Part shown: piece by piece, positions 1 to 64,000 of the stretch
How the letters are laid out: every line of letters begins with the position of its first letter
How positions within the stretch are numbered: the first letter of the stretch is position 1
Virus record (IMG/VR): IMGVR_UViG_3300019458_000020
Span: 62,001 to 126,000 of that record
DNA length: 64,000 bases
Reading direction: 5' to 3' (one strand)
Program-made: the position numbers and the translations under genes
Notes under the pieces: model-generated
Databases searched by the model: none
What the model was told of the DNA's origin: nothing
Seen by the model: only the letters and a program-made list of their open reading frames with translations

Positions 1-759
1 CCACACTGTTCCTGATGTGGCTGTTATATATCGGGAACCACTTTCCCCGAGTGCTAATCCAGTTTCCCAAGCAAATCTCCATGTTCGGATGAATCGTTTA
101 TTGAGCTTATTTCCCATTCCGAATGCCAAATCATCAATGGTAATATATTCAAAAGAATTATAAATAGTTCTATTTATAGTTGCAACGGTAATGATATTTG
201 TTCCTGTAATTCCTGCTCGATTATCCAGTATATCAAATCGGGGATTGCCGCTATTATAGTCCGCAACTATAAAATAGGTACTTCCTGTCATTGATGCGCT
301 TAGGGATGCACTCTGAAGGAAATAATTCTTTAGAGTTCCATTCGCTGTAGGTGTGTCAAACAACTGAGCGGAAGCAGAAGATACTAAAATGATGTTACCT
401 GTTAATTCAAGAGTTGGTTGGTTAGTTAATCCTGCATTAATCAATAATACCGGTCCAGGAATAATGTGAGAAGATGATAATGCATACGATGCCGACAACG
501 ACGTAGGTGAAAACGTAGAGTATGATGATGAAATAGATAAACTTGATGTCGTGGAGAAACTAGATGATACAGAAATTAAAGTATTACTTGAAGTACCAAA
601 AAGAGACGATGTTATAGATGTAGCATAAATATTTCTCCAATTTAGAGAAGAAGAACCAAAGTCAAAAGCATTATTAACCGTTGGTATCAAAGATCCCGAA
701 CGGTTTAATACGTTCCTTTGTAAATTATCTCTATAAGATGCTGTATTTACATTCGACAT
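1..759 (-). CDS. Ser/Thr-rich tail fibre/spike-like virion protein (runs off window start)
   Basis: Not in ORF track. ATG at 759, open to position 1: MSNVNTASYRDNLQRNVLNRSGSLIPTVNNAFDFGSSSLNWRNIYA... The FDFGSSSLNWRNIY motif parallels YDLGTSSLQWRNIF in the adjacent ORF. Confidence 0.7.
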   Translation of the reverse strand, partial: MSNVNTASYRDNLQRNVLNRSGSLIPTVNNAFDFGSSSLNWRNIYATSITSSLFGTSSNTLISVSSSFSTTSSLSISSSYSTFSPTSLSASYALSSSHIIPGPVLLINAGLTNQPTLELTGNIILVSSASAQLFDTPTANGTLKNYFLQSASLSASMTGSTYFIVADYNSGNPRFDILDNRAGITGTNIITVATINRTIYNSFEYITIDDLAFGMGNKLNKRFIRTWRFAWETGLALGESGSRYITATSGTVW

Positions 760-807
760 AGATGTTATAAAATGATATTAATATATAGGTAATTCCTAAA
801 ACATTTA

Positions 808-1737
808 TTATGCTATTGAACAAGATCCCATAATATCATATACCAATATGGCACTAGGAATATCATAATTTCCAGAAAGAATAAATTGTAAACCAAAATT
901 AGCACTTCCTGTAGCAACACCAGGGTCAAATATCTGTGATGAAATTGTCCGTCCACCAGCGTTATTATTAGTTTCATTTATAATAACGCCCGGTTGAGTA
1001 GAGGCAGTATCAAACGTTCCTTTCTGTAAAAGGAAATCAGCAACATATCCAATAGGTCCAACTCCCGGCCAAGCATTACCACAGATAGATAATTTTATAT
1101 AAGCACTTTGATTTGCTGCTAAACTAATCGTCAAAGCATTTGTATAAGATGATGTCGTTAAAGAAATTGTCTTAAATCCTCTTTGTGTATATTGATTGAA
1201 TAATACCGATGCTGTATTTGATAAATTAGAACTGCCAGCTGATGTAGCAAATAAAGCAAAACTTGAAGATAATGCATTTACTGAATGACTTGATGTTAGA
1301 GAATTAATTGCGTGACTTGCAGTTAAAGCATTTACCGCATGGCTAGAGGATAGAGACCCGATGGCATGAGACGCTGTGATTGCCCAACTTGCGGTAACTT
1401 GATAAGTTCCTGGAATAAGATAGGAAGCCGTATAAGCACTTGTTGCAAAGGATGACGATGTTGCGGTTTGGGAATGAACGGCATTACTTGCGGATTGTGC
1501 CCAACTTGAAGTAATAGCATACGTTCCTGGTATTAAATAAGATGCCGTGGCAGAAGTTGCAACACTTCCACTAATCTGTCCTGTTACAAAGACACTTTGA
1601 ACAAAAATATTTCTCCACTGCAAACTCGAAGTACCTAAATCATAAACTTGGTCTTGGGCCGGATTTAACGAACTCGAAAATCTCGACGAAGAAAGTGGTA
1701 TGTTATTTGAAAAAATTGGTCGATTTACATTTGCCAT
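808..1737 (-). CDS. Ser/Thr-rich tail fibre-like protein
   Basis: ASYLIPGTY(A/Q)(I/V)T(S/A)SWA repeats; C-terminal domain paralogous to 1752-2672 (LQKGT...TQPGVII.E.NNN). Confidence 0.65.
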   Translation of the reverse strand: MANVNRPIFSNNIPLSSSRFSSSLNPAQDQVYDLGTSSLQWRNIFVQSVFVTGQISGSVATSATASYLIPGTYAITSSWAQSASNAVHSQTATSSSFATSAYTASYLIPGTYQVTASWAITASHAIGSLSSSHAVNALTASHAINSLTSSHSVNALSSSFALFATSAGSSNLSNTASVLFNQYTQRGFKTISLTTSSYTNALTISLAANQSAYIKLSICGNAWPGVGPIGYVADFLLQKGTFDTASTQPGVIINETNNNAGGRTISSQIFDPGVATGSANFGLQFILSGNYDIPSAILVYDIMGSCSIA

Positions 1738-1751
1738 ATTTAACCTTTATT

Positions 1752-2672
1752 TTATAAAATTGAATTAATTTCCCCTCTTATCTCATACGCTATTATAGCA
1801 TTATTGAAATTAAAATTACCCTCTACAATGTATTGAATAATAATATCCGCTGCACCAGCTACAGGTCCAGGGTCAACAATCTGTGATAAAATTCTTCTTG
1901 CACCTTTATTATTGTTATCTTCTCTAATAATTACGCCGGGTTGAGTTTCGGTATCTGTCAACGTTCCTTTCTGAAGGAAATATTCCGATACATAACCAAC
2001 GGGAGCAGAACCACTCCAAGGCCCATGAATACTTGTTTTTACATAAACGCTTTGAGTATCATTCAAGGAAATAACCAAACCATCAACATAAGATGAAGAT
2101 AAAATATTTATTCTTTTGTGGCCAAATCTTATATGAGGACTTGATAATTTATCAACAAATACTTCCGATCCCGTAACATAAGATGCTGTAGATGCATTCC
2201 TAGAAGTTAAAGCATACGATGCAGAAATCGATGATGAGGCCCATGATGATGATACAGATGTAAAAGAAAAGAGTGACGACGATGCCCAAGAAGCCGATAT
2301 GGCCGTATTGGACTGTGTTACTATCAATAATGATGCCGTCGATGTAAACGAAGCGGTTATTGCAAATAAAGCCCAACTGGACGTTATGGGGTATGTAGAG
2401 CCTGTGATGAGACTTGTTCCACCAGCAGCATTTAAAGCGAACGAAGCCGTCTGGGCAAATGAAGTTGATAATGATTGAGATGCCCAACTTGCAGAAAGAC
2501 AGTTTATACCAGTAAAAAAAGAAGAAGTCTTATCCGCAGTGACACGTCCGTTTGTATCTGTATAGAAAATTAGATTGGAACCGGATATATGAACCTCTTC
2601 ATAGAAGTTATTTCCGGGCCCACCACGTTGTATAAAAACAACATCCCTACTATTTGGCGTACCAACCGGCAT
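1752..2672 (-). CDS. Ser/Thr-rich tail fibre-like protein
   Basis: SASWAS repeats; C-terminal domain shared with 808-1737; stalk modules shared with 16440-17348. Confidence 0.65.
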   Translation of the reverse strand: MPVGTPNSRDVVFIQRGGPGNNFYEEVHISGSNLIFYTDTNGRVTADKTSSFFTGINCLSASWASQSLSTSFAQTASFALNAAGGTSLITGSTYPITSSWALFAITASFTSTASLLIVTQSNTAISASWASSSLFSFTSVSSSWASSSISASYALTSRNASTASYVTGSEVFVDKLSSPHIRFGHKRINILSSSYVDGLVISLNDTQSVYVKTSIHGPWSGSAPVGYVSEYFLQKGTLTDTETQPGVIIREDNNNKGARRILSQIVDPGPVAGAADIIIQYIVEGNFNFNNAIIAYEIRGEINSIL

Positions 2673-2742
2673 GAGTTAATTGATTTATATCATCGAATAT
2701 AAATATGACCCACAACGGAGTTTACCAATCAATTGTATTATA

Positions 2743-2922
2743 TTATCCTTGACTAGAACGGTCTGGTGGAGTATTATTTCTGGTATTCAATTCCGAATAA
2801 ATCAAATTTAATTGATTATTAAAATTTACTAACTGTTGTTGGTGGAATGTAATTTGTTGAATAATATCAAAACCAATGACTTTTAAATTGTCTGTGGACA
2901 TGTTTTTTAAATCATTATTCAT
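2743..2922 (-). CDS. small (59 aa) helical hypothetical protein, possible fibre chaperone
   Basis: Read manually: MNNDLKNMSTDNLKVIGFDIIQQITFHQQQLVNFNNQLNLIYSELNTR...; fills an intergenic gap on the same strand as its neighbours. Confidence 0.5.
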   Translation of the reverse strand: MNNDLKNMSTDNLKVIGFDIIQQITFHQQQLVNFNNQLNLIYSELNTRNNTPPDRSSQG

Positions 2923-2956
2923 ATTCTTTATATATCATTATTAATGAAATTAGGAT

Positions 2957-3901
2957 TTATTTTAAATCAGAATTTGGGTCAACAACAATCGGTGGTGGAG
3001 GAATTTCTTCCGACTTTGGAAGATTTGGATAATTCTGATTTCTAATTTTTTCTGAATTGTTTTCTATATTAGAAAAATCAAATTCACTGCCAACTACTTC
3101 AGTCCCCATAACAATTTTCTTTGGTGACAACATTTTTTCTGTTGTCATCTTTTCATTTTGCATAGTAGTATATGCATCAGGTAACAAGTAGCCATTAACA
3201 ACTAAATTAAATTCTGTTTTTACAACTCTATCTCCATCGACCGGTAATTCAATTGTATGAGCAAAGGAATCAATTTTGGTCCTGAATCTAAAACCTTTTT
3301 CTTCTCCCCAATAATCCTCAGTTTCAAAATTAATTTTTTCAACAATAGAATTCATCTGTTCGACATATTCCGTCCATATAATGAATTGATATGTGAATAC
3401 CATGTGGTCAGGCATAACCACATTGTATATTTCATTAATTGGAACGTTTTTACCCATCAAAACATTGAAAGGGGTGTATCTATTTTTGGTTGAATATTTT
3501 TTCAACACGGAATATCTAAGATAACGATTAAACGTTATTCTTGTATTGTCTTTTTCAGAACCAGTTCGTTTAAAAACGATACCAGGCAATATCAATTTAC
3601 CATTATAATCACGAAGAACGCCGTCTTTTTGGATGGATTTCCATTTTTCAGGACTGGCATAGTGAACAGGAACTTTTATCTTATTTCCATCATCAACAAC
3701 TTGAATATCGAATTTCTCTAATTGTTTGAGAACTGTTGTATCTATATCAATTAATTTTACTGTAAAATCTTTTTGTGTATCGGTATCTCGTCTGATTTGT
3801 TCTTCACGTTTTATGGACGTAAGCTCAGACCCTCTATTATCTCCTTCGTGTTTAGGAGAGTAATTCGGTGCAGGGTTTTCTGGATTTCCTTTCCAAGCCA
3901 T
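2957..3901 (-). CDS. tail terminator / sheath stabiliser (T4 gp15-like)
   Basis: KVPVHYASPEKW, LILPGI, EQMNSIVEKI motifs; lies downstream of gp13/gp14-like neck genes. Confidence 0.65.
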   Translation of the reverse strand: MAWKGNPENPAPNYSPKHEGDNRGSELTSIKREEQIRRDTDTQKDFTVKLIDIDTTVLKQLEKFDIQVVDDGNKIKVPVHYASPEKWKSIQKDGVLRDYNGKLILPGIVFKRTGSEKDNTRITFNRYLRYSVLKKYSTKNRYTPFNVLMGKNVPINEIYNVVMPDHMVFTYQFIIWTEYVEQMNSIVEKINFETEDYWGEEKGFRFRTKIDSFAHTIELPVDGDRVVKTEFNLVVNGYLLPDAYTTMQNEKMTTEKMLSPKKIVMGTEVVGSEFDFSNIENNSEKIRNQNYPNLPKSEEIPPPPIVVDPNSDLK

Positions 3902-3906
3902 AAAAA

Positions 3907-4263
3907 TTAAACCTCTTCGCCACGTTCAATTGGAATTCCACCAAAATGATGAACCAATTCATCATACAACATTTCGGCCAATCCACCTTCACCCTCTACA
4001 CTATTACGCATTGGACCGGGACTATAAGGAGACGTGCTTAAAACAGAATAAAGATTAGATGCTTGGCCGGCATGATGATCGTGAGCATACCAATACATAG
4101 CAACTTCAACGTCATCCTTAAATCCATCTTCGTGAGCATGAGGAAGAGAAGATAAATAACCAATCATCTCTTCTCTATCAGGGTCTTGACTTTTACTTTC
4201 GGCCAATACTTCCTTAATACATTCTTTTATTATCTTCTTAAATTCAACTTTACTTATTTTCAT
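3907..4263 (-). CDS. hypothetical protein with IKECIKEVLAE leader (putative internal head protein)
   Basis: N-terminus MKISKVEFKKIIKECIKEVLAE, similar to the N-termini of the ORFs starting at 4567 and 43473. Confidence 0.6.
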   Translation of the reverse strand: MKISKVEFKKIIKECIKEVLAESKSQDPDREEMIGYLSSLPHAHEDGFKDDVEVAMYWYAHDHHAGQASNLYSVLSTSPYSPGPMRNSVEGEGGLAEMLYDELVHHFGGIPIERGEEV

Positions 4264-4264
4264 A

Positions 4265-4567
4265 TTATGCTGTTTCCTTTACCCTATCAAACGATTTAAT
4301 AGCCGATTCTAAATTCTTTTTTATCTCTCCATATCTATGAGTGGCACACCAATACCATATTTTACCATTTATTACTGCTTTTTGAACTGCGGGAGATGGT
4401 TCTCCCTTCGGCCCGTGATGCCAAACAGCTCCAGCGTTCATTACCTGTTTTCTTTCTTCGTCGGTTAATGGAACTTTATTCTTTTTTAATGTTTTAAAAG
4501 TAGGAGACTCAATCAATACTTCCCTTATACATTCTTTAATCAAGAGTTGTAATTCTACACCATTCAT
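4265..4567 (-). CDS. hypothetical protein with LIKECIREVLIE leader (putative internal head protein)
   Basis: Likely start ATG 4567 (MNGVELQLLIKECIREVLIE), overlapping the upstream stop codon. Confidence 0.6.
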   Translation of the reverse strand: MNGVELQLLIKECIREVLIESPTFKTLKKNKVPLTDEERKQVMNAGAVWHHGPKGEPSPAVQKAVINGKIWYWCATHRYGEIKKNLESAIKSFDRVKETA

Positions 4568-5298
4568 ATTATTTTTCCTAAACATTTCCATCCCATATAT
4601 GATTTCCTTACACCATTACATATAAGTGGTATTTTACTTTGTTTTAATCCATACTTTCTTATAAGTTCACACTGGCCTAATATTTCTTCCCCATATTCAT
4701 CATGAAAAAACCTATATCTTCCAGAAAACATTTTGTTTTTTTCTCCTCGATTTAAACCAATATGAGAAATTGATAAATTTTTTCGATGTTCTTCGGTTCT
4801 TACAGGTTTTGGTATTCCCTTTTTGGATTCACTTAATTTTCTTTTTGTTTCATTTGTATGTTTTTTTCCATACATAGGATTTCCGGAACCACATCTTAAT
4901 TTACTTAAATACGGACCAAACCAATCCGGCATTTTAGTGTTTTTGTGTGACTCTTTCATCCGTTTTTTGGTTTCTTCTGTATGTTTTCTACCAACGTTTA
5001 TTATACCCAACGGTCTATCTATCGGTGCAATATTATATTCAGCACCCAATTTATTTTTATAAAAAATTTCTCGTTCAATTAAAATGACTCTTGTAGGAAT
5101 TTGAATGTCCTCTACAATCTCAAAAATAAAATTAGATTCTCCATATTTATTCCACGCACGTTGTAAATATTTATTTTTATGAATATTTCTTCTTAACGTA
5201 CTTTTGTGACAATTCCATCTTCTATTAAATTTTGACACGGTAGAACCCACATATATCTTATTATTTATAATATTTGTGATTTTATATATGCCACCCAT
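4564..5298 (-). mobile_element. GIY-YIG homing endonuclease with NUMOD3 repeats
   Basis: GIYKITNIINNKIYVGS; HKNKYLQRAWNKYG; GNPMYGKKHTNETK. Confidence 0.9.
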
Positions 5299-5299
5299 A

Positions 5300-5773
5300 T
5301 TACTTTTGTCTTTCTACTAATGAAATTTTTGACAATCTTGTATAGTGAGTATTAACTATTATCGAATGGCTCTTTGAATCTATGCCTCCCAAAAATTGTT
5401 CCTGAACAACATTGTCAATTTCATGATAACGTTCATTAAATAGAATCAAATCACCAACCTCAGGGTAAACATTGACTAGCTGCAACATCTTCTCACGCAT
5501 CTTGAATACGACATTCTGTGCTCGGTCAGGACCGAAATCATCATAATCCGTTGCGATTTCTGCACGATCTATTAAAGCAGTTATTTCAACCCCAGGCCAA
5601 TATACCTTACCGGTATTTGGTGAAGACTCACCATATACATTCACCTGTGTTTGTTGAGCACACAATTTATGTATCAATACTTCAGTCTGTATGATATCAC
5701 CCATAAGTTCTCCGTTAAAAGAATTTATTAAATTAACATCTCTATTACTAAAAAATCTTCCTGGCAATCCCAT
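5300..5773 (-). CDS. head completion / neck protein (T4 gp14-like)
   Basis: VNVYGES, YPEVGDLILFNERYHEIDNV motifs; near gp13-like gene. Confidence 0.65.
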   Translation of the reverse strand: MGLPGRFFSNRDVNLINSFNGELMGDIIQTEVLIHKLCAQQTQVNVYGESSPNTGKVYWPGVEITALIDRAEIATDYDDFGPDRAQNVVFKMREKMLQLVNVYPEVGDLILFNERYHEIDNVVQEQFLGGIDSKSHSIIVNTHYTRLSKISLVERQK

Positions 5774-5803
5774 ATTATTTAATGATTTTTAAAAGTTCTT
5801 TTA

Positions 5804-6283
5804 TTAACGCAATACCTTAGATTTTATAAGCACCGTCAAAGCTTCTTTACAAGCTTTATCAAACATTTCCCTACTTGGAGCCTCTGCTCTAAAATTTGTT
5901 TTCAACAAATCGTATGCCCTACCAATGTCTCCACCCACAAAATCATATTCTTCTTCTACATTTTGAACCATACTGTTTACCCAAAGTTTCCAATTTTCAT
6001 CCGATTCCTTTATGTGAGAAGGTTTCAACCAATCAGCTACCTTACTCCAGTCTGGTTCAGGATATTTAATAGCTCCACCACAATCAGAATGATGGGTGGT
6101 ATGTTCTCCTAAAAAATCGCCTTCTATATATGTATGTTTTTCATATATTTCTTTATTACAATGTGGGCATTCATGATATTTAATTTTTCTTTCACGAACA
6201 ATCACATCCTTCAGTTCCATATATGAAGGATTCATTTCACTTACCGATTCGACAATCAAATCTTTTAATTTGTAAATCTTCAT
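5804..6283 (-). CDS. hypothetical Zn-ribbon protein with KLKDLIVE leader
   Basis: MKIYKLKDLIVE; CPHC...HSDC. Confidence 0.55.
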   Translation of the reverse strand: MKIYKLKDLIVESVSEMNPSYMELKDVIVRERKIKYHECPHCNKEIYEKHTYIEGDFLGEHTTHHSDCGGAIKYPEPDWSKVADWLKPSHIKESDENWKLWVNSMVQNVEEEYDFVGGDIGRAYDLLKTNFRAEAPSREMFDKACKEALTVLIKSKVLR

Positions 6284-6286
6284 AAA

Positions 6287-7456
6287 TTATCCGATGTAAA
6301 TTGCCATAGGGACACGCTTTAAAGTATCTTGTAAATATTCTGCTTCTCTCGCACGATCTTCTATTTGTTGCTTCTTACCAACGGCTTCCAATGTTTCTCT
6401 TAGTTCAGTAATATACTTTTCTTTTTCCTGTTGAGCTTCATTTCTTAATTCAGCACCATCAAGAGTTACCTCACCGCCAGGAATAGGAATCGTTTGATAC
6501 TTTTGACGAATTGCACCGAGAAGTTCCTTACACAAGGCAAGAAAATATTTTCGAATCCATTGTTTACCCACATCATTAATAGTTCCGTAAGTAATGTTAT
6601 TGTAAGGAATGTTAGAATAATCAGATACATATTGACCGGCCGAACCAGATTGAAATGAACCACTATACCTTTCGTTCTTAACCATGTAATCAAAATAAAC
6701 TCTAAAACCGTCTTGTGGTATTGGAAATATTTTTAGTTTATTATTGACTATTTCAAATGAATAGGCAGACTTACGAACCATATCATTGAATTCGATTGCT
6801 TGACCTCGAAGCAAATCTTCAAAGATTGGAGTCATAAGAAATTGAACTGCTGGGGAATACGCACCGAATCCTAGTTCGTTAAGAACGTTAGAATAACTCA
6901 TACCCGTCATAGAAAACGGGTCATAAATTCTGGCAAAAGCCGGAGTTCTTTCATTAAACACCCTCATGATTTCAATTCGATTGAAACTTTCTGATATATT
7001 TCCCCACAAAGATTGAAGGTCGTAGGTTTGTTGATATGGGACGGTTGTAATGTAACCCCTTTTCCAGTCGGTATTTCCACCTACACCGACTTCGGTTCCG
7101 TATGCCTTCGCTAAATCAACAATGACCGACATTGGTGTTCCTGTTACATTCTGTCCTGAAAGATTTCCAATTTGTTGAATGTTTTGTCCTTGAAATACTT
7201 GAATGTAATTTCTTATATTAAACTGATTTATTTGGGCACCGTATTCATTAACAGCTTCTTCAAAACATGCATAGAAGTTTCTGTCAATCATTTCAATATC
7301 CACGATAGGATGACCCAATCTCAGTGCTGCCCACACCGCAGCACCCATCGCATCCGACTGAAATTCTATGTCGTTATCATAAAAGCCGAATGGGGTGCTG
7401 CCGCTCACGGCAGAACCAGACCCGGGCCACCGTACACGGTCTTGGTCGATTAACAC
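6287..7456 (-). CDS. neck protein (T4 gp13-like)
   Basis: WPGSGS..TPFGFYD, LRLGHPIVDIEM, QWIRKYFLALCKELLG..RQKY..IPIPGGEVTLDG; GTG start preceded by AAGGAGG at 7461-7467. Confidence 0.8.
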   Translation of the reverse strand: MLIDQDRVRWPGSGSAVSGSTPFGFYDNDIEFQSDAMGAAVWAALRLGHPIVDIEMIDRNFYACFEEAVNEYGAQINQFNIRNYIQVFQGQNIQQIGNLSGQNVTGTPMSVIVDLAKAYGTEVGVGGNTDWKRGYITTVPYQQTYDLQSLWGNISESFNRIEIMRVFNERTPAFARIYDPFSMTGMSYSNVLNELGFGAYSPAVQFLMTPIFEDLLRGQAIEFNDMVRKSAYSFEIVNNKLKIFPIPQDGFRVYFDYMVKNERYSGSFQSGSAGQYVSDYSNIPYNNITYGTINDVGKQWIRKYFLALCKELLGAIRQKYQTIPIPGGEVTLDGAELRNEAQQEKEKYITELRETLEAVGKKQQIEDRAREAEYLQDTLKRVPMAIYIG

Positions 7457-8412
7457 GTAACCTCCTTATTATTAGATATATACATAAATTTTTTAATAGG
7501 GAAAGTTTTTAATTTTTTCTTATTCCAGTCTTCCCAATCACGTTCCCACATATAATAAATATGATATCCTAACTGATTAAGTTTATTAAACTTTTCGATT
7601 GTTTTGTTATATAATTCACCAAAAGTCTTTTTACATTTTTTATTAAAATCTTTTGGGTGGTATATTTTGGGATTGCCGTGATAGTAATCACCTAAAAATT
7701 CAAAAATCTTACCCCTCTTTATACCATCAACCTTAAATTTTAGTATTATTTTTTGTCTATTACATGAAGAATCGGGTATTCCTAAAATATCTAAAAATTT
7801 CATTTCTGGTTTGGATATTTGATGACAACAGATTGGACATCCTTTTCCTGATAAATGACCATATACTCTTTGTTTAAAACTACCGTGTAACGGACAAACA
7901 ATTTCTATTTTACTTCTATTATTGATATACATCGACTTAGAATAGTTATATTTTTCTCCATGAACAGACTTGGCAGAAATAATAAACTTATTCAAATTTT
8001 GTTTTAATGTTCCCCCACATTCTGGACACCCACATCCGTTTAAATGGTCGTTTGGAGACTGTAGAAATTCACCGTGTAATTTACAAATAATCGTAACCTT
8101 ATCTCTATTGCGTTTTCCATATTCTACTAAAGAATAATCATATTTGTCTCCATGAAACAATCTAGCCTTTTTTACAAAAGACTCCGTTGTATCACGAAAT
8201 ATTTCCGATAACTTTATATTCCTACAATTGGAACATCCCGACTTTTTAGAACAATGGTTATCCGGAGTCACTAAAAATAAACCATGTTCTTTACATATTA
8301 CTTCAATTTTTGATTTTGCATTTATATAAACCACTTGAGAATAATCATATTTTTCTCTATGAATGTGTTTAGCTCTTTTTATAAAATCGTCTGTAGATAT
8401 CTTCGGTTTCAT
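7450..8412 (-). mobile_element. free-standing homing endonuclease: three Zn-binding repeats plus a C-terminal PD-(D/E)xK/Vsr-like nuclease
   Basis: Three KYDYS...IC..HG.F......H..G.GC..C repeats; FKVDG, FEFLGDYYHG, MWERDW. Confidence 0.8.
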
Positions 8413-8468
8413 CCACAAATAAGTAGTTTATCCCAATCAGTCATAATATTTATTTTTATACTTAAAAT

Positions 8469-10649
8469 ATGCGCTACGAGCTTTCCCAATTAAATGATTT
8501 AGACGACGAGGTAAGAGAAAAGTTGTCGGCTCTTAGTTTAGATACAGGAATGATGAATTCTATAGCGTCGGAACCAACCATTGAACATCGACCAGTTAGT
8601 GTGGCATATACCGAAGCCGGAGAACCTATAGGATGGGCGACGATATTAGAAACTGGACTCAAAACAATTGGTGCAGAAAGAAGAAAATCAGCATATATCG
8701 GAGTTTACGTTCATCAAGATTATCGAAGATTAGGTGTAGGAACAAAATTGGTCAAAGAATTATTTAAATTATTAAAACGAGAATATGAATATATAGTTGT
8801 TTCTCCACATGACGAAAAAAGCCATCACTTCTTTAAAAATCACGACATCGACAGTTGGGAAGACCGCTCAAAATATTTTGATACAGGAAATTACAAACAA
8901 GGATTAATTAAATTAAAAGAAATTATCTATGAATCCAAAGAAAGCTTCTTTGTTTTAGGTAGAGTTTCGGAGGATGGTGAGGTTGACAAATACGAATTTC
9001 GTGACACAATTACAGACGTACACCCGAGTTCTTGGCGTTCCTCTCATTATAAACTGTGGAGATACTGGAATGTCACTAAAATAGTGTATTGGTGGGAATC
9101 TCCAACCGATGTAGAGAAAGAGGGTGTAGAGTATTTCTTGGGTAGAAAAGGGTACGATATTCAAGGAAATAAATACATGATTCACATGACGCCGGATTTT
9201 AACAAATTATCAGGACATAAGGTTATGGAAACTAAATTGAATGAAGGAAAAAAAGAGAAAGCAGCAGAAGATTTCATTAGGAATATTATTAAAGGAACCG
9301 AATGGGAAGGAAAAGTCTTTATTGCTGGTGGATATGTCCGTGATGAATTTATGGGTAAAGATCCAAAGGATTTAGACCTTCTCGTAAATGCACCTAACGG
9401 CGGAATTGAATTTGCAAATTGGATAACCAAGAAAATTGGTGCCCATTCTGACGGCAATCCGGTTACATTCCCCCGATTCGGAACAGCCAAATTCAATCTC
9501 CGTGGAGTAATCCACGATGGTATTGATTTGAGTGGAATGGATATCGAAGCTGTAATGCCAAGAAAAGAACAATATACCGCTGGAAGTAGAAAACCTGATG
9601 TCACCGGTGGAGATTTAAAAGATGATGTTGAAAGACGAGATTTTACTGTTAATTCGCTATTAAAGGATTTAAGTAGTGGAGAAATTTTGGATTTAACTGG
9701 AATGGGTAAAGATGATATTCGTAAGGGAATTGTTAGAACTCCATTAAATCCAGATAAAATTTTTACTGATGATCCTCTTCGAATGTTAAGAGCTGTACGG
9801 TTTGCAATGAAATATAAATGGAAACTTCCGATGTTTATGTTACGTGGATTGAAGAAAAACGCGGAACAACTTAAAAACATTTCTCAAGAAAGAATCAGAG
9901 ATGAATTGGATAAAATGTTAATGACATCGAATCCACATGGAGCCATCAAATTGATGAAAGTAGTAGGATTACTAAAATACGTTATTCCAGAACTACAAGC
10001 TGCAATCAAAATGACTCAGAACGTTCATCATAAAGATGACGTATTCGACCATATTCTTGATGTTCTATCGAAATCGAATCCCGTATTGGTTCAACGATTA
10101 ATGGCCTTATTTCACGATATTGGAAAGACGGTTACAAAGAGTGTAACACCAACAGGTGTTCATTTTTATGGTCATGAGATGGCCGGTGCAGATATGGTTG
10201 AAACCATCATGACACGATTAAAATATCCTAGAGAATTAATTGATGCAGTAAAACTTGGTGTAAGAAACCACATGAGATTAAAATCAGCTGGTGATACAGG
10301 TGTTAATATTTCCGACAAAGCACTTAGAAAGTTTAAGACAGAAATCGGTGACGAACTTGAAAACGTATTAAGTGTTATTCATGCAGATAATATTGCACAC
10401 GCCGATGCATCATCAATGCCTAATCAGATTAATAATCTAAAAAAGAGATTAGATAATCTAAACATGAATGTTTCTGCTCAAGGAAAACCAAAACTTCCTA
10501 TTAGTGGAAAAGACTTACAAGATATAGGTCTAAAACCAGGACCAATATATAGTGAAATTATGAAGGCAGTCACGGAATCTTGGTTCGAAAATCCAAATAT
10601 AACTAAAGAACAAGCTATTCAAATTGCTAAGTCGATGGCAGGAATATGA
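8469..10649 (+). CDS. cca: GNAT + unknown domain + CCA-adding tRNA nucleotidyltransferase with HD domain (fusion or polyprotein)
   Basis: GNAT motif A VHQDYRRLGVGTKL; class II NTase motifs IAGGYVRD, KDLD, ERRDFTVN, DDPLRMLRAVRF, SQERIRDEL; HD domain DVFDH...LFHDIGK. Confidence 0.85.
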   Translation: MRYELSQLNDLDDEVREKLSALSLDTGMMNSIASEPTIEHRPVSVAYTEAGEPIGWATILETGLKTIGAERRKSAYIGVYVHQDYRRLGVGTKLVKELFKLLKREYEYIVVSPHDEKSHHFFKNHDIDSWEDRSKYFDTGNYKQGLIKLKEIIYESKESFFVLGRVSEDGEVDKYEFRDTITDVHPSSWRSSHYKLWRYWNVTKIVYWWESPTDVEKEGVEYFLGRKGYDIQGNKYMIHMTPDFNKLSGHKVMETKLNEGKKEKAAEDFIRNIIKGTEWEGKVFIAGGYVRDEFMGKDPKDLDLLVNAPNGGIEFANWITKKIGAHSDGNPVTFPRFGTAKFNLRGVIHDGIDLSGMDIEAVMPRKEQYTAGSRKPDVTGGDLKDDVERRDFTVNSLLKDLSSGEILDLTGMGKDDIRKGIVRTPLNPDKIFTDDPLRMLRAVRFAMKYKWKLPMFMLRGLKKNAEQLKNISQERIRDELDKMLMTSNPHGAIKLMKVVGLLKYVIPELQAAIKMTQNVHHKDDVFDHILDVLSKSNPVLVQRLMALFHDIGKTVTKSVTPTGVHFYGHEMAGADMVETIMTRLKYPRELIDAVKLGVRNHMRLKSAGDTGVNISDKALRKFKTEIGDELENVLSVIHADNIAHADASSMPNQINNLKKRLDNLNMNVSAQGKPKLPISGKDLQDIGLKPGPIYSEIMKAVTESWFENPNITKEQAIQIAKSMAGI

Positions 10650-11359
10650 TAAAATTAAAATCTCTCATAAAAGAAGACACAGCATCATGGAAAGATATAA
10701 CCATAGATGATGTCGAAAGTTTATTGTCTTCAAGATGGGTAGATAGAGATTATTCATCTACGTTACGAACCATACAGGATTTTTATTACGATGATGATAA
10801 AAGTAAACAACAACTCATTGTGGAATACTTTGAGTTATTAAATTCGGTGGCTAAATTAGTAATTTCATTGACAAGAAATATTCCACATGTAGATGATAAA
10901 TATATAAAAAGATATCTCTTATCTCAGAATGAATTTCATACATCTCCAGAAGAATTTTTTCCTTTTCCTGTATATGTTTCGGCAACTCCTGGTGACGAAG
11001 ATACTATAGGTATAATGATTGATAAGAATGGAAAAGTATTAGAAATACATGAGGGCAACGATGAATCTTCCTCGGAAACAATCAATATGGTAAATAGAAT
11101 GGTCAATCCTTCCGGAAAAAAAGTAAGGATATATGGGTCACACGATACCAGACTTATTCACGATATTGATGAAAAGGGATACCTACCAAAAAATTTGTAT
11201 GTTTCTCCGGATAAAAATCATGCATCAGGGCATTTGGATTTAAAAGGAGAACGGTCGATGTTTTCGGGAATAATAGATATTAACGGAGTGAGTCAAGAAA
11301 GTGATTTGGATTGGAGAACAATGGATAAAATTAAAATTGAAAAGTTTAGATGGATATGA
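10646..11359 (+). CDS. MIKLK-leader protein; C-terminus possibly a degenerate ADP-ribosyltransferase fold
   Basis: MIKLKSLIKE; RIYGSHD...IDEKGYLP..LYVSPD resembles the ART H/G-G-Y/S strand pattern. Confidence 0.5.
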   Translation: MIKLKSLIKEDTASWKDITIDDVESLLSSRWVDRDYSSTLRTIQDFYYDDDKSKQQLIVEYFELLNSVAKLVISLTRNIPHVDDKYIKRYLLSQNEFHTSPEEFFPFPVYVSATPGDEDTIGIMIDKNGKVLEIHEGNDESSSETINMVNRMVNPSGKKVRIYGSHDTRLIHDIDEKGYLPKNLYVSPDKNHASGHLDLKGERSMFSGIIDINGVSQESDLDWRTMDKIKIEKFRWI

Positions 11360-12558
11360 TTAAGTTAAAAAACATTATACAAGAGGTTCACGAATATCAA
11401 CTCGGAGATGTAATAGTCGGATATATTGATGAAGATGGACACATTATTGCATCAGACAAAGTGAAGGGTCATTCGGTATTATTAGATAAACATCCTTCTT
11501 GGGGGTCGAGAAGAACATATCCTTGGAGATTTAATAAAATCATAAATACTTTGTTCTTTTGGTTTGATAACACACCTGAAAGTATAAAAGAAATGGTTGT
11601 AGATTACTTAAATACAAAAAAATTCAAAGTTAAATCTATTACAACAATTGATGATTTTTGGAGCGATGATCCAAGAAGAAAAAGGTCACTATATCATTCT
11701 CATGGTGGGTCCGGAACATTTGACATTTATAAAGATTTTGCAGAAGAAAATATAAAAGAGGCACCAATTGATACATTTCAAACGATAGGTGATTTTTCAA
11801 AGGGGTCATCTTTTACAAGTAAAGCAGATAGAGCATTGGTTACACATCCTGTAGCAGTGCAAAAAGTAAAAGATTTCTTTAAAAACACTACGGCTAATTT
11901 TGATTTTTATTTCGTTAATACTAAGGATGCAAGAAAATTTACCGAAGTTGGTGAAGTTAAGGAAGACTTCATTTATAAAGACCTTAAAATTCAACCATCT
12001 CAACTAAAAGATGGTAAGATAAATAAAGACAACATAACTGTATTTTTTACCAATAATAAGGGTGCCGAGCGTGCTCCACTAACGCCTTGGATAATGGGCC
12101 ATAGATTTGGTCATGTTGTAAGAAATCTATATTCGTGGAAAGAAGAACTCTCTCCTTGGGTAGAAAGACTATCAGAATATATTCTTGAAGATTATGGAAT
12201 CAAAAAAACTCACAAATGGCATAGCCGGGGGTCTTCAGTAAATAGAGAATATCAAATAGCCATGAGACATCTTTATGAAACCATAGGAACATTCAAAAGT
12301 GCCAGAGATAAAAATCTAAGAGATTATTTTGAATTTCATTATGAATTATTTACGCAGTATTTGAAAGATGGTTCGATAAAATTTAATTCTCTTCCTGATG
12401 TATTGATTGTGGGTCACGGATCATACGGTTCTAAAAAACAAAGACGGCTTTTGAATAGAGAATCAGCCGAAGAAAACTTAGATGAATTGTCTCGTGATTA
12501 TCATTATTATGCCGAAAATGTTTTAAGTGATTGTGTCGGGAAAATTTTTGTCATGTAA
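11356..12558 (+). CDS. MIKLK-leader two-domain hypothetical protein
   Basis: MIKLKNIIQE (ATGA overlap with upstream stop); N-terminal domain paralogous to the middle domain of the CCA ORF; internal IKE/APID junction; HRFGH motif. Confidence 0.6.
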   Translation: MIKLKNIIQEVHEYQLGDVIVGYIDEDGHIIASDKVKGHSVLLDKHPSWGSRRTYPWRFNKIINTLFFWFDNTPESIKEMVVDYLNTKKFKVKSITTIDDFWSDDPRRKRSLYHSHGGSGTFDIYKDFAEENIKEAPIDTFQTIGDFSKGSSFTSKADRALVTHPVAVQKVKDFFKNTTANFDFYFVNTKDARKFTEVGEVKEDFIYKDLKIQPSQLKDGKINKDNITVFFTNNKGAERAPLTPWIMGHRFGHVVRNLYSWKEELSPWVERLSEYILEDYGIKKTHKWHSRGSSVNREYQIAMRHLYETIGTFKSARDKNLRDYFEFHYELFTQYLKDGSIKFNSLPDVLIVGHGSYGSKKQRRLLNRESAEENLDELSRDYHYYAENVLSDCVGKIFVM

Positions 12559-12898
12559 TGAAACCAAAGTATGCAAAAACTAAGTGGGGAAGAATACAAT
12601 TTGGATACCACGAAGACACTGAAACCAGTAATTCGGTAAATGAAGGATGGGTTGTTGATAAAGTTACTGCACACTTAGAATGTTGAACCACCTTTTAGGA
12701 GTGGTGGAGTAGGTTTTGGTTTATATATTGCCGGAGCAAAGTGGAGGGCCGAACGGGGATGGTGTTACACGCATCGTCTCTTCAAAGCACTGAAGCAAAA
12801 AATCTTGGGATAGAATGAAAAGGTTGGGATTGCCGGTAAAAGAATATACGCCAAAATTGGATGTAAAAAAAATATGTCCGGATTATAGAGGAAAATAA
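12558..12898 (+). pseudogene. frameshifted GNAT acetyltransferase remnant
   Basis: Segments in successive frames join into a GNAT: MKPKYAKT...VTAHL / NVEPPFRSGGVGFGLY / GMVLHASSLQSTEAKNL / WDRMKRLGLPV...RGK*. Confidence 0.6.
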
Positions 12899-12900
12899 GT

Positions 12901-13305
12901 ATGATTAAACTTAAAACATTAATAACCAAAGACATCAAAAAGAGATATTCTGGAATTGAATTGGACAGTGAATCTCACGATCGATTGAAAGAGAAATTTG
13001 CGAAATACATTCCCGAAGGGTGGAAGGTTATTGCCCATCACATGACCATAGACCCGTCCAAAACTTTACCTGAAGAAGAGATTGGAAAAGAAGCAAAATT
13101 AAAGGTGACTCATATAGGAAAGAATGATAAAGCCATGGCCGTAAAAGTTTCAGGTTATGAAGGTAAAACCAATAACAAGTTTCCTCATGTTACATTGGCT
13201 GTTAATGATAAGGCCGGCGGAAAACCAAAAGATTCCAACGAAATAACGGAGTGGGATGATGTAAAAGAAGATATTTATCTTACGGGTATTATAAATAATC
13301 TATGA
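12901..13305 (+). CDS. 2H phosphoesterase (RNA-repair / cyclic phosphodiesterase type) with MIKLK leader
   Basis: Two HxT motifs: AHHMTID and FPHVTLAVN. Confidence 0.75.
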   Translation: MIKLKTLITKDIKKRYSGIELDSESHDRLKEKFAKYIPEGWKVIAHHMTIDPSKTLPEEEIGKEAKLKVTHIGKNDKAMAVKVSGYEGKTNNKFPHVTLAVNDKAGGKPKDSNEITEWDDVKEDIYLTGIINNL

Positions 13306-13595
13306 TTAAACTAAATCATATAATAAATGAGGATAAACGACTATATCGTGGAGATTGTCGAACGATATTAGGTCAAGATGACTTATTTAATGATGCTACT
13401 CAAATGTCTGGTGCTATAGAAAATAGTGATAAAATAGACTATCATACTTTTGGGAATGAAGCCAATTTAACAGGTGCCCCAAGAATGTTTAAATTGAGAC
13501 TCCGAAGAAATACCGATAAATTTGATTTTGGAAAATATAAAGATTTGGTTTGGGCATACGATACAGAAACAGATATTCATTATTTCTTTTTATGA
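13302..13595 (+). CDS. MIKL-leader hypothetical protein
   Basis: MIKLNHIINE; ATGA overlaps on both sides. Confidence 0.6.
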   Translation: MIKLNHIINEDKRLYRGDCRTILGQDDLFNDATQMSGAIENSDKIDYHTFGNEANLTGAPRMFKLRLRRNTDKFDFGKYKDLVWAYDTETDIHYFFL

Positions 13596-14512
13596 TAAAA
13601 TTGTCAACATTATTAGAAGAAATAGAACAAGAAAAGGTCATTGCTGACAAAGTAAAACAATTGGAAGCAGACTTGGAAGCCCAATTTCCGCAAATTCAAG
13701 ACTTGCATTTATTTATTAAATCCAATGGTTCACTTTATATTCAATCGATTCGGATTAAACCAGAAGAAAGAAGAAAAGGAATAGGAAGTCAAATTATAGA
13801 TAAAATTAAAAAATTTGCTGACGGCCATAACTTAACTATTTCTCTAGCTCCTGAACCGGAGCCAAGATATAAAGAAAAACTTCACAAATTTTATAAGAGA
13901 CATGGATTCATTTTTAATAAAGGAAGACATAAAGATTGGCAATTATCAGAACCATTTTCATCTACAATGTATCGAAGACCCCAAAAGGAAGCTATGGATA
14001 CCTCTACTGTAATATCTTCACCAATGATACAACAATCGTTTGATCGTTCTTTCCTGAATTACATGAAAAATGTGGAAAATGGAATTCTTAAAGGATATGA
14101 TAGGAGTAAAAATCTGTGGTTTCCACACGAGTCTTATGAAGGCGGGCTTCCAACAATAGGGTATGGCCATAAGATAAAAACCAAAAACGAATTAAATAGA
14201 ATGAATCGTGGAGTAACCGATTCAGAAATAAATAGGATGTTGACACAAGATTTGGAAACTGCTAAAAAATCTGTCGAAGACTATATTGAAAAAAGATATA
14301 AAGTAAAGCTAATGTTGGAAAAAAATCAACAAGAAATGTTAGTTGATTTTGCATTCCATTTAGGTAGTCTTGATAAGTTCCCTGAATTTACTGAGGCTGT
14401 ATTAAAAAAAGATTGGAATACAGTAAAAAAAGAATATAAACGGCATGCTCGTGGAAAAGAGTTGACTGGTAGAAATGACTCGTTTTACCAACGATACCTT
14501 AAAAATTTATGA
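13592..14512 (+). CDS. GNAT + phage lysozyme (GH24-like) fusion with MIKL leader
   Basis: Likely start ATG 13592 (MIKLSTLLEE); IKPEERRKGIGSQII, KFYKRHGF (GNAT); KNVENG, PTIGYGHK, MLVDFAFHLG (lysozyme). Confidence 0.75.
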   Translation: MIKLSTLLEEIEQEKVIADKVKQLEADLEAQFPQIQDLHLFIKSNGSLYIQSIRIKPEERRKGIGSQIIDKIKKFADGHNLTISLAPEPEPRYKEKLHKFYKRHGFIFNKGRHKDWQLSEPFSSTMYRRPQKEAMDTSTVISSPMIQQSFDRSFLNYMKNVENGILKGYDRSKNLWFPHESYEGGLPTIGYGHKIKTKNELNRMNRGVTDSEINRMLTQDLETAKKSVEDYIEKRYKVKLMLEKNQQEMLVDFAFHLGSLDKFPEFTEAVLKKDWNTVKKEYKRHARGKELTGRNDSFYQRYLKNL

Positions 14513-15045
14513 TACACATTGCAAAATTAGTAACCGAAAAACGAAGTGAATCTTCCATAGATAAAGGATGTTTAATGGCTGATGTATCTCCTGAAATTTG
14601 TAAAAAGTTGGTAGAATTCGGGAAGAAAATTATTCCCGAATCCGATTTATATGTAGAGGGAGACGAGTTTGGAAGAGAATTAGAATGTCATATAACCGTT
14701 TTGTATGGTTTTACTAGAAACCTGACCGAATTAGAAGTTCGTAGAATAATAAACGGTGTAAAACCATTTACTATTAAACTTTCCGGTCTTAGTAAGTTTA
14801 CTCCACCTGAAAAATTTGAAGTAGTAAAGTTTGATGTAGAAAGTGAAATTCTTACTTCCTTAAATAAAAAATGTCAAGAACTTCCTTTTGAAAGTGATTT
14901 TCCAGATTATCATCCCCACTTGACTATAGCATACGTAAAAAAGGGAAAATTCAATCACACCAAAGAAGGATTATCTATAGAAATACCAATTAATAGATTT
15001 ACATATTCAACCGCCACAAAAGAAAAAACCTACTATAATTTATGA
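14509..15045 (+). CDS. 2H phosphoesterase, T4 gp57B/Acb1-like (putative anti-CBASS nuclease)
   Basis: GCLMA, GRELECHITVLYG and DYHPHLTIAYVKKG; leader MIHIAKLVTE. Confidence 0.75.
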   Translation: MIHIAKLVTEKRSESSIDKGCLMADVSPEICKKLVEFGKKIIPESDLYVEGDEFGRELECHITVLYGFTRNLTELEVRRIINGVKPFTIKLSGLSKFTPPEKFEVVKFDVESEILTSLNKKCQELPFESDFPDYHPHLTIAYVKKGKFNHTKEGLSIEIPINRFTYSTATKEKTYYNL

Positions 15046-15452
15046 TACTACTAAAAAATATAGTAGAAGATATTGAAGGCCCAATACCAGACGTGTTGTA
15101 TCATGCAACATTTAACGCATTAATTCCGTCTATATACAAAAAAGGAATAGTACCGTGTGGAGTAAAATATCAGAATTTTGAAGGATGTGAACGTGGTGTT
15201 TACATTTCCGATGATTACGGGTTTGCTGGAAGTATGATTGAAGGTGGGTCGGAAAATGAAGATATACCAGATGAGTGGTTCGATGAAATCGTAGTAATTA
15301 TTATAGACCCACAGAAAATTGATATGTCTAAATTAGAAAAAGACCCACATATTAATTTATCTGCCACGGAGGATGAAATAATTCCAAGGTCGTTTATTTA
15401 TAGGGGAATCATACCGTCGAATTCGTTTATTGAAGTCGTTGATTATCGTTAA
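15042..15452 (+). CDS. ADP-ribosyltransferase-fold protein (Tpt1/KptA-like) with leader
   Basis: LYHATF...SIYKKGIVP...GVYISDD...FIYRGIIP; leader MILLKNIVE. Confidence 0.65.
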   Translation: MILLKNIVEDIEGPIPDVLYHATFNALIPSIYKKGIVPCGVKYQNFEGCERGVYISDDYGFAGSMIEGGSENEDIPDEWFDEIVVIIIDPQKIDMSKLEKDPHINLSATEDEIIPRSFIYRGIIPSNSFIEVVDYR

Positions 15453-15499
15453 CATTGTCAAATATATAAATATTCTTATTTGAAAATTTATATTTATTC

Positions 15500-15874
15500 A
15501 TGAGTACTATTTGCTATAGATGGGGTTCTACAAACATATTGTGGAAAAATGCTAATTGGAAATGGTCGGAGTGTCAATTAGTAGTAGATATTATAGAGTA
15601 TCTACTGCCCGGTGTGGATGCTAGCAGTTTACTTTCTCCGTGGATGAGGAATAGGGAACAAGTAGTTGATGATGTTCCACCTTGGGAAAAGAGTAAAGAA
15701 AAGAAAGAGAGATTAATAAGATTAATCTGTAAAGTACAAGGTCAAGAAATAAATGAATCAAAAAAGGTAAACACCGACATCAAGATAAAAGCTAAAGATA
15801 TAAAGATGGTCATAAAAGCTATGTTGGATATTGACGTAGATGTAAACCGTTTGGAGAAAGACGACGATGTATAA
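15500..15874 (+). CDS. hypothetical (probably virion) protein
   Basis: Intact ORF, Trp-rich N-terminus, directly after a TATTTAT motif. Confidence 0.55.
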   Translation: MSTICYRWGSTNILWKNANWKWSECQLVVDIIEYLLPGVDASSLLSPWMRNREQVVDDVPPWEKSKEKKERLIRLICKVQGQEINESKKVNTDIKIKAKDIKMVIKAMLDIDVDVNRLEKDDDV

Positions 15875-16424
15875 ACTATATACCGATAAAAATGAATTGT
15901 TTGAGTGTGAAGTTTCCGTAAAGAATGCATCTCTCAAAAACTCCAAAGCCAGACTTATAATCGAATCTGAGGATTTAAACCTCGTTTTCAATGGAGAAAT
16001 AAAAGATGGTAAATGCCAAGTTCCTATTCGCAAATTGAATGGTATTTTACAAGAAAATACAAAAGGTAAAATGTCGTTGGAAATTATAGTAGAAAACACA
16101 TATTTTATTCCCTGGGAATCGAATTTTACTGTCGAAGAACATACATCCATTAAAGTTCAAGTAAAGGAACAAACAAGTTCTAAAAAACCTCTTGTAGAAA
16201 TAAAAATGAAGGAAGAAAAAGAAGAAAAAGTTTCTACCCCTCCAAATTTATCGAAGGTGGCAATCAACGAAGTATCGGTAATATGTGAAAGATTAGGAAT
16301 AACCAAATCAAATGTAAAAGATAAACGATCTGATTTTATCCAAATATTAAGAGAATATTTTAAATCTAATCCGGAATTTACTCAATACAGAAAGGAAATT
16401 GTTGCCACATATCTTTGTTCTTAA
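15867..16424 (+). CDS. hypothetical protein with beta-sandwich-like N-terminus
   Basis: MYKLYTDKNELFECEV...LEIIVENTYFIPW; translationally coupled to upstream ORF. Confidence 0.55.
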   Translation: MYKLYTDKNELFECEVSVKNASLKNSKARLIIESEDLNLVFNGEIKDGKCQVPIRKLNGILQENTKGKMSLEIIVENTYFIPWESNFTVEEHTSIKVQVKEQTSSKKPLVEIKMKEEKEEKVSTPPNLSKVAINEVSVICERLGITKSNVKDKRSDFIQILREYFKSNPEFTQYRKEIVATYLCS

Positions 16425-16439
16425 TAAGTTATATGCAAT

Positions 16440-17348
16440 ATGCCGCAATTTCCTTTAAGAGACTTCACTAATCAGTACATCTCGAATAGTTACCAAGATG
16501 TATTACAACAGTATTTGCCGAGTGGAGACACCCTCTATATCTTAGATGGATTAGGTAATGTAATTTTTTCTTTTCCTTCTTCTTCTTATGGTCAAGATGT
16601 ATTGACCAGTGACCGAAGTAGTTCCATGTCAGTAGCAACGGCATCTTATGCTTTATTTGCAGTAAGTTCTTCATTTACATCTACATCATCCTTAACATTA
16701 TTAACACAATCCAATGTAGCCATATCAGCATCATGGGCGTCTCAATCTTTAGTATCCATCAGTAGTAGTTGGGCTTCCCATTCATTATCATCCATAAGCA
16801 GTAGTTGGTCAGCGTTTTCGGTTTCTTCTAGTTTTGCATCGACAGGACCATTTACTACATTATTCACATCGTCAACATATCAAATTACATCCAGTTGGTC
16901 AAATAATTCAATATCATCTTCTTATGCGTTGACATCATCATTTGCTTTAAATGCTGCTGGTGGAACAAATTTAATAACAGGTTCGACCTATCCAATTACA
17001 TCTTCGTGGTCAAATAATGCAATTACGGCTAGTTATTTGATTTATCCTTCATCGTTAGTTTTGGCCCCAACGAACGGAACCGTGTCTATAGTTCAACAAA
17101 CAGCTAGTTTATTTAATAGTATATTCATAAATTACAATACGAATGATGGAAGAAATTTCAGAGCAGGTCAAGTAGTTGTAATATACAACACATCATCAGC
17201 AAATTTGAATGAAACTACTACCATAGATATAGGTAATAGTACTGGATTAACAATAGTAACAAATGTAAGTAATTCATTTGTAAATGTTTTGGCATCAAAT
17301 GCAACAGCAAATAATTACAATATAAAATTTCATTATGACATCCTGTAA
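16440..17348 (+). CDS. Ser/Thr-rich tail fibre-like protein
   Basis: SASWAS and STYQITSSW repeats; C-terminal domain (NFRAGQV) paralogous to 17381-18148. Confidence 0.65.
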   Translation: MPQFPLRDFTNQYISNSYQDVLQQYLPSGDTLYILDGLGNVIFSFPSSSYGQDVLTSDRSSSMSVATASYALFAVSSSFTSTSSLTLLTQSNVAISASWASQSLVSISSSWASHSLSSISSSWSAFSVSSSFASTGPFTTLFTSSTYQITSSWSNNSISSSYALTSSFALNAAGGTNLITGSTYPITSSWSNNAITASYLIYPSSLVLAPTNGTVSIVQQTASLFNSIFINYNTNDGRNFRAGQVVVIYNTSSANLNETTTIDIGNSTGLTIVTNVSNSFVNVLASNATANNYNIKFHYDIL

Positions 17349-17380
17349 AGATATTTAACTAAAGAGAATAGAATACAAAT

Positions 17381-18148
17381 ATGAATGAGTTTAAAGTAAA
17401 AAATGGTCTTATAGTAGAAGGACAAGCGGTTGCTCAAGGAGTAACGTCTTCTTTATTTGGAACGGCTAGTTGGGCACAACATACCATCTCATCATCCTAT
17501 TCCGAATTTGCAGTAACTTCGTCATTTGCTTTAAATTTTAACCCAAATGCTACAGCCTCTTACGCGATATTTGCTCAGACGGCTTCCTATCTAACTCCAG
17601 GAACTTATCAAATAACATCATCTTGGTCACTTAACGCAATTACTGCAAGTTTTCTCAATGGTAATGCTACAGGTTCTTTCTTTGGAACGGCTAGTTGGGC
17701 AACAAACGCAGTCAATACACAAACAGCAACCTCAGCATCATTTGCTTTATTTTCTAATGCATCATTATCGTCATCATGGGCCTCAGCCTCGATCAGTTCA
17801 TCCTTTGCATCAACATCAAGTTTCTTGAATGGATTTAATTTTGATAATACATCGTCGGTTTTACCACAAACATCATCATTGTTTGTTGTGGCACAAAAAC
17901 CAACGGGGTCATTTTTAGCAGCATTTTTCGATTACGCAGCAAACAGTGGAAGTAATATAAGAGCCGGAACAGTGTTCGGTGCATGGACAGACAATACAGC
18001 ATCGTATGCAGAGTATTGCACGGTTGATAGAGGAGACACGTCACAAGTAACTATGTCGTTAATTGTGACACAAAGTTTAGTTCAATTATTATCAACAGTA
18101 TCAACATCAGCAAATTGGACGATTAGAACTTTAGTGAGATATATCTAA
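17381..18148 (+). CDS. Ser/Thr-rich tail fibre-like protein
   Basis: MNEFKVKNGL N-terminus; FGTASWA repeats; FFDY...NIRAGTV C-terminal domain. Confidence 0.65.
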   Translation: MNEFKVKNGLIVEGQAVAQGVTSSLFGTASWAQHTISSSYSEFAVTSSFALNFNPNATASYAIFAQTASYLTPGTYQITSSWSLNAITASFLNGNATGSFFGTASWATNAVNTQTATSASFALFSNASLSSSWASASISSSFASTSSFLNGFNFDNTSSVLPQTSSLFVVAQKPTGSFLAAFFDYAANSGSNIRAGTVFGAWTDNTASYAEYCTVDRGDTSQVTMSLIVTQSLVQLLSTVSTSANWTIRTLVRYI

Positions 18149-18156
18149 AAAATAGA

Positions 18157-18186
18157 TATAAATTCTGGATAGTGAAGGAATTTATA
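18157..18186 (+). promoter_or_regulatory. conserved RNA hairpin (loop UGGAUAGUGAAG) just upstream of a start codon, copy 1
   Basis: Perfect 9-bp stem TATAAATTC/GAATTTATA, 4 nt before ATG 18191; 11 of the 12 loop nt recur at 20232. Confidence 0.6.
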
Positions 18187-18190
18187 AAAT

Positions 18191-18823
18191 ATGGCATTTG
18201 AATTCGTAGCCAAAAATGGTATAGTTAGTAAAGGAAATGTACAAGTTACAGGTTCCGTTACCGCTAATTCGTTTACAGGTTCCTTATTAGGTACTGCCTC
18301 CAACGCTATAAGTTCTTCTTACGCTTTGACCGCTTCTTTTGCTTTGACTTCTCCGGGAGGGTCGGGAACAACGTTATTTACTGCATCCACTTATCAAATA
18401 ACATCAAGTTGGTCAGAAAAATCGGTTGCTGCAATTTCTTCTTCATGGGCATCGGCCAGTTTATCAGCTAGTTGGGCACCCCCAATTCCATCCACGACTG
18501 CTATATCAGCAAGTTGGGCATCATCATCATTAAGTTCTTCTTTTGCAAACAGTATAGCTGGTAATAGCGGAATAGCCACAGTATTATTTACAACTAAGAC
18601 AAATAATATAGTTAGTGCCTCAGTAATAGGTCAAACAAATATTACAACAAATGCTATCATTCAAGCTACAATATATGCTAGTAATGATGATTTATTAGCA
18701 ACAGAATGGTCGCCGCCGGTTATTTATAATGTCATAAATGGGGTGGGTTTTTCTATTTATATTAGACCATTATACGGAATACATTCTGGATCAGTAGATG
18801 TATATTGGAGCTGGCGACCATAA
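18191..18823 (+). CDS. tail fibre-like protein, cassette 1 gene A
   Basis: MAFEFVAKNG; paralog of 20254-20703. Confidence 0.65.
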   Translation: MAFEFVAKNGIVSKGNVQVTGSVTANSFTGSLLGTASNAISSSYALTASFALTSPGGSGTTLFTASTYQITSSWSEKSVAAISSSWASASLSASWAPPIPSTTAISASWASSSLSSSFANSIAGNSGIATVLFTTKTNNIVSASVIGQTNITTNAIIQATIYASNDDLLATEWSPPVIYNVINGVGFSIYIRPLYGIHSGSVDVYWSWRP

Positions 18824-18830
18824 AATAATT

Positions 18831-19433
18831 ATGAGTATTAAAATAAACGGAGCAACATCCAATGCAAATGCAGAAGTAGATGCAATATCTAAAGCATTAA
18901 GAGTTACACTTTATGATGTTAATGGTGTCGCCATCGGACCTCGTGCAACATACGATGCAGCATCATCAGCATTCACGCCTGGAGCAACACCAACAGATGT
19001 ATTTACTCTAACCGGTTCAGGAACAAAAACGATACGTGTAACGAGAATAAGAGTTTCCGGCATCCAAACAACAACAGGAAATAATGCATTTTTCCTAATA
19101 AAAAGATCTTCCGCAAATACTGGTGGAACATCTGCTTCTGTAACTGCTGTACCTAGAGATAGTACAAATGCCGCTGCGACAGGCACAGTCTTACAATATA
19201 CAGCAAATCCAACATTAGGTGGAACGATTGGGTCAGTAAGATGTTCAAGACTATTTACGCCAGCCGCTGCCGCAGTAGCTGCTTCAGACACTATTATCTG
19301 GGACTTTGATGATTTTCAAACCGGTCCAGTCATACTTCGAGGAACCGGTCAAGTTTTAGCGGTTAATTTTAACGGTGCAGCATTACCAGCAGGTCTATCG
19401 TTACTCTGTTCAATTACTTGGACAGAGGAATAA
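18831..19433 (+). CDS. beta-rich virion protein, cassette 1 gene B
   Basis: Likely start 18831 (MSIKINGATSNANAEVD); ends ITWTEE; close paralog of 20713-21312. Confidence 0.65.
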   Translation: MSIKINGATSNANAEVDAISKALRVTLYDVNGVAIGPRATYDAASSAFTPGATPTDVFTLTGSGTKTIRVTRIRVSGIQTTTGNNAFFLIKRSSANTGGTSASVTAVPRDSTNAAATGTVLQYTANPTLGGTIGSVRCSRLFTPAAAAVAASDTIIWDFDDFQTGPVILRGTGQVLAVNFNGAALPAGLSLLCSITWTEE

Positions 19434-19436
19434 TTT

Positions 19437-20159
19437 ATGAGTGTTACAGTAGTAGGTTATGATAATACTAAGTTATTGAATACCACAGTCAGTGGTTCTT
19501 CATTATCTGGTTCTCTAAATATTACTCAATATGACATATTAGGATATCCACAAGGCGGCGGAGGATTCGATTTTGATACTACAATGGTAGCAAATACACC
19601 GCCCGCAACACCAACGGATATATGTTGCATACAAGGTTCTAATTTTTCCACTATTTATGTTACTCGATTAAGATTACATACAACACAAAATACAGGAAGT
19701 ACAACAGCATGGTTCTTAATAAAAAGAAGAACACCGAATGTGGGAGGAACATTATTTTATCTGACTTCATCATTATTAGGAAATAATGAAATGGGTATTC
19801 GAAGAGAAAGTAATGCAAGTAGCCAAAGCTTTGATAATTTAACAGGAAGTTTTTCAATTAACTGTGCTCAACCCCAGGCAACAGTATGGAGATATACAGC
19901 CAACCCATCCACATTAGGCAATGCTGTAGGGATCGTTAGAAATAGATATATGTTTAGTGCTCCGGTAACAGCAGGGAGCGGAAGTGTAACAACTATATGG
20001 GATTTTGACGATTTTCAATCAAATCCTATAGTATTACGAGGAAGTAATGAAAGCCTGTGTCTAAATTTTAATGGTGCAACGTTACCGGCTGGATTGAGTG
20101 TCACGTTTAATATAACGTGGAAAGAACTTCCACCAAATAAAAGTTTTTTCCCTATATAA
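19437..20159 (+). CDS. beta-rich virion protein, cassette 1 gene C
   Basis: IWDFDDFQSNPIVLRG..E.LCLNFNGATLPAG; paralog of the B genes and 21316-21930. Confidence 0.65.
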   Translation: MSVTVVGYDNTKLLNTTVSGSSLSGSLNITQYDILGYPQGGGGFDFDTTMVANTPPATPTDICCIQGSNFSTIYVTRLRLHTTQNTGSTTAWFLIKRRTPNVGGTLFYLTSSLLGNNEMGIRRESNASSQSFDNLTGSFSINCAQPQATVWRYTANPSTLGNAVGIVRNRYMFSAPVTAGSGSVTTIWDFDDFQSNPIVLRGSNESLCLNFNGATLPAGLSVTFNITWKELPPNKSFFPI

Positions 20160-20220
20160 AATCTCTCTTTGATTTTCTCCGAACTATATATCCACAACAA
20201 ACAGGTTATGATATTGCATC

Positions 20221-20255
20221 ATATTAAATTCTGGATAGTGAAAGAATTGAAATAT
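20221..20255 (+). promoter_or_regulatory. conserved RNA hairpin (loop UGGAUAGUGAAA) overlapping a start codon, copy 2
   Basis: AATTC/GAATT stem, extendable with ATATT/AATAT that covers the AT of ATG 20254. Confidence 0.55.
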
Positions 20256-20703
20256 GTCGTTAGAATTCGTTGCTCGAACAGGCATAAAGAGTCTCGGTAA
20301 TGTAACAGTCACCGGATCGGTTTTAGCATACAACTTTACAGGTTCTCTTCAAGGAACATCGAGTTGGTCAATAAATTCGGTATCTGCTTCTCATGCCCAA
20401 ATCTCCGATTTCTCCCTAAATAGCATACCTGTTTATTCTGGGCAAATTGATATACCATTCGACGATTGGAAAACAGAAGACAGCGCTTCTGTCACAGGAC
20501 AGTTAAATTTATCAAGTAGTAGTCATATATTTTGTTCGATTTACGTCGATAATAATGACGATGTTTATTCAGAAGATTGGCAACCGCCTGCGGTAAAAAC
20601 TATTATAACTGGGTCCGGATTTTTAGTATATCTTAGAGCAAAATCAGGTACACACAAAGGACCAGTTAAAATAAATTGGCAATGGAAACATGATACAATA
20701 TAG
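20254..20703 (+). CDS. tail fibre-like protein, cassette 2 gene A
   Basis: MSLEFVARTG; shares W.PP...I..G.GF..Y.R...G.H.G.V...W.W with 18191. Confidence 0.65.
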   Translation: MSLEFVARTGIKSLGNVTVTGSVLAYNFTGSLQGTSSWSINSVSASHAQISDFSLNSIPVYSGQIDIPFDDWKTEDSASVTGQLNLSSSSHIFCSIYVDNNDDVYSEDWQPPAVKTIITGSGFLVYLRAKSGTHKGPVKINWQWKHDTI

Positions 20704-20712
20704 TAATGTGTC

Positions 20713-21312
20713 ATGAGTGTCAAAATTGCCGGTGCAACTTCGAATGTCGAAGCCGAAGTGGATTCGGCATCGCGTGCATTACGTGTCACTCTTTATGATA
20801 TAAATGGTATCGCCGTTGGTCCCCGATATACTTATGATGCGGCTACATTTGCTTTTACTCCCGGTGCAACTCCACAAGATGTATTTACTATATCCGGGTC
20901 AAACACAAAGATAATTAGAATAACAAGAATAAGAATGTCAGGTGTTCAAAACACAGCGGGCATCAATTCTTGGTATTTGTTAAGACGTTCTTCTTTAAAT
21001 ACAGGAGGAATCTCTACAGTGGTGACGGCAGTTTCAAGAGACAGCACTCAACCTTCAGCAACGGCAATAATACGGCAATATACAGCAAATCCTACGGCCG
21101 GAACATCAGTTGGATTAGTTAGGTCGGGGAAGCTTCTAATCCCGGCCGCCAATTCGCTTGCATCTGATAATTTGATTTGGGATTTTGATGACATTCAAAC
21201 GAATCCACTGGTATTAAGTAATGATAATGAACTTATAGCTATAAATTTTAATGGTGTAGCGTTGCCAGCAGGATTATCTATTCATTGTGTAATTACTTGG
21301 ACAGAAGAATAA
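20713..21312 (+). CDS. beta-rich virion protein, cassette 2 gene B
   Basis: MSVKIAGATSNVEAEVD...ITWTEE. Confidence 0.65.
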   Translation: MSVKIAGATSNVEAEVDSASRALRVTLYDINGIAVGPRYTYDAATFAFTPGATPQDVFTISGSNTKIIRITRIRMSGVQNTAGINSWYLLRRSSLNTGGISTVVTAVSRDSTQPSATAIIRQYTANPTAGTSVGLVRSGKLLIPAANSLASDNLIWDFDDIQTNPLVLSNDNELIAINFNGVALPAGLSIHCVITWTEE

Positions 21313-21315
21313 TTT

Positions 21316-21930
21316 ATGAGTGTAAGAATTATAGGCAAAAGCCAATCTGAAGTAGATGTTTTACTGGGTTCGATGAAAATGGTACGTTATAAACCAAAGG
21401 ACAATACCGATCCGGTAAGATACACTTACGATGCAGCAACACCTGCATTTTTACCCGATTCATCTCCAAGAGATATAGTAGTAATAAGAGGATCTTCATC
21501 AAAGATAATAAAGATAACAAGAATAAGACTCACAACGACACAAAATTCAAACGGATTAAATTCTTGGTATCTTTTAAAGAGAAATACTCCAAACGAACTT
21601 GGTTCTGGAGATTTTGTTTATGTCAATCCAATACCGAGAGTATTGGATGGAAGTCAGCCAGGAGCCACGGCAACATTTGGTTATTTTACGGATAATCCAG
21701 CGAGGGATGGTCGATTGGTAGGATTAATTCGTTCTGTAAAACTTAGAAGTCCATCCCTTTCCTCTTTATTGCCAATATCCGAAACAAATGTAATTTGGGA
21801 TTGCGACGATTATCAATCGTCGCCATTAATATTAAGAGGACCATACGAAAGTATAGCGTTGAATTTCAATGGGGCGTCAAGACCGGCAGGCATATCTGTT
21901 CAATCACATTTTACTTGGATAGAAGAATAA
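21316..21930 (+). CDS. beta-rich virion protein, cassette 2 gene C
   Basis: RYTYDAAT...IWDCDDYQSSPLILRG...FTWIEE. Confidence 0.65.
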   Translation: MSVRIIGKSQSEVDVLLGSMKMVRYKPKDNTDPVRYTYDAATPAFLPDSSPRDIVVIRGSSSKIIKITRIRLTTTQNSNGLNSWYLLKRNTPNELGSGDFVYVNPIPRVLDGSQPGATATFGYFTDNPARDGRLVGLIRSVKLRSPSLSSLLPISETNVIWDCDDYQSSPLILRGPYESIALNFNGASRPAGISVQSHFTWIEE

Positions 21931-21932
21931 TA

Positions 21933-22595
21933 TTACTTGAAATGAAGTTTTTCTTCATTCGCTCTATACCACTCCCATACATTTCGTAACACTTCGGAAT
22001 CATTGTATGATTCTATCAATTTAATTACATCATATTCGTCAGCGATTTTTCCTTGTGAAATACCATCCATTATTATTTCGGCTATAACTTCTTCTTCCAA
22101 CCTTGGAGTAAAATTAATGGGATCAACAATGGGTGCTTGGCTACCTATCTTTCCTTCACCGGATTTGTTTATAAAAGATTTAACTCTAGGATTTTCCAAA
22201 GCTTCCTTGAAGGCTTCTGTCCAAGACCGCATAATTAAATTTCCACATTCCGTGACCCGTTTTGGTTCCTTATGAAGTTTTCTGGCCGCCGATACCCAAG
22301 CTCTCTTAGCAGATTCCGTTCGTTTACGAATTCTTTCGTGATAAATACGAGTAGTGTCATTTGGTTTTCGTAACCCCTTTGTTCTAATAGTCGCCCAATA
22401 ATTTACTGGTTTTTCTGTTTCGGTTATGGTAACAGAACAATAAGATTCTCCGACATTATGATGATTGTTTCCAGCATAAGCAAACCAATCATTTCCTTCT
22501 GTCACTCCGTTCCAAGGAACTAATTCGTGGTCACCAGAAGTCAACGACCCTGGAACACTGAATTCATTCAATAGAATTAGAGTTTTTAATTTCAT
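21933..22595 (-). CDS. MKLK-leader hypothetical protein containing an MCP-like DPINFTPR motif
   Basis: Likely start 22595 (MKLKTLILLNE), 3 nt after TATTTATA. Confidence 0.6.
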   Translation of the reverse strand: MKLKTLILLNEFSVPGSLTSGDHELVPWNGVTEGNDWFAYAGNNHHNVGESYCSVTITETEKPVNYWATIRTKGLRKPNDTTRIYHERIRKRTESAKRAWVSAARKLHKEPKRVTECGNLIMRSWTEAFKEALENPRVKSFINKSGEGKIGSQAPIVDPINFTPRLEEEVIAEIIMDGISQGKIADEYDVIKLIESYNDSEVLRNVWEWYRANEEKLHFK

Positions 22596-22616
22596 GTCTA
22601 TAAATATCAATTCGTC

Positions 22617-23006
22617 TTACCTTCCCTCAAACAATTCAACTTCAACATTATCGGTATCGTTAAATAATCCTTTTGCTTCAGACTCTATCGCCAAATTTTT
22701 GATTTCTCTAGCTTGTTTATTGCTAGGCAATTTACCACTATAATAATCAAAATGTAATATTGAGTCTCTATAATAATTGAAAGTTATTCTTATCCACCCT
22801 CTTTTTAATAATACTTGTCCTGGACTTTCTTCATTATCTATCGTCCAGTGTATATTTGATTTTTTAAGATAATCTCTTGCCCAATTAAAATGTCCATATT
22901 GAGGATTATCCGTATAAACTTGATGAAGCTTTCCGTCCGGATCCATCCACCAAGCTTTAAAAAACTGACCCCAAGTTTCTACAACTATGTTTTTTAGCTT
23001 TATCAT
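22617..23006 (-). CDS. MIKLK-leader hypothetical protein
   Basis: MIKLKNIVVE; WWMDPDG...GH...LLKRGWIRI. Confidence 0.6.
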   Translation of the reverse strand: MIKLKNIVVETWGQFFKAWWMDPDGKLHQVYTDNPQYGHFNWARDYLKKSNIHWTIDNEESPGQVLLKRGWIRITFNYYRDSILHFDYYSGKLPSNKQAREIKNLAIESEAKGLFNDTDNVEVELFEGR

Positions 23007-25108
23007 CAGTCAAAATACTCCACATTAAATGTAGGAGTTTTAGTTAATGCGTCTAAAGACTCCGAAATTCTCTGTTTACTGCTATTATCTATTTTCGTTT
23101 TTAGATAATCCTTTAATGCTATAAGATGTTTACACATTCCGGGAATTTCTCTAGGATTTCTAACGGCCGGTCTTCTGTTGATACATTTGTTTAGACTATT
23201 ATTTCCTATCTGACTGGCATCTTGTTTTGCATCGGCATAAGCAAACCTATATTTAAAATCCGGACAACTACAATCGACCTGACAATCTATATCGGCTGCA
23301 TTATCGGTTGTAGATTCTTTAAAGAATTTTATATTTCCCTGATGAGGATTTCCCGTTCGGCTGGGATTTGATTTATATCGGAAGTTCCAACTTTCTTTGT
23401 TATTTTCCGTTGATACAGGCAAACTTCTTGCTCTTACTGTTTTTGCTCGATTTTTTCTTCCATCCTCACTGGAACGAAGAAGGTCATTATAAGACATTCT
23501 TTCTGTAACAGTTTCTTCTTTTTGTAAAGAAGATTCTGCAACATTTCTTCCTAACAAATTCTTTAATTGAATAACGGGCATATTCAATTTATCAGCAACG
23601 ACCGCCAATTTATTCACCGGAAGTTTTAAAATTTTATGTTTTAATTCTGGGTTCAAATGTAATTGTTGAAGGATTCGTAGTTCTTCATCGGAAGTAGTTT
23701 GTTCTTTATCTACTCCAGTTTTAAAGATTTGGTCATAAGTGAAAAATTCTCCATTATGACCACCGACTTCATATAATATTTCTCTCGGGTTAATTCTTGC
23801 GTGTTTTAGTAAAGCGAACAAATCACGTCTATGAAGTTCAATCATTGATAATTTTTCCCAACACGACATTATTAATTGACCACGAACATTAAATACTCTT
23901 CCGTGTATTAATCTTCTCGACTTTATCGGAGGATAATTTGTATAAAAAGTAAATCCCAAGAGGTTTTCTATGTAACCGAGAATATTTCCGTGAGTAGTTA
24001 AATAATCATCAAGAGAAGGAGGGTCATTGTCTAATATTTCTTGATACGTTTTATTATTTGTAATGATTTTACTACGTTCTGGAATGTAACCAAAATAGGT
24101 ATTACGACCTTCGATGTCTGCTAATATAAACACCATTTCTACTTGGTCGCTGTTTTCCCAAATATCAATTGTTACACCATCAAATTCAAATCCATCAGGG
24201 TCTTCGGTTAAACTCTTTTTGACTGGTTTAAAAACCAAAATTTGTTTATCTCTACGAAGTTTTGCAGCAGCAAGTCTATGTCCACCGTCTATAATAGAAC
24301 CCTGATCGTCAATTACAATCGGAGGAAATTGTTTGTCGGATTGTGATAAAGATTGAACTTTAGTATCACTTATTGACCATTCACTATCTTCAATGGAATT
24401 AGGGTCAACAGCAATTAATTGAAAATTACCATCAACTCTATCATCATCTTCAAATTCATCATGTTGAGAGTGTATATAATTCAAAACATCACCATCCTGA
24501 TAAACACCATTCAATTTAAATTTTTTCCAATCAGGTTCACCACGAACAGAATACCCTCCTTTATTCATCATTGGGTAATCTATTTTTTCTACTTCGTTAA
24601 TTTCATCGTCATCAATGATTTCTCCATCCCATTCTCCATGATATATACCTTCGGATAATTCTTTGGTTAATTCTCTCCAATGACCTGTTTTTTCATTAAA
24701 CCATGTATCACCGTTAGAATCATAACGAGTTTTGGTGTCTTCATTATAAACAAAAATTTCTATTGGAACGGTTATTTCGGATTCACTATAAAAATCTCCT
24801 GATGATTGTTGGTCCGGAGTCAAAAGATTAATGTCATATTTAATTCTTAAAATAGGACGATATCTATTTGGATGGTTATTTCTCCATAAAATATTTCCGT
24901 AATAATTTGCAGAACGAAATTTAGAAGCAAGGAATATCTTTCCAAAACTCCATTTACCCAACTCTCCACCCCAATTTGTTTCTTCAGATGGTTGTAGCCC
25001 ATTTTTTTGAATAGAAGGAAGGCGGTCAGCCAATGTGGCATGATAAAAATAATGAATATTTTTATTTTCTTCCAGTATTTCATTAAGAATAGAGGACAAT
25101 TTAATCAT
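23006..25108 (-). CDS. multidomain leader protein: ART-like + ParB/Srx-like + unknown + SWIM Zn finger
   Basis: Likely start 25108 (MIKLSSILNE); FYHATL..IQKNGLQP..KIFLA; FPPIVID..IIDGGHRLAAA; VDCSCPDF...MCKHL. Confidence 0.7.
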   Translation of the reverse strand: MIKLSSILNEILEENKNIHYFYHATLADRLPSIQKNGLQPSEETNWGGELGKWSFGKIFLASKFRSANYYGNILWRNNHPNRYRPILRIKYDINLLTPDQQSSGDFYSESEITVPIEIFVYNEDTKTRYDSNGDTWFNEKTGHWRELTKELSEGIYHGEWDGEIIDDDEINEVEKIDYPMMNKGGYSVRGEPDWKKFKLNGVYQDGDVLNYIHSQHDEFEDDDRVDGNFQLIAVDPNSIEDSEWSISDTKVQSLSQSDKQFPPIVIDDQGSIIDGGHRLAAAKLRRDKQILVFKPVKKSLTEDPDGFEFDGVTIDIWENSDQVEMVFILADIEGRNTYFGYIPERSKIITNNKTYQEILDNDPPSLDDYLTTHGNILGYIENLLGFTFYTNYPPIKSRRLIHGRVFNVRGQLIMSCWEKLSMIELHRRDLFALLKHARINPREILYEVGGHNGEFFTYDQIFKTGVDKEQTTSDEELRILQQLHLNPELKHKILKLPVNKLAVVADKLNMPVIQLKNLLGRNVAESSLQKEETVTERMSYNDLLRSSEDGRKNRAKTVRARSLPVSTENNKESWNFRYKSNPSRTGNPHQGNIKFFKESTTDNAADIDCQVDCSCPDFKYRFAYADAKQDASQIGNNSLNKCINRRPAVRNPREIPGMCKHLIALKDYLKTKIDNSSKQRISESLDALTKTPTFNVEYFD

Positions 25109-25163
25109 ATAATCACACGACAATATGATTATAAATATTAAAAATGATGTCTATTATTATGAT

Positions 25164-25991
25164 TTACTTGCCTATGTAGTATTTATATTCCACAAGTTCA
25201 GAAACCTTATCAACGATGTCTTTCTTATTGCAAGAATACAGCCCACATGAGGAAAAAGCATTATATTCCATGAAGTAGAACATACCATCAACTCCTTGAC
25301 AAATATCGATGGCAAACGCTAAATCAGGGAAGTAACCGTTTTTTAATATTTGTTCGCACAATTCTCTGGCACCAGTGGGAGCAGACGGTATATAGGTTCT
25401 TTGACCTTGATAAATGTAAGTGGAACATCCTATAATTTCTCTCAATTTAGAACAAATGAATCTCCATTCGCCCTGAATGTTCTTGGGTGTCGAAACAACA
25501 ACTAAATCATCATCCTTTACATTAAACTGTGTATTTTGTGTACCACCCCAAACCCTGTCAAAATCTTGAAGGTCAATGGTCTGTCCAGTAAAGGTCTTTA
25601 TTCCATTATCCGGCCGAACAAATATCAAGGCTTCTTTCCCGTATTTTTCATACATTTCCCACTTTCTTTCTCTTAACTGAGACGCAGAAATAATCTCATA
25701 CTTGTCATTAAAAAGATAATCCTTAACAAGAGGGTAAAACTTGGAACACAGATAATTTTCCGGCGTCAATAACACCCAATCAGGATTTTTCTCTTCACGC
25801 AGTTGAATTGCCATCTGTATAGACCCATGAAAGACGCAACAATTATCTTTATGAAATTGGAGACATAACCCTTGACGGAAGGGTTTATAAGTGGTCAAAT
25901 CGAGACACCTTCCAGATTCCTTGATTGCGGATACAAGGTCTTTGGTAAAGGTATCGTCGTTAAAGTCTTCGACTATCCATTTACAGTTCAT
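25164..25991 (-). CDS. ATP-grasp protein (R2K/DUF4343-like)
   Basis: IFVRPD..KTFTG, GEWRF, AIDIC, EYNAFSSCGLY. Confidence 0.75.
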   Translation of the reverse strand: MNCKWIVEDFNDDTFTKDLVSAIKESGRCLDLTTYKPFRQGLCLQFHKDNCCVFHGSIQMAIQLREEKNPDWVLLTPENYLCSKFYPLVKDYLFNDKYEIISASQLRERKWEMYEKYGKEALIFVRPDNGIKTFTGQTIDLQDFDRVWGGTQNTQFNVKDDDLVVVSTPKNIQGEWRFICSKLREIIGCSTYIYQGQRTYIPSAPTGARELCEQILKNGYFPDLAFAIDICQGVDGMFYFMEYNAFSSCGLYSCNKKDIVDKVSELVEYKYYIGK

Positions 25992-25999
25992 AGACAGTC

Positions 26000-26058
26000 A
26001 AGGTAACATGGAATTGGAGGAAAGTCAATCTTGACTTATTATCCAATTGTGTTATATT
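26000..26058. promoter_or_regulatory. back-to-back sigma70-like promoters
   Basis: Minus: TTGACT(26028-23)-17-TACCTT(26005-00) with TGn extension. Plus: TTGACT(26031-36)-16-TATATT(26053-58) with TGn extension. The two -35 boxes form the inverted repeat AGTCAA-TC-TTGACT. Confidence 0.6.
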
Positions 26059-26064
26059 ATGAAG

Positions 26065-26634
26065 ATGAAGAGTGGAGTTTATAAAATTACCAATATAGTC
26101 AATGGGATGTTTTACATTGGCAGTTCGGATGATGTCTATCAGAGATGGAATGAACACAAGAGCAAACTTCGAAGAAACGTTCATCACAATCCAAAACTCC
26201 AACATGCATGGAATTTCTATGGGGGGGATAAATTCACGTTTGAAATCATAGAAGAAACGGTGTATGACGTTGTTTTCATTTTGGAGAGAGAACAACATTA
26301 TCTTGACACATTGAAACCATGTATTCGTGAGATTGGGTATAATTTAGCCGGAAAAGCCGGTGGGGGTGATAATTTCACAAATAATCCACGCAGAGAAGAG
26401 ATAAGACAGAAGCTTAGAGAATTATCGTTGGGACAGAATAATGGAATGTATGGAAGGAAACACACCACTGGTGCTGTAAACAAACAGAAGGAAAAAGCAA
26501 AAGGTAGATATACTCTTGAATGGTTTATAGAACGGAACGGTAAGAGGAAGGGAACAAAGATGTATAAGGAGCGATGTTTGTTCTTGAAGAACCGTAAGAT
26601 AAATTACTCTCACCCAAAAAACAAAAACCCCTGA
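26065..26634 (+). mobile_element. GIY-YIG homing endonuclease
   Basis: MKSGVYKITNIVNGMFYIGSS; HHNPKLQHAWNFYG; NGMYGRKHT (NUMOD3); convergent with the MCP gene. Confidence 0.85.
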
Positions 26635-26653
26635 CCGATTTCTCAGTCAGGGG
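26616..26653 (-). terminator. intrinsic terminator of the MCP transcript
   Basis: CCCCTGAC/GTCAGGGG stem followed on the minus strand by TTTTTGTTTTTT. Confidence 0.75.
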
Positions 26654-26679
26654 GGTGATTATTTAGTATCAGTTACCGA

Positions 26680-28395
26680 TTAGACTTGGTCCAAATCAGC
26701 AATCAACACACGGCCATAAAATTCCGGCCTTACCATCTTCTTGGCATAACGTGTCATTACGCCCCGGCGGGGAGTAAAGTTCACCGGGTCATAGACCAAC
26801 GGCGTTTGCACCAATGGAATATAAGGAGCGTAAACAGCACCAGTTTCGAGGAAGTTATTTCCACGGAAACCGACGAGGATTACGTTATCCGTCATGTATG
26901 GGTTCTTGTAAACTTGGAATCGGGACGCGAACGTTCCGACACGGCTTACACCCATTGCGAACTTGGCTTGGTCGCCATCCGTGCTGACCACGTATCCAGG
27001 GATGGATTCGAGAATCGTAGCAACGTCTGGGGAACAAACGAGGAAGTTAGCACCACCACGAAGAGTCAATTGGTGAATCCTGTTGGATACCTTTTGAATC
27101 TTGTTACCGAGGGTTTGATACCAAGTTGACTTGGTGTAGTAACCACCGGTTCCAGCAGTCGTTTGATCAACAGCTTGGAAGGTACCACCGACACGAACGA
27201 TTTCACGGTTGAGGCGTGCGCTCCAACGTTCAGTCGTTACAGCTGGTGCATTCGTCAATAGCATGTCGAGGATTTCGAGGTCGATTTCCATCGAGACGTA
27301 TTCAGACAATAATGCAGTCAATTCTGCTTCTGCGTCGATGCTGTGGTAAGCATTCAAGTCTTGAGCGAGCTCAGGGGTCCAAGCAGCTTTCAACTTACGA
27401 GTCTTAGCAACGATAGGTTCGCTCTTGAGTTCGAGGTTGACTTCAGGAATACCGATGTCTTTGTTAAGACCAGTATCCGTAGCAGTCGTCGAAGCACCAA
27501 GATTGTCTTCAAAGTCGCCACGAGCATTATCACGAGGTTGTACCGAGTAGGTGATAGCAAGACCACCGACTGAACCTGTCGTTGAGAATGGGTTCGTTGT
27601 GGTCGAGGCCGATACAACGAATACAACTTCCGAACCGTTAACTTTCGTCAAGGCTGGGAACCAGGTTCCAATGCTTGAACCAGAAACGGTGAACGAGCGA
27701 ACACCGTTAAGATCGATTGGATTACCAGCAGCCAACGATGCCGAGTAAAGGTTTGTGGTAGTAATCTTGTAAAGATGACCAGCAGCCAACGATGCCGAAA
27801 TGACTACCATTTCAGGTGAGGCGTTACCAGTATTCCAGTTGATATCTTCGGCCGAAGCAGAAGCTACCGTGCTGGAGACGCTAGGAGCACCCTTGTCGTT
27901 GATAGAATATCCGAAGCGACCAGCGCCATAAAGACCGCCGGTTGCCGAATCAGTAGAACCGAGCTTGGTGCCCGTACCACCGAACAACGAAGAATAGACA
28001 GAACCACCGAGCGAGCCCGTGGTATCTCTCTGGAACAAACCTTGGGTCGTACCATACTTGAAGTCCAAGTAGAATACCAATCCGGAAGGAAGGTTCATAG
28101 GTTGAACGGAGACGAACTCCTTAGCAGCGAATTCTGCGAATACACGACGAACGAGTGGGAGAGCTACGCCTGCCCATTGTTCGCTGTTTGCCGAAGTACC
28201 AGTGTTGGTAACTTCATCAATGAGTTGCTTTGCTTGGTTTTCAAGCAAAACAGCCATGTTCGACTTTTCAATGTCGTTTTTCAATCCATCGAGAAGACCG
28301 GTTTTGTCCCAACGGGTCACAAGACCACGGGTTTCTTGCATCAGTCTAGCTTGTGGATTGAGAGTATTGGTTAACAGTTGTTTAACGTTTTCCAT
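26680..28395 (-). CDS. gp23: major capsid protein (T4 gp23 family)
   Basis: LLENQ, LPLVRRVF, VSVQPMNLPSGLVFYLDF, AKTRKLKAAWTPELAQDLNAYHSIDAEAEL, VYAPYIPL, FTPRRGVMTRY. Confidence 0.97.
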   Translation of the reverse strand: MENVKQLLTNTLNPQARLMQETRGLVTRWDKTGLLDGLKNDIEKSNMAVLLENQAKQLIDEVTNTGTSANSEQWAGVALPLVRRVFAEFAAKEFVSVQPMNLPSGLVFYLDFKYGTTQGLFQRDTTGSLGGSVYSSLFGGTGTKLGSTDSATGGLYGAGRFGYSINDKGAPSVSSTVASASAEDINWNTGNASPEMVVISASLAAGHLYKITTTNLYSASLAAGNPIDLNGVRSFTVSGSSIGTWFPALTKVNGSEVVFVVSASTTTNPFSTTGSVGGLAITYSVQPRDNARGDFEDNLGASTTATDTGLNKDIGIPEVNLELKSEPIVAKTRKLKAAWTPELAQDLNAYHSIDAEAELTALLSEYVSMEIDLEILDMLLTNAPAVTTERWSARLNREIVRVGGTFQAVDQTTAGTGGYYTKSTWYQTLGNKIQKVSNRIHQLTLRGGANFLVCSPDVATILESIPGYVVSTDGDQAKFAMGVSRVGTFASRFQVYKNPYMTDNVILVGFRGNNFLETGAVYAPYIPLVQTPLVYDPVNFTPRRGVMTRYAKKMVRPEFYGRVLIADLDQV

Positions 28396-28435
28396 ATTTT
28401 TATCTCTTTTCTCTTTCAGTTAGTTATACTCGCTA

Positions 28436-29815
28436 TTACTTTTTTGGTGGCTGAGTCTTGATTCCTGCGAGTTTCTTGAATCGAGATGCCATGTCTGCTC
28501 CTTCCGAAAGAATTTCTTTCGATGGAGCGGTTGACGCCACCGGCTTGGATGCAAGTCCTTCGGTGATCTTAGCGACTTGAGCAGGAGCTTTCACTACTGG
28601 CTTCTTGTCTGCTGCCTTAGGGGCAGTTTTTGCACCGAAACTTAGGGACTCAGCCAAAACGGCATAAGCCAATTTCACTTCACGAACAGTCTTCGTAAGG
28701 TCAAAGTGTTCTACGATCTTCATTCTCATTTCACGATCGAGAGAGCCTGCGTATTCTTTAAATAGCTTGTTCGTGTAAAGCAATTTAGCATTCAACAGGT
28801 TGACCTCATTAATTTGTCCTTGTAGGAATTCAACGGTGTCGCTGTGTTCCTTTAAGGATGCCTTGAGTTGAGCATTTTCGTTTTTCAACGTTTCAACTTC
28901 GTGCATCTTGTGGGTACCGTCCAAGTCAGAGCCGCCGTGATTCTTATCACCGACTTTGGCCTTGGCCATGTCTGCGGAATCTTTAGCTTGTCCTTTATCT
29001 GGAGCTGGCATACCTTCCTTAGCACCTTCCGACATATCTTCCTTATCCTTTTTGTCATCCTTCTTCTCTTCATCCTTGTCGTCTTTCTTGTCTTTTTTGA
29101 GCCAAGGTGGGAGCTTTCCTTCGGTGACTTCCTCTTCAACTTCGTTCAACGAAGCGATGAGTTCTTCAAGGTTAATATCTTCTTCTCCTTCTGGTGCTGG
29201 AGCATCTGCTGGAGGCATTTCTCCGACAGGTGGGGCAACAGGAGGCATTTGAGCTGGTGGAACGTCTCCTGCAACAGGAGGCATTACTGGTGCGGGTGCT
29301 GGGCATCCACAATCACCGGCTGCTGGTGGAATTACTGGAGCAGGGGCTGCAGCGACATCAGGAACAGGTTCTCCTTCAGCATCATCAGCAACTTCGGCTT
29401 CTAATTCTGCAATAATTTTATTTAAATCTTCAGAAGTAAGTCCAGCTTCTTCAACATTTTCATCAACTGGGACTTCTTCGGTTTCACATACAGGCTGGCT
29501 AAGCTTTCCAACTCCGTCTGGACCAACACCAGCTTGAACTGGCTTCATTGGGGTTCCGCTGCTCATCTTCTTTGGTTGTCCCTTTGAGACATCCTTGGTT
29601 GATACGGCTTTGGATACGTTATGGGGAGCTTCAACTTCAGCAACTGGTTCAGCTGCTTCCTGTTGTTCTTCTGCTTCTTCCTTTAGTTTATCAGCAAACA
29701 TTGCGTGAAAACGAGGAGCGAAGGCTTCTTCGAGAGCAATCTTAGCATTGGCGAGAGCAGTGGCTCTTATTGCCTTTGCATCAGCAATTGCTTCTTTCAA
29801 CATATCGCTTGTCAT
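28436..29815 (-). CDS. prohead core scaffolding protein (gp22-like)
   Basis: Directly upstream of MCP; acidic, Pro/Ala-rich; LKEAIADAKA, INEVNLLNAKLLYTNKLF, C-terminal RFKKLAGI; likely start 29815. Confidence 0.75.
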   Translation of the reverse strand: MTSDMLKEAIADAKAIRATALANAKIALEEAFAPRFHAMFADKLKEEAEEQQEAAEPVAEVEAPHNVSKAVSTKDVSKGQPKKMSSGTPMKPVQAGVGPDGVGKLSQPVCETEEVPVDENVEEAGLTSEDLNKIIAELEAEVADDAEGEPVPDVAAAPAPVIPPAAGDCGCPAPAPVMPPVAGDVPPAQMPPVAPPVGEMPPADAPAPEGEEDINLEELIASLNEVEEEVTEGKLPPWLKKDKKDDKDEEKKDDKKDKEDMSEGAKEGMPAPDKGQAKDSADMAKAKVGDKNHGGSDLDGTHKMHEVETLKNENAQLKASLKEHSDTVEFLQGQINEVNLLNAKLLYTNKLFKEYAGSLDREMRMKIVEHFDLTKTVREVKLAYAVLAESLSFGAKTAPKAADKKPVVKAPAQVAKITEGLASKPVASTAPSKEILSEGADMASRFKKLAGIKTQPPKK

Positions 29816-30026
29816 AATAGTTATAGGTTTCCTATGGGTTTCTGAAGTCATTAAAAAACTTCAATGAAGTCTATCGTAAATCGATTAGCCATTCAGCTAA
29901 ATCGTTAGGCGGCAAATGGGGTTGCTGCATTTCTATTAGATAAATAGTGCGAAAAATCAAAAAATACAAAAAATCTTTATAAAATCAAAACATACTTATA
30001 GTATGGATGTAATTTTTTAATCTATT

Positions 30027-30650
30027 ATGCCTAGCAAATCTAAAGCTCAAAGAAAATTTTTTGGTTTAATTCATGCCTTACAAAGCGGAAAAGTTCATCC
30101 ATCAAAAGTATCACCTACCGTTCGTAAAGCAGCAAAACGGATTAGTAGTAAAGATGTAAAGGATTTCGCAAAAACTCCCGAAGGTCATCTACCATATAAG
30201 GTTAAGAAGGAAATTATATCAGTATTAAAAGAACTGGTAGAACCTATGTATTTGAACGAAGAAGGGGCAAAAGACTCAGTGGCAAAGACTTTCAACACAA
30301 AAGGTAATTTTGAACAATATGTTCAAAAATTCTTAGGTTCCGAGTTTCTTCCAAAGGAATTGGATACCATCCATAGTCACAAAGAACAGAAACCAACAAA
30401 AATTCAAAAAAATGAAGTTCGATATGAAACGACCGGGGATTTTGCAAACAGCACCATCACGGTATTAAAAAAACTCAAAGACGGAAATTCGTTCGCTTAT
30501 ACCGCCTTTACTAAATATTTAAAAAATTCTGAACCAGAAACACCAGAACAAACTGAAGATACCATCGTTGTAACAAAATCACAAGTATTCAACGAAGAAA
30601 TCGATGGTGCAGCAATACTAGCCAATTTTCTAAAAAAACTCGACCTATGA
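30027..30650 (+). CDS. hypothetical protein with DUF3008-like N-terminus
   Basis: MPSKSKAQRKFFG...VKDFAKTP..HLP. Confidence 0.6.
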   Translation: MPSKSKAQRKFFGLIHALQSGKVHPSKVSPTVRKAAKRISSKDVKDFAKTPEGHLPYKVKKEIISVLKELVEPMYLNEEGAKDSVAKTFNTKGNFEQYVQKFLGSEFLPKELDTIHSHKEQKPTKIQKNEVRYETTGDFANSTITVLKKLKDGNSFAYTAFTKYLKNSEPETPEQTEDTIVVTKSQVFNEEIDGAAILANFLKKLDL

Positions 30651-30946
30651 TAAAATTGATGGAGATATATCATACCGTTGAAGAAGAAGACCGAACAGGA
30701 ATGGTTCCTGTGGAAGAATGGAAACTTCAACACACAGAACATCTAAATGATATTGGATTTTTAGATGATGGTATGTATCACATGTCTCTAAAAAGTCCTT
30801 CGATGAAGGTATCATATAAAAAGGGTAAAGGATTCATGTTGGAAGATAAAAAGAAGAAAAAATCACACGTATTCCCACGATTCAGTTCATTATGTCAACA
30901 TCTTGAAGATTATGACCAGCAGTGGGACTCACAACCATACCTATGA
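30647..30946 (+). CDS. MIKL-leader hypothetical protein
   Basis: MIKLMEIYHTVEE. Confidence 0.55.
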   Translation: MIKLMEIYHTVEEEDRTGMVPVEEWKLQHTEHLNDIGFLDDGMYHMSLKSPSMKVSYKKGKGFMLEDKKKKKSHVFPRFSSLCQHLEDYDQQWDSQPYL

Positions 30947-31329
30947 CCAGCTTAGAAAGAAAAGAATACAATAGAAATTACCGCCAGAAAAATAGGTCGA
31001 GGTTATTAGAAGATAAAAAACAGTGGTATCAGAAAAATAAAAACAATCCCGGATACAAAGAAAGAAATTACGCTAGTGGAATACGATTTAAATATAGTAT
31101 TTCAGTAGAAGAAGTTAATCGAATGTTAGAAAAACAATCCAATAGATGTGCTATTTGTGAACGAGAATTTACAACTAGAAAAACCACTCACATCGACCAT
31201 TGTCATTTGACTGGTAAAGTCAGAGGAATACTATGTGAAGGTTGTAATGTCGGCATTGGCTGTTTTGAAGACGATGTTAAAAAATTAAAAAAAGCAATAA
31301 ATTACCTATCAATTTTAGATGGTGTTTAA
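30943..31329 (+). mobile_element. Endonuclease VII-like (HNH/Zn) homing endonuclease
   Basis: QSNRCAIC, HIDHCHLTGKVRGILCEGCNVGIG; likely start ATG 30943. Confidence 0.85.
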
Positions 31330-31352
31330 GGAAATCAATCATATTTATAATC

Positions 31353-31931
31353 ATGAACAAAGAAAATCTAACAGTAAAAGAATTTAGTCTCAAACGTATC
31401 GTTGAGAATATGGATAAGATTCCAAACAACGGTAAGTTCGGAGACGAGCTTAAAAAGCTCACTCCAGAAGAAAAGAAAAAATTGATGGAGATGGTTGCGA
31501 AGTATAACGAATATGGAAACGTATTGCGTTGTGAACAAGCATTAATGGAAACCGCCAAAACATTGGAAGAGATTGCTCGTATGGCTGAAACTTATGCCGT
31601 GACCGAATCATCTGATTGGTTTCAATCCAAGGTTGTTGAGAGGGATTTCAAACAAGTTCGTGGTATTGCTGGAGATTTCAAAAAACTTACAAAGGAATGT
31701 TTCGGAAAACTTCAACAGTTAAATGCTTTGTATGAAGACATGGGACATGTTCTTGGTCGTTATTATGAGATTTCAACGATGAAAGAAATGGCACAGTCTG
31801 CTGGATTAGATTCTACCCAACCTTCTATTCCTATGGAAGAAAAACAAATCATGGATGAAGTAGAAGAAGATGTAGATGTTGTGGCTCCGGTCAGAACAAA
31901 TCCTCCGGTTCAAACGTCGAGAGTGTCTTAA
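31353..31931 (+). CDS. helical hypothetical (probable head) protein
   Basis: LNALYEDMGHVLGRYYEI; preceded by TATTTATA; SLKRIVE leader-like segment. Confidence 0.6.
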   Translation: MNKENLTVKEFSLKRIVENMDKIPNNGKFGDELKKLTPEEKKKLMEMVAKYNEYGNVLRCEQALMETAKTLEEIARMAETYAVTESSDWFQSKVVERDFKQVRGIAGDFKKLTKECFGKLQQLNALYEDMGHVLGRYYEISTMKEMAQSAGLDSTQPSIPMEEKQIMDEVEEDVDVVAPVRTNPPVQTSRVS

Positions 31932-31950
31932 TTTATGTTCGGAATGGGAG

Positions 31951-31981
31951 AGAGGGCAATCGAAAGATTATCCTCTTTTTT
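31951..31981 (+). terminator. intrinsic terminator
   Basis: AGAGGGCAATC-GAAA-GATTATCCTCT followed by a T run. Confidence 0.7.
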
Positions 31982-31988
31982 ATGTACA

Positions 31989-32015
31989 GAAAAAAGGAAG
32001 GTCGAAAGACCTTCC
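31989..32015 (-). terminator. intrinsic terminator of the SPFH gene
   Basis: Perfect GGAAGGTC/GACCTTCC stem with a T7 tail on the minus strand. Confidence 0.75.
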
Positions 32016-32043
32016 CTCGTGTGTAGTTAAACAAACAATTTAA

Positions 32044-33285
32044 TTACTTGGTGGATGATGGTGCCGGTGATGCGCCCATATTCATCAACAACGGACTATT
32101 AGATGGAAGGATGTTGGAAGGCATTTGTCCATTCCATTTCTTTGCCATTTCCAATCTGGCTTGAGCTTCCATCATTTGTATTTCCAGATTGTTCTTCATG
32201 GCTGCTGCTTCACGGGCCTTGAACAGTTCCTCTGCTGACCTACGTTCTGTTTCAGCCGAAGCGAATATCTTCAAGTTACGTTGGTCCTGTGCCAACTTTT
32301 CTTGATGAGCAGTCTTATTATCTTGTTCTGCAATAAATGTGGCATTAAGAGCTTTCTGAATGTCATCACGTTTGAATTCATAACCTTCAGCGTTACCCAT
32401 CTGAATGATGGAGATACCCTTTGTTTTGAAGAATTCTTTTGCGTCAACGAACACCTTTTGGAAAATAGCTGGGAAATTCGTTTGAGCTTGCTGAAGGTCC
32501 ATTTGACCATAAGCTTTAGTTAATTCAGATACACACCAATTACGAACGTTATTGTCCATAACGGTAGCCAGTGGAGTTTCGCCGTGGTAATAAAGATATT
32601 CGGCTGCATCTTCCTCTTCGATGAAGGCGGTGACAGCACAACCAACACCCAATTGAATAGAATCACGAGTCACAACAGGAATGCTAGTGTCGGCTTCTCC
32701 CTTATTAGACGGCGGCGACCACTCACGGCTCACCATAGCACGATTGACCTTAATGACACGAACAGCATCAATCCATTCAATTTCATAATCCCAACGACCG
32801 ACTTTCTTTTCAGTCTGAGGAATCAAAATTCGTTTAGCGGCAACCTTCTTGGTGTTCAAGTATTCGGCACTATCAAACTTTCCTTGAGAAGTCTTGTTAT
32901 CACCCTGTAACGGAATCACAAAAACGGTTTCATTAGGACCAACTTCGACGAATTTATCCAACTTAGGTGGTTTGAGACATCCGGTGGTTCCCATTGCTAA
33001 AAAGGCAACAATAGTAGCCGTAAATAGTGGCGCCGCGGTCTTTCTACGAGGCAACCAAATTGAAATGAGAGTGACAACACCCAATACCCAAACAATCGGC
33101 GTAACAATTCCACTTGTGACAGACGGTTTTGTAGTCTGAACAATGTAAGCCGAATCGGAGGATTTGAGTGTTTCCGCAGCCAATCTTCCGTCAATGAGAG
33201 TATCGGTGGCTTGGAAGGTTCGTGTAACGAGGCCGATGAAGGCCACGAGTAAGATACTTAGTATCAATTTTGTTTTTAGTTTCAT
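32044..33285 (-). CDS. membrane-anchored SPFH/Band 7 (prohibitin-like) protein
   Basis: Three hydrophobic segments, then VEVGPNETVFVIP, VVTRDSIQLGV, coiled coil and C-terminal KWNGQMP. Confidence 0.75.
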   Translation of the reverse strand: MKLKTKLILSILLVAFIGLVTRTFQATDTLIDGRLAAETLKSSDSAYIVQTTKPSVTSGIVTPIVWVLGVVTLISIWLPRRKTAAPLFTATIVAFLAMGTTGCLKPPKLDKFVEVGPNETVFVIPLQGDNKTSQGKFDSAEYLNTKKVAAKRILIPQTEKKVGRWDYEIEWIDAVRVIKVNRAMVSREWSPPSNKGEADTSIPVVTRDSIQLGVGCAVTAFIEEEDAAEYLYYHGETPLATVMDNNVRNWCVSELTKAYGQMDLQQAQTNFPAIFQKVFVDAKEFFKTKGISIIQMGNAEGYEFKRDDIQKALNATFIAEQDNKTAHQEKLAQDQRNLKIFASAETERRSAEELFKAREAAAMKNNLEIQMMEAQARLEMAKKWNGQMPSNILPSNSPLLMNMGASPAPSSTK

Positions 33286-33357
33286 AGATTTTCTATTAAT
33301 TTGTTGTTGTTTTACTACTGTTGAGAACTAACTTACATCGTTCTATAAAAAAGTCAA

Positions 33358-33876
33358 TTACAAATTTGTGGTTTGGATATAATTCCTTGTGGCCATTAAA
33401 ATTTTTCCTAATTTGTTCTTACCAATTTCCTTACAAACACCCCAATAAACATCGCCCCAAGAATTTGTTTCTTCGAGATATTTATCTTCGGTTTCTAACA
33501 AAAGAAATTTAAGGTCCAGATTATTGGTGAACTTTTGAAATACGACCTGAGCCATTACAGTATCTTTTACTTTTGACCACATTTCATCATTGAAAAGAGT
33601 TGGGTAGGATTTTATAATTTCATCAGCCAACTTCTTAGATTCACTAGCAGTAATATCAATAAATTCCTTATGATATTTTTTTGGAAATTTTGCTGCTTGA
33701 TAAGCATGTTCGGTAGAAGGAAATAACGTTCCCAACCAAAATGTTCCGATTTTGGTTGGATAAAAATTAGAAAGGAATCGGTTTCTACCAAAGAATCCAC
33801 AAATGGCATAATCGGTCACTGATGCATATTTAGGGATGGTCGTTTCGTCGGTTTCAACATTTACATGATACTTCAT
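33358..33876 (-). CDS. NADAR (YbiA-like) ADP-ribose/N-glycosidase
   Basis: FLSNFY, FPSTEHAYQAAKF, KFTNN..L...LLET, WGDVYWG, GKNKLGKILM. Confidence 0.9.
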   Translation of the reverse strand: MKYHVNVETDETTIPKYASVTDYAICGFFGRNRFLSNFYPTKIGTFWLGTLFPSTEHAYQAAKFPKKYHKEFIDITASESKKLADEIIKSYPTLFNDEMWSKVKDTVMAQVVFQKFTNNLDLKFLLLETEDKYLEETNSWGDVYWGVCKEIGKNKLGKILMATRNYIQTTNL

Positions 33877-33879
33877 AAA

Positions 33880-34041
33880 TCAATAATAATGTAATCCAAA
33901 TCGTTTATAAACATTCTTTGATCTCTTCATTGTTTTAATACGTTTTTTTCTATTAAGAAACATATTTTTATGCATTCTGTATAATAATCCTGATGAACTA
34001 TAATAATAAATCTCTCTTAAATTACAGTATTCAGTAGTCAT
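33880..34041 (-). CDS. small hypothetical protein (53 aa)
   Basis: Read manually: MTTEYCNLREIYYYSSSG...; fills gap, abuts neighbours. Confidence 0.35.
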   Translation of the reverse strand: MTTEYCNLREIYYYSSSGLLYRMHKNMFLNRKKRIKTMKRSKNVYKRFGLHYY

Positions 34042-34371
34042 TTAATCCCATCCGTAACATCCACAATAAAATTCATCATATTCCCTTGTTGGATTATGTT
34101 GAAAAAATGCTAAATTGGTATTTGATGGTTTTTCACAGAGACAAAAATTTCCTTTCTTACATCCATCCCGTTCCGGTCCTTCGTGATTTCTTCCTTTTGG
34201 AAGAGTGTTATAATAAGAACATCTAGCCATTCTTCCTAAGAACAATGGTGGAGTTTCGTTCACAATTAAAGCATCAGGAGTAAGACCTGCACAAATTACA
34301 CAAGAGGGTTTGCCATCGCCCGTCGTAGCATTAGCAGCGTGACCACACATCATCATTGGCTTATCATTCAT
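34042..34371 (-). CDS. Cys-rich hypothetical protein
   Basis: CGH, CVIC, C-terminal YDEFYCGCYGWD. Confidence 0.6.
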   Translation of the reverse strand: MNDKPMMMCGHAANATTGDGKPSCVICAGLTPDALIVNETPPLFLGRMARCSYYNTLPKGRNHEGPERDGCKKGNFCLCEKPSNTNLAFFQHNPTREYDEFYCGCYGWD

Positions 34372-34379
34372 ATTAAGTA

Positions 34380-34544
34380 TTAATTTTCTAAAGCCCTCGA
34401 CTTCGATTTTAATTTTTGATATCTCTTGTAGAGAGATAGATATTCCTTTGCAAGATATTCTACACCATAATATATTTCCAGATCTCTTTTTTGGAACATC
34501 TCCAACATCTCCTTTAATTCATCTCTTTGGTCTTGATTTATCAT
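34380..34544 (-). CDS. small hypothetical protein (54 aa)
   Basis: Read manually: MINQDQRDELKEMLEMFQKRD...; ATGA overlap with the upstream stop. Confidence 0.45.
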   Translation of the reverse strand: MINQDQRDELKEMLEMFQKRDLEIYYGVEYLAKEYLSLYKRYQKLKSKSRALEN

Positions 34545-35662
34545 AACTGAGCATACTTCTCGTAGAGTCGATGATATAAAGCATTTAGCTTTTCAAAATC
34601 CACCGAACGAGGAATTTTTGTTGTCTTGTAGGCTTCATCCATTTTGGATTGAATATTCTTAGCGTGAGTCATTACCTTTTCATAATCCCAACCACCGTTT
34701 TTAATGTGTAAGATTTCTTCAGCATCAGGACGCTTAACGATGACTTTTCCTTCTGTAAGAATTTCATATCCCATTCTCATGAGACGAACCAAATGTGAGG
34801 CGTGTTTCGTATCATATCCACTCTTTACTTCGAGTTTATGACGGTCAACATTACGATTCTTTTTCCAGTTCAACCAAGAACTATATTGTTCTTTAGCCTT
34901 CTTATATTGACGTTCACGATTAAGCAAATCAACGACTTCATCCTTTAAGTCATATTCTTTTGCCAATCTATCAACTACGGCAGCCTCATAGGCTCCTGGC
35001 CAATTATCCCAACCAACATGTAATTGAGAAACATTATCCACCAATTCCCAAATGGTTTCTTTTAGTTCACTTCGTTCCATTTCTTCCATTGGAAACTTGG
35101 ACAAATTCCACCGTTCAACTTCACTCTTGATGAAGCCAAATACTTCATCTAGTTGACGAGCACGAACATCGGGAAGACCATACTCTGAACGAGTAGGTTC
35201 CTTTAATTCACCCAAAACAATCCACTTACGATGACGTTCAATTTTGGCAGCCTGTGACATAGCATATCCTGAAAATGTATATTTGGCTTTGGAACTAAGA
35301 AATAAATCTCTATTTTCCATTAAAGAAACAATGGCAGGCTTGAAAATCAAATGATCTTGTGGTTCAGTCCATAACAATTCAATGATATTTGGATTAACGT
35401 TTGCAGCCAATACCATGAATTTTTTAAGTGAATAAATAACCGATTCGAATTTTGGATTGTTTGGATTTTTATATAATTCCCATTGATTTTCCACATCGAT
35501 ATTATTTTCAGCTTGTTCAAATTTATGAAATAAATTATACTCTACACTCTTAGGTGGAATAACAATACCTTTTACATCGCAATCTGACAGTTCATTTGAA
35601 AGTCCGTAACATCGGCTTCCATGAAGAGTCAAATAAATTGTATTTTTTGTTAACCATTCCAT
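34541..35662 (-). CDS. Pol-beta-superfamily nucleotidyltransferase (YcgL/RlaP-like)
   Basis: HGSRCYGLSNELSDCDVKG, NPNIIELLW, FSGYA, GYDTKHASHLVRL. Confidence 0.8.
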   Translation of the reverse strand: MEWLTKNTIYLTLHGSRCYGLSNELSDCDVKGIVIPPKSVEYNLFHKFEQAENNIDVENQWELYKNPNNPKFESVIYSLKKFMVLAANVNPNIIELLWTEPQDHLIFKPAIVSLMENRDLFLSSKAKYTFSGYAMSQAAKIERHRKWIVLGELKEPTRSEYGLPDVRARQLDEVFGFIKSEVERWNLSKFPMEEMERSELKETIWELVDNVSQLHVGWDNWPGAYEAAVVDRLAKEYDLKDEVVDLLNRERQYKKAKEQYSSWLNWKKNRNVDRHKLEVKSGYDTKHASHLVRLMRMGYEILTEGKVIVKRPDAEEILHIKNGGWDYEKVMTHAKNIQSKMDEAYKTTKIPRSVDFEKLNALYHRLYEKYAQL

Positions 35663-36522
35663 AATATTTTATCTAAATTTTTAAGTTCCTTTTCGGTCAC
35701 AACCATGTATTTATATCCGTTATCATTACAATATTTTCTTCCATTGTCTATTTTTAATTTATTGTTTCCAACACTTAACAATGATTGTGGTTTTATTTCA
35801 ATCACTACCCGTTGATTAATAACAAAATCAGGAAAATAATTTCTATCTTTTCCGGCGCTGTCAATGTAAGATACCACGAAATTTGGTTTTTGTAAAGCAG
35901 TTATTTTATTTGACGACTCACAAAATTTCAAGAACAATTTTTCATACGAACTTTGATAATAAAGTTTGAGATTAAATTTATTACTCACAAACCATCCAGT
36001 TTCACAATTGGAATAGGGATGATGATTACCATTTAACATTGATTTTATTACGTTTTGTACATTTCTTTTACACAACTTTTCGTATTGAATTGGATCTTTG
36101 CATTTTTCTTTCCAAGATTCGGATAGTCTTTGAGAATATCTCCGTCTATTTTTTGGGTCTTTATTTAACCATTTAACTAATGGATTTTTATCCCCAGTAA
36201 AATCAGCATGATTGACTGACATTTTCTTTCTTGTTTTTTGAGTGTGAGTTTTTCCGAAGAATGGATTTCTTTCTCCAGAATTCATTTTCTGATATTGTTT
36301 TTTTCTTTCTTTTGTAAACTCATATCCTTTCATCCATTTTCCACAACCTGACCGTTTACATGATTTCGATACAATATTTTTAATTGAATCCAAAACAAGT
36401 GTGGTATTTGGATACTTACTAAGAAATTCTTTAGTAGAAAGTTTATGTTTGAAATGAATATGAGAATTCAACGTTTGAAATTGATTCTGACAGATTGGAC
36501 AGACTAAAAGCTCTTTTTTCAT
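35650..36522 (-). mobile_element. homing endonuclease: C2H2 + NUMOD3 + TnsA-like PD-(D/E)xK
   Basis: CPIC..HIHFKH; GERNPFFGKTH; YQSSYE, RNYFPDF, IEIKP. Confidence 0.8.
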
Positions 36523-36561
36523 ACACTTATAAATATATAAGCATATTCAGAAAAGGTCAAT

Positions 36562-36813
36562 TCATTTTTGTATAGATTTCATTCTATCCATAAGATATTC
36601 ATATTTCCATTTCGAGTAAGAATATATAATTTTTCGTTTTCCATTTGACAAATATTTAATAAAAACGTTTCTTTTGCTGTGGTATTCCCATGTTTCCGAC
36701 CCATTTTTGAATTGATAAACACCGTTTTGACATTTTGGACAATCCAAATCTTTCCAAGAATCAAATTCTTCTCCACAATCTTTACATTTTGTATCTGGAT
36801 TGTAAAAATTCAT
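36562..36813 (-). CDS. small Zn-ribbon hypothetical protein
   Basis: Likely start 36813 (MNFYNPDTKCKDC...CPKC). Confidence 0.5.
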   Translation of the reverse strand: MNFYNPDTKCKDCGEEFDSWKDLDCPKCQNGVYQFKNGSETWEYHSKRNVFIKYLSNGKRKIIYSYSKWKYEYLMDRMKSIQK

Positions 36814-36829
36814 AACATTAAAGTCAACT

Positions 36830-37222
36830 TCAAACTTTGTTGGTGAGTAGAAACCAAATAGAAGATACCCAATCCATCGCCCACTTTTTAAATCGTTGCC
36901 AACATGTCGGTTTGATTTTAACAAAATCCATATAAAACGTATTGGCCGAAGGTTCATTCATTGGCTGACACGATATCAAATCAGTGATGTGTAAGTTTTC
37001 TGGTATATTTTTTATTATAGGAAAAATAAACGATTCAAGTTTTCTTAATTTTCTTTTAACGAATAGTCTTTTAAACCATCGTTTAATTCTCTGCCAACGT
37101 GTGAGTGGTTTAGGAACATCAATGATACACTGGGGAGTAATATACAATGGTATATAGGGAGCATACACAACAATCTTATGTTTTGTTGATTCCGGTCTAT
37201 TCATGTACCAATAAAAACTCAT
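36830..37222 (-). CDS. small protein made of two major-capsid-protein-derived motifs (putative capsid mimic)
   Basis: VYAPYIPLYITP vs MCP VYAPYIPLVQTP; FPII...ISCQPMNEPSANTFYMDF vs MCP LPLV...VSVQPMNLPSGLVFYLDF. Confidence 0.7.
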   Translation of the reverse strand: MSFYWYMNRPESTKHKIVVYAPYIPLYITPQCIIDVPKPLTRWQRIKRWFKRLFVKRKLRKLESFIFPIIKNIPENLHITDLISCQPMNEPSANTFYMDFVKIKPTCWQRFKKWAMDWVSSIWFLLTNKV

Positions 37223-37224
37223 AA

Positions 37225-37749
37225 TTATTTTATCTCTTCAAACGGCTTATCACAAAGTAAATCAACAAATCTCATTATTCTTTTATAAACATCATCATCC
37301 TTGGTGAAATTCCACTTTTTAGTTGCAGAATCATCGATCCATTCTTTCAAAGATGTACCAAATTCTTCGCTCCGCGATTTGATATCACATACAAATTCAG
37401 CAAGATATACTTCAGGCATATCATTTATACCTCCTGACCAATTTTCCGGATGATGTGGATTAGTAGAATTGTGCTGTTGTATCGCAAGTTTAAGTTTCAT
37501 TTTTGCACCATCGGCGTCAGCATCAATACCGGGAGACATAAACTCAAATTCAATTCCGTGAAATTTACTTGCGTCATGAACGAATCCATTCGCGATAAGT
37601 TGCTTTCCCAACTCAATTTCACCAGACATTATCAATTTCTCTCCTAATAAAAGACAATTATCTTCTACATTTCTAATATGTCTAGTGATACCACGTATTT
37701 TTTCCATAGTTGCGGTAGCATCCCTTTTAAGTTTCTCGGATTTTTTCAT
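37225..37749 (-). CDS. HD-superfamily phosphohydrolase (DUF5662-like)
   Basis: RHIRNV, HDASKF, HNSTNPHHPE, EFVCD. Confidence 0.7.
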   Translation of the reverse strand: MKKSEKLKRDATATMEKIRGITRHIRNVEDNCLLLGEKLIMSGEIELGKQLIANGFVHDASKFHGIEFEFMSPGIDADADGAKMKLKLAIQQHNSTNPHHPENWSGGINDMPEVYLAEFVCDIKSRSEEFGTSLKEWIDDSATKKWNFTKDDDVYKRIMRFVDLLCDKPFEEIK

Positions 37750-37764
37750 AATGTATCTATTAAT

Positions 37765-37792
37765 AAGATACCATTTTTATACTTGTTGTCAA
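37765..37792 (-). promoter_or_regulatory. sigma70-like early promoter
   Basis: TTGACA-16-TATCTT with TGn extension, upstream of the HD gene and the capsid-mimic gene. Confidence 0.55.
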
Positions 37793-37809
37793 CTTTCGTT
37801 GGTGAAATC

Positions 37810-38055
37810 TTACGATTTCTCCGGTTCATTAAACGACTCTTTATATTTGCGCATCCAACGCATGAACAACAAGGCTTTATCACTAGCAAGTAAAGATACT
37901 TTAGAATTCCTCACTTCTTCCAATGATATAGGAAATCTATAACCTTTTTCGGTTTCATACCAAAATTGGTCATCTCTGAACAATACAAAATGAACCTTTT
38001 GTCCATCTCTTACATGTTCTTTAAAATCTACTGTTTTTGGGTCAACGTAATTCAT
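37810..38055 (-). CDS. small hypothetical protein
   Basis: WYETEKGYRFPI...LLASDKALLFMRWMRK. Confidence 0.6.
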   Translation of the reverse strand: MNYVDPKTVDFKEHVRDGQKVHFVLFRDDQFWYETEKGYRFPISLEEVRNSKVSLLASDKALLFMRWMRKYKESFNEPEKS

Positions 38056-38564
38056 ACAATTTTTCCATCGGTTACTAACACTCTGACAGCTTCTTTAGTC
38101 TTGACTCTAAGATTTCGAGACTTCAAAAACTTACCCTTCAATCCTTCAAAAACTTGAATCATATTGGTAAGAGTGGATTTTTTTCTTTTGGCTCCTTCAT
38201 TTTGATCTTTTGCTGCATCGCATAATTTTGCTAATGCTTTTCCTGCGTCATCGCCTTCTCTTTGTTGGATTACCCAACCCATCAATTCGTTTCCATCCAA
38301 TACATTATCAGGGTCATTAACAATAATTAAATATTCCATCTTTTCCTTTGGAGTAGATTCTGCTCCGGGGTCGGAAGGAAGACCATCTTCGTCGATTTGA
38401 TTTCCTATTCCGTCAGTAGGAGCACCTGCTGCCTCCCTTGCATTATCTACAGCCACTTCTTCGACAATCTCTTGTAATTCTCGAATAATTTCTGCGACCT
38501 TCTTGGGGTCAATTTTCTTTTGTAATAATACTGTTTCTACTTCGGTTATATCAATTTTCATCAT
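38052..38564 (-). CDS. hypothetical protein
   Basis: Intact ORF downstream of a sigma70-like promoter. Confidence 0.6.
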   Translation of the reverse strand: MMKIDITEVETVLLQKKIDPKKVAEIIRELQEIVEEVAVDNAREAAGAPTDGIGNQIDEDGLPSDPGAESTPKEKMEYLIIVNDPDNVLDGNELMGWVIQQREGDDAGKALAKLCDAAKDQNEGAKRKKSTLTNMIQVFEGLKGKFLKSRNLRVKTKEAVRVLVTDGKIV

Positions 38565-38621
38565 TTTTATTAATTGTCAGTAAATTATTTACTGAGTTGT
38601 ATTTTGTATCTTCATATACAA

Positions 38622-38650
38622 AATTTATCATTTCTACTCAGAGTTGTCAA
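38622..38650 (-). promoter_or_regulatory. sigma70-like early promoter
   Basis: TTGACA-17-TAAATT with TGn extension. Confidence 0.6.
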
Positions 38651-38689
38651 TATGTATTAACACCAACATAGGTAATCGATGAGGTATGT

Positions 38690-39388
38690 ATGAAATTTAA
38701 AAGAAATTGTCCTAAATGTAAAGTTCCTATTTTTTACAATAGAAAAGACTCCTTACAACGAGCCATCAATCAGAAACGGATGTGTTTTAATTGTAATACT
38801 CCTAAAGGAAATAAACATTATCGATTTGGAAAACATTGCAGTCAAGAAATTAAAGATAAAATACGTAAAACTAAGATGGGTGTGCCGATTCATACTATAG
38901 AAGAAAAGGAGAAACGAAGACTTCTTTGGTGTGGAGATAAAAATCCTAATGTAAAATATGGTCCATCATTTTTAGGAAGACATCATACAGAAGAAACTAA
39001 AGAGAAGATGAGAATTTCTTATGTTAAAACAGTCATAAAAAATGGTGGGAGAAATCCAAGATTCAATTTAAATGCAATAAACTATTTTAAAAAGTTGGAA
39101 TTGGAATTTAATTGGAATGGAATTTATGCCACTAAAAATTCGGAATATTTCATCGAAAGTTTGGGATATTTTGTTGATTATTATGAACCCCATTTAAATA
39201 TTGTAGTAGAATATGATGAACCTAGACATTATTATGCAAATGGAACTTTAAAACAGAAAGATATTAAAAGAATGGAAAAAATAATATCTAAAATTGATTG
39301 TAAATTTTATAGATATGATGAGAAAAGAAATCTACTTAAAGAATATTTCATTGATTCGGGTGTATTCGTTCCCACTTTACACCACTGA
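38690..39388 (+). mobile_element. homing endonuclease: Zn ribbon + NUMOD3 + Vsr/DUF559-like nuclease
   Basis: CPKC..CFNC, GRHHTEETKEKMR, GYFVDYY, VVEYDEPRH; antisense to its neighbours, 3' end overlaps guaC. Confidence 0.8.
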
Positions 39389-40295
39389 AAGCAGAAAGGT
39401 CTGTACCTCCGGAATATGATATTGCACTTTGCAATGATTCTTGAATTTCACGAAGACGTTCGTGATAAGTAAACCCCTCTTCGAGAGCCAATGTTCTGCC
39501 TTCAATGTGTTTGTGTTCTCCCTTCGAATCAAACGATGTTGATCCACGATAAATCTTTTTTCCATTTTCTATTTTTGCTGGAGAATCTATACAAGATGCG
39601 AACCATCCACCTGACATAACCATCGTCGCTCCAAACGTCAAAGCTTTAGCAATATCTCCAAAGTGTCTTGCTCCACCATCAGCAATAATAGGAATATTTA
39701 ATCCTGCTGATGCTGCTTCATACACCGAATGAAGTGTTGGTAAATGGAATCCAGTTTTAAACCGCGTTGTACAAATACTTCCGCCACCTATACCAACTTT
39801 TACGGCATCGGCTCCACACTCACATAAAAATTTATATCCATCAGCAGTTGCTACATTTCCAAGTATAAGTTTTGATGTGGGCGTCATTTTTTTAATGAAA
39901 TTTACCATCTCTTCTGTTTTCTTATGATGTCCGTGGGCGACATCAATGGTAATAAAATCCGGAATACCAATAGTAAGAAGAGCGTGTAAATCTTCTTTTG
40001 AATCATCATTTACACCCAAACTGATACTTTTTAAAGTAATATCTCGTTCCCTAGCATGCAACATGAAATTTGTTGGAGCATCATTAAATCGATGCATAAT
40101 ATAAAAACACCCAAGTTTATCCAATAATTGTGCATTATCAAATGATATAACATCTTCCATATTCGCGGGAATAACCGGAACTTTGAAGGTCTTACCCAAG
40201 AACTCAACCCTTGTGTCAGCTTTTGACCGAGAGGGTAATTCAGAATACTTAGGACGCAAACATACAGTATTATAGGAAAATAAAAAATCACTCAT
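39348..40295 (-). CDS. guaC: GMP reductase
   Basis: PVIPANM, IMHRF, ITIDVAHGH, GNVAT, KVGIGGGSICTTR, IIADGG..HFGDIAKAL, LQSAISYSG; no CBS domains. Confidence 0.9.
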   Translation of the reverse strand: MSDFLFSYNTVCLRPKYSELPSRSKADTRVEFLGKTFKVPVIPANMEDVISFDNAQLLDKLGCFYIMHRFNDAPTNFMLHARERDITLKSISLGVNDDSKEDLHALLTIGIPDFITIDVAHGHHKKTEEMVNFIKKMTPTSKLILGNVATADGYKFLCECGADAVKVGIGGGSICTTRFKTGFHLPTLHSVYEAASAGLNIPIIADGGARHFGDIAKALTFGATMVMSGGWFASCIDSPAKIENGKKIYRGSTSFDSKGEHKHIEGRTLALEEGFTYHERLREIQESLQSAISYSGGTDLSAFSGVKWERIHPNQ

Positions 40296-40342
40296 AACCA
40301 ATCAACGTAACCTATCGTATCCTTCAGGTAAACTAATTTTAA

Positions 40343-41380
40343 TTAGATGGTGTAATCAATCGGTTCTTGGGGTTTAGAATTGACTACTTGGGAAGATAAT
40401 TTTCTTATACGAGAAAGATTCTTAATGATGATTCGGAGTTTTGTAAAAATGTCATGAAAGTCATTTTTGATTGGGTATTTTCCAACTTTATCTTTTATAA
40501 GATTGACAATTTCTCCGATATCCTTGTTTGAGATGTCTATTCCTAACGCATGTGCCGTATTTCTTAAAACCTTTATAATAGGATTATACGTAGTATTTAA
40601 GAAGGATTGTAACATTCTAGCAATCGTCTGTTTCTCTTCGTCTGTTAAATTGGCTATAGTCTTAGGAAGAACAATTCTTGGTGTTTCTTCTCCGATATTT
40701 AAATCTTCCAATGATGCTTTAAGATCAGCTGGCAAATGGTCTAAAACGATCTTTAGATTTTTATTTTTACTCGAAATTAAATTATCAAAATAAGACTTCA
40801 AATATTTTCCCATTTTGAGAACATCTTCCGAAGGTTGTTGCACATTGGATTTTGGCATACCTGCTGGAGCTGATGGTTTTGGAGAATTCATCTGATTGAT
40901 GTATGTGATTACATCATCATAGTCTTTATAGAAATCGGTTAATGCCTGTAATCCATTATTAGTTAATTCGATTTCAGGATGATATCCATTCTGTTTTAAT
41001 TTTATGGCAGCCTTGGTAGGGTCATCCTTTATACCAAAATAATCAAGAATTTCTTGAGTTGCGTTTTGCCACTCTTTAGAAAGTTGATTGGCGAATTTAG
41101 AAACGTTTGCGTCTTTCCAATCGGTATGAATTTCTTTAGCTTTCTTTTTAATGTCATCAAACCAACCTTCGTATAAGGATTCGGTTATATGAATCTGTTT
41201 TAAAATATTATCAACCACCGACTCAAGAGGACGATATTCTGGTTTTGATTTGATGTATTTTTGAAGCTTCTGTAGAATATCAATTTTTTTGCGGTTGTAT
41301 TTATTAATAATCTGTGTTACAACCACATCTTCATGTTGAACTTCTTGAAGTCTTGCCTTCATTTTATTCCATGTTTCCAA
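40343..41380 (-). CDS. hypothetical helical protein (possible internal head protein)
   Basis: Overlaps the protease gene end; RLQE and SLYE/GWFD are candidate cleavage sites. Confidence 0.55.
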   Translation of the reverse strand: METWNKMKARLQEVQHEDVVVTQIINKYNRKKIDILQKLQKYIKSKPEYRPLESVVDNILKQIHITESLYEGWFDDIKKKAKEIHTDWKDANVSKFANQLSKEWQNATQEILDYFGIKDDPTKAAIKLKQNGYHPEIELTNNGLQALTDFYKDYDDVITYINQMNSPKPSAPAGMPKSNVQQPSEDVLKMGKYLKSYFDNLISSKNKNLKIVLDHLPADLKASLEDLNIGEETPRIVLPKTIANLTDEEKQTIARMLQSFLNTTYNPIIKVLRNTAHALGIDISNKDIGEIVNLIKDKVGKYPIKNDFHDIFTKLRIIIKNLSRIRKLSSQVVNSKPQEPIDYTI

Positions 41381-41990
41381 GAATGTCTCGAATGATGGTT
41401 TCGGTCTTTTCCCATTTTCCGGTTATAGGATTCTTAACTTGACTGACTCCTTCATTCAGACTTCCTTCTGGATACAGAAATGCACCACGAGTAGATGGAT
41501 TAGAAACGAAATCAAAAGCAATAAGTTCAAAATCAGGTTGAACTACATCCACATCTTCAGACATGTTTTTCTTAACCGTTCCAAGTCCACGACTGGAAAT
41601 ACCTAATCTAATATTTGAACGGAAGAGTTCTTTTAAGATGTTTCCATTGGGTGTAGGTAATACTTCTACAGTTCCAACCAAATCATCATTTTCCCAATGC
41701 ATTTCAACAATGTTATGAGAAACGTTTTGAAGATTGACAACGGAAGATTCTGGATGGTCTAATTCTCCTAATGCTCTACGTTCTTTAATAAAATTCTCTT
41801 CATATTTTCCTGCTTCACGAAGAAGAATTTCACGAGTATAAACACGACCGTTTTGATTTTTCTTTCCGGCACGTTGTAGAACACCTTTGACGATCAATCT
41901 TCGGTTCATGTCGCCTGCGGCTTGTTCAAAGAGGGTATCTCTTACGAAATCGAATGGGATACAATCTACTAATAGTCTCTTATCATTCAT
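41364..41990 (-). CDS. gp21: prohead protease (T4 gp21 family)
   Basis: KGVLQRA..KNQNGRVY, ALGELDHP, NVSH, TPNGNIL, GISSRGLG, FDFVSNPSTRGA. Confidence 0.95.
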   Translation of the reverse strand: MNDKRLLVDCIPFDFVRDTLFEQAAGDMNRRLIVKGVLQRAGKKNQNGRVYTREILLREAGKYEENFIKERRALGELDHPESSVVNLQNVSHNIVEMHWENDDLVGTVEVLPTPNGNILKELFRSNIRLGISSRGLGTVKKNMSEDVDVVQPDFELIAFDFVSNPSTRGAFLYPEGSLNEGVSQVKNPITGKWEKTETIIRDILGNME

Positions 41991-42997
41991 ACAAGTTCCT
42001 TTGTAATAGTAAAGAGATAATTTCTACCAATAGATTCTATTTCTACAATATTTTTAGATGGTTGATTGTGATTTCTTAATCCATTGACTAGATTCAACTT
42101 CATCTCTTTTAAATCGACATTGTTTTTGAATTCTTTCTTTGGTATTTCCATGATGAATTCCAATACTCTATTTTTTGATTCGTTGACGGATGTTTTTGGT
42201 CCCTTTATAAAAGGAGATAAATTTAATGATTCATTTACTAAGAATTCTTCCAAAGCCAATTTCAATTCTTTTATAGTTTTGGTTTTTTTTGATTCTCCGA
42301 GTTTTTTATTCTCTTCATCATCCGGATTTTCTTGACCAGGCAATTCAGCAGGCTTCTTTACAGCAACTGCTGCAGTTGATGGTTCTGGTTCTGGTTCCGG
42401 TGCCGGCGAGGGTGGTGTCGGTTCGTCAGGAGATTGTGTTTGTGCCGGAGCCGGTGCTGGTGATGGTTCAGGACCTTCTGGCTTCGATGGTGCAGCTGAA
42501 GGAACAGGAGATTCTGGTTTATCAGGTTGTTCGGGAGCACCAGCAGCCTCTATTTTAATATTTACACCCGGTGTTAGAAAGTATTCTTTTCCATTTGCGT
42601 CGCTTAGTACCACAACATTTTTGTTGTAATACCAATCAACACTGGCTTTGGATACATTATCAATAGTATAATCTTTTTGTGGTTGTCCATATCCACGAGA
42701 AGCATTGACGGTTACTTTTTTACCTACAACTGATGCATTCATTTTATCTAAGAATTTTTTCTTGGCATCAGCTTTTGCTTTATTTACACTATCTTCAAAT
42801 TCTTTAAAATCCTTTGTGAAATCATAATCACCAGTACCAGCCGCAGCTGGTTCTGGAGCGGCAGAAGTTGGGTCAGGAGTTGGTGTAGTCTTTGCTGCAA
42901 CTACAGCCGTATCTTGTGCAGGTGGAACCGTTTCTCCTTCAGGAGAAGGGGTCGGTGATGCTTCTTGAATCTTGATTAAGTTTTTTAATCTTATCAT
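41987..42997 (-). CDS. MIRLK-leader Pro/Ala-rich head-associated protein
   Basis: Likely start 42997 (MIRLKNLIKIQE); ASRGYGQPQKDY core; P/A/E-rich linkers. Confidence 0.6.
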   Translation of the reverse strand: MIRLKNLIKIQEASPTPSPEGETVPPAQDTAVVAAKTTPTPDPTSAAPEPAAAGTGDYDFTKDFKEFEDSVNKAKADAKKKFLDKMNASVVGKKVTVNASRGYGQPQKDYTIDNVSKASVDWYYNKNVVVLSDANGKEYFLTPGVNIKIEAAGAPEQPDKPESPVPSAAPSKPEGPEPSPAPAPAQTQSPDEPTPPSPAPEPEPEPSTAAVAVKKPAELPGQENPDDEENKKLGESKKTKTIKELKLALEEFLVNESLNLSPFIKGPKTSVNESKNRVLEFIMEIPKKEFKNNVDLKEMKLNLVNGLRNHNQPSKNIVEIESIGRNYLFTITKELV

Positions 42998-42999
42998 AT

Positions 43000-43473
43000 T
43001 TATTCCCAATCTTTTTTGACCGGAGTATATCCGATACTTTTACTTCCTTCGATACCTTTTTTACTTCCTTTTTTATTCTTACTGAAAGCAAAAGGGGTAT
43101 TATATCCCGCAACTCCGCCGGTGGTTGACATCTCACTCAAATATTCATCAGCAGGAACGAATTTTGAATCCGCCCCGCTTCCCTTACCATAAAACCATTT
43201 TCCGTGTTCATCTTTATACATCCAATGTCTGTCACCCGAAGCCGAATGCAGTAATACTTCAAAAAATTTCGTTTTACCATCTAAGCTAGTAGAATGAAAT
43301 CTGGTAAGATGCACCGGCTGCCAAATTTTACTAGCAACGGTTTTTGCTTCTTCCATTTCTTCATCACTTATCTTAGCATCATGTTTTGGAAGTTTTTTAC
43401 CATTAAATTCGTTTTCTTTCAACACTTCCTCTACACACTCTTTGATAAGAGCATATAATTTTACTTTATCCAT
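43000..43473 (-). CDS. LIKECVEEVLKE-leader head-associated protein
   Basis: MDKVKLYALIKECVEEVLKE; C-terminal LSE/MSTTGGVAGYNTPFAF. Confidence 0.6.
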   Translation of the reverse strand: MDKVKLYALIKECVEEVLKENEFNGKKLPKHDAKISDEEMEEAKTVASKIWQPVHLTRFHSTSLDGKTKFFEVLLHSASGDRHWMYKDEHGKWFYGKGSGADSKFVPADEYLSEMSTTGGVAGYNTPFAFSKNKKGSKKGIEGSKSIGYTPVKKDWE

Positions 43474-43474
43474 A

Positions 43475-44353
43475 TTACTTTTTATTTACACATTGATTCT
43501 TTACTTCTTTTAATAATTCATAAGAAAGAAGAACCACCATAACATGATTATCTTTTATTTTCCTTTCAGGACTTACTCTATCGAGTTGTTTTACAACTTC
43601 AGTAATTTTTATTTTAACTACCTCGGAATCAATGGATTCACTTAATGTTGATAATTCCGATTTAATAGAGTGTATTTGTTTTGCCAAATAACTTCCTAAA
43701 GAATTTGTATTCGAAACGTTATTGATATATTCTCTCAATACTGCCTTTTGATTATCATCCATCGAAGAATATTTTTTATTCATTTTTTCGACCAACATTT
43801 TATATGTCAAAAGTCTAATATCTTCACTTTGAGACTCATAAAACGAAAGTAATTCTTGACTTTCAGTAGTCTTCTTTGGCTTACCGGCAATATGTTCAAC
43901 AATACATGAACGTGCTTGAAAAACTTCTTCTACATCAAACTTAGAATCACAGCTAGTAACATCTTCGAAGAGTTTGAAAATAGATGCCAATGCTCTGTAG
44001 TTTTTAATGTTTGATTTTAGAAATTCCTCAATCGGATACAAATTCTTTATTTCTTTAATTAAGCTATATTTTTCCTTTAATAACCTGTTGTTATTCAGTT
44101 TCTTCCTTTGTTCCAGAATAACGGATAAAAATCTTTCGGCGTGGTGTAAATCTTTTACTTTTTCTTGTAGAAGGAGTCCGTATAATCTCCATTCATGACC
44201 TATCTCGGTGGTTTCTTTGAAGTATTTGAAGAGCAATTTTTTTGCCTCCGATTCTTCCGTGCCAGTAATAATATCTGCAGTGATTTGACGTGTCAAAAGC
44301 TCAAACAGAATACCTGTATTTCTAAACTTAGAATGACGCATTTTCTTAGGCAT
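43475..44353 (-). CDS. head-module protein between portal and protease (putative prohead core protein)
   Basis: HSKFRNTGILFELLTRQIT, EKYSLIKEIK, QKAVLREYIN; position in the head module. Confidence 0.6.
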   Translation of the reverse strand: MPKKMRHSKFRNTGILFELLTRQITADIITGTEESEAKKLLFKYFKETTEIGHEWRLYGLLLQEKVKDLHHAERFLSVILEQRKKLNNNRLLKEKYSLIKEIKNLYPIEEFLKSNIKNYRALASIFKLFEDVTSCDSKFDVEEVFQARSCIVEHIAGKPKKTTESQELLSFYESQSEDIRLLTYKMLVEKMNKKYSSMDDNQKAVLREYINNVSNTNSLGSYLAKQIHSIKSELSTLSESIDSEVVKIKITEVVKQLDRVSPERKIKDNHVMVVLLSYELLKEVKNQCVNKK

Positions 44354-44419
44354 ATATTTCAAACTCTTCTCTTAATTTATAAATATTACATAAAGACTTG
44401 AAAATCTATAATTTTGAAC

Positions 44420-47400
44420 TTACTCGTCAATTATATTACTTTCATCCATTAATGATGGTGTATTTTCGGTTTCTTTAATTAACTCCTTCTTTTCCTTGAC
44501 TGCTCTTTTTCCAGAAAGATGTGTATCCAAAGATTTTATAATTTGTTGATTCATTACGAATTTTGCGGATTTCGGAAGGACATTTTCTAAATTTAATGGA
44601 GAAGTCTTGTTCCGAAGAGATTTCAACTTCTTTTGTTTTTCTATTTCTAATTTTAATGCAGAATTCATTTCCAAGGTGCCTCTTGGGTCTTCGCCGAATC
44701 TAAAATCTCGTCTGGCATTTTTTACTCCCTTTTGGGATGGTCGTTCATAATCCTCTGCGTGTTCTCCATGACCCTCCTTTACATCTTCCGATTCTGTTAG
44801 ACCGGTATCCTTTCCAGCCGGTTCACCCAGAGCCGCTGCTAAATCAGCTTCATCTCCTTCACCACCCGGACCTCCCTCGTCGCCCATATCTGGCCCTCCA
44901 CCTAAATCCGGTCCTCCGCCGGGCCCGCCTTCATCACCACCTGGCTCTCCGCCAGGTCCACCCTCTGGATTAATTTTATTAAATGGTTTTGCTGGGTCAT
45001 TACCATCTTCTTCTATTTGCTTTATTCTCCAAGCTTGGATAGCGTCTTCTATAACCGCCTTCGCAATTTCATCGGTATCATCATCCGAAAGATTGAAAAT
45101 ATTTTTATAAATCCAAGATTTAGAAAATAATTTAGCTTCCATCATGTTCGATGCAACATCAACCTTATTACCCCACAATTCGATTTTCTCCTTTTCAAAG
45201 ATTGTGGATGGGTTGGTTAGTTCTAATCTAAAGTTAACTAATTTTTCATCTCTATATCCCTGTGAATAAAGATGAAGAATAGAAATTTTTTCCAATTCTG
45301 ATACGATAATTCCTTGAATTCTTTGAATTGTCTTTGCGAAACGAATATCTTCGGAAGCCAAGGTGGCTTTTCCGGATAATTCGTCTTCATAACCCAAAAA
45401 TGCTTTAGGAATTTTTAAAGCAGCCATCATCTTATTTCTAAGATATTCAATATCTTCAATTCCTGTGAATTCCATTCCACCCAACGTATCAATAGAGGAT
45501 CCACTATCACTTCCACGAACAGGTAGATAAAAATCTTCTACCATGTTTTGAAGATTGAATCGAAGGTTATAATCTCCGGTTTGTGGGTCTAAATAAGGGA
45601 CTTTCTTCATTTTGGAGATTACTTTTTCCATGTATGCATCTACTTCTCCGGGTGGAATATTTCCTACATCCATCTTAAAAATACGTTTTTCAGGAGCACG
45701 CATGATTCTGTGAATCAACATAGCGTCTTCCATCAAACTTAATTGTTTCCAAATACGTCGAGCACTTTCTATCATAGATTTTCCATAAGGAAGAAAATTA
45801 GAATCAGAAATTAATCGAAAGTGTGCCAATTCAAAAGACTCCAAAGTTTCTACAGCAGAAGTATCGGTAGGACGAATTTGAAACTTTACGTAGTTTTTAT
45901 TCATCGGGTCGGAATTTTCAATTCGTTCTACATTATATGCAGAAACAGGCTCGATTTGATAAACACCGTATTCTGGAGAGATATAAGTTCTAAGATAGAA
46001 ATCTCCGTATTTACATAAATTTCTTGTCCAAGACCAAAGATTAAATTCAATATTAAGAATATCATAATGAAGATTATGAAGCACTTCTTTTATATTATCA
46101 TCTTCAGTATGAACGGTAAGAATTTTACCCATTTCATTTTTTGTAACACATTCATCAGCGTAAATATCTAAAGCAGAGGCTAATATGGGGTCCATATCCA
46201 TTGTATTTGAAACAAAACAACTATCTGTAGAAAAGTTTTTATACTTCTCTACAGTTACATCATAAACATCAACTTCACCAATACTTTCAATGGATACTAT
46301 TTTATGGTTTAAAGTTGATTCTACTTCTTGCTTAAAAGATTTCCAGTCATGACCTTCTTTTTTCAGACGGTTTTGAAGAGTAGAATGATCACATCGAATA
46401 TGTTTAATAAAATCCCATAGATTTATCTTGGAGTTTTCTTTGTAGAATTCCAACGCTTTTTCTTTTACATTAGAAAAGGTTATATCTCCACGATATTTTG
46501 GATTACGTTCTTCCGTTTGATTTCTATCCTTGAACACTTCTTTAAGAGTTTCAGAACGAGTTTTATTTGATTTTTCAGAATGGGTTTTTCCAAAAAAAGG
46601 ATTATTTTCACCAACTCGTTCTCCATCCCAATGATGAAATTTACGGTTAATATAGTTTGGGTGCGATTTTAATTTATTGAGTTGATTTTCATAATTTTCA
46701 TCCCCCCACAATATATTTTTACTATAATTAGAATGAAATTGTATATGTTCATCCTTCGTCATTATTTGTAAATTGTCGGGGGAATTATCATAACCGTTGA
46801 AGTTTTTATGATGAACCACTTCGTTGTCATTCAATGATCGGTCAAATTGTTCCGCAACTACAACGTGTTCAGATTGCCAACCTTTAGAAAAGTTATACAG
46901 TTTTTTATATTTATTATATTTACAGTTATAATCCTTTTGATAGAAAGGCATCACAGAATCGCCTACACGAAGTTCATATATCATTTTATACGAACCATCT
47001 CGCATCATAAACGGATGTTTCAAACTTCCAACGACATACTGTCCGTTATCAAATATTACCTTGTAACCAATGCGTTTACCTTTTTTCTTTCTAGGATGAT
47101 ACGCTTTACCTAATTTAATAGAATCTGTTTCGTGGTCATAGGAAAATACATAAAACCGTTCTTGTGGTTTATCTTTATATTTTTCAGCAAGTTCTGATAT
47201 TGTTGGTCGAGAACCATCTGGCAACGGAATGATGGTATCTGGACCGACACAATCGTAATCCCTGAACAAATCGATGCGAGCAGCTTGATAAGATAAAGCA
47301 AAATCTCTTGTATATGCATTATACGCAGTAGAACGGACACGATTGAATCTATCTCGAAGGCTGTTTCTATCTGTTGCGTATCCTAACTGACTGGTATCCT

Positions 47401-47539
47401 TTACTTTTAATTTTTTTCCACCTACGTTACGAACTACCGCACCAGAGGATAAAAGTCTTTTTAATCTAGCATACAGCGACTTTTGCTTTACATCTATTTC
47501 GTCTTCGTTTCCGAATGGTTTTAAGTTATTTACCGGCAT
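44420..47539 (-). CDS. gp20: portal vertex protein (T4 gp20 family), intein-containing
   Basis: DPILASALDIYADE, RNLCKYGDFY, LPYGKSMIESARRIWKQL.LMEDAMLIHRIMRAPEKRIF, EDFYLPVRG, ALKIPKAFLG. Confidence 0.93.
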   Translation of the reverse strand: MPVNNLKPFGNEDEIDVKQKSLYARLKRLLSSGAVVRNVGGKKLKVKDTSQLGYATDRNSLRDRFNRVRSTAYNAYTRDFALSYQAARIDLFRDYDCVGPDTIIPLPDGSRPTISELAEKYKDKPQERFYVFSYDHETDSIKLGKAYHPRKKKGKRIGYKVIFDNGQYVVGSLKHPFMMRDGSYKMIYELRVGDSVMPFYQKDYNCKYNKYKKLYNFSKGWQSEHVVVAEQFDRSLNDNEVVHHKNFNGYDNSPDNLQIMTKDEHIQFHSNYSKNILWGDENYENQLNKLKSHPNYINRKFHHWDGERVGENNPFFGKTHSEKSNKTRSETLKEVFKDRNQTEERNPKYRGDITFSNVKEKALEFYKENSKINLWDFIKHIRCDHSTLQNRLKKEGHDWKSFKQEVESTLNHKIVSIESIGEVDVYDVTVEKYKNFSTDSCFVSNTMDMDPILASALDIYADECVTKNEMGKILTVHTEDDNIKEVLHNLHYDILNIEFNLWSWTRNLCKYGDFYLRTYISPEYGVYQIEPVSAYNVERIENSDPMNKNYVKFQIRPTDTSAVETLESFELAHFRLISDSNFLPYGKSMIESARRIWKQLSLMEDAMLIHRIMRAPEKRIFKMDVGNIPPGEVDAYMEKVISKMKKVPYLDPQTGDYNLRFNLQNMVEDFYLPVRGSDSGSSIDTLGGMEFTGIEDIEYLRNKMMAALKIPKAFLGYEDELSGKATLASEDIRFAKTIQRIQGIIVSELEKISILHLYSQGYRDEKLVNFRLELTNPSTIFEKEKIELWGNKVDVASNMMEAKLFSKSWIYKNIFNLSDDDTDEIAKAVIEDAIQAWRIKQIEEDGNDPAKPFNKINPEGGPGGEPGGDEGGPGGGPDLGGGPDMGDEGGPGGEGDEADLAAALGEPAGKDTGLTESEDVKEGHGEHAEDYERPSQKGVKNARRDFRFGEDPRGTLEMNSALKLEIEKQKKLKSLRNKTSPLNLENVLPKSAKFVMNQQIIKSLDTHLSGKRAVKEKKELIKETENTPSLMDESNIIDE
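46205..47251 (-). mobile_element. intein (349 aa) with HNH endonuclease in the portal protein
   Basis: N-junction RDYD/CVGPDTII.L.DG; block B SLKHPFM; HNH VVHHKNFNGYDNSPDNL; block F VYDVTV; C-junction FVSN/T; exteins rejoin as RDYD-TMDMDPIL. Confidence 0.9.
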
Positions 47540-47590
47540 AAAAATCTATAAATACGTATGTAAGTTTCAGTATAATACATATAATTATAT

Positions 47591-49198
47591 TTACAACAAC
47601 CAGTCTAATTTTTCTATTTCATCCGGCCCTTTTCCTATTTTCATCTGCCAATATTTTTGGGCCGCACCAGTAGAGTTAGAAGTATAAATAGGGGAAGAAT
47701 TATCAGGTTTCTGTGGTACACCTATGGTATCTAACATTTTTTTAGTTAAATAGATACCTTCCTGTCTTAATTTTAAAGCCGTATCTCTTACCCAAAGACC
47801 TAACCCCAAAGACAGAACTAAATCGTCGTTATAATTGTCCGCTGCTTGAGCTTTACCGTTCTTCCAAATAAACGTCTTTAATTCGTTTATCGTTCTTATA
47901 GAGTGAATTTTTATCGCCTTTTCTCTAAAGTATGCTTCCAATTTAGAAATAACCAACGGTCGTGTCGATATTGTCGTCGAAAAACCAGGCAACAACTTTT
48001 TATCCTCACTGTAATATTTGGTCTTCAACTGACGTTCTACTTCGATGTATTTTAAGTCTGCTGAACAATAAAAGGTATTTTGATATTTTCTATCAACAAT
48101 TTGTTGTAATACCGCCCATCCTATATTTTCTCTTTCAACAATAAGCAACGCATCGTTATACTCTGTAGCCAAATTTACCAAAGAATTACCATAATCTTTT
48201 GTTCCTGGCTGGTCAACGTATTCAGCTACTTGTTCCAATGATTCCAAATCTAATACATGAAATGCACTATAATCTAATCCGTCACCACGAGCAACGTCAG
48301 CACACACGATATAATCTTTGGAATAATCAGGAGGAGCAAATACCCACAATCCGCCGCCCAAGCGAATCTCCAATGGGTCACGAACTAAATTCTCTTCATA
48401 CCATTTTAGAATATTCAAATCAACCACGTTTGTACCAGATGTCAAAAAGTCGCAATCACATTCTTGGTTTGCATCTTTTTCTCCGAGATTTTTAGTTTGT
48501 AAATCTCTCCAAGCCTGATCTCGTTCAGGATGTAAATGCCAAGGAAGGGTTATAGTTTTAAAATCATTCTTTTTCTTCTCGGCTTCTATCCACATTTTAT
48601 GAAACCAATTACCAACACCATTTGGTGTAGATAATACGATTGCATTTCCACCGGTAGATAGGGTTGATTGTGCAGAAGTCCAAATATCATCAGCACAATC
48701 TATGAATGCGGCTTCGTCCAAAACTAGAAGACTCAGTGCCATAGAACGTCCCGCATCACTAGAAGATGATGTAGCTTTGATTGCTGACCCATTCTTTAAT
48801 CGTAATGAAAGTCTATTATCTTCAGTAGCCACTACTTTTAACCAAGAAGGAAGATGGTCATTAGCAAATCTAACCTTGGTTACTATTTCTTTGGAAACTT
48901 CTTGTTTAATGGAAATAATCAAGACGTTTTTATCTTGATGAAATATCATTAACCAAAGAGAATATGCAGCGACCAAAGTCGTTATACCCATTTGACGAGA
49001 TTTCAATACGAGATTGAATCGATTATCACAAAAGGTTTGTAGTGTGTCTTCTTGGAATGGGTATAGTTCAAATGGAATGGTTCCCCTATGTGGATGTTGA
49101 ATCTTAACATACTTCTTCATGAAGTAAATTGGGTCTAACAGACATTTCTTGTATTCTTCCTTAATTATGTCTCTAAGATTTGGTTGACCATTAGCCAT
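47591..49198 (-). CDS. gp17: terminase large subunit (T4 gp17 family)
   Basis: DPIYF, FELYPFQ, LKSRQMGITT, LVLDEAAF, LSTPNG, QECDCDF, ADVARGDGLDYS, NDDLV; likely start 49198. Confidence 0.95.
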   Translation of the reverse strand: MANGQPNLRDIIKEEYKKCLLDPIYFMKKYVKIQHPHRGTIPFELYPFQEDTLQTFCDNRFNLVLKSRQMGITTLVAAYSLWLMIFHQDKNVLIISIKQEVSKEIVTKVRFANDHLPSWLKVVATEDNRLSLRLKNGSAIKATSSSSDAGRSMALSLLVLDEAAFIDCADDIWTSAQSTLSTGGNAIVLSTPNGVGNWFHKMWIEAEKKKNDFKTITLPWHLHPERDQAWRDLQTKNLGEKDANQECDCDFLTSGTNVVDLNILKWYEENLVRDPLEIRLGGGLWVFAPPDYSKDYIVCADVARGDGLDYSAFHVLDLESLEQVAEYVDQPGTKDYGNSLVNLATEYNDALLIVERENIGWAVLQQIVDRKYQNTFYCSADLKYIEVERQLKTKYYSEDKKLLPGFSTTISTRPLVISKLEAYFREKAIKIHSIRTINELKTFIWKNGKAQAADNYNDDLVLSLGLGLWVRDTALKLRQEGIYLTKKMLDTIGVPQKPDNSSPIYTSNSTGAAQKYWQMKIGKGPDEIEKLDWLL

Positions 49199-49203
49199 AA
49201 GTT

Positions 49204-50160
49204 TTAATATTCTATTGCACCAATCATCATATACCACTCGTCGCCATATTTATCTAAATTTTTACGAACCGTGGATGGTCTATATTTCACCCACTTTTCA
49301 TTCATTTGTTGATAAATATAAACCCATTGTATGTGATTTGGTAATATAGTTCCGCTATATCCGAACTTACCCAGTTCTTTAGACAATGACAGTGGTTTCA
49401 TTTCGGATGTATCGTCTTCTGACCTATCAGATGGGTGGTCATAATATTTTTGATGTTTAGATGTTATTTCTGCATCATAATCAGGAGCAATCAAACTTTT
49501 ATCTGGTATAGAAATTTGGAGGATTACTTGTCCTCCGCCGTGGTTATGGACTGCTTGAGACGAATAAAATTTTGATTGGTCAAATCTAGCGGCAAAGAAA
49601 ATTTCGTTATAGTGTTCAACTCCCCTGTCACCAAAATTTCCTCCTGTCTGTGCAGGCCTCAATCCCTTTTTCAAAATTCCATCAAGAAATTCTGTACTAG
49701 TTCCATGAAACCCAATAGACGGAACTTCTCCTGTTATCTTTTTCTTGGCCAAATTAATTGTTTCGGAATCCTCATCATCACTTTTACTAACTTGTTTTAT
49801 TCCCAAATCTTTTACAATTTTCCTGATGATAATAGACGTAGATGGATTTGATTTATCAATACCATGAACGAATAATCTTTTATTTTTTTTGTCTAAATCG
49901 CCGGTTACTACATCCGGAGGAAGTTCTCCGGAAAGACTTACAATATCATAAACACTTTCAGCAGACTCTAGTGATTCTTTGGAATATTTACTCTTTTGAA
50001 TATATGGATGTTGACGTAGGTGGGCCTTCAACTCCGATATATCACTGTCAGTATCCAAGATAAACAATTTGTCTTTCCAAACGACAACAACGGAGTGTTC
50101 TTTTCCGGTCGTCAAGTCTTTGACAATGTATTCTTGTAATAATGACTTCAAACGTATCAT
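49204..50160 (-). CDS. MIRLK-leader protein with ADP-ribosyltransferase-like domain
   Basis: Likely start 50160 (MIRLKSLLQE); GFHGTS...ILKKGLRP...IFFAA...YSGTILP. Confidence 0.65.
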   Translation of the reverse strand: MIRLKSLLQEYIVKDLTTGKEHSVVVVWKDKLFILDTDSDISELKAHLRQHPYIQKSKYSKESLESAESVYDIVSLSGELPPDVVTGDLDKKNKRLFVHGIDKSNPSTSIIIRKIVKDLGIKQVSKSDDEDSETINLAKKKITGEVPSIGFHGTSTEFLDGILKKGLRPAQTGGNFGDRGVEHYNEIFFAARFDQSKFYSSQAVHNHGGGQVILQISIPDKSLIAPDYDAEITSKHQKYYDHPSDRSEDDTSEMKPLSLSKELGKFGYSGTILPNHIQWVYIYQQMNEKWVKYRPSTVRKNLDKYGDEWYMMIGAIEY

Positions 50161-50161
50161 A

Positions 50162-50761
50162 TTATTTTCCCAATTTTGATAGTGCCTCTTCCAGTTGTTC
50201 AATTCCCTCGTTGACTTTTACTAAATCTGATTTTGCTGATTCCAAAAGAACCTCCAATGGGTCGGCTTCCCAAGTTGTTATACTTCCATCGGCGTGAACT
50301 ATTTCCGTTTTGGTGTCACTCTTTTTAGAAAGAACCTCCAACGTTTCTTCTATATGTTTCTTCATGTCTTTTAAATAAGACAACTGATTAGACCAAACAA
50401 CTTTCTGTTCATATTCCTTTATACCACCGTTTATTCTTAATTTGGTGTGATCGTCTATCATACAATCATAACATTTGCCTGTTTTACCAAATACTTTTTC
50501 GTCATATCTGTCACCACACAAATGAACATCTTTTTTACAAATAGAACAAACCTGTTTCAACATGTCACGAATGGATTCAACTTGAACATTGATTCTAGCC
50601 TTGTAGCCCTTTCTTTGTTCCCACGTAATTCCTTTTACGTCAGTCCATCGTTCGCCAACCTTCCTTTGAACTTCGGTTGGTTTGTAACCCATTTGTATGA
50701 ACGGCTGTTCATCATTTAAAATTTGACTAATTGATTCTTTATTCCAACGTCTGCGAGCCAT
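50162..50761 (-). CDS. hypothetical protein (CxxC pairs, coiled coil)
   Basis: RKVGERWTD.KG.TWEQRKGYK, CSIC, KCYDC. Confidence 0.55.
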   Translation of the reverse strand: MARRRWNKESISQILNDEQPFIQMGYKPTEVQRKVGERWTDVKGITWEQRKGYKARINVQVESIRDMLKQVCSICKKDVHLCGDRYDEKVFGKTGKCYDCMIDDHTKLRINGGIKEYEQKVVWSNQLSYLKDMKKHIEETLEVLSKKSDTKTEIVHADGSITTWEADPLEVLLESAKSDLVKVNEGIEQLEEALSKLGK

Positions 50762-50765
50762 AACA

Positions 50766-51416
50766 TTATACCTTTCCTAAACAAATCCACCTTTTACAAT
50801 TATTTACTTTTTTATTACACAGCCTATAAACAAAAGACCTATCAATTCCATATTCGTCCGCAAATTTAAATTTTGGAAGATGAATAGACACTCCCGTTTC
50901 AATATTTAAAAATTTATAATATCCAGAAAATCGTCCACCATTTCCATTTTTAAGTTTTCCAAATTTTCCCCATAATATTTCTTTTACTTTTTGTTTATGT
51001 ATTTGAGATTTTGGTTTACCTTTCAATGATAAGGATATTTTCTTTTTTGTTTCTATATCCAACTTTCTTCCTATAAGAGATTTTGATATTTTGTTTCTTG
51101 TTTCTTGTGTTACAATTCTTCCTTTTGGACTCCCAGCAATTTTATATAAATTATATTCAGGAAGAAGAGTATTCAAATAATGTTGTTCTTTTATTAAACA
51201 TTGACCTTTATTACATAACTCCAAAATTTCAAAAGAAAAATTTTTTTCTCCATATTTGTTCCATGCTCTCTGTAAATGTTTGTTAATATGAGTATTTTTT
51301 CTTAATTGATTTCTATGTTTTCTCCATCTTCCTTGTATCCCGGTTTTATAAGAAGAACTACCAATATATAAATGATTATTTAATATATTTCTTATTTGAT
51401 ATACTCCTGTATTCAT
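50766..51416 (-). mobile_element. GIY-YIG homing endonuclease
   Basis: TGVYQIRNILNNHLYIGSS; HINKHLQRAWNKYG; paralog of 4564-5298 (shared FSG.Y.F and W.CLGK). Confidence 0.9.
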
Positions 51417-51467
51417 AACAATTAGTTCTTATTTACATAGTAATTTGTTTTTCGGTTCACAAATATA

Positions 51468-53756
51468 TTAATTGCTTCCGTCATCCGTCTGTTTTGTATT
51501 TCCTAAGAAATATACTAACCTTCCATGACCGGAATCATATTCCGACGCAATAGATTTTCTTGTTTTTATAAAATTATCAAATAGAACGGCGTTTTGGTCA
51601 TCGGACCCTGTTGATACGAACAAATATTCATCATTGTGTGTAACGTCTGCTAATTTAGACAAACAAATAACTCCTGTTGTTGCCCTCCATCTTGTAAATC
51701 TACTTCCACTTATATTAAAACCAGAACCAGTACATGCGGTAATATTTGGAATGAAAAGGTTATTCTGCTGAATAACAATATCTCCGGTCTGAACAAATAT
51801 ACTTTTTGATACCACCAATTTTCCAGCAACAAATAAATCGCCTGGTTCAGAAGAACCGCTTCCGATAAAAGGAATTAGAGATTCACCCGACGCATCAAAA
51901 CTTTGAAATACTTCAAGATTTGAATATACCAATGCTGAATTGACATCAAATAATTCGGACCTGATTTCAAAATTTTCATTAGCAACAGATATACCCCAAG
52001 GAATTCTTGTCGTATAAGAATCCGGAGAAACACCATCATCACCGAATGTTCTAAAAGATAAATCTTGAAGAGTGACCTTACATTTATACGGAACCACTAC
52101 CATTGTTCCGTTCATATCTTGTTGTGGAGTATAAAAAAATAATTGATTTGGTAAATTCTTCGTTGGTCCCAAATTCGACGCACTAACTTCTGCTAATTTT
52201 ACTCCGAATGTGGAAGAGAATCCCTGTTCTTTTGGAATCGTTGCTGTAGAACCTGTCAAGTAAAAGGAAACCCTTGCATCTATGTCTGTAGGATTCTTTT
52301 CTATAAAAATGTTGCCGGCCAAGAGATATTTAACATCTTGTTTTAATGAGATAAAATTAGAATCATAGGATGAACCAGATGTACTGTTGAATTCTAATAA
52401 ATTGAATGGGACATACTGTGCATTTCTATTAGTAGTCGTGGAATCACACTTGACCATGACATAAGACATTCCATCAACCGTTGACGGGTCGTTGGAATCT
52501 ATTTTCATGGAGTTAATATATTTATCGGGGGTATGGGTTAGAAATATGTTATTTGAGCTGGTAAACCAATACCTATTCATGTGTATTTTGTTATAAAATA
52601 CACCCAATTTATCGTAAGAAATATTTTTTGTATTATTGTCTATCAATAATTCATTTGGTAATATTGGTTCATCTAATATAAGTTCGAATCCTCTCTTTTG
52701 AAACAAACTTTTTCGATATACTTTATGTCTTGCAACGAAACCAGAAAAGGTTCTAAGGTTTCTGTATGTAATATCTGCATAAGATGCTTTGATGGTTACG
52801 GTATTTCCGGCAAAACTTGTTGTGAGATAGGTAGTCGGTAAAGAATTATAACCTATAAATGGATACGTGATGGCAAAAGACCCGCTTGTGATGTTCGCAA
52901 CCAAATTATTTCCGTGACTATCTACATAAGAAAATGGGTCCAGTAACTTTAAAGTATGATTAGTTACTACATCTTTTATAGCAAATGATTGTGTTAATGG
53001 AGGGTTAAATGATAATTCTCTATTAGAGAATGGTTCCGAAATTTTATTGATAGATAGAGCGATGTTGGACTTTAACATCTGTGTGTTGAATGATGCACTA
53101 TTATCAGTATTTGCATTTATTGTTGTGCTTACATTTTCAATTTGGTAATTTATATCAACCGATCTTCGATTAACGGAATTGACCAATGTATCTCTTTGAG
53201 GATTTAAAGCAAATCCATTAAATAATCCTGAGAATAATAATTGAGAATTTTCAGAATTATCTGCGGTATCAAATTGAGGTAACAAAACAGAAGTAACCTC
53301 CAACGCCGGCCTTTGATAAAATCGAACCTTCGAGTCGTTCCTTTTAGTTTTATCAATGGTTATATTACTTACCCATCTAACTGACCTTCCATCGATTAAT
53401 GTTCCGAATAGTATCAATTTTCCTGGACCAGAAACGGTATCTCCAAAGACCTGAATTGATACGATTTGGGCATTTCCTTCCTTATATACTGAAAATTTTG
53501 GAGAATTTGATGTTTTAGCCATTTCCAAGAATAAAGCGTTTCCACTTGGGTCTAAGCATTCGACGAGTATTTCACTACCAGGTTTTAAAAAATTTGACCC
53601 ATTTATAGAAAATGAATTTTTTCCTGGCCCAAAGGTAGGATTAAAATTCGAGACTACAAAATATTTGGAAAGATACGACGTATCAACAATATCCACCTGT
53701 CGGGTGAGTAAATCGTATTTATTACCTTGTTTTCCGAAACTATCAAATAGGTTCAT
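51468..53756 (-). CDS. virion structural protein (baseplate/tail-associated)
   Basis: Beta-rich; GKNSFSING...EILVECLD; likely start 53756 after TATTTAT. Confidence 0.55.
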   Translation of the reverse strand: MNLFDSFGKQGNKYDLLTRQVDIVDTSYLSKYFVVSNFNPTFGPGKNSFSINGSNFLKPGSEILVECLDPSGNALFLEMAKTSNSPKFSVYKEGNAQIVSIQVFGDTVSGPGKLILFGTLIDGRSVRWVSNITIDKTKRNDSKVRFYQRPALEVTSVLLPQFDTADNSENSQLLFSGLFNGFALNPQRDTLVNSVNRRSVDINYQIENVSTTINANTDNSASFNTQMLKSNIALSINKISEPFSNRELSFNPPLTQSFAIKDVVTNHTLKLLDPFSYVDSHGNNLVANITSGSFAITYPFIGYNSLPTTYLTTSFAGNTVTIKASYADITYRNLRTFSGFVARHKVYRKSLFQKRGFELILDEPILPNELLIDNNTKNISYDKLGVFYNKIHMNRYWFTSSNNIFLTHTPDKYINSMKIDSNDPSTVDGMSYVMVKCDSTTTNRNAQYVPFNLLEFNSTSGSSYDSNFISLKQDVKYLLAGNIFIEKNPTDIDARVSFYLTGSTATIPKEQGFSSTFGVKLAEVSASNLGPTKNLPNQLFFYTPQQDMNGTMVVVPYKCKVTLQDLSFRTFGDDGVSPDSYTTRIPWGISVANENFEIRSELFDVNSALVYSNLEVFQSFDASGESLIPFIGSGSSEPGDLFVAGKLVVSKSIFVQTGDIVIQQNNLFIPNITACTGSGFNISGSRFTRWRATTGVICLSKLADVTHNDEYLFVSTGSDDQNAVLFDNFIKTRKSIASEYDSGHGRLVYFLGNTKQTDDGSN

Positions 53757-53784
53757 ATTGATAAATATGAACACTTACCGAAGT

Positions 53785-56700
53785 TTACTCAAATTTGACC
53801 GTCGAAAAACCGTTCTCCTTCTTTATTTCCAAGTGGTTATCTACCATATCTCTTAACGCATCCAAATGAGATACGATTATTATAAAATCGAAACTGTGTT
53901 TTAGATATGAAAACAAAATTTGAACCGATGGAAGATTTGCAGAATCGATGACACCGAACCCTTCATCAATTACCATGAAGTTCGGACGAGGTAAATTAGA
54001 AATATTTATCAATGCAACTCTAATTGCCAAGGATAAAACAAACTTTTCGAATCCACTGGTAAGACCCATAGGCCATTTCTTTTCATCATATACGATATAA
54101 GGGACCACATTCTTACCATCCATTTCAATCTTTGCAGTAAAATCGACAATTTGACTAAGAATGGTATTAATCTCACCCTCAATTTGTGGAATTGTATCAG
54201 AAATGATTTCGTATGGTACACCATCTCTACTAACAGACTTAACATATAGTTCGTATGCTTTGAATTCGGATTCCGTTTTTTCGGCATTAGCAATCTTCGT
54301 GTTTATTTCTTCGATTTGATTCTTATACACAGACATTTTACCATTTAAATCGAGAAGTAATTTGTTTTTTGACTTAATTTCTATATCCAAGTTCTTTATC
54401 TCTAACTTTAAGGTTTCAATTTCATTATTAACCAAATCATTATTTTGAAGAGATTGTTCGTTTTGAAGATACAATGCAATATTTTTGTCGGCATCCTTCA
54501 ACTTCTCACTATAAATCGATAGATTCGATTCTAATCTAACTATTTTATCTGTGACTGTGGTTATTTCGTTGTTCTTTTTATTTCGATTTTCTAATAGTTC
54601 ATTGTAATCATCTTGAGCTTGTTCCGACCAAGATAATTTCTCAACATTTTCTTTGATTTCATTGAGTTGTTTCACTAATTCGTCTGCCTCATTCTTATCT
54701 ATCTTTAGATTTTGATGTGCCGAAGCAGCTTCCTGAACAATAACGTCTGCATTTTTTATACAAAATTCACAATCTGGATTAAATTCATATCCCTTTGCTT
54801 TGTTTATTTTTTCAAATTTATGAGACACTTCTATTTTTTTCTTTTCAATTCGGCTTCGAATAAAATCTCTTTGTTTACACAAGGATTGAAACTCTTTATA
54901 TGATTCCTGAATGTTTTTTGCTGCTAATTCATCTACATTCTTGCTTATTACACTTAATTCTGACCGAAGAGTGTCTAATTTTGATTTTCCGTTCTGTATA
55001 TCTCTTTCTAAAGTCTGTATATTTGATTCGGCAGAAGATTTATTAGTCTTTGACGTATGAATCGGTGGAATTTTTTCGTCTAACCTAATCAATTTAGAAC
55101 TGACGGTTATTACTTCTTGTTGTATTTCTAATTGTCTTTGAGACATCTTTGTAACCTGTGAAGTGTAGTCATTAAATGCACTCTCCGACTGAGATAACGC
55201 ATTAGTAGTATCTACTAACTTCTGTGTAAAGTCATCATTTTTGTATTGTTTTCTTTGAATCGATAATTCCTTGAGTGTTTCTGCAGCGGTAGTATGTAAT
55301 TTATCAAATACATCCAATCCCATAAATTGTGCCAATAAGTCTTTCCTTTCGGTGTGTCCCATGTCTATAAAAGACCCAGCATTCTTTGTATTTTGAACGC
55401 TTAATGTGGTCAAAACAAAGTCTTCATAAGTACCTAAATATTCTCTGATTAATTTGCCTGTATCCCTCCGGTCATCTTCATTCAAATCAACTCGTTTATC
55501 ATTGACCGTTTTCCAAAATTCAACATCTACCTTGGCATTACCTTTTTTATCCAACTTGGCAGACTTCTCAATAAAGAAATCCACACCATCTATTTCAAAG
55601 TTGAACTTACATCTAAAGTTCATTTTTTGAACATTTATGATATTTGATGCTTTGAATTCTCTATCACATTTATCAAAAATACAAAATGAAAGAGCAGATA
55701 GCAATGTGGATTTACCGGATGTATTTGGAGCAAAAAGACCAACTACATCGTGAAGTTTAGTAAAATCGATAACATTCTCTTCTCCATAAGAGAACATATT
55801 ATCCCATTCAAATCGTTTTGCTTTCCAACGAATATTCTTGGAACAATCCTCCTTATTAATAATCTGATTAGTAGATTCGCTGATTTTTAACACCTTATTT
55901 ATTAATTCTTCATCTATTTCTTCGTGTTTTGTTTTTAGATACTGAGTAATAAGTTCGTTTTGATATGTGTGTGTCGATAGGTCTTTTAGAGAAATATTTC
56001 CTCCTGTCAACGGTTGTTTTACAACAGTATTGGTAGGAATATCCATTCTAATATATGACACTTCAACTACTTCGGTAAGTAACCTAATACCTGTTAATAC
56101 CGCCTTTACTTCGGTCGGCACACTCTCAAAACACTGCATTCTTAAACGTGTCTTTTTTGGAATATCAGCAAGGTCAGTATCAAGAACACCTTTATTAACT
56201 TGAACCGTAAAATATCCATAATCATTTGGAATTTCTATGTGAGTATATTTTCTTTTATTTAAATCCCACAATGATAATCCATGTTGATGTAAAGATTCTC
56301 CGTGATTTTGTTGAACTAAAGACCCACAATAATGAACAAAAGGTTTTCTTTCGGCGTCATTATATTCTTGTAAGTCTTGTTTCATGTGAATATCGCCCAG
56401 TAAAGCTAAATCATGACCATCAAATATGGTTACAGGAAAAGAAGTATTAACTATTTTGTATCCAAGATAGGTATTGGAATTATGTACCGCACCATGAAAT
56501 AGAACAATGAAATAGTCGTGTTGATTTCGATAGATACTTGGGATATCCGGTCCCTGTATGTATTTATCAGGGCCATCAAAAACACTATAATTGTTGAATA
56601 GAATATTTCCAATGGAATACAAACCCGATGATTTTAAGTAAAACAAATGGTCCTGCTTCATTGCATCAATGATTGGCGATAGACTGTCTAAACGACTTTT

Positions 56701-57000
56701 ATTGCTTAAATTAGTATCATGATTTCCCGCAGTCAAAATTGTAGGTCTTAGTTTAGCCAGAGATTGAAGGAAATCTTTTGCTTCCTGAACACATTCCGGA
56801 CTCAAATCCAATTTACTATGAACTACGTCACCAACTACACAAATTAAAGTGGATGATGGAGATTTCTTAATCTCTTCATAAAGATTTTCAAACACCACTT
56901 TATATTCATCATGCCGTTGTGTTAATCGAATATGAATATCGGCAATATGAATAATGTGAGTGAATTTCTGAATAGGAGAATGTAAAATTTGTATGGACAT
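53785..57000 (-). CDS. fused SbcD/Mre11 nuclease - SbcC/Rad50 ATPase (gp47-gp46 fusion)
   Basis: HIADIH, VGDVVH, AGNHD, LLGDIH, YCGSLVQQN (metallophosphoesterase); WDNMFSYG, APNTSGKST, CEFC hook, TSGFE, IDEGFG, IIVSH (Rad50). Confidence 0.9.
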   Translation of the reverse strand: MSIQILHSPIQKFTHIIHIADIHIRLTQRHDEYKVVFENLYEEIKKSPSSTLICVVGDVVHSKLDLSPECVQEAKDFLQSLAKLRPTILTAGNHDTNLSNKSRLDSLSPIIDAMKQDHLFYLKSSGLYSIGNILFNNYSVFDGPDKYIQGPDIPSIYRNQHDYFIVLFHGAVHNSNTYLGYKIVNTSFPVTIFDGHDLALLGDIHMKQDLQEYNDAERKPFVHYCGSLVQQNHGESLHQHGLSLWDLNKRKYTHIEIPNDYGYFTVQVNKGVLDTDLADIPKKTRLRMQCFESVPTEVKAVLTGIRLLTEVVEVSYIRMDIPTNTVVKQPLTGGNISLKDLSTHTYQNELITQYLKTKHEEIDEELINKVLKISESTNQIINKEDCSKNIRWKAKRFEWDNMFSYGEENVIDFTKLHDVVGLFAPNTSGKSTLLSALSFCIFDKCDREFKASNIINVQKMNFRCKFNFEIDGVDFFIEKSAKLDKKGNAKVDVEFWKTVNDKRVDLNEDDRRDTGKLIREYLGTYEDFVLTTLSVQNTKNAGSFIDMGHTERKDLLAQFMGLDVFDKLHTTAAETLKELSIQRKQYKNDDFTQKLVDTTNALSQSESAFNDYTSQVTKMSQRQLEIQQEVITVSSKLIRLDEKIPPIHTSKTNKSSAESNIQTLERDIQNGKSKLDTLRSELSVISKNVDELAAKNIQESYKEFQSLCKQRDFIRSRIEKKKIEVSHKFEKINKAKGYEFNPDCEFCIKNADVIVQEAASAHQNLKIDKNEADELVKQLNEIKENVEKLSWSEQAQDDYNELLENRNKKNNEITTVTDKIVRLESNLSIYSEKLKDADKNIALYLQNEQSLQNNDLVNNEIETLKLEIKNLDIEIKSKNKLLLDLNGKMSVYKNQIEEINTKIANAEKTESEFKAYELYVKSVSRDGVPYEIISDTIPQIEGEINTILSQIVDFTAKIEMDGKNVVPYIVYDEKKWPMGLTSGFEKFVLSLAIRVALINISNLPRPNFMVIDEGFGVIDSANLPSVQILFSYLKHSFDFIIIVSHLDALRDMVDNHLEIKKENGFSTVKFE

Positions 57001-57005
57001 ATCAA

Positions 57006-57938
57006 TCAACTATTGATTTTCATTAACACCATATCTTCATAATCCGTAGAAGTAGATGATTCAATAATTTCTGTAACTCTATTAAAACCTAACACCGAAG
57101 GGTCTTTCTGTTCAAGTTTTATTAATTTAGTTTTTATAGAATATGCGGTTAAAATACTATAAATCTCCATAGCCTTTTTGAAGGCATCATTATCTAATAG
57201 GATGTTTACTTCCACATTACTTTCTATAATTTTTAATAACAATTTATCGGAAATAGTATTTCCGAATAATGGAATACCATTCTTTCTAACGGCTATAGCA
57301 TCAAAACATCCTTCCACGATGGTTATAGGCTCACTCCAATTAATAAATAACTCATATCCTATTACGTTTTTATCCCAAGAAGGTAAAATATACGAGGGTT
57401 TTATGTGATTGTTATACGAACGGGCACAAAAGAAATTAAGGCGACCATCTAAATCGTATGAAGGCATTATTATCCTATTTTTATAATCTCCACCAACACA
57501 ATAACCGAGATTGTATCTTATAATATCTTCTCGTGTAATTTTTCTACTTCTAAGATAGTCTAAAGCGTTCACACATTCTACTGTTTTTTCTGCGTCAATT
57601 AATGATATAAATTCTGCTGGTAAGGAAAGATGTGTTTCTTTTGATTCGGATGATTGAGTATATTTTGTTGGCCCGCCGGCGTATTTTGCTAATTCAGTAA
57701 AAACGTGTCGGGGAGCTTTGAGTTTCCATAAAAGTGTATGAAGGGCTTTTCCTGATGTTCCACAAATCCAACAGTTATACGAACCAAAATCCTCTCCACC
57801 GACAGCAATTTCCAATTTCTTTTTTCGATGATTACAAAAAGGACAACGATAAACCGCTTGTTGTCCACCTTTTCTCAACCACGACGGGCCCAGTAATTGA
57901 TTGAAAATGGATATAATTTTAGTACTTTGATACACCAT
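57006..57938 (-). CDS. DNA primase (Zn finger + TOPRIM)
   Basis: CPFCNH, YNCWIC, RIIMPSY, VEGCFDAI, LLDNDA, KDPS. Confidence 0.8.
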   Translation of the reverse strand: MVYQSTKIISIFNQLLGPSWLRKGGQQAVYRCPFCNHRKKKLEIAVGGEDFGSYNCWICGTSGKALHTLLWKLKAPRHVFTELAKYAGGPTKYTQSSESKETHLSLPAEFISLIDAEKTVECVNALDYLRSRKITREDIIRYNLGYCVGGDYKNRIIMPSYDLDGRLNFFCARSYNNHIKPSYILPSWDKNVIGYELFINWSEPITIVEGCFDAIAVRKNGIPLFGNTISDKLLLKIIESNVEVNILLDNDAFKKAMEIYSILTAYSIKTKLIKLEQKDPSVLGFNRVTEIIESSTSTDYEDMVLMKINS

Positions 57939-57943
57939 GACTT

Positions 57944-57972
57944 ACGGTACAAATGAAGAAATGGATCGTCAA
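57944..57972 (-). promoter_or_regulatory. sigma70-like promoter, likely giving a leaderless primase mRNA
   Basis: TTGACG-17-TACCGT; the -10 box ends 5 nt before ATG 57938. Confidence 0.5.
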
Positions 57973-57989
57973 TTTAAAATAAGATTGAT

Positions 57990-58493
57990 TTAACCATAAA
58001 GTGACGCCACAATAGCATCATAGGTGTCGCCATTTCTTTTATCCCAGTTCCCTATTTTATTAATTTTTTCAAATTGATTTATGTTCGGAACAATTTTTGG
58101 TAAAAATTCCTTTACATAATCTTTACCTTTCATTCCTTTAATTCTAGCCTTACCTAAAACCTTTTTTCTAAGAGTAGAAACATTTAAAAGATTGACCGGT
58201 TTATTCCATCGTTCTGAAATAATATATTCAAACACGGCGTTAAATCTAGCTAAGAGTATAATTGTTTGTTGTTGTGTTCCGCCTCCCATGAATCCTGACA
58301 ATGCCGCTTCGAGATTAATATGTGTAACGTTTGTTAACAAACAATTCTTTTCTAATTCCGTTATTACAAAAAACGTTTTTTCTTTATTTGTTTTTTGTTT
58401 TGAAATATCTAAAAATCCAGCATCCATAACTTTTCCATTTTCTGAAAAAGCCCAACCACAAACAGAAGTTGATGCATCGATTCCTAAAATCAT
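57990..58493 (-). CDS. RuvC-like Holliday junction resolvase
   Basis: MILGIDASTSVCGWA, INLE, LARFN, DTYDAIVA; likely start 58493. Confidence 0.8.
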   Translation of the reverse strand: MILGIDASTSVCGWAFSENGKVMDAGFLDISKQKTNKEKTFFVITELEKNCLLTNVTHINLEAALSGFMGGGTQQQTIILLARFNAVFEYIISERWNKPVNLLNVSTLRKKVLGKARIKGMKGKDYVKEFLPKIVPNINQFEKINKIGNWDKRNGDTYDAIVASLYG

Positions 58494-58515
58494 AACCTTT
58501 TTGATAAGTAGTAAA

Positions 58516-59121
58516 TTAAGGGTCTGAAATTCCACTTAATCCTGAAAAATCTTGTGGACCACCTTTTCTGTATATCCAATTGATAGAATCATTATAAGTT
58601 TGTAATTTATGGCCGTTTAATCTATTTGAAACAGAATTTGAAACGATGGGTTTATCAAAACAATCTCCAGCAATTATGCCTCCTGATTTTATCTTAGGTA
58701 GCCACAATCTTATTGTTTTATCGACTTCTTCAGTAAAATGTTCAGAACTAATAAAACAAAAATCTATTTCACCAAAATGAAAAGATTTACATAAATTTGA
58801 TGGAACACCAATAGTCGTATTACAAATAGAATGAATAGATATGTCATGACTTCTTCGTTCAAAAATAAATTGGTCACGTCTATTTTTCAAAAGGTCTTCA
58901 GACAAAAGAGGGTCAAGATAATCTTCATCAAAATTTTCCGACGAAAATAGTTTAATAGGTTTGTTTAAATTAATTATTTCTACTCCTAAATAAGACGTGG
59001 ATTTTCCAGTCCAACCACCAACTTCAATAAAAATAGATGGATCTGAAAAATAATCTATAACATAATCATAAATTTTTATATGGTCGAATTTACCGTCTAT
59101 ATCTTGATAATAGTGTTGCAT
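58516..59121 (-). CDS. class I SAM-dependent methyltransferase (Methyltransf_24-like, degenerate)
   Basis: FIEVGGWTGKST, IDFCFISSEH, WLPKIKSGGIIAGD. Confidence 0.65.
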   Translation of the reverse strand: MQHYYQDIDGKFDHIKIYDYVIDYFSDPSIFIEVGGWTGKSTSYLGVEIINLNKPIKLFSSENFDEDYLDPLLSEDLLKNRRDQFIFERRSHDISIHSICNTTIGVPSNLCKSFHFGEIDFCFISSEHFTEEVDKTIRLWLPKIKSGGIIAGDCFDKPIVSNSVSNRLNGHKLQTYNDSINWIYRKGGPQDFSGLSGISDP

Positions 59122-59124
59122 AAA

Positions 59125-60357
59125 TTATTCGGAATACATTGCTATGCCTTCAAGGTTGAATATTAAACTTCCTGTTTTTGACGTAATTCTATATGCAGTA
59201 TTTGTTCCGGATGTATGAACAATCGGAGTATAAGTAAATTTTCCGACATAAACATTTAAAGGAACATCACTATTTGAATAAGACAAACCTAACAAACTCG
59301 TTAACCATCGACAACTGTTATTCATTGTTACTTCCAACCACTGAGAACCACTTGAACGTGTCACATCAACCTGTAAATTACTTAAAGAACCACTAAAAAA
59401 TCTTCCTATCATCAATACGTATGTTGATGCTGGATTGGAAGAGACAGGAACGAATTTAGAAGTTAATGAACCGGATGGTGGAGTTAAATTCTTATATACT
59501 TGATTTGATAGTTCGGCTACAGGTGGTATGAATGATGAACTATATACCGGCCAATTTCGAACAACTCTAACTTCATCTATATATCCTGTATAATAATCTG
59601 TATAAAATCTTCCTGTTCCAATTTTAAAAGATGTACCACCACAAGTCATGGCTTCATTGTATGACGTTTGCATTTCTGGTTCTCCGTCAAAATAAATGGT
59701 AAGATTATCAACATTACTTCCGCTTCTTACAATGGCCACATGATGCCAATCCTCATCAGCAACAATAGTATTTCCTATTAATGATACGTCTCCATAATTA
59801 GCTTCAAAAGTCAATTTATCGGAAGGATTAACATACATCGCATATCCACTAGAATCCGGGTCATTATCAGAATGATGAGACACCAATGCACGATATCCAC
59901 CGGAATTGGGTTGCATATTCATGAAATACTCTATAGTAAAGTTTTCATTGGCATTAATATTATATGCCAAATCATAAAATCCTTCCACTGTTGCTGAACC
60001 ATTGAAGTATCCTGATGATGACCCAAATTTTTTACTTTCTGTAGTAATCAGTAAATTAACTGAATTAATATCCACTAAAAAGGGGCCGTGGTCAAATGTC
60101 GTTGTACTTTCATGAACACCGTCAAAATGAAGAAGCGTTGTTAAACATGAAGACGAAGGAAGATTAACGGCTATTCCAGAAATAATGGAAGAATTGGAAC
60201 TCGTAATGAATGGGCCTATGGAGGATACTCCAGAATCATCATTAAAATCATCTACAAGACCATCAACAATTGGATACATCCCAATTTCTGGAGAATTAAT
60301 TTGGCCTTTTAAGAAAGATAATAATTTATTAAAAATCGTATTATCTGTTGCTGCCAT
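59125..60357 (-). CDS. LamG/concanavalin-like domain virion protein
   Basis: LLHFDG, KFGSSSGYFNG, FTIEYF, WHHVAIVR, GYIDEVRV. Confidence 0.8.
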   Translation of the reverse strand: MAATDNTIFNKLLSFLKGQINSPEIGMYPIVDGLVDDFNDDSGVSSIGPFITSSNSSIISGIAVNLPSSSCLTTLLHFDGVHESTTTFDHGPFLVDINSVNLLITTESKKFGSSSGYFNGSATVEGFYDLAYNINANENFTIEYFMNMQPNSGGYRALVSHHSDNDPDSSGYAMYVNPSDKLTFEANYGDVSLIGNTIVADEDWHHVAIVRSGSNVDNLTIYFDGEPEMQTSYNEAMTCGGTSFKIGTGRFYTDYYTGYIDEVRVVRNWPVYSSSFIPPVAELSNQVYKNLTPPSGSLTSKFVPVSSNPASTYVLMIGRFFSGSLSNLQVDVTRSSGSQWLEVTMNNSCRWLTSLLGLSYSNSDVPLNVYVGKFTYTPIVHTSGTNTAYRITSKTGSLIFNLEGIAMYSE

Positions 60358-60359
60358 TA

Positions 60360-60587
60360 TTAACCTTTGTATTTTTGAGTATTTAATCCACTAAGAAATA
60401 TTGAATCCTTCTTTGGAAGATTAGTATTCTGACCACCTTTGGTAAATCCGTTAGCAAATTCGTTAGAAAATCCATCCACCAAAGCATTCGGAATTAATTT
60501 GGCGTCAAAGGCACCGCCCGCACGTTGGTTCTTGTATCTGGTTTCCAGATTTGTTGTTATTGAAGGTCTTTCAACTGGTATAGGCAT
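60360..60587 (-). CDS. small hypothetical virion protein
   Basis: Preceded by TACTTAT; co-oriented in a structural cluster. Confidence 0.5.
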   Translation of the reverse strand: MPIPVERPSITTNLETRYKNQRAGGAFDAKLIPNALVDGFSNEFANGFTKGGQNTNLPKKDSIFLSGLNTQKYKG

Positions 60588-60617
60588 AATATTTTATCTC
60601 CATATAATAAGTATCAA

Positions 60618-63344
60618 TTAGAAATCTATTTTCACAATAAAATTAATTGGAAAATCAGGAGTTAGTTTAATTGGGGAACCCAATTTAGCAATGGCAACAA
60701 GTTCCGAGTCTTGGTATAATCCAATAGATGTTACGTATGGTGCCAAATATGACCCGGTAGGGTCGGTTTTAGATAAAGTCTTATAATCCAAGAAGTTGGA
60801 TTTTATCATTTTCGGTTCGGTAATTTTGGTTCTTTCATCAATGAAATCCAAAATTTCATTCAAAAACTTCTTACTAGAGTTTGGAGTAATGTAAGTTTCA
60901 TAATTCTTTTGAGTCAGTCTCTTAGAGAAATATTTCCACATGATACTCATGTCATTTCTATCGATTTTATTATCTTGGTTAAAATCCAAATCATCAAAGA
61001 AGTTATTGTTTATCATTGAAAAGCTCTGAGAAAAAAGAAATGCAGTATCTTGATAGCTCGATGAATAAAAGTTATATAAACTCTCTTCGTCCGGTATCAC
61101 CAATTCCGTGTTTGGATCTCTTAATAATGATGCTGACCAGTTCGTATCAATTACATCATCATTTTCCGTCGATTTATATCTCATATATCTCAATAAAACG
61201 TCGGCATCTTGAAAATCAAATATTCCATTTTTATTAATATCAAATGAAGACGTTATAAATTCTATAGCCGTTGGGTTGGTGCTTACATTGAATTCTCCTG
61301 GTTCTACAGGACAAATGATTTGTTTTTCATAAAGAGTTTGTTTCGATTTAAAATTGATAGTATATTGATATTCTTCTCCTGGTACATTACTTAGTAATAA
61401 TCCATCGAATGCAGAACCAGAAGTCATTACAACTATTTTACCATTTCTATAAAATACATTCCCTACATAAAATCTGTCTTTTAAATTAGCAAGGTTATAG
61501 ATATATGCTTTTCCAGAAAAATCTCCTATGTCGCTTAAACTTCCAGTAAAACTTCCTGACCCAGCACTCATATCCACAGACCGGTCTGAACCCGAAATTG
61601 GCATCGGTGCTCCTACAACGACGAAACTTTCACAAACACTAACATCAAATCCATAACTTCTATATGGATTCAAAAATCGTTTCTTAACTTGATATACATT
61701 TCTTAAATCCCAATCTATCGATTCGGTATTCTTTTGAAATAAGATGAACTGTCCATTAATATCACTTTCTTCGTCGTCTCCACAATAATGCTGTTGAAAT
61801 AAGGAACCACGAAGATAACACAAAGACATTCCATTCAAATTCGCTTTAGGACAGCCGATAGCCACATAATTACCCCACACATCAACCGACCATCCAAGTT
61901 TGTTATCTTTTAAAGTCTTTTCATTTCCATAAGTTTTTTCTACGAGATAATATCCTTTTGCTCTATCAGGACAACGTTCAAATATGTATCCAGCACCTTG
62001 TCTATATGCTTCGGAACCAGAATATTCAAAAATTACTCTATCTGTAGGCGCACCAACTACAGCAGTGTCTCCCCAAATACTAACGGAATATCCAAATGAA
62101 TCAGTTCGAGAACTTGTATAGGATGCAGAAACTTGAGGATATACAGTGTCAAAATTTAATTGATATAGATTCAAGTCAGGATACAAAGTATATTTTAATT
62201 CCCAACCAGAACCAGTTGTATATTCATAAACAAATGCTAATGATGCACTAGGTTTGAGTGAACCTATTATCATACTTCCAGTAAATGAACCTGTGGCCTT
62301 ATTTAATTCAATAGAATGACCAAAGTAATCACGAGTACCTATTCCCAATACAGAACTTCCACTAATAACTTGCTGTAACGACCAACTAGCATCATTACCG
62401 AATGGTCCTCCACTCTTCTTATACATGTAAACGGCGCCAAACTGATTAAGTTCGTAAATTGAGCCGATGGCTAACCACTCATCGTTTATAGATACCGAAT
62501 ATCCGAATGAACCTGTTAATGTTGGATTTGGATTTTGTATTGTTACCAAATATGGATTGGTAGAAACTATTCCACTTACTCTAATATTCGGAGCAACATT
62601 TGAGTCGGTATTAAGAGATGCCGTAACTATATATCCGATAGTAGTAGAATCAGAGGTTATAGTGAACACCACATTTCCACCATCACTGGTAACAGGAGTA
62701 ATTTGCAATTTCTGATATGGATTGGATGATGTAATAAATCTACCTTCCAATAAAGCGAATCCAAATCCTTGTCCTCCGGGAACAAATGCGGTAATATTTG
62801 CTACAGTGGCCGAAGACGTTGTTACGGAAGTTATGAATGGATTAGAAGTGACAGCAAATGGGTCAAGATTTAATTTAGCTAAATCAAATAAGCTCACTTC
62901 TCCTGAACCACTAAATACAAACGATGCCGTGTCAATCAAAATTTCACTTCTAAAGTATCTATTTCCTACTGCTAACAAATTTCTATTTAAATCAATTGCA
63001 TGACCATAATCATCTTCTGATGCAGTGAAATATGTTCCGGGGTCGATAATAATATCTAAATCGGATGTAAGAGGAACCGTTCCGGTTAATTCGGTATGAA
63101 GAATTTGGTCGGTTTCCGTGGTCAACCAAACAAATTCTGCAGCAGAAATAGGTCTATAAATCGTTGTTTTTAAATCGTGACTATCTCTATTAAGATTATA
63201 TCTAAAAACTTCCAAAGAGCCTGTTTGAGATAAACTTGCTGAGGCTGCTAACCATCGAACGGTTGCCGGATTTCCTACCACAGCCCATCGGTCGTAACAT
63301 GTAACGGTCGAACCGTATCCTTCATTATGTATGTTCGATATCAT
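60618..63344 (-). CDS. tail/baseplate protein with FG-GAP beta-propeller, dockerin-like Ca-binding pair and C-terminal tail domain
   Basis: FGYSVSI...AIG/VVGAP...GA.Y repeats; DINKNGIFDFQD and DFNQDNKIDRND; PYVTSIGLY..ELVAIAKL..PIK. Confidence 0.7.
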   Translation of the reverse strand: MISNIHNEGYGSTVTCYDRWAVVGNPATVRWLAASASLSQTGSLEVFRYNLNRDSHDLKTTIYRPISAAEFVWLTTETDQILHTELTGTVPLTSDLDIIIDPGTYFTASEDDYGHAIDLNRNLLAVGNRYFRSEILIDTASFVFSGSGEVSLFDLAKLNLDPFAVTSNPFITSVTTSSATVANITAFVPGGQGFGFALLEGRFITSSNPYQKLQITPVTSDGGNVVFTITSDSTTIGYIVTASLNTDSNVAPNIRVSGIVSTNPYLVTIQNPNPTLTGSFGYSVSINDEWLAIGSIYELNQFGAVYMYKKSGGPFGNDASWSLQQVISGSSVLGIGTRDYFGHSIELNKATGSFTGSMIIGSLKPSASLAFVYEYTTGSGWELKYTLYPDLNLYQLNFDTVYPQVSASYTSSRTDSFGYSVSIWGDTAVVGAPTDRVIFEYSGSEAYRQGAGYIFERCPDRAKGYYLVEKTYGNEKTLKDNKLGWSVDVWGNYVAIGCPKANLNGMSLCYLRGSLFQQHYCGDDEESDINGQFILFQKNTESIDWDLRNVYQVKKRFLNPYRSYGFDVSVCESFVVVGAPMPISGSDRSVDMSAGSGSFTGSLSDIGDFSGKAYIYNLANLKDRFYVGNVFYRNGKIVVMTSGSAFDGLLLSNVPGEEYQYTINFKSKQTLYEKQIICPVEPGEFNVSTNPTAIEFITSSFDINKNGIFDFQDADVLLRYMRYKSTENDDVIDTNWSASLLRDPNTELVIPDEESLYNFYSSSYQDTAFLFSQSFSMINNNFFDDLDFNQDNKIDRNDMSIMWKYFSKRLTQKNYETYITPNSSKKFLNEILDFIDERTKITEPKMIKSNFLDYKTLSKTDPTGSYLAPYVTSIGLYQDSELVAIAKLGSPIKLTPDFPINFIVKIDF

Positions 63345-63402
63345 TCTATAAAATAAGTAGTATTTTTATTGGTTTGTTGGTTGTTATAATTGATATTCGT
63401 GG

Positions 63403-64000
63403 TTAATTTTCGTCTTCCCATAACACAGTCCAGCCACGGCCTTGAAGAGTTGCAATATTGGCTAAATCTTGTGCTGTCTCATTTTGGTCAAATGGTGTCA
63501 ATTGACCACGTACTACCACCAATCCGTTATTTACTCCATTATCTACCAATTGTTGTAAAATATCTCCTACATCCGTTGGACTAAAATTGTCAAATTCAAT
63601 ACTTATTTCATTAATTAATGGAGGTAATAATAGTGGACCGGTCAATCCACTGTTATTATTTAATGATAATACTAATAAATTAGTTAAGGTATGAACATCT
63701 GTAATAGAAGTAATTCCTTGGGATACTAGACTTACTGATGTCACACTTTCTGAATCAGTAGCATTTGCATAAAAATAATCCAAATCTCCAGAAAAGGGCC
63801 CAGCCACACCTTCAAACCACGTTATTATACCAGAGTCCGGTTCATAAGCAAAAGTAAAATTGCCTGGTTCGCTCGGAGTAAAATCAATAGATTGACTTGC
63901 ATAAGCAGAAATACCAAAAGTATTAAATGCATATACACGATAAAAATTGATAGTTTGTTCCGGCGTTGTATCAATATAAGTTCCAGTAGAACCACTGGGT
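63403..64000 (-). CDS. FN3 + LRR-like virion protein (5' end outside window)
   Basis: Frame stays open upstream of 63807 to the window end (TYIDTT...FYRVYAFNTFGISAY = FN3); LTNLLVLSLNNN (LRR-like). Confidence 0.6.
   Translation of the reverse strand, partial: PSGSTGTYIDTTPEQTINFYRVYAFNTFGISAYASQSIDFTPSEPGNFTFAYEPDSGIITWFEGVAGPFSGDLDYFYANATDSESVTSVSLVSQGITSITDVHTLTNLLVLSLNNNSGLTGPLLLPPLINEISIEFDNFSPTDVGDILQQLVDNGVNNGLVVVRGQLTPFDQNETAQDLANIATLQGRGWTVLWEDEN

Follow-up and report, generated by a model that had tools for sequence, protein, structure and literature searches.

Why should mostly unrelated proteins of one phage begin with the same ten residues? The question is raised by an uncultured, distant T4-like jumbo phage (IMG/VR contig 3300019458_000020, 250,813 bp), of which a stretch of 64,000 nucleotides, here termed the window, was analysed. 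The consensus M-I-K-L-K-x-L-[IL]-x-E, the class-1 leader, heads at least 14 proteins, most of which are otherwise unrelated. A preliminary description of this DNA had listed 18 leaders, and every one was found at its coordinates: 14 N-terminal class-1 leaders, one internal copy (LIKLKEIIYE) and three segments of a second class. Both classes were also recovered without prior knowledge by an unsupervised all-against-all comparison of N-termini. Ten matches to I[KR]L[KNSM]x[LI][ILVY]x(1-4)E occur in approximately 128,000 six-frame codons of the window; one is the internal copy, and the other nine stand immediately behind the start Met of long ORFs. Scanning the window with a position weight matrix, as had been proposed, gave 15 matches against a shuffle mean of 1.6, and a strict leader expression matched six ORFs in the 64-kb window versus none of 1,668 ORFs (1.04 Mb) from unrelated IMG/VR loci. 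Replication genes had been described as free of the leader, and the window's replication and metabolic genes indeed lack it.

Outside the immediate surroundings of the prohead protease, the ORFs with a class-1 leader are the following.

5804..6283, minus strand: class-1 ORF, 159 aa; leader MKIYKLKDLIVE at nt 6283-6248, Cys/His-rich cargo
8469..10649, plus strand: 726-aa fusion ORF; GNAT domain at aa 40-125, then the internal leader, then a CCA-adding enzyme (Pfam)
10646..11359, plus strand: class-1 ORF, 237 aa; MIKLKSLIKE, leader kept in the L082 orthologue
11356..12558, plus strand: class-1 ORF, 400 aa; MIKLKNIIQE
12901..13305, plus strand: class-1 ORF, 134 aa; MIKLKTLITKD, 2H phosphoesterase, tRNA-ligase CPD-like
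13302..13595, plus strand: class-1 ORF, 97 aa; MIKLNHIINE
13592..14512, plus strand: class-1 ORF, 306 aa; MIKLSTLLEE, GNAT acetyltransferase and phage lysozyme (Pfam, PHROG)
14509..15045, plus strand: class-1 ORF, 178 aa; MIHIAKLVTE, 2H phosphoesterase, LigT/Acb1-like
15042..15452, plus strand: class-1 ORF, 136 aa; nine-residue variant MILLKNIVE, ART-fold cargo
21933..22595, minus strand: class-1 ORF, 220 aa; MKLKTLILLNE, the L143 orthologue starting MMIKLKPLLNE
22617..23006, minus strand: class-1 ORF, 129 aa; MIKLKNIVVE
23006..25108, minus strand: class-1 ORF, 700 aa; MIKLSSILNE, ART-like N-terminal region
30647..30946, plus strand: class-1-like ORF, 99 aa; MIKLMEIYHTVEE
49204..50160, minus strand: class-1 ORF, 318 aa; MIRLKSLLQE, PARP-type ADP-ribosyltransferase (Pfam PF00644, 1.2e-6)

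The window cargo thus includes three ART-fold proteins (one Tpt1/KptA-like), a CCA-adding enzyme, GNATs, a lysozyme and 2H/Acb1-like phosphoesterases; only 8469, 13592 and 23006 are multi-domain. The leader of 5804..6283 has two extra residues ahead of the core, and Pfam and PHROG searches with its cargo gave no match. In 8469..10649 the CCA-adding part comprises PolyA_pol, RNA-binding and HD domains, and the internal leader occupies nt 8904-8933; its Leu codon is TTA and so does not serve as an alternative start, and the CCA orthologues in relatives L082, L110 and L046, and also in L273, have the leader at the very start of the protein. The cargo of 12901 matches Pfam PF08302 (1.9e-5) and PHROG 36523, and that of 14509 matches Pfam PF13563 (1.5e-10) and PF23474 (5.4e-7). 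Homologues and alignment indicate that the 15042 domain resembles the NAD lobe of Tpt1/KptA (Foldseek 8tg4, E 1.6e-5); in its AF2 model, leader residues 1-9 (pLDDT below 50) form a low-confidence, detached helix preceding the fold, which begins at residue 19. The downstream domains had been described as unrelated to each other, which is correct for most of them and fails for three sets: an ART-type NAD-binding region is common to 15042, the 23006 N-terminus and 49204; two of the cargoes, 12901 and 14509, are 2H phosphoesterases; and the first 80 or so residues of 11356 resemble the segment of the CCA ORF after the internal leader.

The tag is not confined to this phage. A degenerate DNA scan of IMG/VR matched at least 120 stretches and recovered at least 173 distinct leader ORFs, which fall into at least 102 unrelated cargo clusters. 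Among the matches listed, 142 of 158 with the leader pattern were at true N-termini versus 11 of 119 for a codon-reversed control, and at least 50 leader loci share portal, protease, TerL or MCP genes with this phage. The search among relatives suggested by the preliminary description thus reveals a tag that spans the clade, all of whose members are uncultured, with many copies beside the same head module. In ORFs picked by MI[KR]L alone, L or I fills position 7 in 94%, L, I, V or M fills position 8 in 90% and the first Glu stands at 9 or 10 in 71%, so that L4, L/I7, I/L/V8 and E10 are the conserved positions. The tag is modular: orthologues of the ART, CCA and Tpt1-like proteins retain it although their bodies have diverged to 40-60% identity, and the linker between leader and domain varies in length among orthologous cargo. 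The leader of 49204, just upstream of TerL, is retained in 40%-identity orthologues (L020, L123), and the independent assembly L273 has a syntenic cargo island adjoining a gp13-like neck gene. Cargo in relatives includes ADPrib_exo_Tox domains (R-S-E type) and domains typical of injected "polyvalent" proteins, ART-PolyVal and MPTase-PolyVal.

Leader genes are located in head, neck and packaging modules; the head genes and the class-2 ORFs are given below.

3907..4263, minus strand: class-2 ORF, 118 aa; N-terminal helix of approximately 22 aa ending IIKECIKEVLAE
4265..4591, minus strand: class-2 ORF; likely start the Met at 4567, giving MNGVELQLLIKECIREVLIE
26680..28395, minus strand: gp23-like major capsid protein (MCP), 571 aa
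28436..29851, minus strand: candidate scaffold, 471 aa, from synteny (immediately upstream of MCP, as in immuto and Mel-JY01)
41364..41990, minus strand: prohead protease, Peptidase S77 (T4 gp21 family; Pfam PF03420, 1.8e-22)
41987..42997, minus strand: class-1 ORF, 336 aa; MIRLKNLIKIQE, then a Pro/Ala-rich region
43000..43473, minus strand: class-2 ORF, 157 aa; MDKVKLYALIKECVEEVLKE, between portal-proximal p292 and 41987 (gp67/gp68 position)
43475..44353, minus strand: p292, conserved head-module protein adjoining the portal
44420..47539, minus strand: gp20-like portal, interrupted by an intein with HNH endonuclease (Pfam)

The protease proposed beforehand as the local gp21 proved to be a true S77/gp21 homologue, with further matches to PHROG 207 (4e-49) and the T4 gp21 structure (PDB 5JBL, 3.7e-11); the alignment retains the catalytic His (GELDHP) and Ser (SSRGLG), and the enzyme appears to be active. 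Immediately upstream of it lies 41987, a candidate prohead-core or major internal protein that occupies the gp67/gp68 slot separating portal from protease; its leader is kept in every relative (at least 26 related loci), and its neighbourhood is syntenic with the Straboviridae head module. Class-2 leaders, of approximately 20 aa (..LIKECIxEVLxE), occur on small head-module proteins, not enzymes; homologues of 3907..4263 directly follow the protease in relatives, and these proteins are probably core components handled like the class-1 proteins. The 292-aa p292 has six [LIM][LIV]xE sites, a density of 2.05 per 100 aa versus 0.33 window-wide; it is a candidate for both a degradable core protein and the docking partner of the leader. 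Family searches with the candidate scaffold gave no match. In the MCP, a conserved L-[ILV]-[DS]-E (LIDE-61) falls where the propeptide boundary is expected, and in a Straboviridae reference the propeptides at the start of the head proteins end LLRE, LIEE or LLIE.

Judged from sequence, the class-1 leader is probably a greatly expanded form of the T4-type capsid-targeting, protease-cleaved propeptide, with its own leader sequence. The T4-type, gp21-cleaved tag of the preliminary description is thus supported by the protease, the motif register, the gene in the gp67/gp68 slot and the cargo types. In T4 IPIII, of which the first ten residues suffice, targeting depends on residues 4 and 7 and processing on residues 8 and 10 (PMC9026906); these are the conserved positions of the class-1 leader, which ends in the (L/I)-x-E cleavage consensus of the S77 family, although a likeness over ten residues is too short to serve as proof of homology. 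The same reading is favoured by the non-random, modular and clade-wide N-terminal tag under peptide-level selection, by the genomic setting of leader genes, by the catalytic residues of the protease with the consistent MCP and Straboviridae sites, by the leader kept on orthologous cargo, the detached AF2 helix and the L273 island, and by cargo families already known among effectors delivered by virions (ARTs, of which T4 Alt is an example, lysozyme, ART-PolyVal and MPTase-PolyVal). Under capsid targeting, the short amphipathic N-terminal helix, with M1/L4/L7/I8 as its hydrophobic face, would attach the new protein to the scaffolding core while the prohead assembles. After shell closure, the S77 protease would cut behind the Glu of [L][ILV]-x-E, and the freed mature enzymes would remain in the head with the DNA, be packaged and be injected into the host ahead of any phage gene expression. 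The predicted delivery comprises an RNA-repair or anti-signalling set (two 2H phosphoesterases, one Acb1-like, and the CCA-adding enzyme) together with the ART-fold trio (Tpt1/KptA-like, PARP-like and the N-terminus of the 700-aa protein), GNATs and lysozyme.

Further observations count against capsid targeting. With a median pI of 6.4, the mature cargo is not basic. Nor is there enrichment of the T4 late promoter TATAAATA, which occurs at chance frequency. The nearest isolates, immuto and Mel-JY01, lack MIKLK; immuto carries other shared leaders. Finally, Glu is missing from some leaders, namely 12901 (Asp at position 11), 30647 and several L273 orthologues; at least 12 orthologues of 30647 have MIKL/MISL..LL and no fixed Glu, so its processing is uncertain. 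Either processing is not universal or such leaders are degenerating.

The non-basic cargo and the short amphipathic helix would also suit a docking or latency propeptide destined for somewhere other than the capsid interior (inner membrane, baseplate or tail, a phage-built compartment or a chaperone), which the head protease may or may not remove. Several leader genes adjoin neck and tail-fibre genes, not head genes, and the lysozyme domain (PHROG 13211 match) could equally fit a tail device. However, head-packaged T4 Alt is likewise encoded near baseplate genes (PMC5512222), the leader has neither a hydrophobic core nor a signal-peptidase site, Glu stands at a fixed distance behind two aliphatic residues as in the S77 consensus, and the gene in the prohead-core slot beside the protease bears the same tag in every relative. 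Such a destination is unlikely.

It is less likely still that the proteins are targeted and cleaved but serve within the head as structural, scaffolding or DNA-organising components, rather than being delivered as active enzymes. While 41987 and the class-2 proteins are core-like in low-complexity sequence and head-module position, and ten cargo bodies have no recognisable enzymatic domain (Pfam, PHROG), the CCA-adding enzyme, 2H phosphoesterases, ARTs and lysozyme have substrates only in cells, and domains of these types are predicted elsewhere to act as injected effectors (PMC5512222).

The shared N-terminus could, very improbably, be a by-product of translation initiation or coupling with no targeting function, through A/T-rich 5' codons and ATGA stop-start overlaps that would impose starts rich in Met-Ile/Lys. 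Six leader genes in the 10646-15452 array do begin with such overlaps, and leader codons are slightly more A/T-rich than the bodies. Nevertheless, the four conserved positions are held through all synonymous codons, the codon-reversed control of identical composition almost never falls at a gene start, an internal copy persists where two ORFs fused, and the tag is found in only approximately 18% of genes, being missing from the structural genes with the highest expression. Since the 30-nt leader segments vary at synonymous sites and their codon usage is close to that of gene bodies, selection acts on the peptide; DNA 5' of the leaders is not conserved, and conservation is at the peptide and not the DNA level. 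Least probable of all is a DNA-level homology cassette for accessory-gene shuffling, or a remnant of one diverged protein family, which the tandem arrays of variable content (like T-even Ip hotspots) and the 23006 C-terminal domain, a separate protein behind its own leader in L027, might suggest, but the 30-nt segments have diverged too far to recombine by homology and the bodies form at least 102 clusters with different folds and no detectable similarity.

Capsid targeting of this type has close parallels. T4 Alt is a head-packaged, gp21-processed and injected ADP-ribosyltransferase; it has an N-terminal propeptide and is encoded among late structural genes, and the window likewise has three leader-tagged ART-fold proteins. 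Alt belongs to the Alt/VIP2 clade, whereas the window ARTs are PARP-like and Tpt1/KptA-like. Short terminal peptides also load arbitrary cargo into HK97-fold shells, as encapsulin cargo-loading peptides and P22 scaffold-fusion encapsulation illustrate. As in the proposed system, a short terminal peptide suffices for encapsulin loading, but it is C-terminal and uncleaved and its cargo is delivered nowhere, whereas the present tag is N-terminal. In phiKZ, 201phi2-1 and SPN3US, a gp21-related protease cuts many proteins of the head interior on the C-terminal side of Glu, and N-termini of ejection or inner-body paralogues are conserved (PMC5694885); their propeptides mostly exceed 100 aa, with the motif A/S/G-x-E and no short universal tag, in contrast to the ten residues here. 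Polyvalent proteins of phages and conjugative elements (Iyer et al. 2017, PMC5512222), for which delivery alongside the DNA at the outset of infection is likewise predicted, share the repertoire of ART-PolyVal, MPTase-PolyVal, peptidoglycan hydrolases and nucleotide/RNA enzymes, but combine many domains in one giant polypeptide, whereas most of the leader proteins have a gene and an address tag to themselves.

The T-even internal proteins (IPI-III and at least ten Ip variants) carry a capsid-targeting sequence (CTS) and are gp21-processed (PMC9026906, PMC3012670, PMC12373910). Their tag of approximately ten residues, likewise the sole similarity among otherwise unrelated proteins, agrees in length, register (4, 7, 8, 10), terminal Glu and an aliphatic residue at P3, and their S77 protease also lies in the head module and their genes in variable arrays. 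The leader sequence here differs, and a second, longer class co-exists with it. T4 has three members and T-evens approximately ten; here, 64 kb contain 14 and one internal copy, and the cargo families across the clade number more than 100. T4 internal proteins are basic and DNA-associated and T-even cargo consists of small basic inhibitors of GmrSD-type nucleases, whereas the cargo predicted here is largely enzymatic and non-basic. That unrelated T-even internal proteins share only a packaging leader was already known (PMC3012670, PMC12373910); what is new in this phage is the scale of the system, its leader sequence and its cargo, and not the principle itself.

The preliminary description had listed MIKLKxLIxE-type leaders along the window, and every one of them was found at its place. 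Fourteen ORFs begin with a variant of this class-1 leader and an internal copy lies within a 726-aa ORF (8469-10649); the class-2 start, ..[LI]IKEC[IV]xEVLxE, falls inside the first 20-28 residues of three small ORFs. About 18% of window genes carry the leader. In the six-frame translation of the window, I[KR]L[KNSM]x[LI][ILVY]x(1-4)E as a strict pattern matched ten times, nine of them immediately behind the initiating Met of a long ORF, and a strict leader regex occurred six times in the window as against none among 1,668 ORFs (1.04 Mb) of unrelated IMG/VR loci. The suggested position weight matrix scan, applied to the window, returned 15 hits versus 1.6 in shuffles, and an unsupervised comparison of all window N-termini recovered both leader classes. 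Leader genes are embedded in structural modules. No leader was matched in the window on the SbcCD-like nuclease, primase, methyltransferase, GMP reductase, NADAR or RlaP genes, nor on the homing endonucleases, tail-fibre paralogues, major capsid protein (MCP), portal or terminase, in agreement with the earlier remark that replication and tail-fibre genes are leaderless.

The leader is 9-13 aa long with an aliphatic P3, and [LI][ILV]xE is present in 12 of the 14 window leaders, the exceptions being those of 12901 (Asp) and 30647. The cleavage motif of the gp21 family, named after the T4 prohead protease, has the form (L/I)-x-E. When ORFs were ascertained by MI[KR]L alone (68 ORFs), leaving positions 5-10 unbiased, position 7 was Leu or Ile in 94%, position 8 was Leu, Ile, Val or Met in 90% and the first Glu stood at 9 or 10 in 71%; the most conserved positions other than Met are 4, 7, 8 and 10. 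In T4 internal protein (IP) III, encapsidation needs no more than the first 10 residues, of which 4 and 7 mainly govern targeting and 8 and 10 govern processing (PMC9026906), and gp21 cleaves C-terminal to Glu (PMC5694885). The leader is thus constrained at the positions mapped functionally in T4 and ends in the family cleavage consensus, the match to IPIII being one of conservation and not of function. Asp at position 10 of IPIII stops processing with targeting intact (PMC9026906), so that the product of 12901 (..LITKD) may, by analogy, be targeted yet unprocessed. Some leaders are degenerate. AlphaFold models the leader of 15042 as a helix detached from the fold (residues 4-10, pLDDT<50), the fold itself beginning at residue 19.

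Leader and T-even capsid targeting sequence (CTS) are of equal length and have the same hydrophobic/acidic pattern, 10 residues being too few for a homology statistic. A T4-type CTS is a 10-19 aa N-terminal propeptide common to unrelated proteins, with an (L/I)-x-E end and a gp21-family protease in the head module; the window has 14 N-terminal copies of such a propeptide, this ending and such a protease. On the features that sequence can test, the leader system therefore qualifies as one of the T-even CTS kind, although the mature leader cargo is not basic, unlike the T4 IPs. Two other kinds of N-terminal extension were considered. Sec and lipoprotein signal peptides have an n-region followed by a hydrophobic core (at least 7-15 residues) and a site for signal peptidase; as read from the sequences, the leader is 10 aa long, has a charge every 2-3 residues and lacks an h-region, and a signal peptide was rejected. 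The protein at 32044 (MKLKTKLILSILLVAF..), by contrast, has a genuine transmembrane/signal start. Giant-phage (phiKZ-like) propeptides are of about 100 aa or more and are cut at A/S/G-x-E (PMC5694885), in contrast to the 9-13 aa and aliphatic P3 of the leader.

The source record comprises 250,813 bp, of which the window covers positions ~62,001-126,000. With a G+C content of about 35%, the window carries head and packaging genes that form a distant T4-like module.

Head and packaging genes of the window
26680-28395, major capsid protein, gp23-like
41364-41990, prohead protease, Peptidase S77 (PF03420, 1.8e-22; PHROG 207, 4e-49)
44420-47539 (-), portal, gp20-like, intein-interrupted (Pfam)
47591-49237, large terminase (TerL)

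The gp21 that had been proposed at 41364-41990 is borne out: in a profile search the protein scored 80.2 bits against PF03420, above the curated cutoff of 27, and alignment with the T4 gp21 structure 5JBL (3.7e-11) and the Bragavirus protease shows that the catalytic His (GELDHP) and Ser (SSRGLG) are retained. The nearest relatives are Microcystis phage Mel-JY01, Flavobacterium phage immuto and the metagenomic huge phage LR756508, with TerL and MCP identities to the nearest isolates of only 52-55%; by the same proteins, Rhodothermus phage RM378 is more distant. When the MCP region was compared with GenBank phages by megablast there was no match, and protein-level searches were required; the collection searched held no cultured member of the leader clade. 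In the MCP, a conserved L-[ILV]-[DS]-E (LIDE-61) stands directly ahead of the part alignable to mature T4-like gp23. Between portal and protease, where the Straboviridae reference has gp67 and gp68, the window has p292 (43475-44353, -), the class-2 protein p157 (43000-43473) and the class-1 protein p336 (41987-42997). The reference vertex protein begins MTNKIQKLLRE, its scaffold MLKEFLIEE, and the N-terminus of its protease contains ..ILLIE, all short propeptides in the same style as the window leader. The protein p292, which adjoins the portal and is present in all relatives, immuto and Mel-JY01, has six [LIM][LIV]xE sites, or 2.05 per 100 aa versus 0.33 window-wide (about six times), the pattern expected of a degraded core protein. 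No Pfam or PHROG match was found for p292, p345 or the candidate scaffold p471 (28436-29851). The portal intein (Intein_splicing) bears HNH_3 and NUMOD3 endonuclease motifs, and the portals of relatives align to that of the window only at residues ~1-104 and 446-851.

A modular tag under peptide-level selection, its clade-wide co-occurrence with the head module, an active-looking protease, the match in motif and register and the domains of the cargo make it likely, by analogy with T4, that the leader is a targeting propeptide which the protease removes and whose cargo is ejected with the DNA. We infer that the leader helix would dock its protein onto the scaffolding core during prohead assembly, that the S77 protease would cut the leader off after Glu, and that the mature proteins would be retained in the head until ejection. 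In its operation the proposed system would resemble T4 Alt and the internal proteins of T-even phages with their CTS. That the tag instead addresses another destination is unlikely.

The proteins that follow the leader are largely enzymes where they could be assigned, the Pfam and PHROG searches leaving 10 of the 18 leader proteins without a match.

Leader proteins with assigned domains, by start coordinate
8469, GNAT and CCA-adding enzyme (Pfam)
12901, 2H/CPD phosphoesterase (Pfam)
13592, GNAT and lysozyme (Pfam)
14509, 2H phosphoesterase with LigT and Acb1 matches (Pfam)
15042, ADP-ribosyltransferase (ART) fold nearest the NAD lobe of Tpt1/KptA (Foldseek E 1.6e-5; weak Tpt1 sequence match in PDB)
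23006, 700-aa protein whose N-terminal region is related to the ART region of 15042
49204, PARP-type ART (Pfam)

The weak PDB match of 15042 to Tpt1 was confirmed by the fold search; PDB sequence searches with 23006, 49204 and 11356 gave nothing useful. The domains downstream of the leader had been called unrelated to each other, which is upheld for most bodies after leader removal; three relationships depart from it, namely a common ART-type region in 15042, 23006 and 49204, one segment common to 11356 and the CCA ORF, and the two 2H phosphoesterases (12901 and 14509). Among 51 representatives of clade cargo clusters, Mom, ART-PolyVal, MPTase-PolyVal and ADPrib_exo_Tox domains were added, together with a Zeta_toxin-like kinase, RNase_T, NT5C, cell-wall hydrolase, HD and others. 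Several of the added domains are hallmarks of polyvalent proteins, for which injection with phage DNA was predicted (Iyer et al. 2017, PMC5512222). In a polyvalent protein, a single polypeptide combines 2-15 disparate effector domains (Iyer et al. 2017, PMC5512222); the leader cargo was not assigned to that class, being mostly single-domain, with multidomain proteins only at 8469, 13592 and 23006. Once ejected, the cargo would counter host attacks on tRNA, RNA and nucleotide signals, by repair or in advance, would ADP-ribosylate or acetylate host proteins or nucleic acids, and would help in wall crossing. With such domains in the cargo, it is distinctly improbable that the leader proteins are internal structural proteins with no delivery to the host.

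The PARP-like ART (49204-50160, -) is wedged between TerL and a 199-aa ORF (50162-50761), overlapping both, and this arrangement is repeated in the related loci L020 and L123; the 199-aa ORF, a possible small terminase, had no match. Further accessory genes are leaderless: NADAR (33358-33876, -), RlaP, of an RNA-repair-pathway Pol-beta family (34541-35662, -), a GMP-reductase/IMPDH-family enzyme (39348-40295, -) and an SPFH/Band-7 membrane protein (32044-33285, -). In combination with the leader cargo, these genes hint at a wider theme of ADP-ribose metabolism-type and RNA-repair functions. An R2K-clade ATP-grasp protein (25164-25991, -) adjoins the leader genes 21933-25108, an endonuclease VII homologue lies at 30922-31329 (+) and a DUF5662 protein at 37225-37749 (-). 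Selfish endonucleases are dense in the window and several adjoin leader or head genes; they include free-standing GIY-YIG homing endonucleases at 4564-5298 (-), 26059-26634 (+) and 50766-51416 (-), two with NUMOD3 and one SegE-like, as well as a TnsA-like/NUMOD3 endonuclease and a further NUMOD3 ORF (35650-36522, -, and 38690-39388, +). Tandem paralogues with repeated N-termini (..EFVAKNGI.. / ..SVKI.GATSN..) and no Pfam match occupy 17381-21930 (+), and probably arose by duplication of a cassette for tail fibres or receptor binding.

The occurrence of the leader beyond the window was examined by a degenerate IMG/VR DNA scan for M-I-K-[LF]-K-x-[LIFM]-[LIVFM]-x-E, which gave at least 158 matches on at least 120 stretches; a control pattern of the same codons in reversed order gave at least 119. 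Both totals being lower bounds, the two were compared by their share at true N-termini and by multi-hit loci. ORF starts (at least 60 aa, and at most 25 codons from an upstream stop) account for 142 of the 158 leader matches listed, as against 11 of the 119 control matches listed at gene starts, and two to five copies stand in tandem on at least 27 stretches, compared with a single listed control stretch with two matches. Synonymous sites of the leader DNA vary, the upstream DNA is without conservation and the codon usage of 172 leaders is close to that of gene bodies, from which it follows that the constraint acts on the peptide. The preliminary description had raised an A-rich translation-initiation bias as an alternative. 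It is very unlikely that the shared N-terminus is a by-product of translation initiation or coupling, since the leaders vary at synonymous sites, positions 4, 7, 8 and 10 are conserved, and the control scan speaks against it. A DNA-level repeat or promoter as the origin of the leader was likewise rejected on the unconserved upstream DNA and synonymous sites. The T4 late promoter TATAAATA, taken as a marker of gene timing, occurs 18 times in the window, about as often as by chance, and is not placed ahead of leader genes.

In at least 50 leader loci the portal, protease, TerL or MCP shares 50-74% identity with its counterpart in the window. From the listed leader loci and 27 protease-ascertained relatives, at least 173 distinct leader ORFs were collected, which after removal of the leader fell into at least 102 clusters without BLAST similarity to one another; the proposal of a modular tag is thereby extended clade-wide. 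That the leader is a cassette for recombination, or the mark of one protein family that has diverged, is scarcely credible beside such unrelated clusters and diverged DNA. Within families the leader is kept as the body diverges: the ART at 49204 is 40% identical to those of L020 and L123, which start MIHLKPLLKE and MIKLKPLIQE, and the gene upstream of the protease (p336) keeps its leader in 26 loci. In the Tpt1-like family, the linker from leader to fold is rich in indels. The CCA-adding enzyme has its leader at the real N-terminus in L082, L110, L046 and L273, so that the internal copy in the window is read as the trace of a GNAT gene fused before a leader-CCA gene. L273 belongs to an independent assembly (GCA_040384425.1), where the same cargo island lies beside a gp13-like neck gene and consists of a NUDIX, hydrolase and ART-PolyVal protein followed by leader-tagged Tpt1-like, 2H/Acb1-like and CCA genes. 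The first of these, a 718-aa NUDIX, cell-wall hydrolase and ART-PolyVal protein (7848-10004, +, JAWVGW010000781.1), has no MIKLK leader, terminal or internal, and may have another route into the virion, or none.

The three class-2 proteins have sequence in common only over their first ~20 residues. Relatives and immuto have a class-2-style start, MKKSxLKxLIKxIVKEA..E, on small proteins flanking the protease, and we take the class-2 proteins to be small components of the prohead core that carry a longer propeptide, not enzyme cargo. No MIKLK leader was found in Flavobacterium phage immuto (NC_055915), and the first 50 kb of Mel-JY01 contain degenerate variants only. Immuto has leader families of its own: MENFDLKKFLVEN on 4-5 ORFs, MKKQILSEQF..AGIITE on two, and a third, MKKSQL..IKE... 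All end aliphatic-aliphatic-x-Glu, on carriers that are otherwise different 'hypothetical proteins'.

Examples of immuto leader carriers, by locus and start
L001 1803 and L003 3806, 17631, 18632 and 25241, MENFDLKKFLVEN family
L003 2294, 2880, 13188 and 23355, then L001 25061 and L003 11675, MKKSQL and MKKQIL families in that order

Since these families differ yet end alike, lineage-specific leaders over a common cleavage motif seem general in this wider group, and co-evolution of the tag with its docking partner may yield address systems particular to each lineage. Immuto offers a cultured, testable model for the same mechanism, in which the leaders MENFDLKKFLVE and MKKSQL..IKE would be removed and their carriers would be in virions.

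The principle of tag-based loading is already known. New are the leader itself, which differs from the known one and belongs to a distant, partly jumbo clade that is uncultured; the scale, with about 18% of window genes and more than 100 cargo families; the enzyme-rich cargo overlapping the polyvalent-protein repertoire; and the two co-existing leader classes. The literature searched yielded no prior description of this leader system, no proteomics for its clade, no paper with MIKLK in a phage context and no paper on Mel-JY01. There is an even chance that the tag amounts to a sequence-readable 'virion cargo code' of a large uncultured T4-like (partly jumbo) clade, by which over 100 families of ready-made, injected effectors could be listed. 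An RNA-repair and anti-signalling kit would be included, comprising the CCA-adding enzyme, the 2H/Acb1-like phosphoesterases and the Tpt1/KptA-like and PARP-like ARTs, and would act ahead of any phage transcription. If the tag works as the T4 CTS does, it would give a cheap computational handle on the DNA-accompanying proteins that fight host defences in the first seconds, usable in a clade without a cultured member and covering more than 100 candidate effector families, mostly of undescribed function; it would also supply new orthogonal tag/protease/scaffold sets for protein encapsidation. CTS-type loading would then be a single-gene alternative to polyvalent proteins, and not a T-even peculiarity but an old and scalable system that carries full-size enzymes of up to 700 aa.

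What the first reader, a model, noticed from the sequence alone, without database searches (positions are those of the whole stretch)
8469..12558. Cargo ORFs look like gp21-processed polyproteins assembled from shuffled modules
Seen: the CCA ORF is GNAT (aa 1-~145), then an internal leader LIKLKEIIYE (8904-8933), domain X, then KLNE/GKKE and the CCA-HD enzyme. Domain X (LGRVSEDG...HPSSW...WRYW...IVYWW...EKEGVEYFL..KGY) is paralogous to the N-terminal domain of 11356 (VGYIDEDG...HPSW...WRFN...LFFW...IKEMVVDYL..KKF), which ends at IKE/APID. The 13592 ORF joins GNAT and lysozyme at QKE/AMD. Inference: one leader carries several enzymes that are released in the head by cleavage after Glu. The internal leader records a gene fusion.
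Basis: partly seen in the sequence, partly recalled or inferred. Interest (0 to 1): 0.62.

Follow-up and report, generated by a model that had tools for sequence, protein, structure and literature searches.

The report
Capsid-cargo genes built from leader-tagged modules
A large uncultured T4-type phage has about a dozen genes that begin with the same ten-residue head-packaging tag, and several are fusions of independent enzyme modules joined exactly at the tag's protease-cutting site. This suggests, but does not prove, that the head protease cuts them apart again inside the capsid.

Summary

- **Modules.** The 8469 ORF is GNAT, then an internal leader (8904-8933), domain X, and a CCA-adding/HD enzyme. 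The 11356 ORF is leader, an X paralogue, and a C-domain. The 13592 ORF is leader, GNAT, and lysozyme.
- **Phage type.** The 251-kb phage has a gp23-type capsid protein and a gp21-type (S77) prohead protease. Eleven ORFs start with M-I-K-L-K-x-L-[IL]-x-E, which has the length and key positions (4, 7, 8, 10) of T4's capsid targeting sequence.
- **Relatives.** Each module also occurs alone, directly behind such a leader. The fusion joints fall on the leader's terminal Glu.
- **Joint census.** 21 of 22 independently detected internal joints keep [LIV]xE; random positions give about 3. The one exception is this window's own PQKE/AMD joint.
- **Motif depletion.** [LI]xE is specifically depleted inside leader-tagged proteins.
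- **Domain X.** It is a widespread family without a Pfam entry. It occurs alone, in tandem, and fused.

Module shuffling and the fusion origin of the internal leader are therefore shown. Cleavage at the joints is a well-supported inference with no proteomic evidence. Packaging of the 8469 product is uncertain because its leader is internal. I rate this a new variant of T4 internal-protein and polyvalent-protein biology.

The parts
8469..8903 (+). GNAT1 module (aa 1-145) of the 726-aa ORF; no N-terminal leader
   Evidence: Pfam PF00583 at aa 40-123, E 2.9e-11. It is 31% identical to the GNAT at the start of the L003 and L010 CCA fusions.
8904..8933 (+). internal leader LIKLKEIIYE (aa 146-155), ending in I-Y-E
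   Evidence: PSSM score 15.4 bits, third-best non-start position in the genome. It is N-terminal in the L022 orthologue. AF2 predicts a helix at 141-154.
8934..9245 (+). domain X (aa 156-259); its tail VMETKLNE is a decayed second leader ending L-N-E
   Evidence: The AF2 model of X has pLDDT 81, and its last ~20 residues are disordered.
9246..10649 (+). class II CCA-adding enzyme with HD domain (aa 260-726)
   Evidence: PF01743, PF12627 and PF01966; phrog_2244, E 9e-58. pLDDT jumps from 43 to 90 at about aa 260. Homologues start here.
10646..11359 (+). leader-tagged cargo ORF (237 aa), function unknown
   Evidence: Leader MIKLKSLIKE. No Pfam or PHROG hit. Only weak ART-fold leads.
11356..11385 (+). 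N-terminal leader MIKLKNIIQE of the 400-aa ORF
   Evidence: 25.4 bits.
11386..11760 (+). domain X paralogue (aa 11-135), ending N-I-K-E
11761..12558 (+). C-domain of unknown function (aa 136-400)
   Evidence: In L022 (7743) and L025 (5989) this domain stands directly behind a leader. The leader's terminal Glu aligns with E135.
13592..13990 (+). leader plus GNAT2 module (aa 1-133), ending P-Q-K-E
   Evidence: PF13508 and PF00583 at aa 46-107. The same module is fused to other partners in L022, L023, L011 and L004, with INE or LNE at its end.
13991..14512 (+). lysozyme module (aa 134-306)
   Evidence: PF00959 at aa 184-293. It is a stand-alone leader-lysozyme gene of about 185 aa in L022, L003, L008, L010 and L011.
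12901..13305 (+). leader-tagged 2H/CPD-like phosphoesterase; position 10 of the leader is K, not E
   Evidence: PF08302, E 1.9e-5. The L022 orthologue has E10.
13302..13595 (+). leader-tagged 97-aa cargo ORF, function unknown
14509..15045 (+). leader-tagged 2H phosphoesterase (LigT/Acb1-like)
   Evidence: PF13563, E 1.5e-10; PF23474, E 5e-7.
15042..15452 (+). leader-tagged module Y (ART/Tpt1-like); fused behind GNAT2 in L022
23006..25108 (-). 700-aa leader-tagged ORF: module Y, a middle part, an internal leader-like VIQLKNLLGRNVAE (23534-23575), and a C-module
   Evidence: In G002 only residues 525-700 match, preceded there by L-Q-E/G.
41364..41990 (-). gp21-type prohead serine protease (Peptidase_S77)
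   Evidence: PF03420, 80 bits against a cut-off of 27.
41987..42997 (-). leader-tagged Pro/Ala/Glu-rich protein just upstream of the protease (scaffold or core candidate)
49204..50160 (-). leader-tagged PARP-type ADP-ribosyltransferase (analogue of T4 Alt)
   Evidence: PF00644, E 1.2e-6, 28.6 bits against a cut-off of 26.7.
26680..28395 (-). gp23-type major capsid protein; I-D-E61/V lies at the position aligned with the T4-type maturation cut

Best explanation
The window belongs to a 251-kb uncultured phage with a T4-type head: a gp23-like capsid protein and a gp21-like S77 prohead protease. Eleven of its genes, all in this window, encode proteins that start with a ten-residue peptide M-I-K-L-K-x-L-[IL]-x-E. 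I read this as the phage's capsid targeting sequence, a tag that docks a protein to the prohead core and is then removed by the prohead protease after the Glu.

The cargo behind the tag is a cassette set. It includes a CCA-adding enzyme, two 2H phosphoesterases, GNATs, a lysozyme, PARP/Tpt1-like ADP-ribosyltransferase folds, domain X, and unknowns.

The flagged ORFs arose by head-to-tail joining of such tagged genes. Each joint is what remains of the downstream gene's leader. The targeting half of that leader decays while the processing half ([LIV]-x-E, then a small residue) is kept. The most likely consequence is that the protease cuts at these joints inside the prohead, so the modules are released as separate proteins and ejected with the DNA.

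Shown: the tag family, the modules, the fusion history, conservation of the joints, and presence of the protease.

Inferred: packaging, cleavage, ejection, and the role of the cargo (early tRNA/RNA repair and counter-defence).
For: 1. Head type. The MCP is 54% identical to gp23-type proteins of Flavobacterium phage immuto and Microcystis phage Mel-JY01. The S77 protease lies at 41364-41990.
2. Leader. There are 11 N-terminal copies in this genome and none outside the window, and 65 distinct copies in 23 related loci. M1, I2, L4, [LI]7, [LIV]8 and E10 are near-invariant. In T4 the first 10 residues of IPIII suffice for packaging; residues 4 and 7 act in targeting and 8 and 10 in processing (PMC9026906). 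Codons vary synonymously, so the signal is a peptide and not a DNA element. A leader-tagged protein sits next to the protease gene.
3. Protease specificity. At the position aligned with the T4-type gp23 cut (L-T-E/A), this MCP has I-D-E/V, and relatives have V-S-E/A and I-S-E/A.
4. Joints match leader ends.
   - Stand-alone CCA genes read leader-E/G[AV]KE. Fused ones keep M-x-E-I-K-Q-L-I-x-E/G or shorter remnants, and this window has L-N-E/G.
   - E259 and G260 are at least 90% conserved.
   - The o11356 C-domain stands behind a leader in L022 and L025.
   - Lysozyme and GNAT2 are separate tagged genes in L022, where GNAT2 is fused to module Y instead.
5. Census. 21 of 22 automatically found internal joints have [LIV]xE within 4 residues, and 12 have it at offset 0. 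Random positions give a mean of 3.0 and a maximum of 10 in 5000 trials.
6. Differential decay. Hydrophobicity at leader positions 4 and 7 drops to about 45% at the joints, while P3 and P1 persist.
7. Motif depletion. [LI]xE has O/E 0.93 in tagged proteins against 1.21 in other ORFs, while [LI]xD and [LI]xK are enriched in both.
8. Accessibility. The joints lie in low-confidence or disordered segments.
Against: - There are no protein-level data, so nothing shows that any of these proteins is in a virion or is cut.
- The 8469 product has no N-terminal leader. In T4 the tag has only been shown to work at the N-terminus. L010's GNAT-CCA fusion has no intact leader at all, so some fusions may have left the packaging pathway.
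- The PQKE/AMD joint lacks the P3 hydrophobic residue.
- The motif at a joint is inherited from the leader, so its presence alone could be a fossil.
- For joints not at offset 0, the Glu was picked by the motif, which makes the P3 figure partly circular.
- X is often attached to nucleotidyltransferases, so it could be a working accessory domain that should stay attached.
- The [LI]xE depletion is modest (rate ratio 0.77, about 3 sd).
Confidence: 0.6

Rival explanations
1. The fusions are stable multidomain enzymes. The N-terminal leader, where present, is removed, but the internal joints are not cut. The [LIV]xE remnants are fossils of the fusion events or just flexible linkers, and the modules work together, for example X as a substrate-binding or regulatory domain of the CCA enzyme.
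For: - X occurs in tandem behind nucleotidyltransferase domains and next to CCA enzymes in many proteins.
- GNAT1 recurs with CCA across different middle modules, which hints at functional coupling.
- The PQKE joint lacks the motif.
- N4 vRNAP-type polyvalent proteins are packaged unprocessed (PMC5512222).
Against: - The processing residues persist at 21 of 22 joints while the rest of the leader decays.
- The same module is found with many different partners, which argues against obligate cooperation.
- [LI]xE is depleted elsewhere in these proteins.
Confidence: 0.25
2. The modules are made separately by internal translation starts rather than by proteolysis. The Met kept in many internal leaders (M-x-E-I-K-Q-L-I-x-E; VMETKLNE here) serves as a second start codon, so a tagged downstream protein is produced alongside the long form.
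For: - Met is retained in the internal leaders of L003, L004, L008 and L023 and at aa 253 here.
- T4 gene 21 itself has a functional internal start (PMC9026906).
Against: - The main internal leader here starts with TTA (Leu), which is not a start codon.
- Several joints have no Met at all: IKE/A here, and VIKE/S, NIKE/S and TLSE/A in relatives.
- This reading does not explain why E and P3 are the best-kept residues.
Confidence: 0.07
3. The shared N-terminal peptide is not a capsid-targeting and processing signal. It serves something else, such as a translation-initiation context, a degradation or localisation tag, or a recombination hotspot for gene cassettes.
For: - No experiment links this peptide to the capsid.
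- Most tagged genes overlap the preceding stop (ATGA), which is consistent with translational coupling.
Against: - Conservation is at the peptide level, with synonymous codon variation.
- The length and the positions 4, 7, 8 and 10 match the mapped T4 signal.
- The tag occurs only in the structural-gene region, including next to the protease.
- The MCP carries the same motif at the homologous maturation site.
- An Alt-like ADP-ribosyltransferase carries the tag, as in T4.
Confidence: 0.06

Closest known systems
T4 capsid targeting sequence and internal proteins (IPI-III, Alt), processed by gp21
   Same: - A ten-residue N-terminal tag with key hydrophobic residues at 4, 7 and 8 and Glu at 10.
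- Cutting after Glu in an [LI]xE context by an S77 prohead protease.
- Highly variable cargo behind a conserved tag, including an ADP-ribosyltransferase.
- The MCP is matured at the same motif.
   Different: - The repertoire is far larger and enzymatic: a CCA-adding enzyme, 2H phosphoesterases, GNATs and a lysozyme.
- Cargo genes are fused into multi-module ORFs with internal tags. To my knowledge this is not described for T4.
- The sequence of the tag differs.
- Nothing here has been tested experimentally.
Polyvalent proteins of phages and conjugative elements (Iyer et al. 2017, PMC5512222)
   Same: - Disparate conflict-related domains (ART, GNAT, 2H, lysozyme, Pol-beta NTase) are combined in one polypeptide encoded among late genes.
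- They are proposed to be delivered with the DNA and split into units.
- The 13592 product hits a 3925-position PHROG profile of such a giant protein.
   Different: - Those proteins are predicted to be processed by an embedded metallopeptidase. No peptidase domain is detected in these ORFs, and the joints carry the motif of the trans-acting prohead protease.
- These ORFs are much smaller (306-726 aa).
- The modules also exist as single tagged genes.
Long propeptides and multiply cleaved ejection proteins of giant phages (SPN3US gp53/54, phiKZ inner-body proteins)
   Same: - A gp21-related protease cuts after Glu at a three-residue motif.
- N-terminal pieces of more than 100 residues are removed by several cuts (PMC5694885, PMC10052503).
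- Domain X (105-125 aa between two sites) could behave like such a propeptide.
   Different: - The motif there is AxE or [SAG]xE, not [LIV]xE.
- Those propeptides are not known as free-standing, shuffled modules or as enzymes.
Viral polyproteins cut by a viral protease (RNA viruses)
   Same: One ORF, several functional units, and short conserved cleavage motifs at the unit borders.
   Different: Unrelated proteases and domains. Here the cutting would occur inside an assembling capsid, and each unit is also encoded separately in sister genomes.

Membership tests
T4-type capsid targeting sequence (CTS) cargo | Short (about 10 aa) N-terminal propeptide with hydrophobic residues at positions 4, 7 and 8 and Glu at 10 | tested here: met
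   65 distinct leaders: L4 in 61/65, [LIM]7 in 65/65, [LIVM]8 in 65/65 and E10 by definition of the set. In this genome 8 of 11 have E10. T4 mapping is from PMC9026906.
T4-type capsid targeting sequence (CTS) cargo | The phage encodes a gp21-type (S77) prohead protease and a gp23-type capsid protein | tested here: met
   PF03420 at 80 bits; gp23-type MCP.
T4-type capsid targeting sequence (CTS) cargo | The same cleavage motif is used at the capsid protein's maturation site | tested here: met
   I-D-E61/V aligns with L-T-E/A of a T4-type MCP. This is an alignment only; the cut is not observed.
T4-type capsid targeting sequence (CTS) cargo | The protein is found inside the head with the tag removed | not testable with these tools
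   Needs virion proteomics. No paper on a relative's proteome was found.
Polyvalent proteins (Iyer et al. 2017) | Several unrelated conflict-type domains in one polypeptide encoded among virion genes | tested here: met
   GNAT+X+CCA/HD and GNAT+lysozyme. The neighbours are adaptor, capsid and protease genes.
Polyvalent proteins (Iyer et al. 2017) | Embedded peptidase (MPTase or other) for self-processing | tested here: not met
   No peptidase family was found in the three ORFs by Pfam or PHROGs. There is only a weak feature-based lead to a BSP peptidase for the 11356 C-domain.
Class II CCA-adding enzyme with HD domain | PolyA_pol head domain, RNA-binding domain and HD domain in order | tested here: met
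   PF01743 (68.7 bits), PF12627 (57.5 bits) and PF01966 (29.4 bits), all above their cut-offs.
GNAT acetyltransferases | Acetyltransferase_1/7 profile above the gathering score | tested here: met
   44.1 bits (8469 ORF) and 34.0 bits (13592 ORF).
Phage lysozyme (PF00959) | Profile match above the gathering score | tested here: met
   43.8 bits against a cut-off of 22.3, aa 184-293 of the 13592 ORF.
Gelsolin/ADF-H fold (for domain X) | Significant structural match | tested here: inconclusive
   Best Foldseek E 0.016 with TM 0.38-0.48, and best Z 4.8, below the level the tool calls meaningful.

The most novel reading that the evidence does not exclude
A broad clade of large uncultured phages uses a T4-like targeting tag as a universal cassette adaptor. 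The clade includes this 251-kb cave phage, related IMG/VR contigs, the cultured Microcystis phage Mel-JY01 and, with variant tags, 480-735-kb 'huge' phages. Dozens of enzyme modules are tagged, freely recombined at the tag, strung into polyproteins, cut apart again by the prohead protease and injected with the DNA. This would give the phage a pre-made tRNA/RNA-repair and counter-defence kit that acts before any phage gene is expressed: a CCA-adding enzyme, 2H phosphoesterases, Tpt1/PARP-like transferases and GNATs.
Probability: 0.4. Interest if true: 0.8.

Novelty: new variant of a known kind. Interest (0 to 1): 0.65.

Why it matters
If the joints are cut, phage heads can be loaded with polyproteins that a structural protease turns into several free enzymes. 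That would be a combinatorial way to evolve and deliver injected proteins, which T4 research has hinted at but not shown.

It would also place a CCA-adding enzyme and RNA-end-healing enzymes among injected proteins. That points to tRNA damage as a defence the phage must meet within seconds of entry.

Practically, the ten-residue tag plus [LIV]xE joints give a simple sequence rule for predicting the injected proteome of many uncultured large phages. They also offer a design for packing several foreign proteins into one capsid.

Tried and rejected
- **No close DNA or protein relatives in some searches.**
  - Megablast of the region against cultured phages found nothing.
  - tblastn of the 11356 ORF against phages found nothing.
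  - The search for related loci with the single 13592 and 25108 proteins found nothing by exact peptide words. Relatives were then found by tblastn in loci already fetched and by a genome search.
- **Fold of domain X.** Foldseek and VIA-align gave only weak gelsolin/ADF-H-like rows. I do not assign a fold or function.
- **AF2 of the whole 726-aa ORF.** Confidence was low for aa 108-258 because the alignment was shallow there. It was useful only for the sharp start of the CCA domain.
- **Atlas look-ups** for the 10646 ORF and the 11356 C-domain gave only weak leads, ART-like and BSP-peptidase-like. They are not used as evidence.
- **Maribacter phage Molly.** Its 2H homologue has no leader.
- **Literature.** No paper mentions this leader or Mel-JY01. 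The phiKZ proteolysis paper PMC3323674 is not held.
- **Assembly-error explanation** for the fusions is rejected (and recurrent architectures).
- **DNA-level repeat explanation** for the leaders is rejected.

Full report
**What the window is.** The window is bases 62001-126000 of a 250,813-bp IMG/VR virus record. Contigs of two cave-metagenome runs carry the studied stretch. The phage has a gp23-type major capsid protein (26680-28395, minus strand). It is 54% identical to the capsid proteins of Flavobacterium phage immuto, Microcystis phage Mel-JY01 and the 484-kb uncultured phage LR756508, and about 24% identical to T4-type phages. It also has a gp21-type prohead serine protease, Peptidase_S77, at 41364-41990 on the minus strand (80 bits, cut-off 27).

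**The leader.**
- Eleven ORFs start with M-I-[KR]-L-[KS]-x-[LI]-[ILV]-x-E. They begin at 10646, 11356, 12901, 13302, 13592, 14509 and 15042 on the plus strand, and at 23006, 25108, 42997 and 50160 on the minus strand. A twelfth possible copy, offset by two residues, starts at 6283 on the minus strand.
- None lies outside the window in the 251-kb record.
- In 23 related IMG/VR loci I found 65 further distinct leaders of the same form in front of unrelated proteins.
- The codons vary synonymously (ATA/ATT, AAA/AAG, TTA/CTT/CTA/TTG, GAA/GAG). The conserved thing is therefore a peptide, not a DNA element.
- For T4 IPIII, the first 10 residues suffice for packaging. Residues 4 and 7 matter for targeting and residues 8 and 10 for processing, and Asp at 10 blocks processing (PMC9026906). 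The invariant positions here are 1, 2, 4, 7, 8 and 10.
- The capsid protein has I-D-E61/V at the position that aligns with the L-T-E/A maturation site of a T4-type capsid protein. The two closest cultured relatives have V-S-E/A and I-S-E/A.
- One tagged protein lies directly upstream of the protease gene. Another is a PARP-type ADP-ribosyltransferase (PF00644, E 1.2e-6), the counterpart of T4 Alt.
- I take the leader to be this clade's capsid targeting sequence, and [LIV]-x-E to be the protease's site. Both are inferences from homology of the system, not observations.

**Check of the observation.**
- The 8469 ORF (726 aa) has GNAT at aa 40-125, the nucleotidyltransferase head at 283-423, the RNA-binding domain at 461-512 and HD at 543-607.
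- The internal LIKLKEIIYE is at 8904-8933. Its first codon is TTA.
- A position matrix built from the eleven N-terminal leaders, without the Met, scores it 15.4 bits. Of 96,186 positions in all ORFs of the genome, only one other non-start position scores higher.
- With the leaders removed, domain X against the N-domain of the 11356 ORF gives E=3e-7.
- The 13592 ORF has GNAT at 46-107 and lysozyme at 184-293.
- Two Logan assemblies carry window 8300-13700 without a single difference. They may be the source samples, so this only rules out a one-off assembly error.

**Relatives show the modules and the joints**.

Contig L022 is syntenic: it has the same adaptor and HNH genes upstream, and its CCA part is 81% identical. 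It differs from this window as follows.
- It has leader-X-CCA with no GNAT (589 aa). The internal leader of the window is therefore a former N-terminal leader.
- It has the leader fused directly to the 11356 C-domain with no X (282 aa). Its leader Glu aligns with E135 here.
- It has a stand-alone leader-lysozyme (185 aa).
- Its GNAT2 is fused to module Y (the 15042 type) instead of to lysozyme.

Other relatives add to this.
- L025 also has the 11356 C-domain directly behind a leader.
- Seven loci (L013-L019) have the CCA enzyme directly behind a leader, reading leader-E/G-[AL]-K-E.
- In fused versions, the sequence in front of the CCA domain is a complete or decayed leader. L003, L004, L008 and L023 have M-x-E-I-K-Q-L-I-x-E/G. 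L020 has I-L-E/G, L010 has L-M-S-E/G, L022 has M-L-N-E/G, and this window has V-M-E-T-K-L-N-E/G.
- E259 and G260 are at least 90% conserved among 13 homologues.
- In the 735-kb phage LR756501 the CCA domain ends a 1233-aa ORF. That ORF has a variant leader (M-I-T-K-F-K-L-F-E), a deaminase-like part, and domains separated by [LV]-N-E sites. M-L-N-E/A precedes the CCA part.

**Census of joints.** I took the mature parts of 67 distinct tagged ORFs and asked where their first residues align inside other ORFs at position 100 or later.
- This gave 22 distinct joints.
- 21 have [LIV]xE within four residues of the extrapolated border, and 12 have it exactly at the border.
- Random positions in the same proteins give a mean of 3.0 of 22 and a maximum of 10 in 5000 trials.
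- The single exception is the window's own GNAT2-lysozyme joint, P-Q-K-E/A. The Glu is there and aligns with a Glu of stand-alone lysozymes, but P3 is Gln.
- The same GNAT2 module in L023, L004, L011 and L022 ends in I-N-E or L-N-E.
- At the joints the residues corresponding to leader positions 4 and 7 are hydrophobic in only about 45% of cases, while P3 and P1 persist and P1' is G, S or A in 18 of 21.
- Caveat: for joints not at offset 0, I placed the Glu by the motif. The P3 figure is therefore partly circular, and the offset-0 subset is the clean evidence.
- A second internal leader in the window, in the 700-aa ORF at 23006-25108, behaves the same way. In a complete 365-kb relative only residues 525-700 match, and they are preceded there by L-Q-E/G.

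**An independent signal.** In tagged proteins (15,967 residues) [LI]xE occurs 140 times against about 151 expected from shuffles (O/E 0.93). In other ORFs of at least 200 aa the O/E is 1.21. [LI]xD (1.27 against 1.13) and [LI]xK (1.29 against 1.11) are enriched in both sets. The rate ratio of 0.77 is about three standard errors from 1. This fits selection against stray protease sites in proteins that meet the protease. It is modest evidence.

**Structure.**
- In the AF2 model of the whole ORF, confidence jumps from 43 to 90 at about residue 260, and a helix covers 141-154.
- X modelled on a 41-sequence alignment has pLDDT 81 (four strands, a helix, a strand). Its last 20 residues, which carry the L-N-E site, are disordered.

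**Domain X.**
- A profile of X finds 108 representatives at E<=1e-3, from 75 to 2745 aa long.
- About a third are stand-alone proteins of 100-150 aa, several with the same leader.
- Others have X in tandem behind nucleotidyltransferase-like domains, or at either end of GNAT2-containing proteins.
- None has a Pfam family.
- Structure searches give only weak gelsolin/ADF-H-like rows.
- In fusions X typically ends in H-G-L-x-E. Its function is open: it could be a pro-domain, an RNA-binding aid or a core-binding piece.

**How it most likely works.**
- Tagged genes sit head to tail, often with overlapping stop and start (ATGA).
- Loss of a stop and start, or recombination within the shared leader, joins two of them. 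The downstream leader becomes a linker that still carries the protease site.
- The product is docked to the prohead core by the remaining intact leader and is cut at the leader and the joints. The pieces then leave with the DNA.
- For the 11356 ORF this is straightforward. The 13592 ORF also has an N-terminal leader, but its joint is atypical.
- For the 8469 ORF it requires an internal tag to work in targeting, which has not been tested in any phage. Otherwise this protein is a cytoplasmic three-domain enzyme.
- The cargo list is a CCA-adding enzyme, two 2H phosphoesterases (one Acb1-like), PARP/Tpt1-like folds, GNATs and a lysozyme. Nearby genes include RlaP and NADAR. Together these suggest early repair of tRNA and RNA ends, removal of signalling nucleotides and host modification. 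That is inference from family names only.

**Comparison with what is known.**
- The tag system works like T4's CTS and internal proteins, and it passes every sequence-level membership test I could apply.
- The multi-module ORFs resemble the polyvalent proteins of Iyer et al. (PMC5512222) in domain vocabulary and proposed logic. They fail one defining feature, an embedded peptidase, and instead carry sites for the trans-acting prohead protease.
- Long, multiply cut propeptides are known in SPN3US (PMC5694885, PMC10052503).
- I found no paper describing this leader or tag-delimited cargo polyproteins.
- I rate it a new variant of a known kind.

**Verdict.** Modular shuffling and the fusion origin of the internal leader are shown. 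Processing at the joints is probable (about 0.6) but unproven. One of the three cited joints is atypical, and the first ORF's route into the capsid is uncertain.

Noticed in passing
window 12559-12900: The 'intergenic' gap is the decayed remnant of a gene that is intact in the syntenic relative L022 (8593-9276, 227 aa, no leader). Pieces match in three frames, residues about 39-156 are missing, and there is a stop.
   Followed up: partly
window 23006-25108 (-): This 700-aa leader-tagged ORF has an ART-like module Y at the N-terminus, a DGGHR motif that looks ParB-like by eye (no Pfam hit), an internal leader-like stretch at 23534-23575, and a Cys/His-rich C-module. In a 365-kb relative the C-module is joined to different upstream parts.
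   Followed up: partly
window 49204-50160 (-), 15042-15452 (+), 10646-11359 (+): There are several leader-tagged ADP-ribosyltransferase-like proteins. One has a PARP catalytic-domain hit above threshold, module Y is related to it, and there is a weak ART-fold lead for the 237-aa ORF. These are counterparts of T4 Alt.
   Followed up: partly
window 12901-12930: The leader of the CPD-like 2H protein has Lys instead of Glu at position 10, whereas the L022 orthologue has Glu. In T4 a change at position 10 blocks processing but not targeting, so this protein may be packaged uncut.
   Followed up: no
L002 (LR756501.1, 735-kb phage), locus 1724-5425: This 1233-aa ORF has a variant leader (MITKFKLFE), a deaminase-like part, several small domains separated by repeated D-P-Y-G-E-E-D-W linkers and [LV]-N-E sites, and a C-terminal CCA enzyme. 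Neighbouring ORFs share the variant leader. LR756508 uses M-K-L-K-x-L-L-x-E.
   Followed up: partly
L032 (Microcystis phage Mel-JY01, PP395634.1 60276-62718): A cultured phage carries three paralogous ORFs with the same MIKLKSLLxE-type leader, plus a truncated copy. This gives an experimental handle on the tag.
   Followed up: partly
window 25164-25991, 33358-33876, 34541-35662, 35650-36522 (all -): These ORFs are an ATP-grasp (R2K), a NADAR, an RlaP RNA-repair nucleotidyltransferase and a TnsA/NUMOD3 homing-endonuclease-like ORF. They are further RNA-repair and ADP-ribose-related genes without the leader.
   Followed up: no
window 26001-30000: G+C is 0.45 here against about 0.34 elsewhere. 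The stretch coincides with the capsid protein gene and the 471-aa ORF next to it.
   Followed up: no
window 7450-8418 (-): An HNH/endonuclease-like ORF (phrog_681, E 2e-42) sits between the head-tail adaptor gene and the cargo cluster. It is conserved in the same place in L022.
   Followed up: no
window 11761-12558: The C-domain of the 11356 ORF has a G-H-R-F-G-H stretch and a weak feature-based lead to a plant/bacterial BSP peptidase family (score 0.88). If real, it would be a peptidase among the cargo.
   Followed up: no

What the first reader, a model, noticed from the sequence alone, without database searches (positions are those of the whole stretch)
8469..15452. Leader-tagged operon that reads as an injected tRNA-repair and anti-defence kit
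Seen: a translationally coupled (ATGA overlaps) plus-strand operon, divergent from the neck genes and preceded by TATTTAT (8447-8453). It encodes a CCA-adding enzyme with HD domain, two different 2H phosphoesterases, a Tpt1/ART-fold protein, two intact GNAT domains plus a GNAT pseudogene, and a lysozyme; nearly all carry the leader. Established: CCA enzymes with HD domains repair damaged tRNA 3' ends; 2H enzymes open 2',3'-cyclic phosphates; T4 Acb1 (57B) is a 2H enzyme that destroys CBASS cyclic nucleotides. Inference: a pre-packaged kit that counters tRNA-cleaving nucleases and nucleotide-signal immunity before phage genes are expressed. A virion-delivered CCA enzyme would be unusual.
Basis: partly seen in the sequence, partly recalled or inferred. 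Interest (0 to 1): 0.8.

Follow-up and report, generated by a model that had tools for sequence, protein, structure and literature searches.

The report
Capsid-targeting leader on phage enzyme cassettes
A giant T4-like phage from a cave metagenome puts the same ten-residue tag, most likely a signal for loading into the phage head, on a row of unrelated enzymes that include RNA-end repair modules, so its probable injected proteins can be read from the DNA sequence.

Summary
The operon is real. It has eight intact plus-strand genes and six ATGA overlaps. It encodes a GNAT-CCA-HD protein, two 2H phosphoesterases, a GNAT-lysozyme, two ART-fold proteins and two unknowns.

Seven of the eight genes begin with M-I-K-L-K-x-(L/I)-(I/L)-x-E. 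Four more tagged genes lie elsewhere in the window. Null sequences give 0 to 0.3.

The window is a distant T4-like phage on a contig of about 341 kb, with a gp23-type capsid protein and a gp21-type (S77) prohead protease. The tag matches the T4 capsid targeting sequence in length, in its hydrophobic positions and in the terminal L/I-x-E cleavage motif. The same tag heads at least 105 unrelated cargo families in related uncultured phages. Orthologous cargo carries different, genome-specific tags in other lineages.

The best reading is a head-internal protein locus like T4 IPI-III and Alt, but loaded with enzymes.

- The CCA gene is the one gene without an N-terminal tag; it has an internal tag behind a fused GNAT domain. 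Relatives do tag CCA directly.
- Natural fusions of 2H, ART-fold and CCA modules favour RNA 3'-end repair over an Acb1-type role.
- The GNAT pseudogene and the TATTTAT promoter are not supported.

Packaging and injection remain untested.

The parts
8469..10649 (+). 726-aa fusion protein with no N-terminal leader. Its parts are GNAT (about residues 40-125), an internal leader copy L-IKLKEIIYE (residues 146-155, 8904-8933), an 'X' domain (about 156-250), a decayed leader METKLNE (residues 253-259, 9225-9245), a CCA-type nucleotidyltransferase head (283-423), an RNA-binding domain (461-512) and an HD domain (543-607).
   Evidence: Pfam and PHROG hits. DNA shows Leu=TTA at the internal leader. The X domain resembles the N-terminus of the 11356 product at E 2e-7. 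Relatives carry leader+CCA, leader+X+CCA or GNAT+CCA. The best NCBIfam match is TIGR02692 at 8e-71, below the equivalog cutoff.
10646..11359 (+). 237-aa leader-tagged protein (MIKLKSLIKE). The C-terminal ~100 residues have an ADP-ribosyltransferase-like fold.
   Evidence: 63 homologs, most with a leader. AF2 pLDDT is 91.9. Foldseek finds the TreTu Rhs ART toxin (prob 1.0, rmsd 2.3 A over ~100 columns, E 0.03), PARP16/14 and CC0527.
11356..12558 (+). 400-aa leader-tagged protein (MIKLKNIIQE): an X-like N-domain plus a conserved ~270-aa core of unknown function. The invariant residues are H249, R250, H253, R317, E326, E330 and Q334.
   Evidence: 151 homologs with no Pfam family. Lineage-specific leaders all end in L/I-x-E directly before the conserved APID motif. 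AF2 pLDDT is 89.4. No PDB fold match has E below 0.01.
12558..12900 (+). 343-nt stretch with no long ORF. It holds three short pieces in three frames (12558-12683, 12679-12810, 12794-12895).
   Evidence: The pieces give no Pfam hit and no hit to a local GNAT HMM. There is no Rfam match. The stretch is identical in two assemblies.
12901..13305 (+). 134-aa leader-tagged 2H phosphoesterase. Its leader MIKLKTLITK-D is the one copy without Glu10.
   Evidence: tRNA_lig_CPD at 24.7 bits, cutoff 23. H-x-T motifs at residues 47 and 96. Tagged homologs in L103 and L070.
13302..13595 (+). 97-aa leader-tagged protein (MIKLNHIINE) of unknown function.
   Evidence: No family, structural or feature match.
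13592..14512 (+). 306-aa leader-tagged (MIKLSTLLEE) GNAT plus phage-lysozyme fusion. The true start is the ATG at 13592, not the TTG at 13550.
   Evidence: Pfam Acetyltransf_7 at 33.9 bits and Phage_lysozyme at 43.7 bits. Matches a segment of a 3925-position PHROG profile. Tagged relatives carry lysozyme alone or GNAT alone.
14509..15045 (+). 178-aa leader-tagged (MIHIAKLVTE) 2H phosphoesterase, LigT/ThpR-like or Acb1-like.
   Evidence: 2_5_RNA_ligase2 at 41.8 bits, Acb1 at 29.9 bits and LigT_PEase. TIGR02258 at 2e-8, below cutoff. PDB Acb1 7t26 at E 0.025. Fused to CCA in P0194, P0198 and P0249.
15042..15452 (+). 136-aa leader-tagged (MILLKNIVE) ART-superfamily fold protein with a YHAT motif.
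   Evidence: Atlas structural and feature neighbours are Arr, PARP, DUF3990, Tpt1/KptA (TM 0.56), DarT and DUF952. PF01885 scores only E 0.089. Fused to CCA in P0184 and P0198.
41364..41990 (-). gp21-family prohead serine protease (S77), the predicted processing enzyme for the leader.
   Evidence: Peptidase_S77 at 1.8e-22. Aligns to T4 gp21 (5jbl) at E 4e-11, with the GELDHP His and SRGLG Ser regions conserved.
41987..42997 (-). 336-aa leader-tagged (MIRLKNLIKIQE) protein directly upstream of the protease, in the position of the T4 prohead-core genes 67/68.
   Evidence: Weak homologs sit in the same position in L096, L099 and L102.
21933..25108 (-). Second array of tagged genes: a 700-aa protein (23006-25108, MIKLSSILNE, with a YHAT ART-like N-terminus), a 129-aa protein (22617-23006, MIKLKNIVVE), and a third gene with a variant tag MKLKTLILLNE (21933-22595).
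49204..50160 (-). 318-aa leader-tagged (MIRLKSLLQE) PARP-type ADP-ribosyltransferase next to the terminase gene. It is an analog of T4 Alt.
   Evidence: PF00644 at 28.5 bits, cutoff 26.7. Tagged homolog in L024.
26680..29851 (-). gp23-type major capsid protein (26680-28395) and an acidic scaffold-like protein (28436-29851) with several L-x-E sites.
   Evidence: Pfam Gp23 at 1.3e-76. Aligns to T4 gp23* structures. N-termini listed.

Best explanation
The operon is a head-internal-protein locus of a jumbo, distant T4-like phage.

Each cassette begins with a ten-residue propeptide, M-I-K-L-K-x-(L/I)-(I/L)-x-E. I infer that this propeptide docks the protein onto the scaffolding core while the prohead assembles. 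I also infer that the phage's gp21-type serine protease removes it by cutting after Glu10. The mature enzymes would then stay in the DNA-filled head and enter the host with the DNA, before any phage gene is expressed.

The cargo here is enzymatic:
- a CCA-adding/HD enzyme;
- two 2',3'-cyclic phosphodiesterase-type 2H enzymes;
- two ART-fold proteins;
- a GNAT-lysozyme;
- two proteins of unknown function.

The 2H (14509), ART-fold (15042), X-domain and CCA modules are repeatedly fused in relatives. They therefore most likely act together on damaged RNA 3' ends, such as tRNA acceptor ends. The other ARTs and GNATs probably modify host macromolecules, as T4 Alt does.

The window's own CCA gene has acquired a GNAT domain upstream of its leader. 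Its packaging would therefore require the internal tag to work; otherwise it is not packaged.

Shown here: the sequence features, their distribution and the fusions. Inferred: targeting, cleavage, injection and substrates.
For: 1. The genome has a T4-type head module: gp23-type capsid protein, portal, large terminase, scaffold-like protein and an S77 protease with its catalytic regions conserved.
2. There are 11 tagged genes in the window against a null of 0-0.33. The tag is conserved as a peptide while the codons vary synonymously.
3. The T4 CTS is MKTYQEFIAE: 10 residues, removed by gp21, which cuts after L/I-X-E. The tag here is also 10 residues, is hydrophobic at positions 4, 7 and 8, and has Glu at position 10 in 97 of 102 cargo clusters.
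4. A degenerate DNA pattern for the tag retrieved 119 or more viral-contig stretches. They hold 178 tagged ORFs in 105 unrelated clusters, often in ATGA-coupled arrays, mostly from phages whose capsid protein and protease are 50-72% identical to the window's. In at least 8 relatives the array lies between the protease gene and the scaffold/capsid genes.
5. Orthologs of the 11356 core carry different tags in different lineages, always ending L/I-x-E just before the conserved core. Their neighbours share the local tag: L126, L129, L130 and the 735-kb phage LR756501 with MIxKFKLFE.
6. The cargo repertoire includes ART-PolyVal, PARP, NUDIX, Mom, SprT, GNAT and lysozyme. This matches proteins known or predicted to be head-packaged.
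7. In the AF2 models the tag is a detached, low-confidence N-terminal segment outside the fold.
8. Fusions exist that join tag+2H+CCA, tag+2H+ART+X+CCA and CCA+ART.
Against: - There is no proteomic, cleavage or injection evidence. No cultured phage holds homologs of the 10646 or 11356 products.
- The two nearest cultured relatives checked (Flavobacterium phage immuto, whole genome; Microcystis phage Mel-JY01, a 41.6-kb stretch around its capsid gene) show only one tag-like gene each.
- Similarity to the T4 CTS is pattern-level, not statistically testable homology.
- One tagged gene (12901) lacks Glu10.
- The CCA protein lacks an N-terminal tag. A second GNAT-CCA fusion without an N-terminal tag exists (P0185), so that architecture may be deliberately unpackaged.
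- Some 14509 homologs have no tag (L116, L117).
- No late-promoter motif could be tied to the operon.
- Mature cargo is mostly acidic or neutral, unlike the basic T4 internal proteins.
- Co-location with head genes is only moderately enriched, and it is partly an ascertainment effect.
Confidence: 0.65

Rival explanations
1. The tag does load the proteins into the prohead, but they are core or scaffold accessories. They act or are degraded inside the capsid, like T4 gp22, gp67 and gp68, and are not delivered to the host as active enzymes.
For: One tagged gene sits exactly where the T4 core genes 67/68 sit. T4 core proteins are also gp21 substrates and are largely expelled. The core-position protein is low-complexity and acidic.
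Against: Most tagged cargo consists of folded enzymes with intact catalytic motifs (CCA, 2H, ART, NUDIX, lysozyme) that have no substrate inside a capsid. T4 Alt and IPI-III set the precedent for ejection.
Confidence: 0.1
2. The shared N-terminus is not a capsid signal. It could be a translation-initiation or cassette-recombination feature, or a different sorting or turnover signal. The operon would then encode ordinary cytoplasmic enzymes made after infection, for example to mature or repair phage and host tRNAs, as in other jumbo phages.
For: The start region is AT-rich. CCA-adding enzymes and RlaP are common unpackaged RNA-repair genes of jumbo phages. The window's CCA gene and some 2H homologs lack the tag. 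The operon has no recognisable late promoter.
Against: Codons vary while the peptide, the hydrophobic pattern and the position of Glu10 are kept. Other lineages use a different peptide with the same L/I-x-E end on orthologous cargo. The tag is confined to phages with the S77 head module, and in many relatives it lies inside that module. It is too short and too charged for a Sec-type signal.
Confidence: 0.15
3. One reading: the two 2H enzymes are Acb1-like degraders of cyclic-oligonucleotide immune signals (CBASS and similar), delivered pre-made.
For: The 14509 product passes the Pfam Acb1 gathering score (29.9 against 27). Its best PDB sequence matches are Acb1 chains (E 0.025 and 0.34) around the second H-x-T motif.
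Against: The sibling family 2_5_RNA_ligase2 scores higher (41.8 bits), and ThpR/LigT TIGR02258 also hits. This domain is fused to CCA enzymes in P0194, P0198 and P0249, which points to RNA ends. The best match of the 12901 product is the tRNA-ligase CPDase domain.
Confidence: 0.15

Closest known systems
T4 internal proteins IPI, IPII, IPIII and Alt, with the capsid targeting sequence (CTS) processed by gp21
   Same: Otherwise unrelated proteins share a ~10-residue N-terminal propeptide ending in L/I-x-E. The genome has a gp21-family protease and a gp23/gp20/gp22-type head. One tagged cargo is an ADP-ribosyltransferase, like Alt. The loci are variable hotspots.
   Different: The peptide differs (MIKLKxLIxE against MKTYQEFIAE). 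The cargo is mostly enzymes of 14-80 kDa, acidic or neutral, whereas IPI-III are small, basic inhibitors of GmrSD. The repertoire is far larger, at 105 or more clusters. The host clade is uncultured jumbo and mega phages. Nothing is verified experimentally.
Polyvalent proteins of phages and conjugative elements (Iyer et al. 2017) and predicted head-packaged ART, NUDIX and NADAR proteins (Iyer et al. 2022)
   Same: The domain vocabulary is the same: ART-PolyVal, GNAT, lysozyme, SprT/MPTase, NUDIX and deaminase. So is the predicted delivery with the DNA. Some relatives fuse the same modules into proteins of 855 to 2659 aa.
   Different: Here the modules are mostly separate, translationally coupled genes, each with its own tag. 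Fusion appears to be a secondary event, since internal tag copies remain at the junctions in the window's CCA gene and in P0198.
Phage RNA-repair systems: T4 Pnkp/Rnl1 against PrrC, and jumbo-phage CCA-adding, RlaP and RtcB genes
   Same: The genome has a CCA-adding/HD enzyme, 2H cyclic phosphodiesterases and an RlaP gene (34541-35662). Related loci add RtcB, RNA ligase and PTH2.
   Different: The operon has no ligase or kinase. The modules point to 3'-end healing rather than anticodon-loop resealing. The predicted delivery as pre-made virion proteins has not been described for these enzymes in the papers searched.
T4 Acb1 (gene 57B), a 2H anti-CBASS nuclease
   Same: It has the 2H fold with two H-x-T motifs. 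The 14509 product passes the Pfam Acb1 threshold.
   Different: The product scores higher to the LigT-type families and is fused to CCA enzymes in relatives. Acb1 is not known to carry a CTS.
phiKZ, 201phi2-1 and SPN3US inner-body and ejection proteins, processed by a gp21-like protease after Glu
   Same: These are giant phages in which many head proteins are cleaved after a short motif ending in Glu.
   Different: Those phages lack a single shared N-terminal decapeptide. Their head is not of the gp23 type at the sequence level.

Membership tests
T4-type CTS / internal-protein system | Genome encodes a gp21-family (S77) prohead protease and a gp23-type head | tested here: met
   Peptidase_S77 at 1.8e-22. 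Aligns to T4 gp21 5jbl at 4e-11 with the His and Ser regions conserved. Pfam Gp23 at 1.3e-76.
T4-type CTS / internal-protein system | A ~10-residue N-terminal propeptide is shared by otherwise unrelated proteins | tested here: met
   11 genes in the window. 178 ORFs in 105 clusters in relatives. Columns 1-5 and 10 of the alignment are nearly invariant.
T4-type CTS / internal-protein system | The propeptide ends in the gp21 cleavage motif L/I-X-E | tested here: met
   10 of the 11 window copies fit, allowing V in the L/I position. The exception is 12901, which ends ...LITK-D. Glu10 is present in 97 of 102 clusters.
T4-type CTS / internal-protein system | Sequence homology of the tag to the T4 CTS (MKTYQEFIAE) | tested here: inconclusive
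   The length, the hydrophobic positions 4, 7 and 8, and Glu10 are the same. The peptide is too short for a statistical test.
T4-type CTS / internal-protein system | The proteins are present in virions, with the propeptide removed, and are ejected into the host | not testable with these tools
   The phage is uncultured and only metagenome contigs exist.
Class II CCA-adding tRNA nucleotidyltransferase with HD domain | PolyA_pol head with the GGxVRD, DxD and RRD motifs, an RNA-binding domain and an HD domain | tested here: met
   Pfam scores of 68.7, 57.5 and 29.4 bits. The motifs lie at residues 287, 301 and 389.
Class II CCA-adding tRNA nucleotidyltransferase with HD domain | Equivalog-level match that would separate CCA-adding from A-adding or poly(A) polymerase activity | tested here: not met
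   The best match, TIGR02692, scores 239 bits against a cutoff of 438.8. Specificity is undetermined.
2H phosphoesterase superfamily | Two H-x-T/S motifs and a family score above threshold | tested here: met
   12901: HMTI and HVTL, tRNA_lig_CPD at 24.7 bits against 23. 14509: HITV and HLTI, 2_5_RNA_ligase2 at 41.8 bits against 27.
Acb1 (anti-CBASS 2H nuclease) | Acb1 is the best-scoring family, and the protein cleaves cyclic oligonucleotides | tested here: inconclusive
   PF23474 scores 29.9 bits against 27, but this is below the sibling family. PDB Acb1 matches at E 0.025. Fusions to CCA argue for RNA ends. Activity is not testable.
Tpt1/KptA RNA 2'-phosphotransferase | Full-length match to PF01885, covering both the RNA lobe and the NAD lobe | tested here: not met
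   The 15042 product scores 13.3 bits against a cutoff of 26. Only profile positions 96-128 are matched, and the protein is 136 aa. The structural TM score to the Tpt1 cluster is 0.56.
ADP-ribosyltransferase superfamily (fold level) | The predicted structure matches ART-fold proteins | tested here: met
   15042: the Atlas neighbours are Arr, PARP, DUF3990, DarT and DUF952. 10646: Foldseek finds TreTu, PARP16 and CC0527. 49204: Pfam PARP at 28.5 bits. These rest on models, not solved structures.
GNAT acetyltransferase | Pfam GNAT score above threshold | tested here: met
   8469 N-terminus at 44.1 bits. 13592 N-terminus at 33.9 and 30 bits.
GNAT acetyltransferase (the claimed pseudogene at 12558-12900) | Detectable similarity of the ORF pieces to GNAT | tested here: not met
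   No Pfam hit at E 0.05 or better. No hit above noise with a local GNAT HMM.

The most novel reading that the evidence does not exclude
Virions of this phage clade carry a ready-made RNA 3'-end repair pathway. A 2H cyclic phosphodiesterase opens the 2',3'-cyclic phosphate left by a host tRNA nuclease. An NAD-using ART-fold enzyme or the HD domain clears the remaining phosphate. The CCA enzyme then rebuilds the acceptor end. The modules are loaded either as separately tagged proteins or as tagged polyproteins. In the polyproteins, the prohead protease would cut at the retained internal tag copies into individual enzymes inside the head. On this reading the tag lets the whole injected proteome of a large uncultured phage clade be read from sequence.
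Probability: 0.3. Interest if true: 0.8.

Novelty: new variant of a known kind. Interest (0 to 1): 0.64.

Why it matters
T4's capsid targeting sequence is the textbook way a phage loads proteins into its head. So far it has been tied to a handful of small anti-restriction proteins and to Alt.

If this tag is its counterpart, three things follow:
1. A large clade of uncultured jumbo and mega phages uses the same device to deliver dozens of enzyme families. Their injected, first-minute effectors could be listed by a simple N-terminal motif search.
2. tRNA and RNA-end repair would join anti-restriction and RNA-polymerase modification as functions a phage brings with it rather than makes on arrival.
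3. The tag and its protease would be a candidate system for loading foreign proteins into non-E. coli phage capsids.

Tried and rejected
1. Promoters. TATTTAT occurs 26+24 times in the window. Its reverse complement (ATAAATA) faces the minus-strand HNH gene. The T4 late motif TATAAATA is slightly enriched upstream of genes (4 of 18 against about 1 expected) but is absent from the operon's leader region. The sigma-70 and terminator scans were at shuffle level.
2. GNAT pseudogene. The three pieces were searched apart against Pfam and against a local GNAT HMM, and nothing was found. Only a motif-A-like 'RSGGVGFG' can be seen by eye.
3. Function of the 11356 core. The AF2 model is confident but has no PDB fold match. 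The Atlas gave only viral hypotheticals and a weak metalloprotease lead at 0.87.
4. The 13302 product gave nothing in any library.
5. Cultured relatives with proteomics. There are no homologs of the 10646 or 11356 products in 50,697 phage records. Immuto and Mel-JY01 show one tag-like gene each.
6. Megablast of the operon against phages gave no match.
7. Rfam gave no match and there are no tRNA genes in the window.
8. Sequencing runs. Only two DNA contig sets from a cave metagenome exist, with no RNA, so there is no expression data.
9. Internal tag copies at fusion junctions are rare. Apart from the window's CCA gene, only P0198 has one among 150 CCA representatives, so the polyprotein-cleavage idea rests on two cases.
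10. Literature. No paper in the library holds 'MIKLK' in a phage context, and none describes a virion-borne CCA enzyme.

Full report
**What is there**

The stretch 8469-15452 holds eight intact plus-strand genes and one 343-nt gap (12558-12900). Six start/stop junctions are ATGA overlaps, at 10646, 11356, 13302, 13592, 14509 and 15042. Two gene starts should be moved to the ATG that opens the shared leader: 11356 rather than 11350, and 13592 rather than 13550. The row is divergent from a minus-strand HNH endonuclease (7450-8418) and a neck/adaptor-like gene (6287-7456). Two independent metagenome assemblies reproduce 8400-14399 with no differences or indels at 16-20x depth, so the frame structure is not an assembly slip.

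**Domain calls**

| Gene | Product | Main evidence |
|---|---|---|
| 8469 | GNAT + PolyA_pol head + RNA-binding domain + HD | GGYVRD, DLD and RRD motifs. Best NCBIfam model is CCA tRNA nucleotidyltransferase at 8e-71, below the equivalog cutoff, so CCA versus A-adding specificity is open |
| 10646 | C-terminal domain with ART fold | Confident AF2 model. Foldseek finds TreTu, PARP16/14 and CC0527 |
| 11356 | Unknown | Confident AF2 model with no PDB fold match; function remains unknown |
| 12901 | 2H phosphoesterase | Two H-x-T motifs. Best Pfam match is the tRNA-ligase CPDase domain |
| 13302 | Unknown | No match in any library |
| 13592 | GNAT + phage lysozyme | |
| 14509 | 2H phosphoesterase | Two H-x-T motifs. 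Best match is 2_5_RNA_ligase2; it also passes the Acb1 threshold |
| 15042 | ART-superfamily fold | Atlas structure and feature neighbours. Tpt1 family score is far below threshold |

The claimed GNAT pseudogene could not be verified.

**The leader**

- Seven of the eight genes start with M-I-K-L-K-x-(L/I)-(I/L)-x-E.
- The same tag opens four more genes in the window: 41987-42997, just upstream of the prohead protease; 23006-25108; 22617-23006; and 49204-50160, a PARP-type ART.
- Second-order Markov nulls give 0 (strict pattern) to 0.33 (broad pattern) such ORFs.
- The peptide is conserved while the codons differ.
- The exception is the CCA gene. Its N-terminus is a GNAT domain with no tag. 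Residues 146-155 are an intact tag copy with Leu (TTA) in place of Met. Residues 253-259 are a decayed copy directly before the CCA domain.
- Between the two copies lies an 'X' domain that also follows the tag of the 11356 product.
- The gene is therefore a fusion of three former cassettes.

**What the phage is**

- The window has a gp23-type capsid protein, a portal, a large terminase, a scaffold-like protein and a gp21-family S77 protease. The protease aligns to T4 gp21 with its catalytic His and Ser regions conserved.
- The nearest cultured relatives are Microcystis phage Mel-JY01 and Flavobacterium phage immuto, at about 55% capsid identity.
- The genes lie on a contig of up to 340,916 bp from a cave metagenome.

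**Why the leader is most likely a capsid targeting sequence**

1. In T4, the first ten residues of IPIII (MKTYQEFIAE) target proteins to the prohead core. gp21 removes them by cutting after L/I-X-E.
2. The tag here also has ten residues. It is hydrophobic at positions 4, 7 and 8 and has Glu at position 10 in 97 of 102 cargo clusters.
4. Those stretches hold 178 tagged ORFs in 105 unrelated clusters, often as ATGA-coupled arrays.
5. Most come from phages with the same head module. In at least eight of them the array lies between the protease gene and the scaffold/capsid genes. The co-location statistics are only moderately above expectation and are partly an ascertainment effect.
6. Pfam on 80 representatives found ART-PolyVal, NUDIX, Mom, SprT-like, DnaJ, zeta-toxin-type kinase, NT5C, OmpA, GNAT, lysozyme, 2H and CCA. 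This vocabulary matches proteins known or predicted to be delivered with phage DNA.
7. The strongest test is co-variation.
   - Orthologs of the 11356 core carry different N-terminal peptides in different lineages: MIKLKDILNE, MTTLKEILLKE, MKIQTLLNE, and the T4-like MKKSFKQFLQE.
   - Each ends in L/I-x-E directly before the conserved core.
   - In each lineage the neighbouring genes share the local peptide (L126, L129, L130).
   - The 735-kb phage LR756501 has four adjacent MIxKFKLFE genes.
8. In the AF2 models the tag is a detached, low-confidence segment outside the fold.

**The CCA enzyme and the repair reading**

- CCA enzymes carry the local tag directly in L034, L119, L089, L082, L126 and L129, and in several 50%-cluster representatives.
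- P0188, which is 82% identical to the window's CCA part, is tag+X+CCA. That is the window's gene without the GNAT domain.
- P0185 is GNAT+CCA without an N-terminal tag, like the window.
- Other natural fusions are:
  - tag+2H(14509-type)+CCA (P0194);
  - tag+2H+ART(15042-type, YHGT)+internal tag+X+CCA (P0198);
  - CCA+ART (P0184);
  - a 2659-aa protein holding both 2H and CCA (P0249).
- Repeated fusion of these modules argues that they act on one substrate.
- The coherent chemistry is healing of an RNA 3' end that carries a 2',3'-cyclic phosphate, followed by CCA addition.
- From my own knowledge, not tested here: the HD domain of E. coli CCA enzyme has phosphatase and cyclic phosphodiesterase activity, and some Tpt1 enzymes remove terminal 2'- or 3'-phosphates with NAD+.
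- These fusions weaken, but do not exclude, an Acb1-type role for the 14509 product.
- Jumbo phages are already known to encode CCA-adding and RlaP repair enzymes. The window has RlaP at 34541-35662. Predicted delivery in the virion is the new element.

**What remains uncertain**

- Nothing shows that the proteins are in virions, are cleaved or are injected.
- The window's own CCA protein may not be packaged unless an internal tag can target it.
- Some homologs of the 14509 product lack the tag.
- No promoter could be assigned.
- The ART, GNAT and unknown cargo have no identified targets.

**Verdict**

It is wrong or unproven on several details. The system is a new variant of the T4 CTS/internal-protein device. 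In the papers searched I found no description of this tag or of a tagged CCA enzyme.

Noticed in passing
window 44420-47539 (-): The portal gene is 1039 aa. Relatives align to residues 9-104 and 445-1037. The inserted ~340 residues carry HNH endonuclease hits and intein-like junctions (...DYD|CVGPDT... and ...FVSN|T...). This is probably an intein with a homing endonuclease inside the portal gene.
   Followed up: partly
window 4564-5298, 7450-8418, 35650-36522, 38690-39388, 50766-51416: Five free-standing homing-endonuclease-type genes (GIY-YIG, HNH, NUMOD3/TnsA-like) are scattered among the structural genes.
   Followed up: no
window 18162 and 20228 (+): An identical 15-mer, ATTCTGGATAGTGAA, within a longer similar motif lies about 30 nt upstream of two paralogous genes (18191 and 20254). 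It may be a shared regulatory site.
   Followed up: no
window 16440-18148 (+): Two Ser-rich proteins with repeated 'SSW(A/S)xxS'-type units lie directly downstream of the operon. They are likely fibre or whisker proteins, and they have no database family.
   Followed up: no
window 53785-57009 (-): A single 1074-aa ORF combines a calcineurin-like phosphoesterase (Mre11-type) with an SMC/Rad50-type ATPase. It appears to be a fusion of the T4 gp47/gp46 pair.
   Followed up: no
window 32044-40301 (-): Between the protease and the scaffold/capsid genes lie metabolic and RNA or NAD-related genes: SPFH, NADAR (33358-33876), RlaP nucleotidyltransferase (34541-35662), DUF5662 and an IMPDH/GMP-reductase-like gene (39348-40301). 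Relatives keep tagged cassettes in this position.
   Followed up: partly
window 3907-4263, 4265-4591, 43000-43473 (-): Three small proteins share a different N-proximal motif, (I/L)IKEC(I/V)xEVL. This may be a second family of head-associated peptides.
   Followed up: no
window 26000-30000: GC content rises to about 45% over the capsid and scaffold genes, against about 34% elsewhere.
   Followed up: no
L131 (LR756501.1 146887-164266), ORF 5703-9404: The 735-kb uncultured phage encodes a 1233-aa tagged protein. It joins a cytidine/dCMP deaminase domain, repeated small domains linked by 'DPYGEEDWE' spacers, and a CCA-HD enzyme. Three genes with the same MIxKFKLFE tag precede it, one of them a GNAT.
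   Followed up: partly
window 5804-6283 (-), 30647-30946 (+): Further tag-like N-termini with small deviations (MKIYKLKDLIVE and MIKLMEIY...) suggest the count of 11 tagged genes is a lower bound.
   Followed up: no
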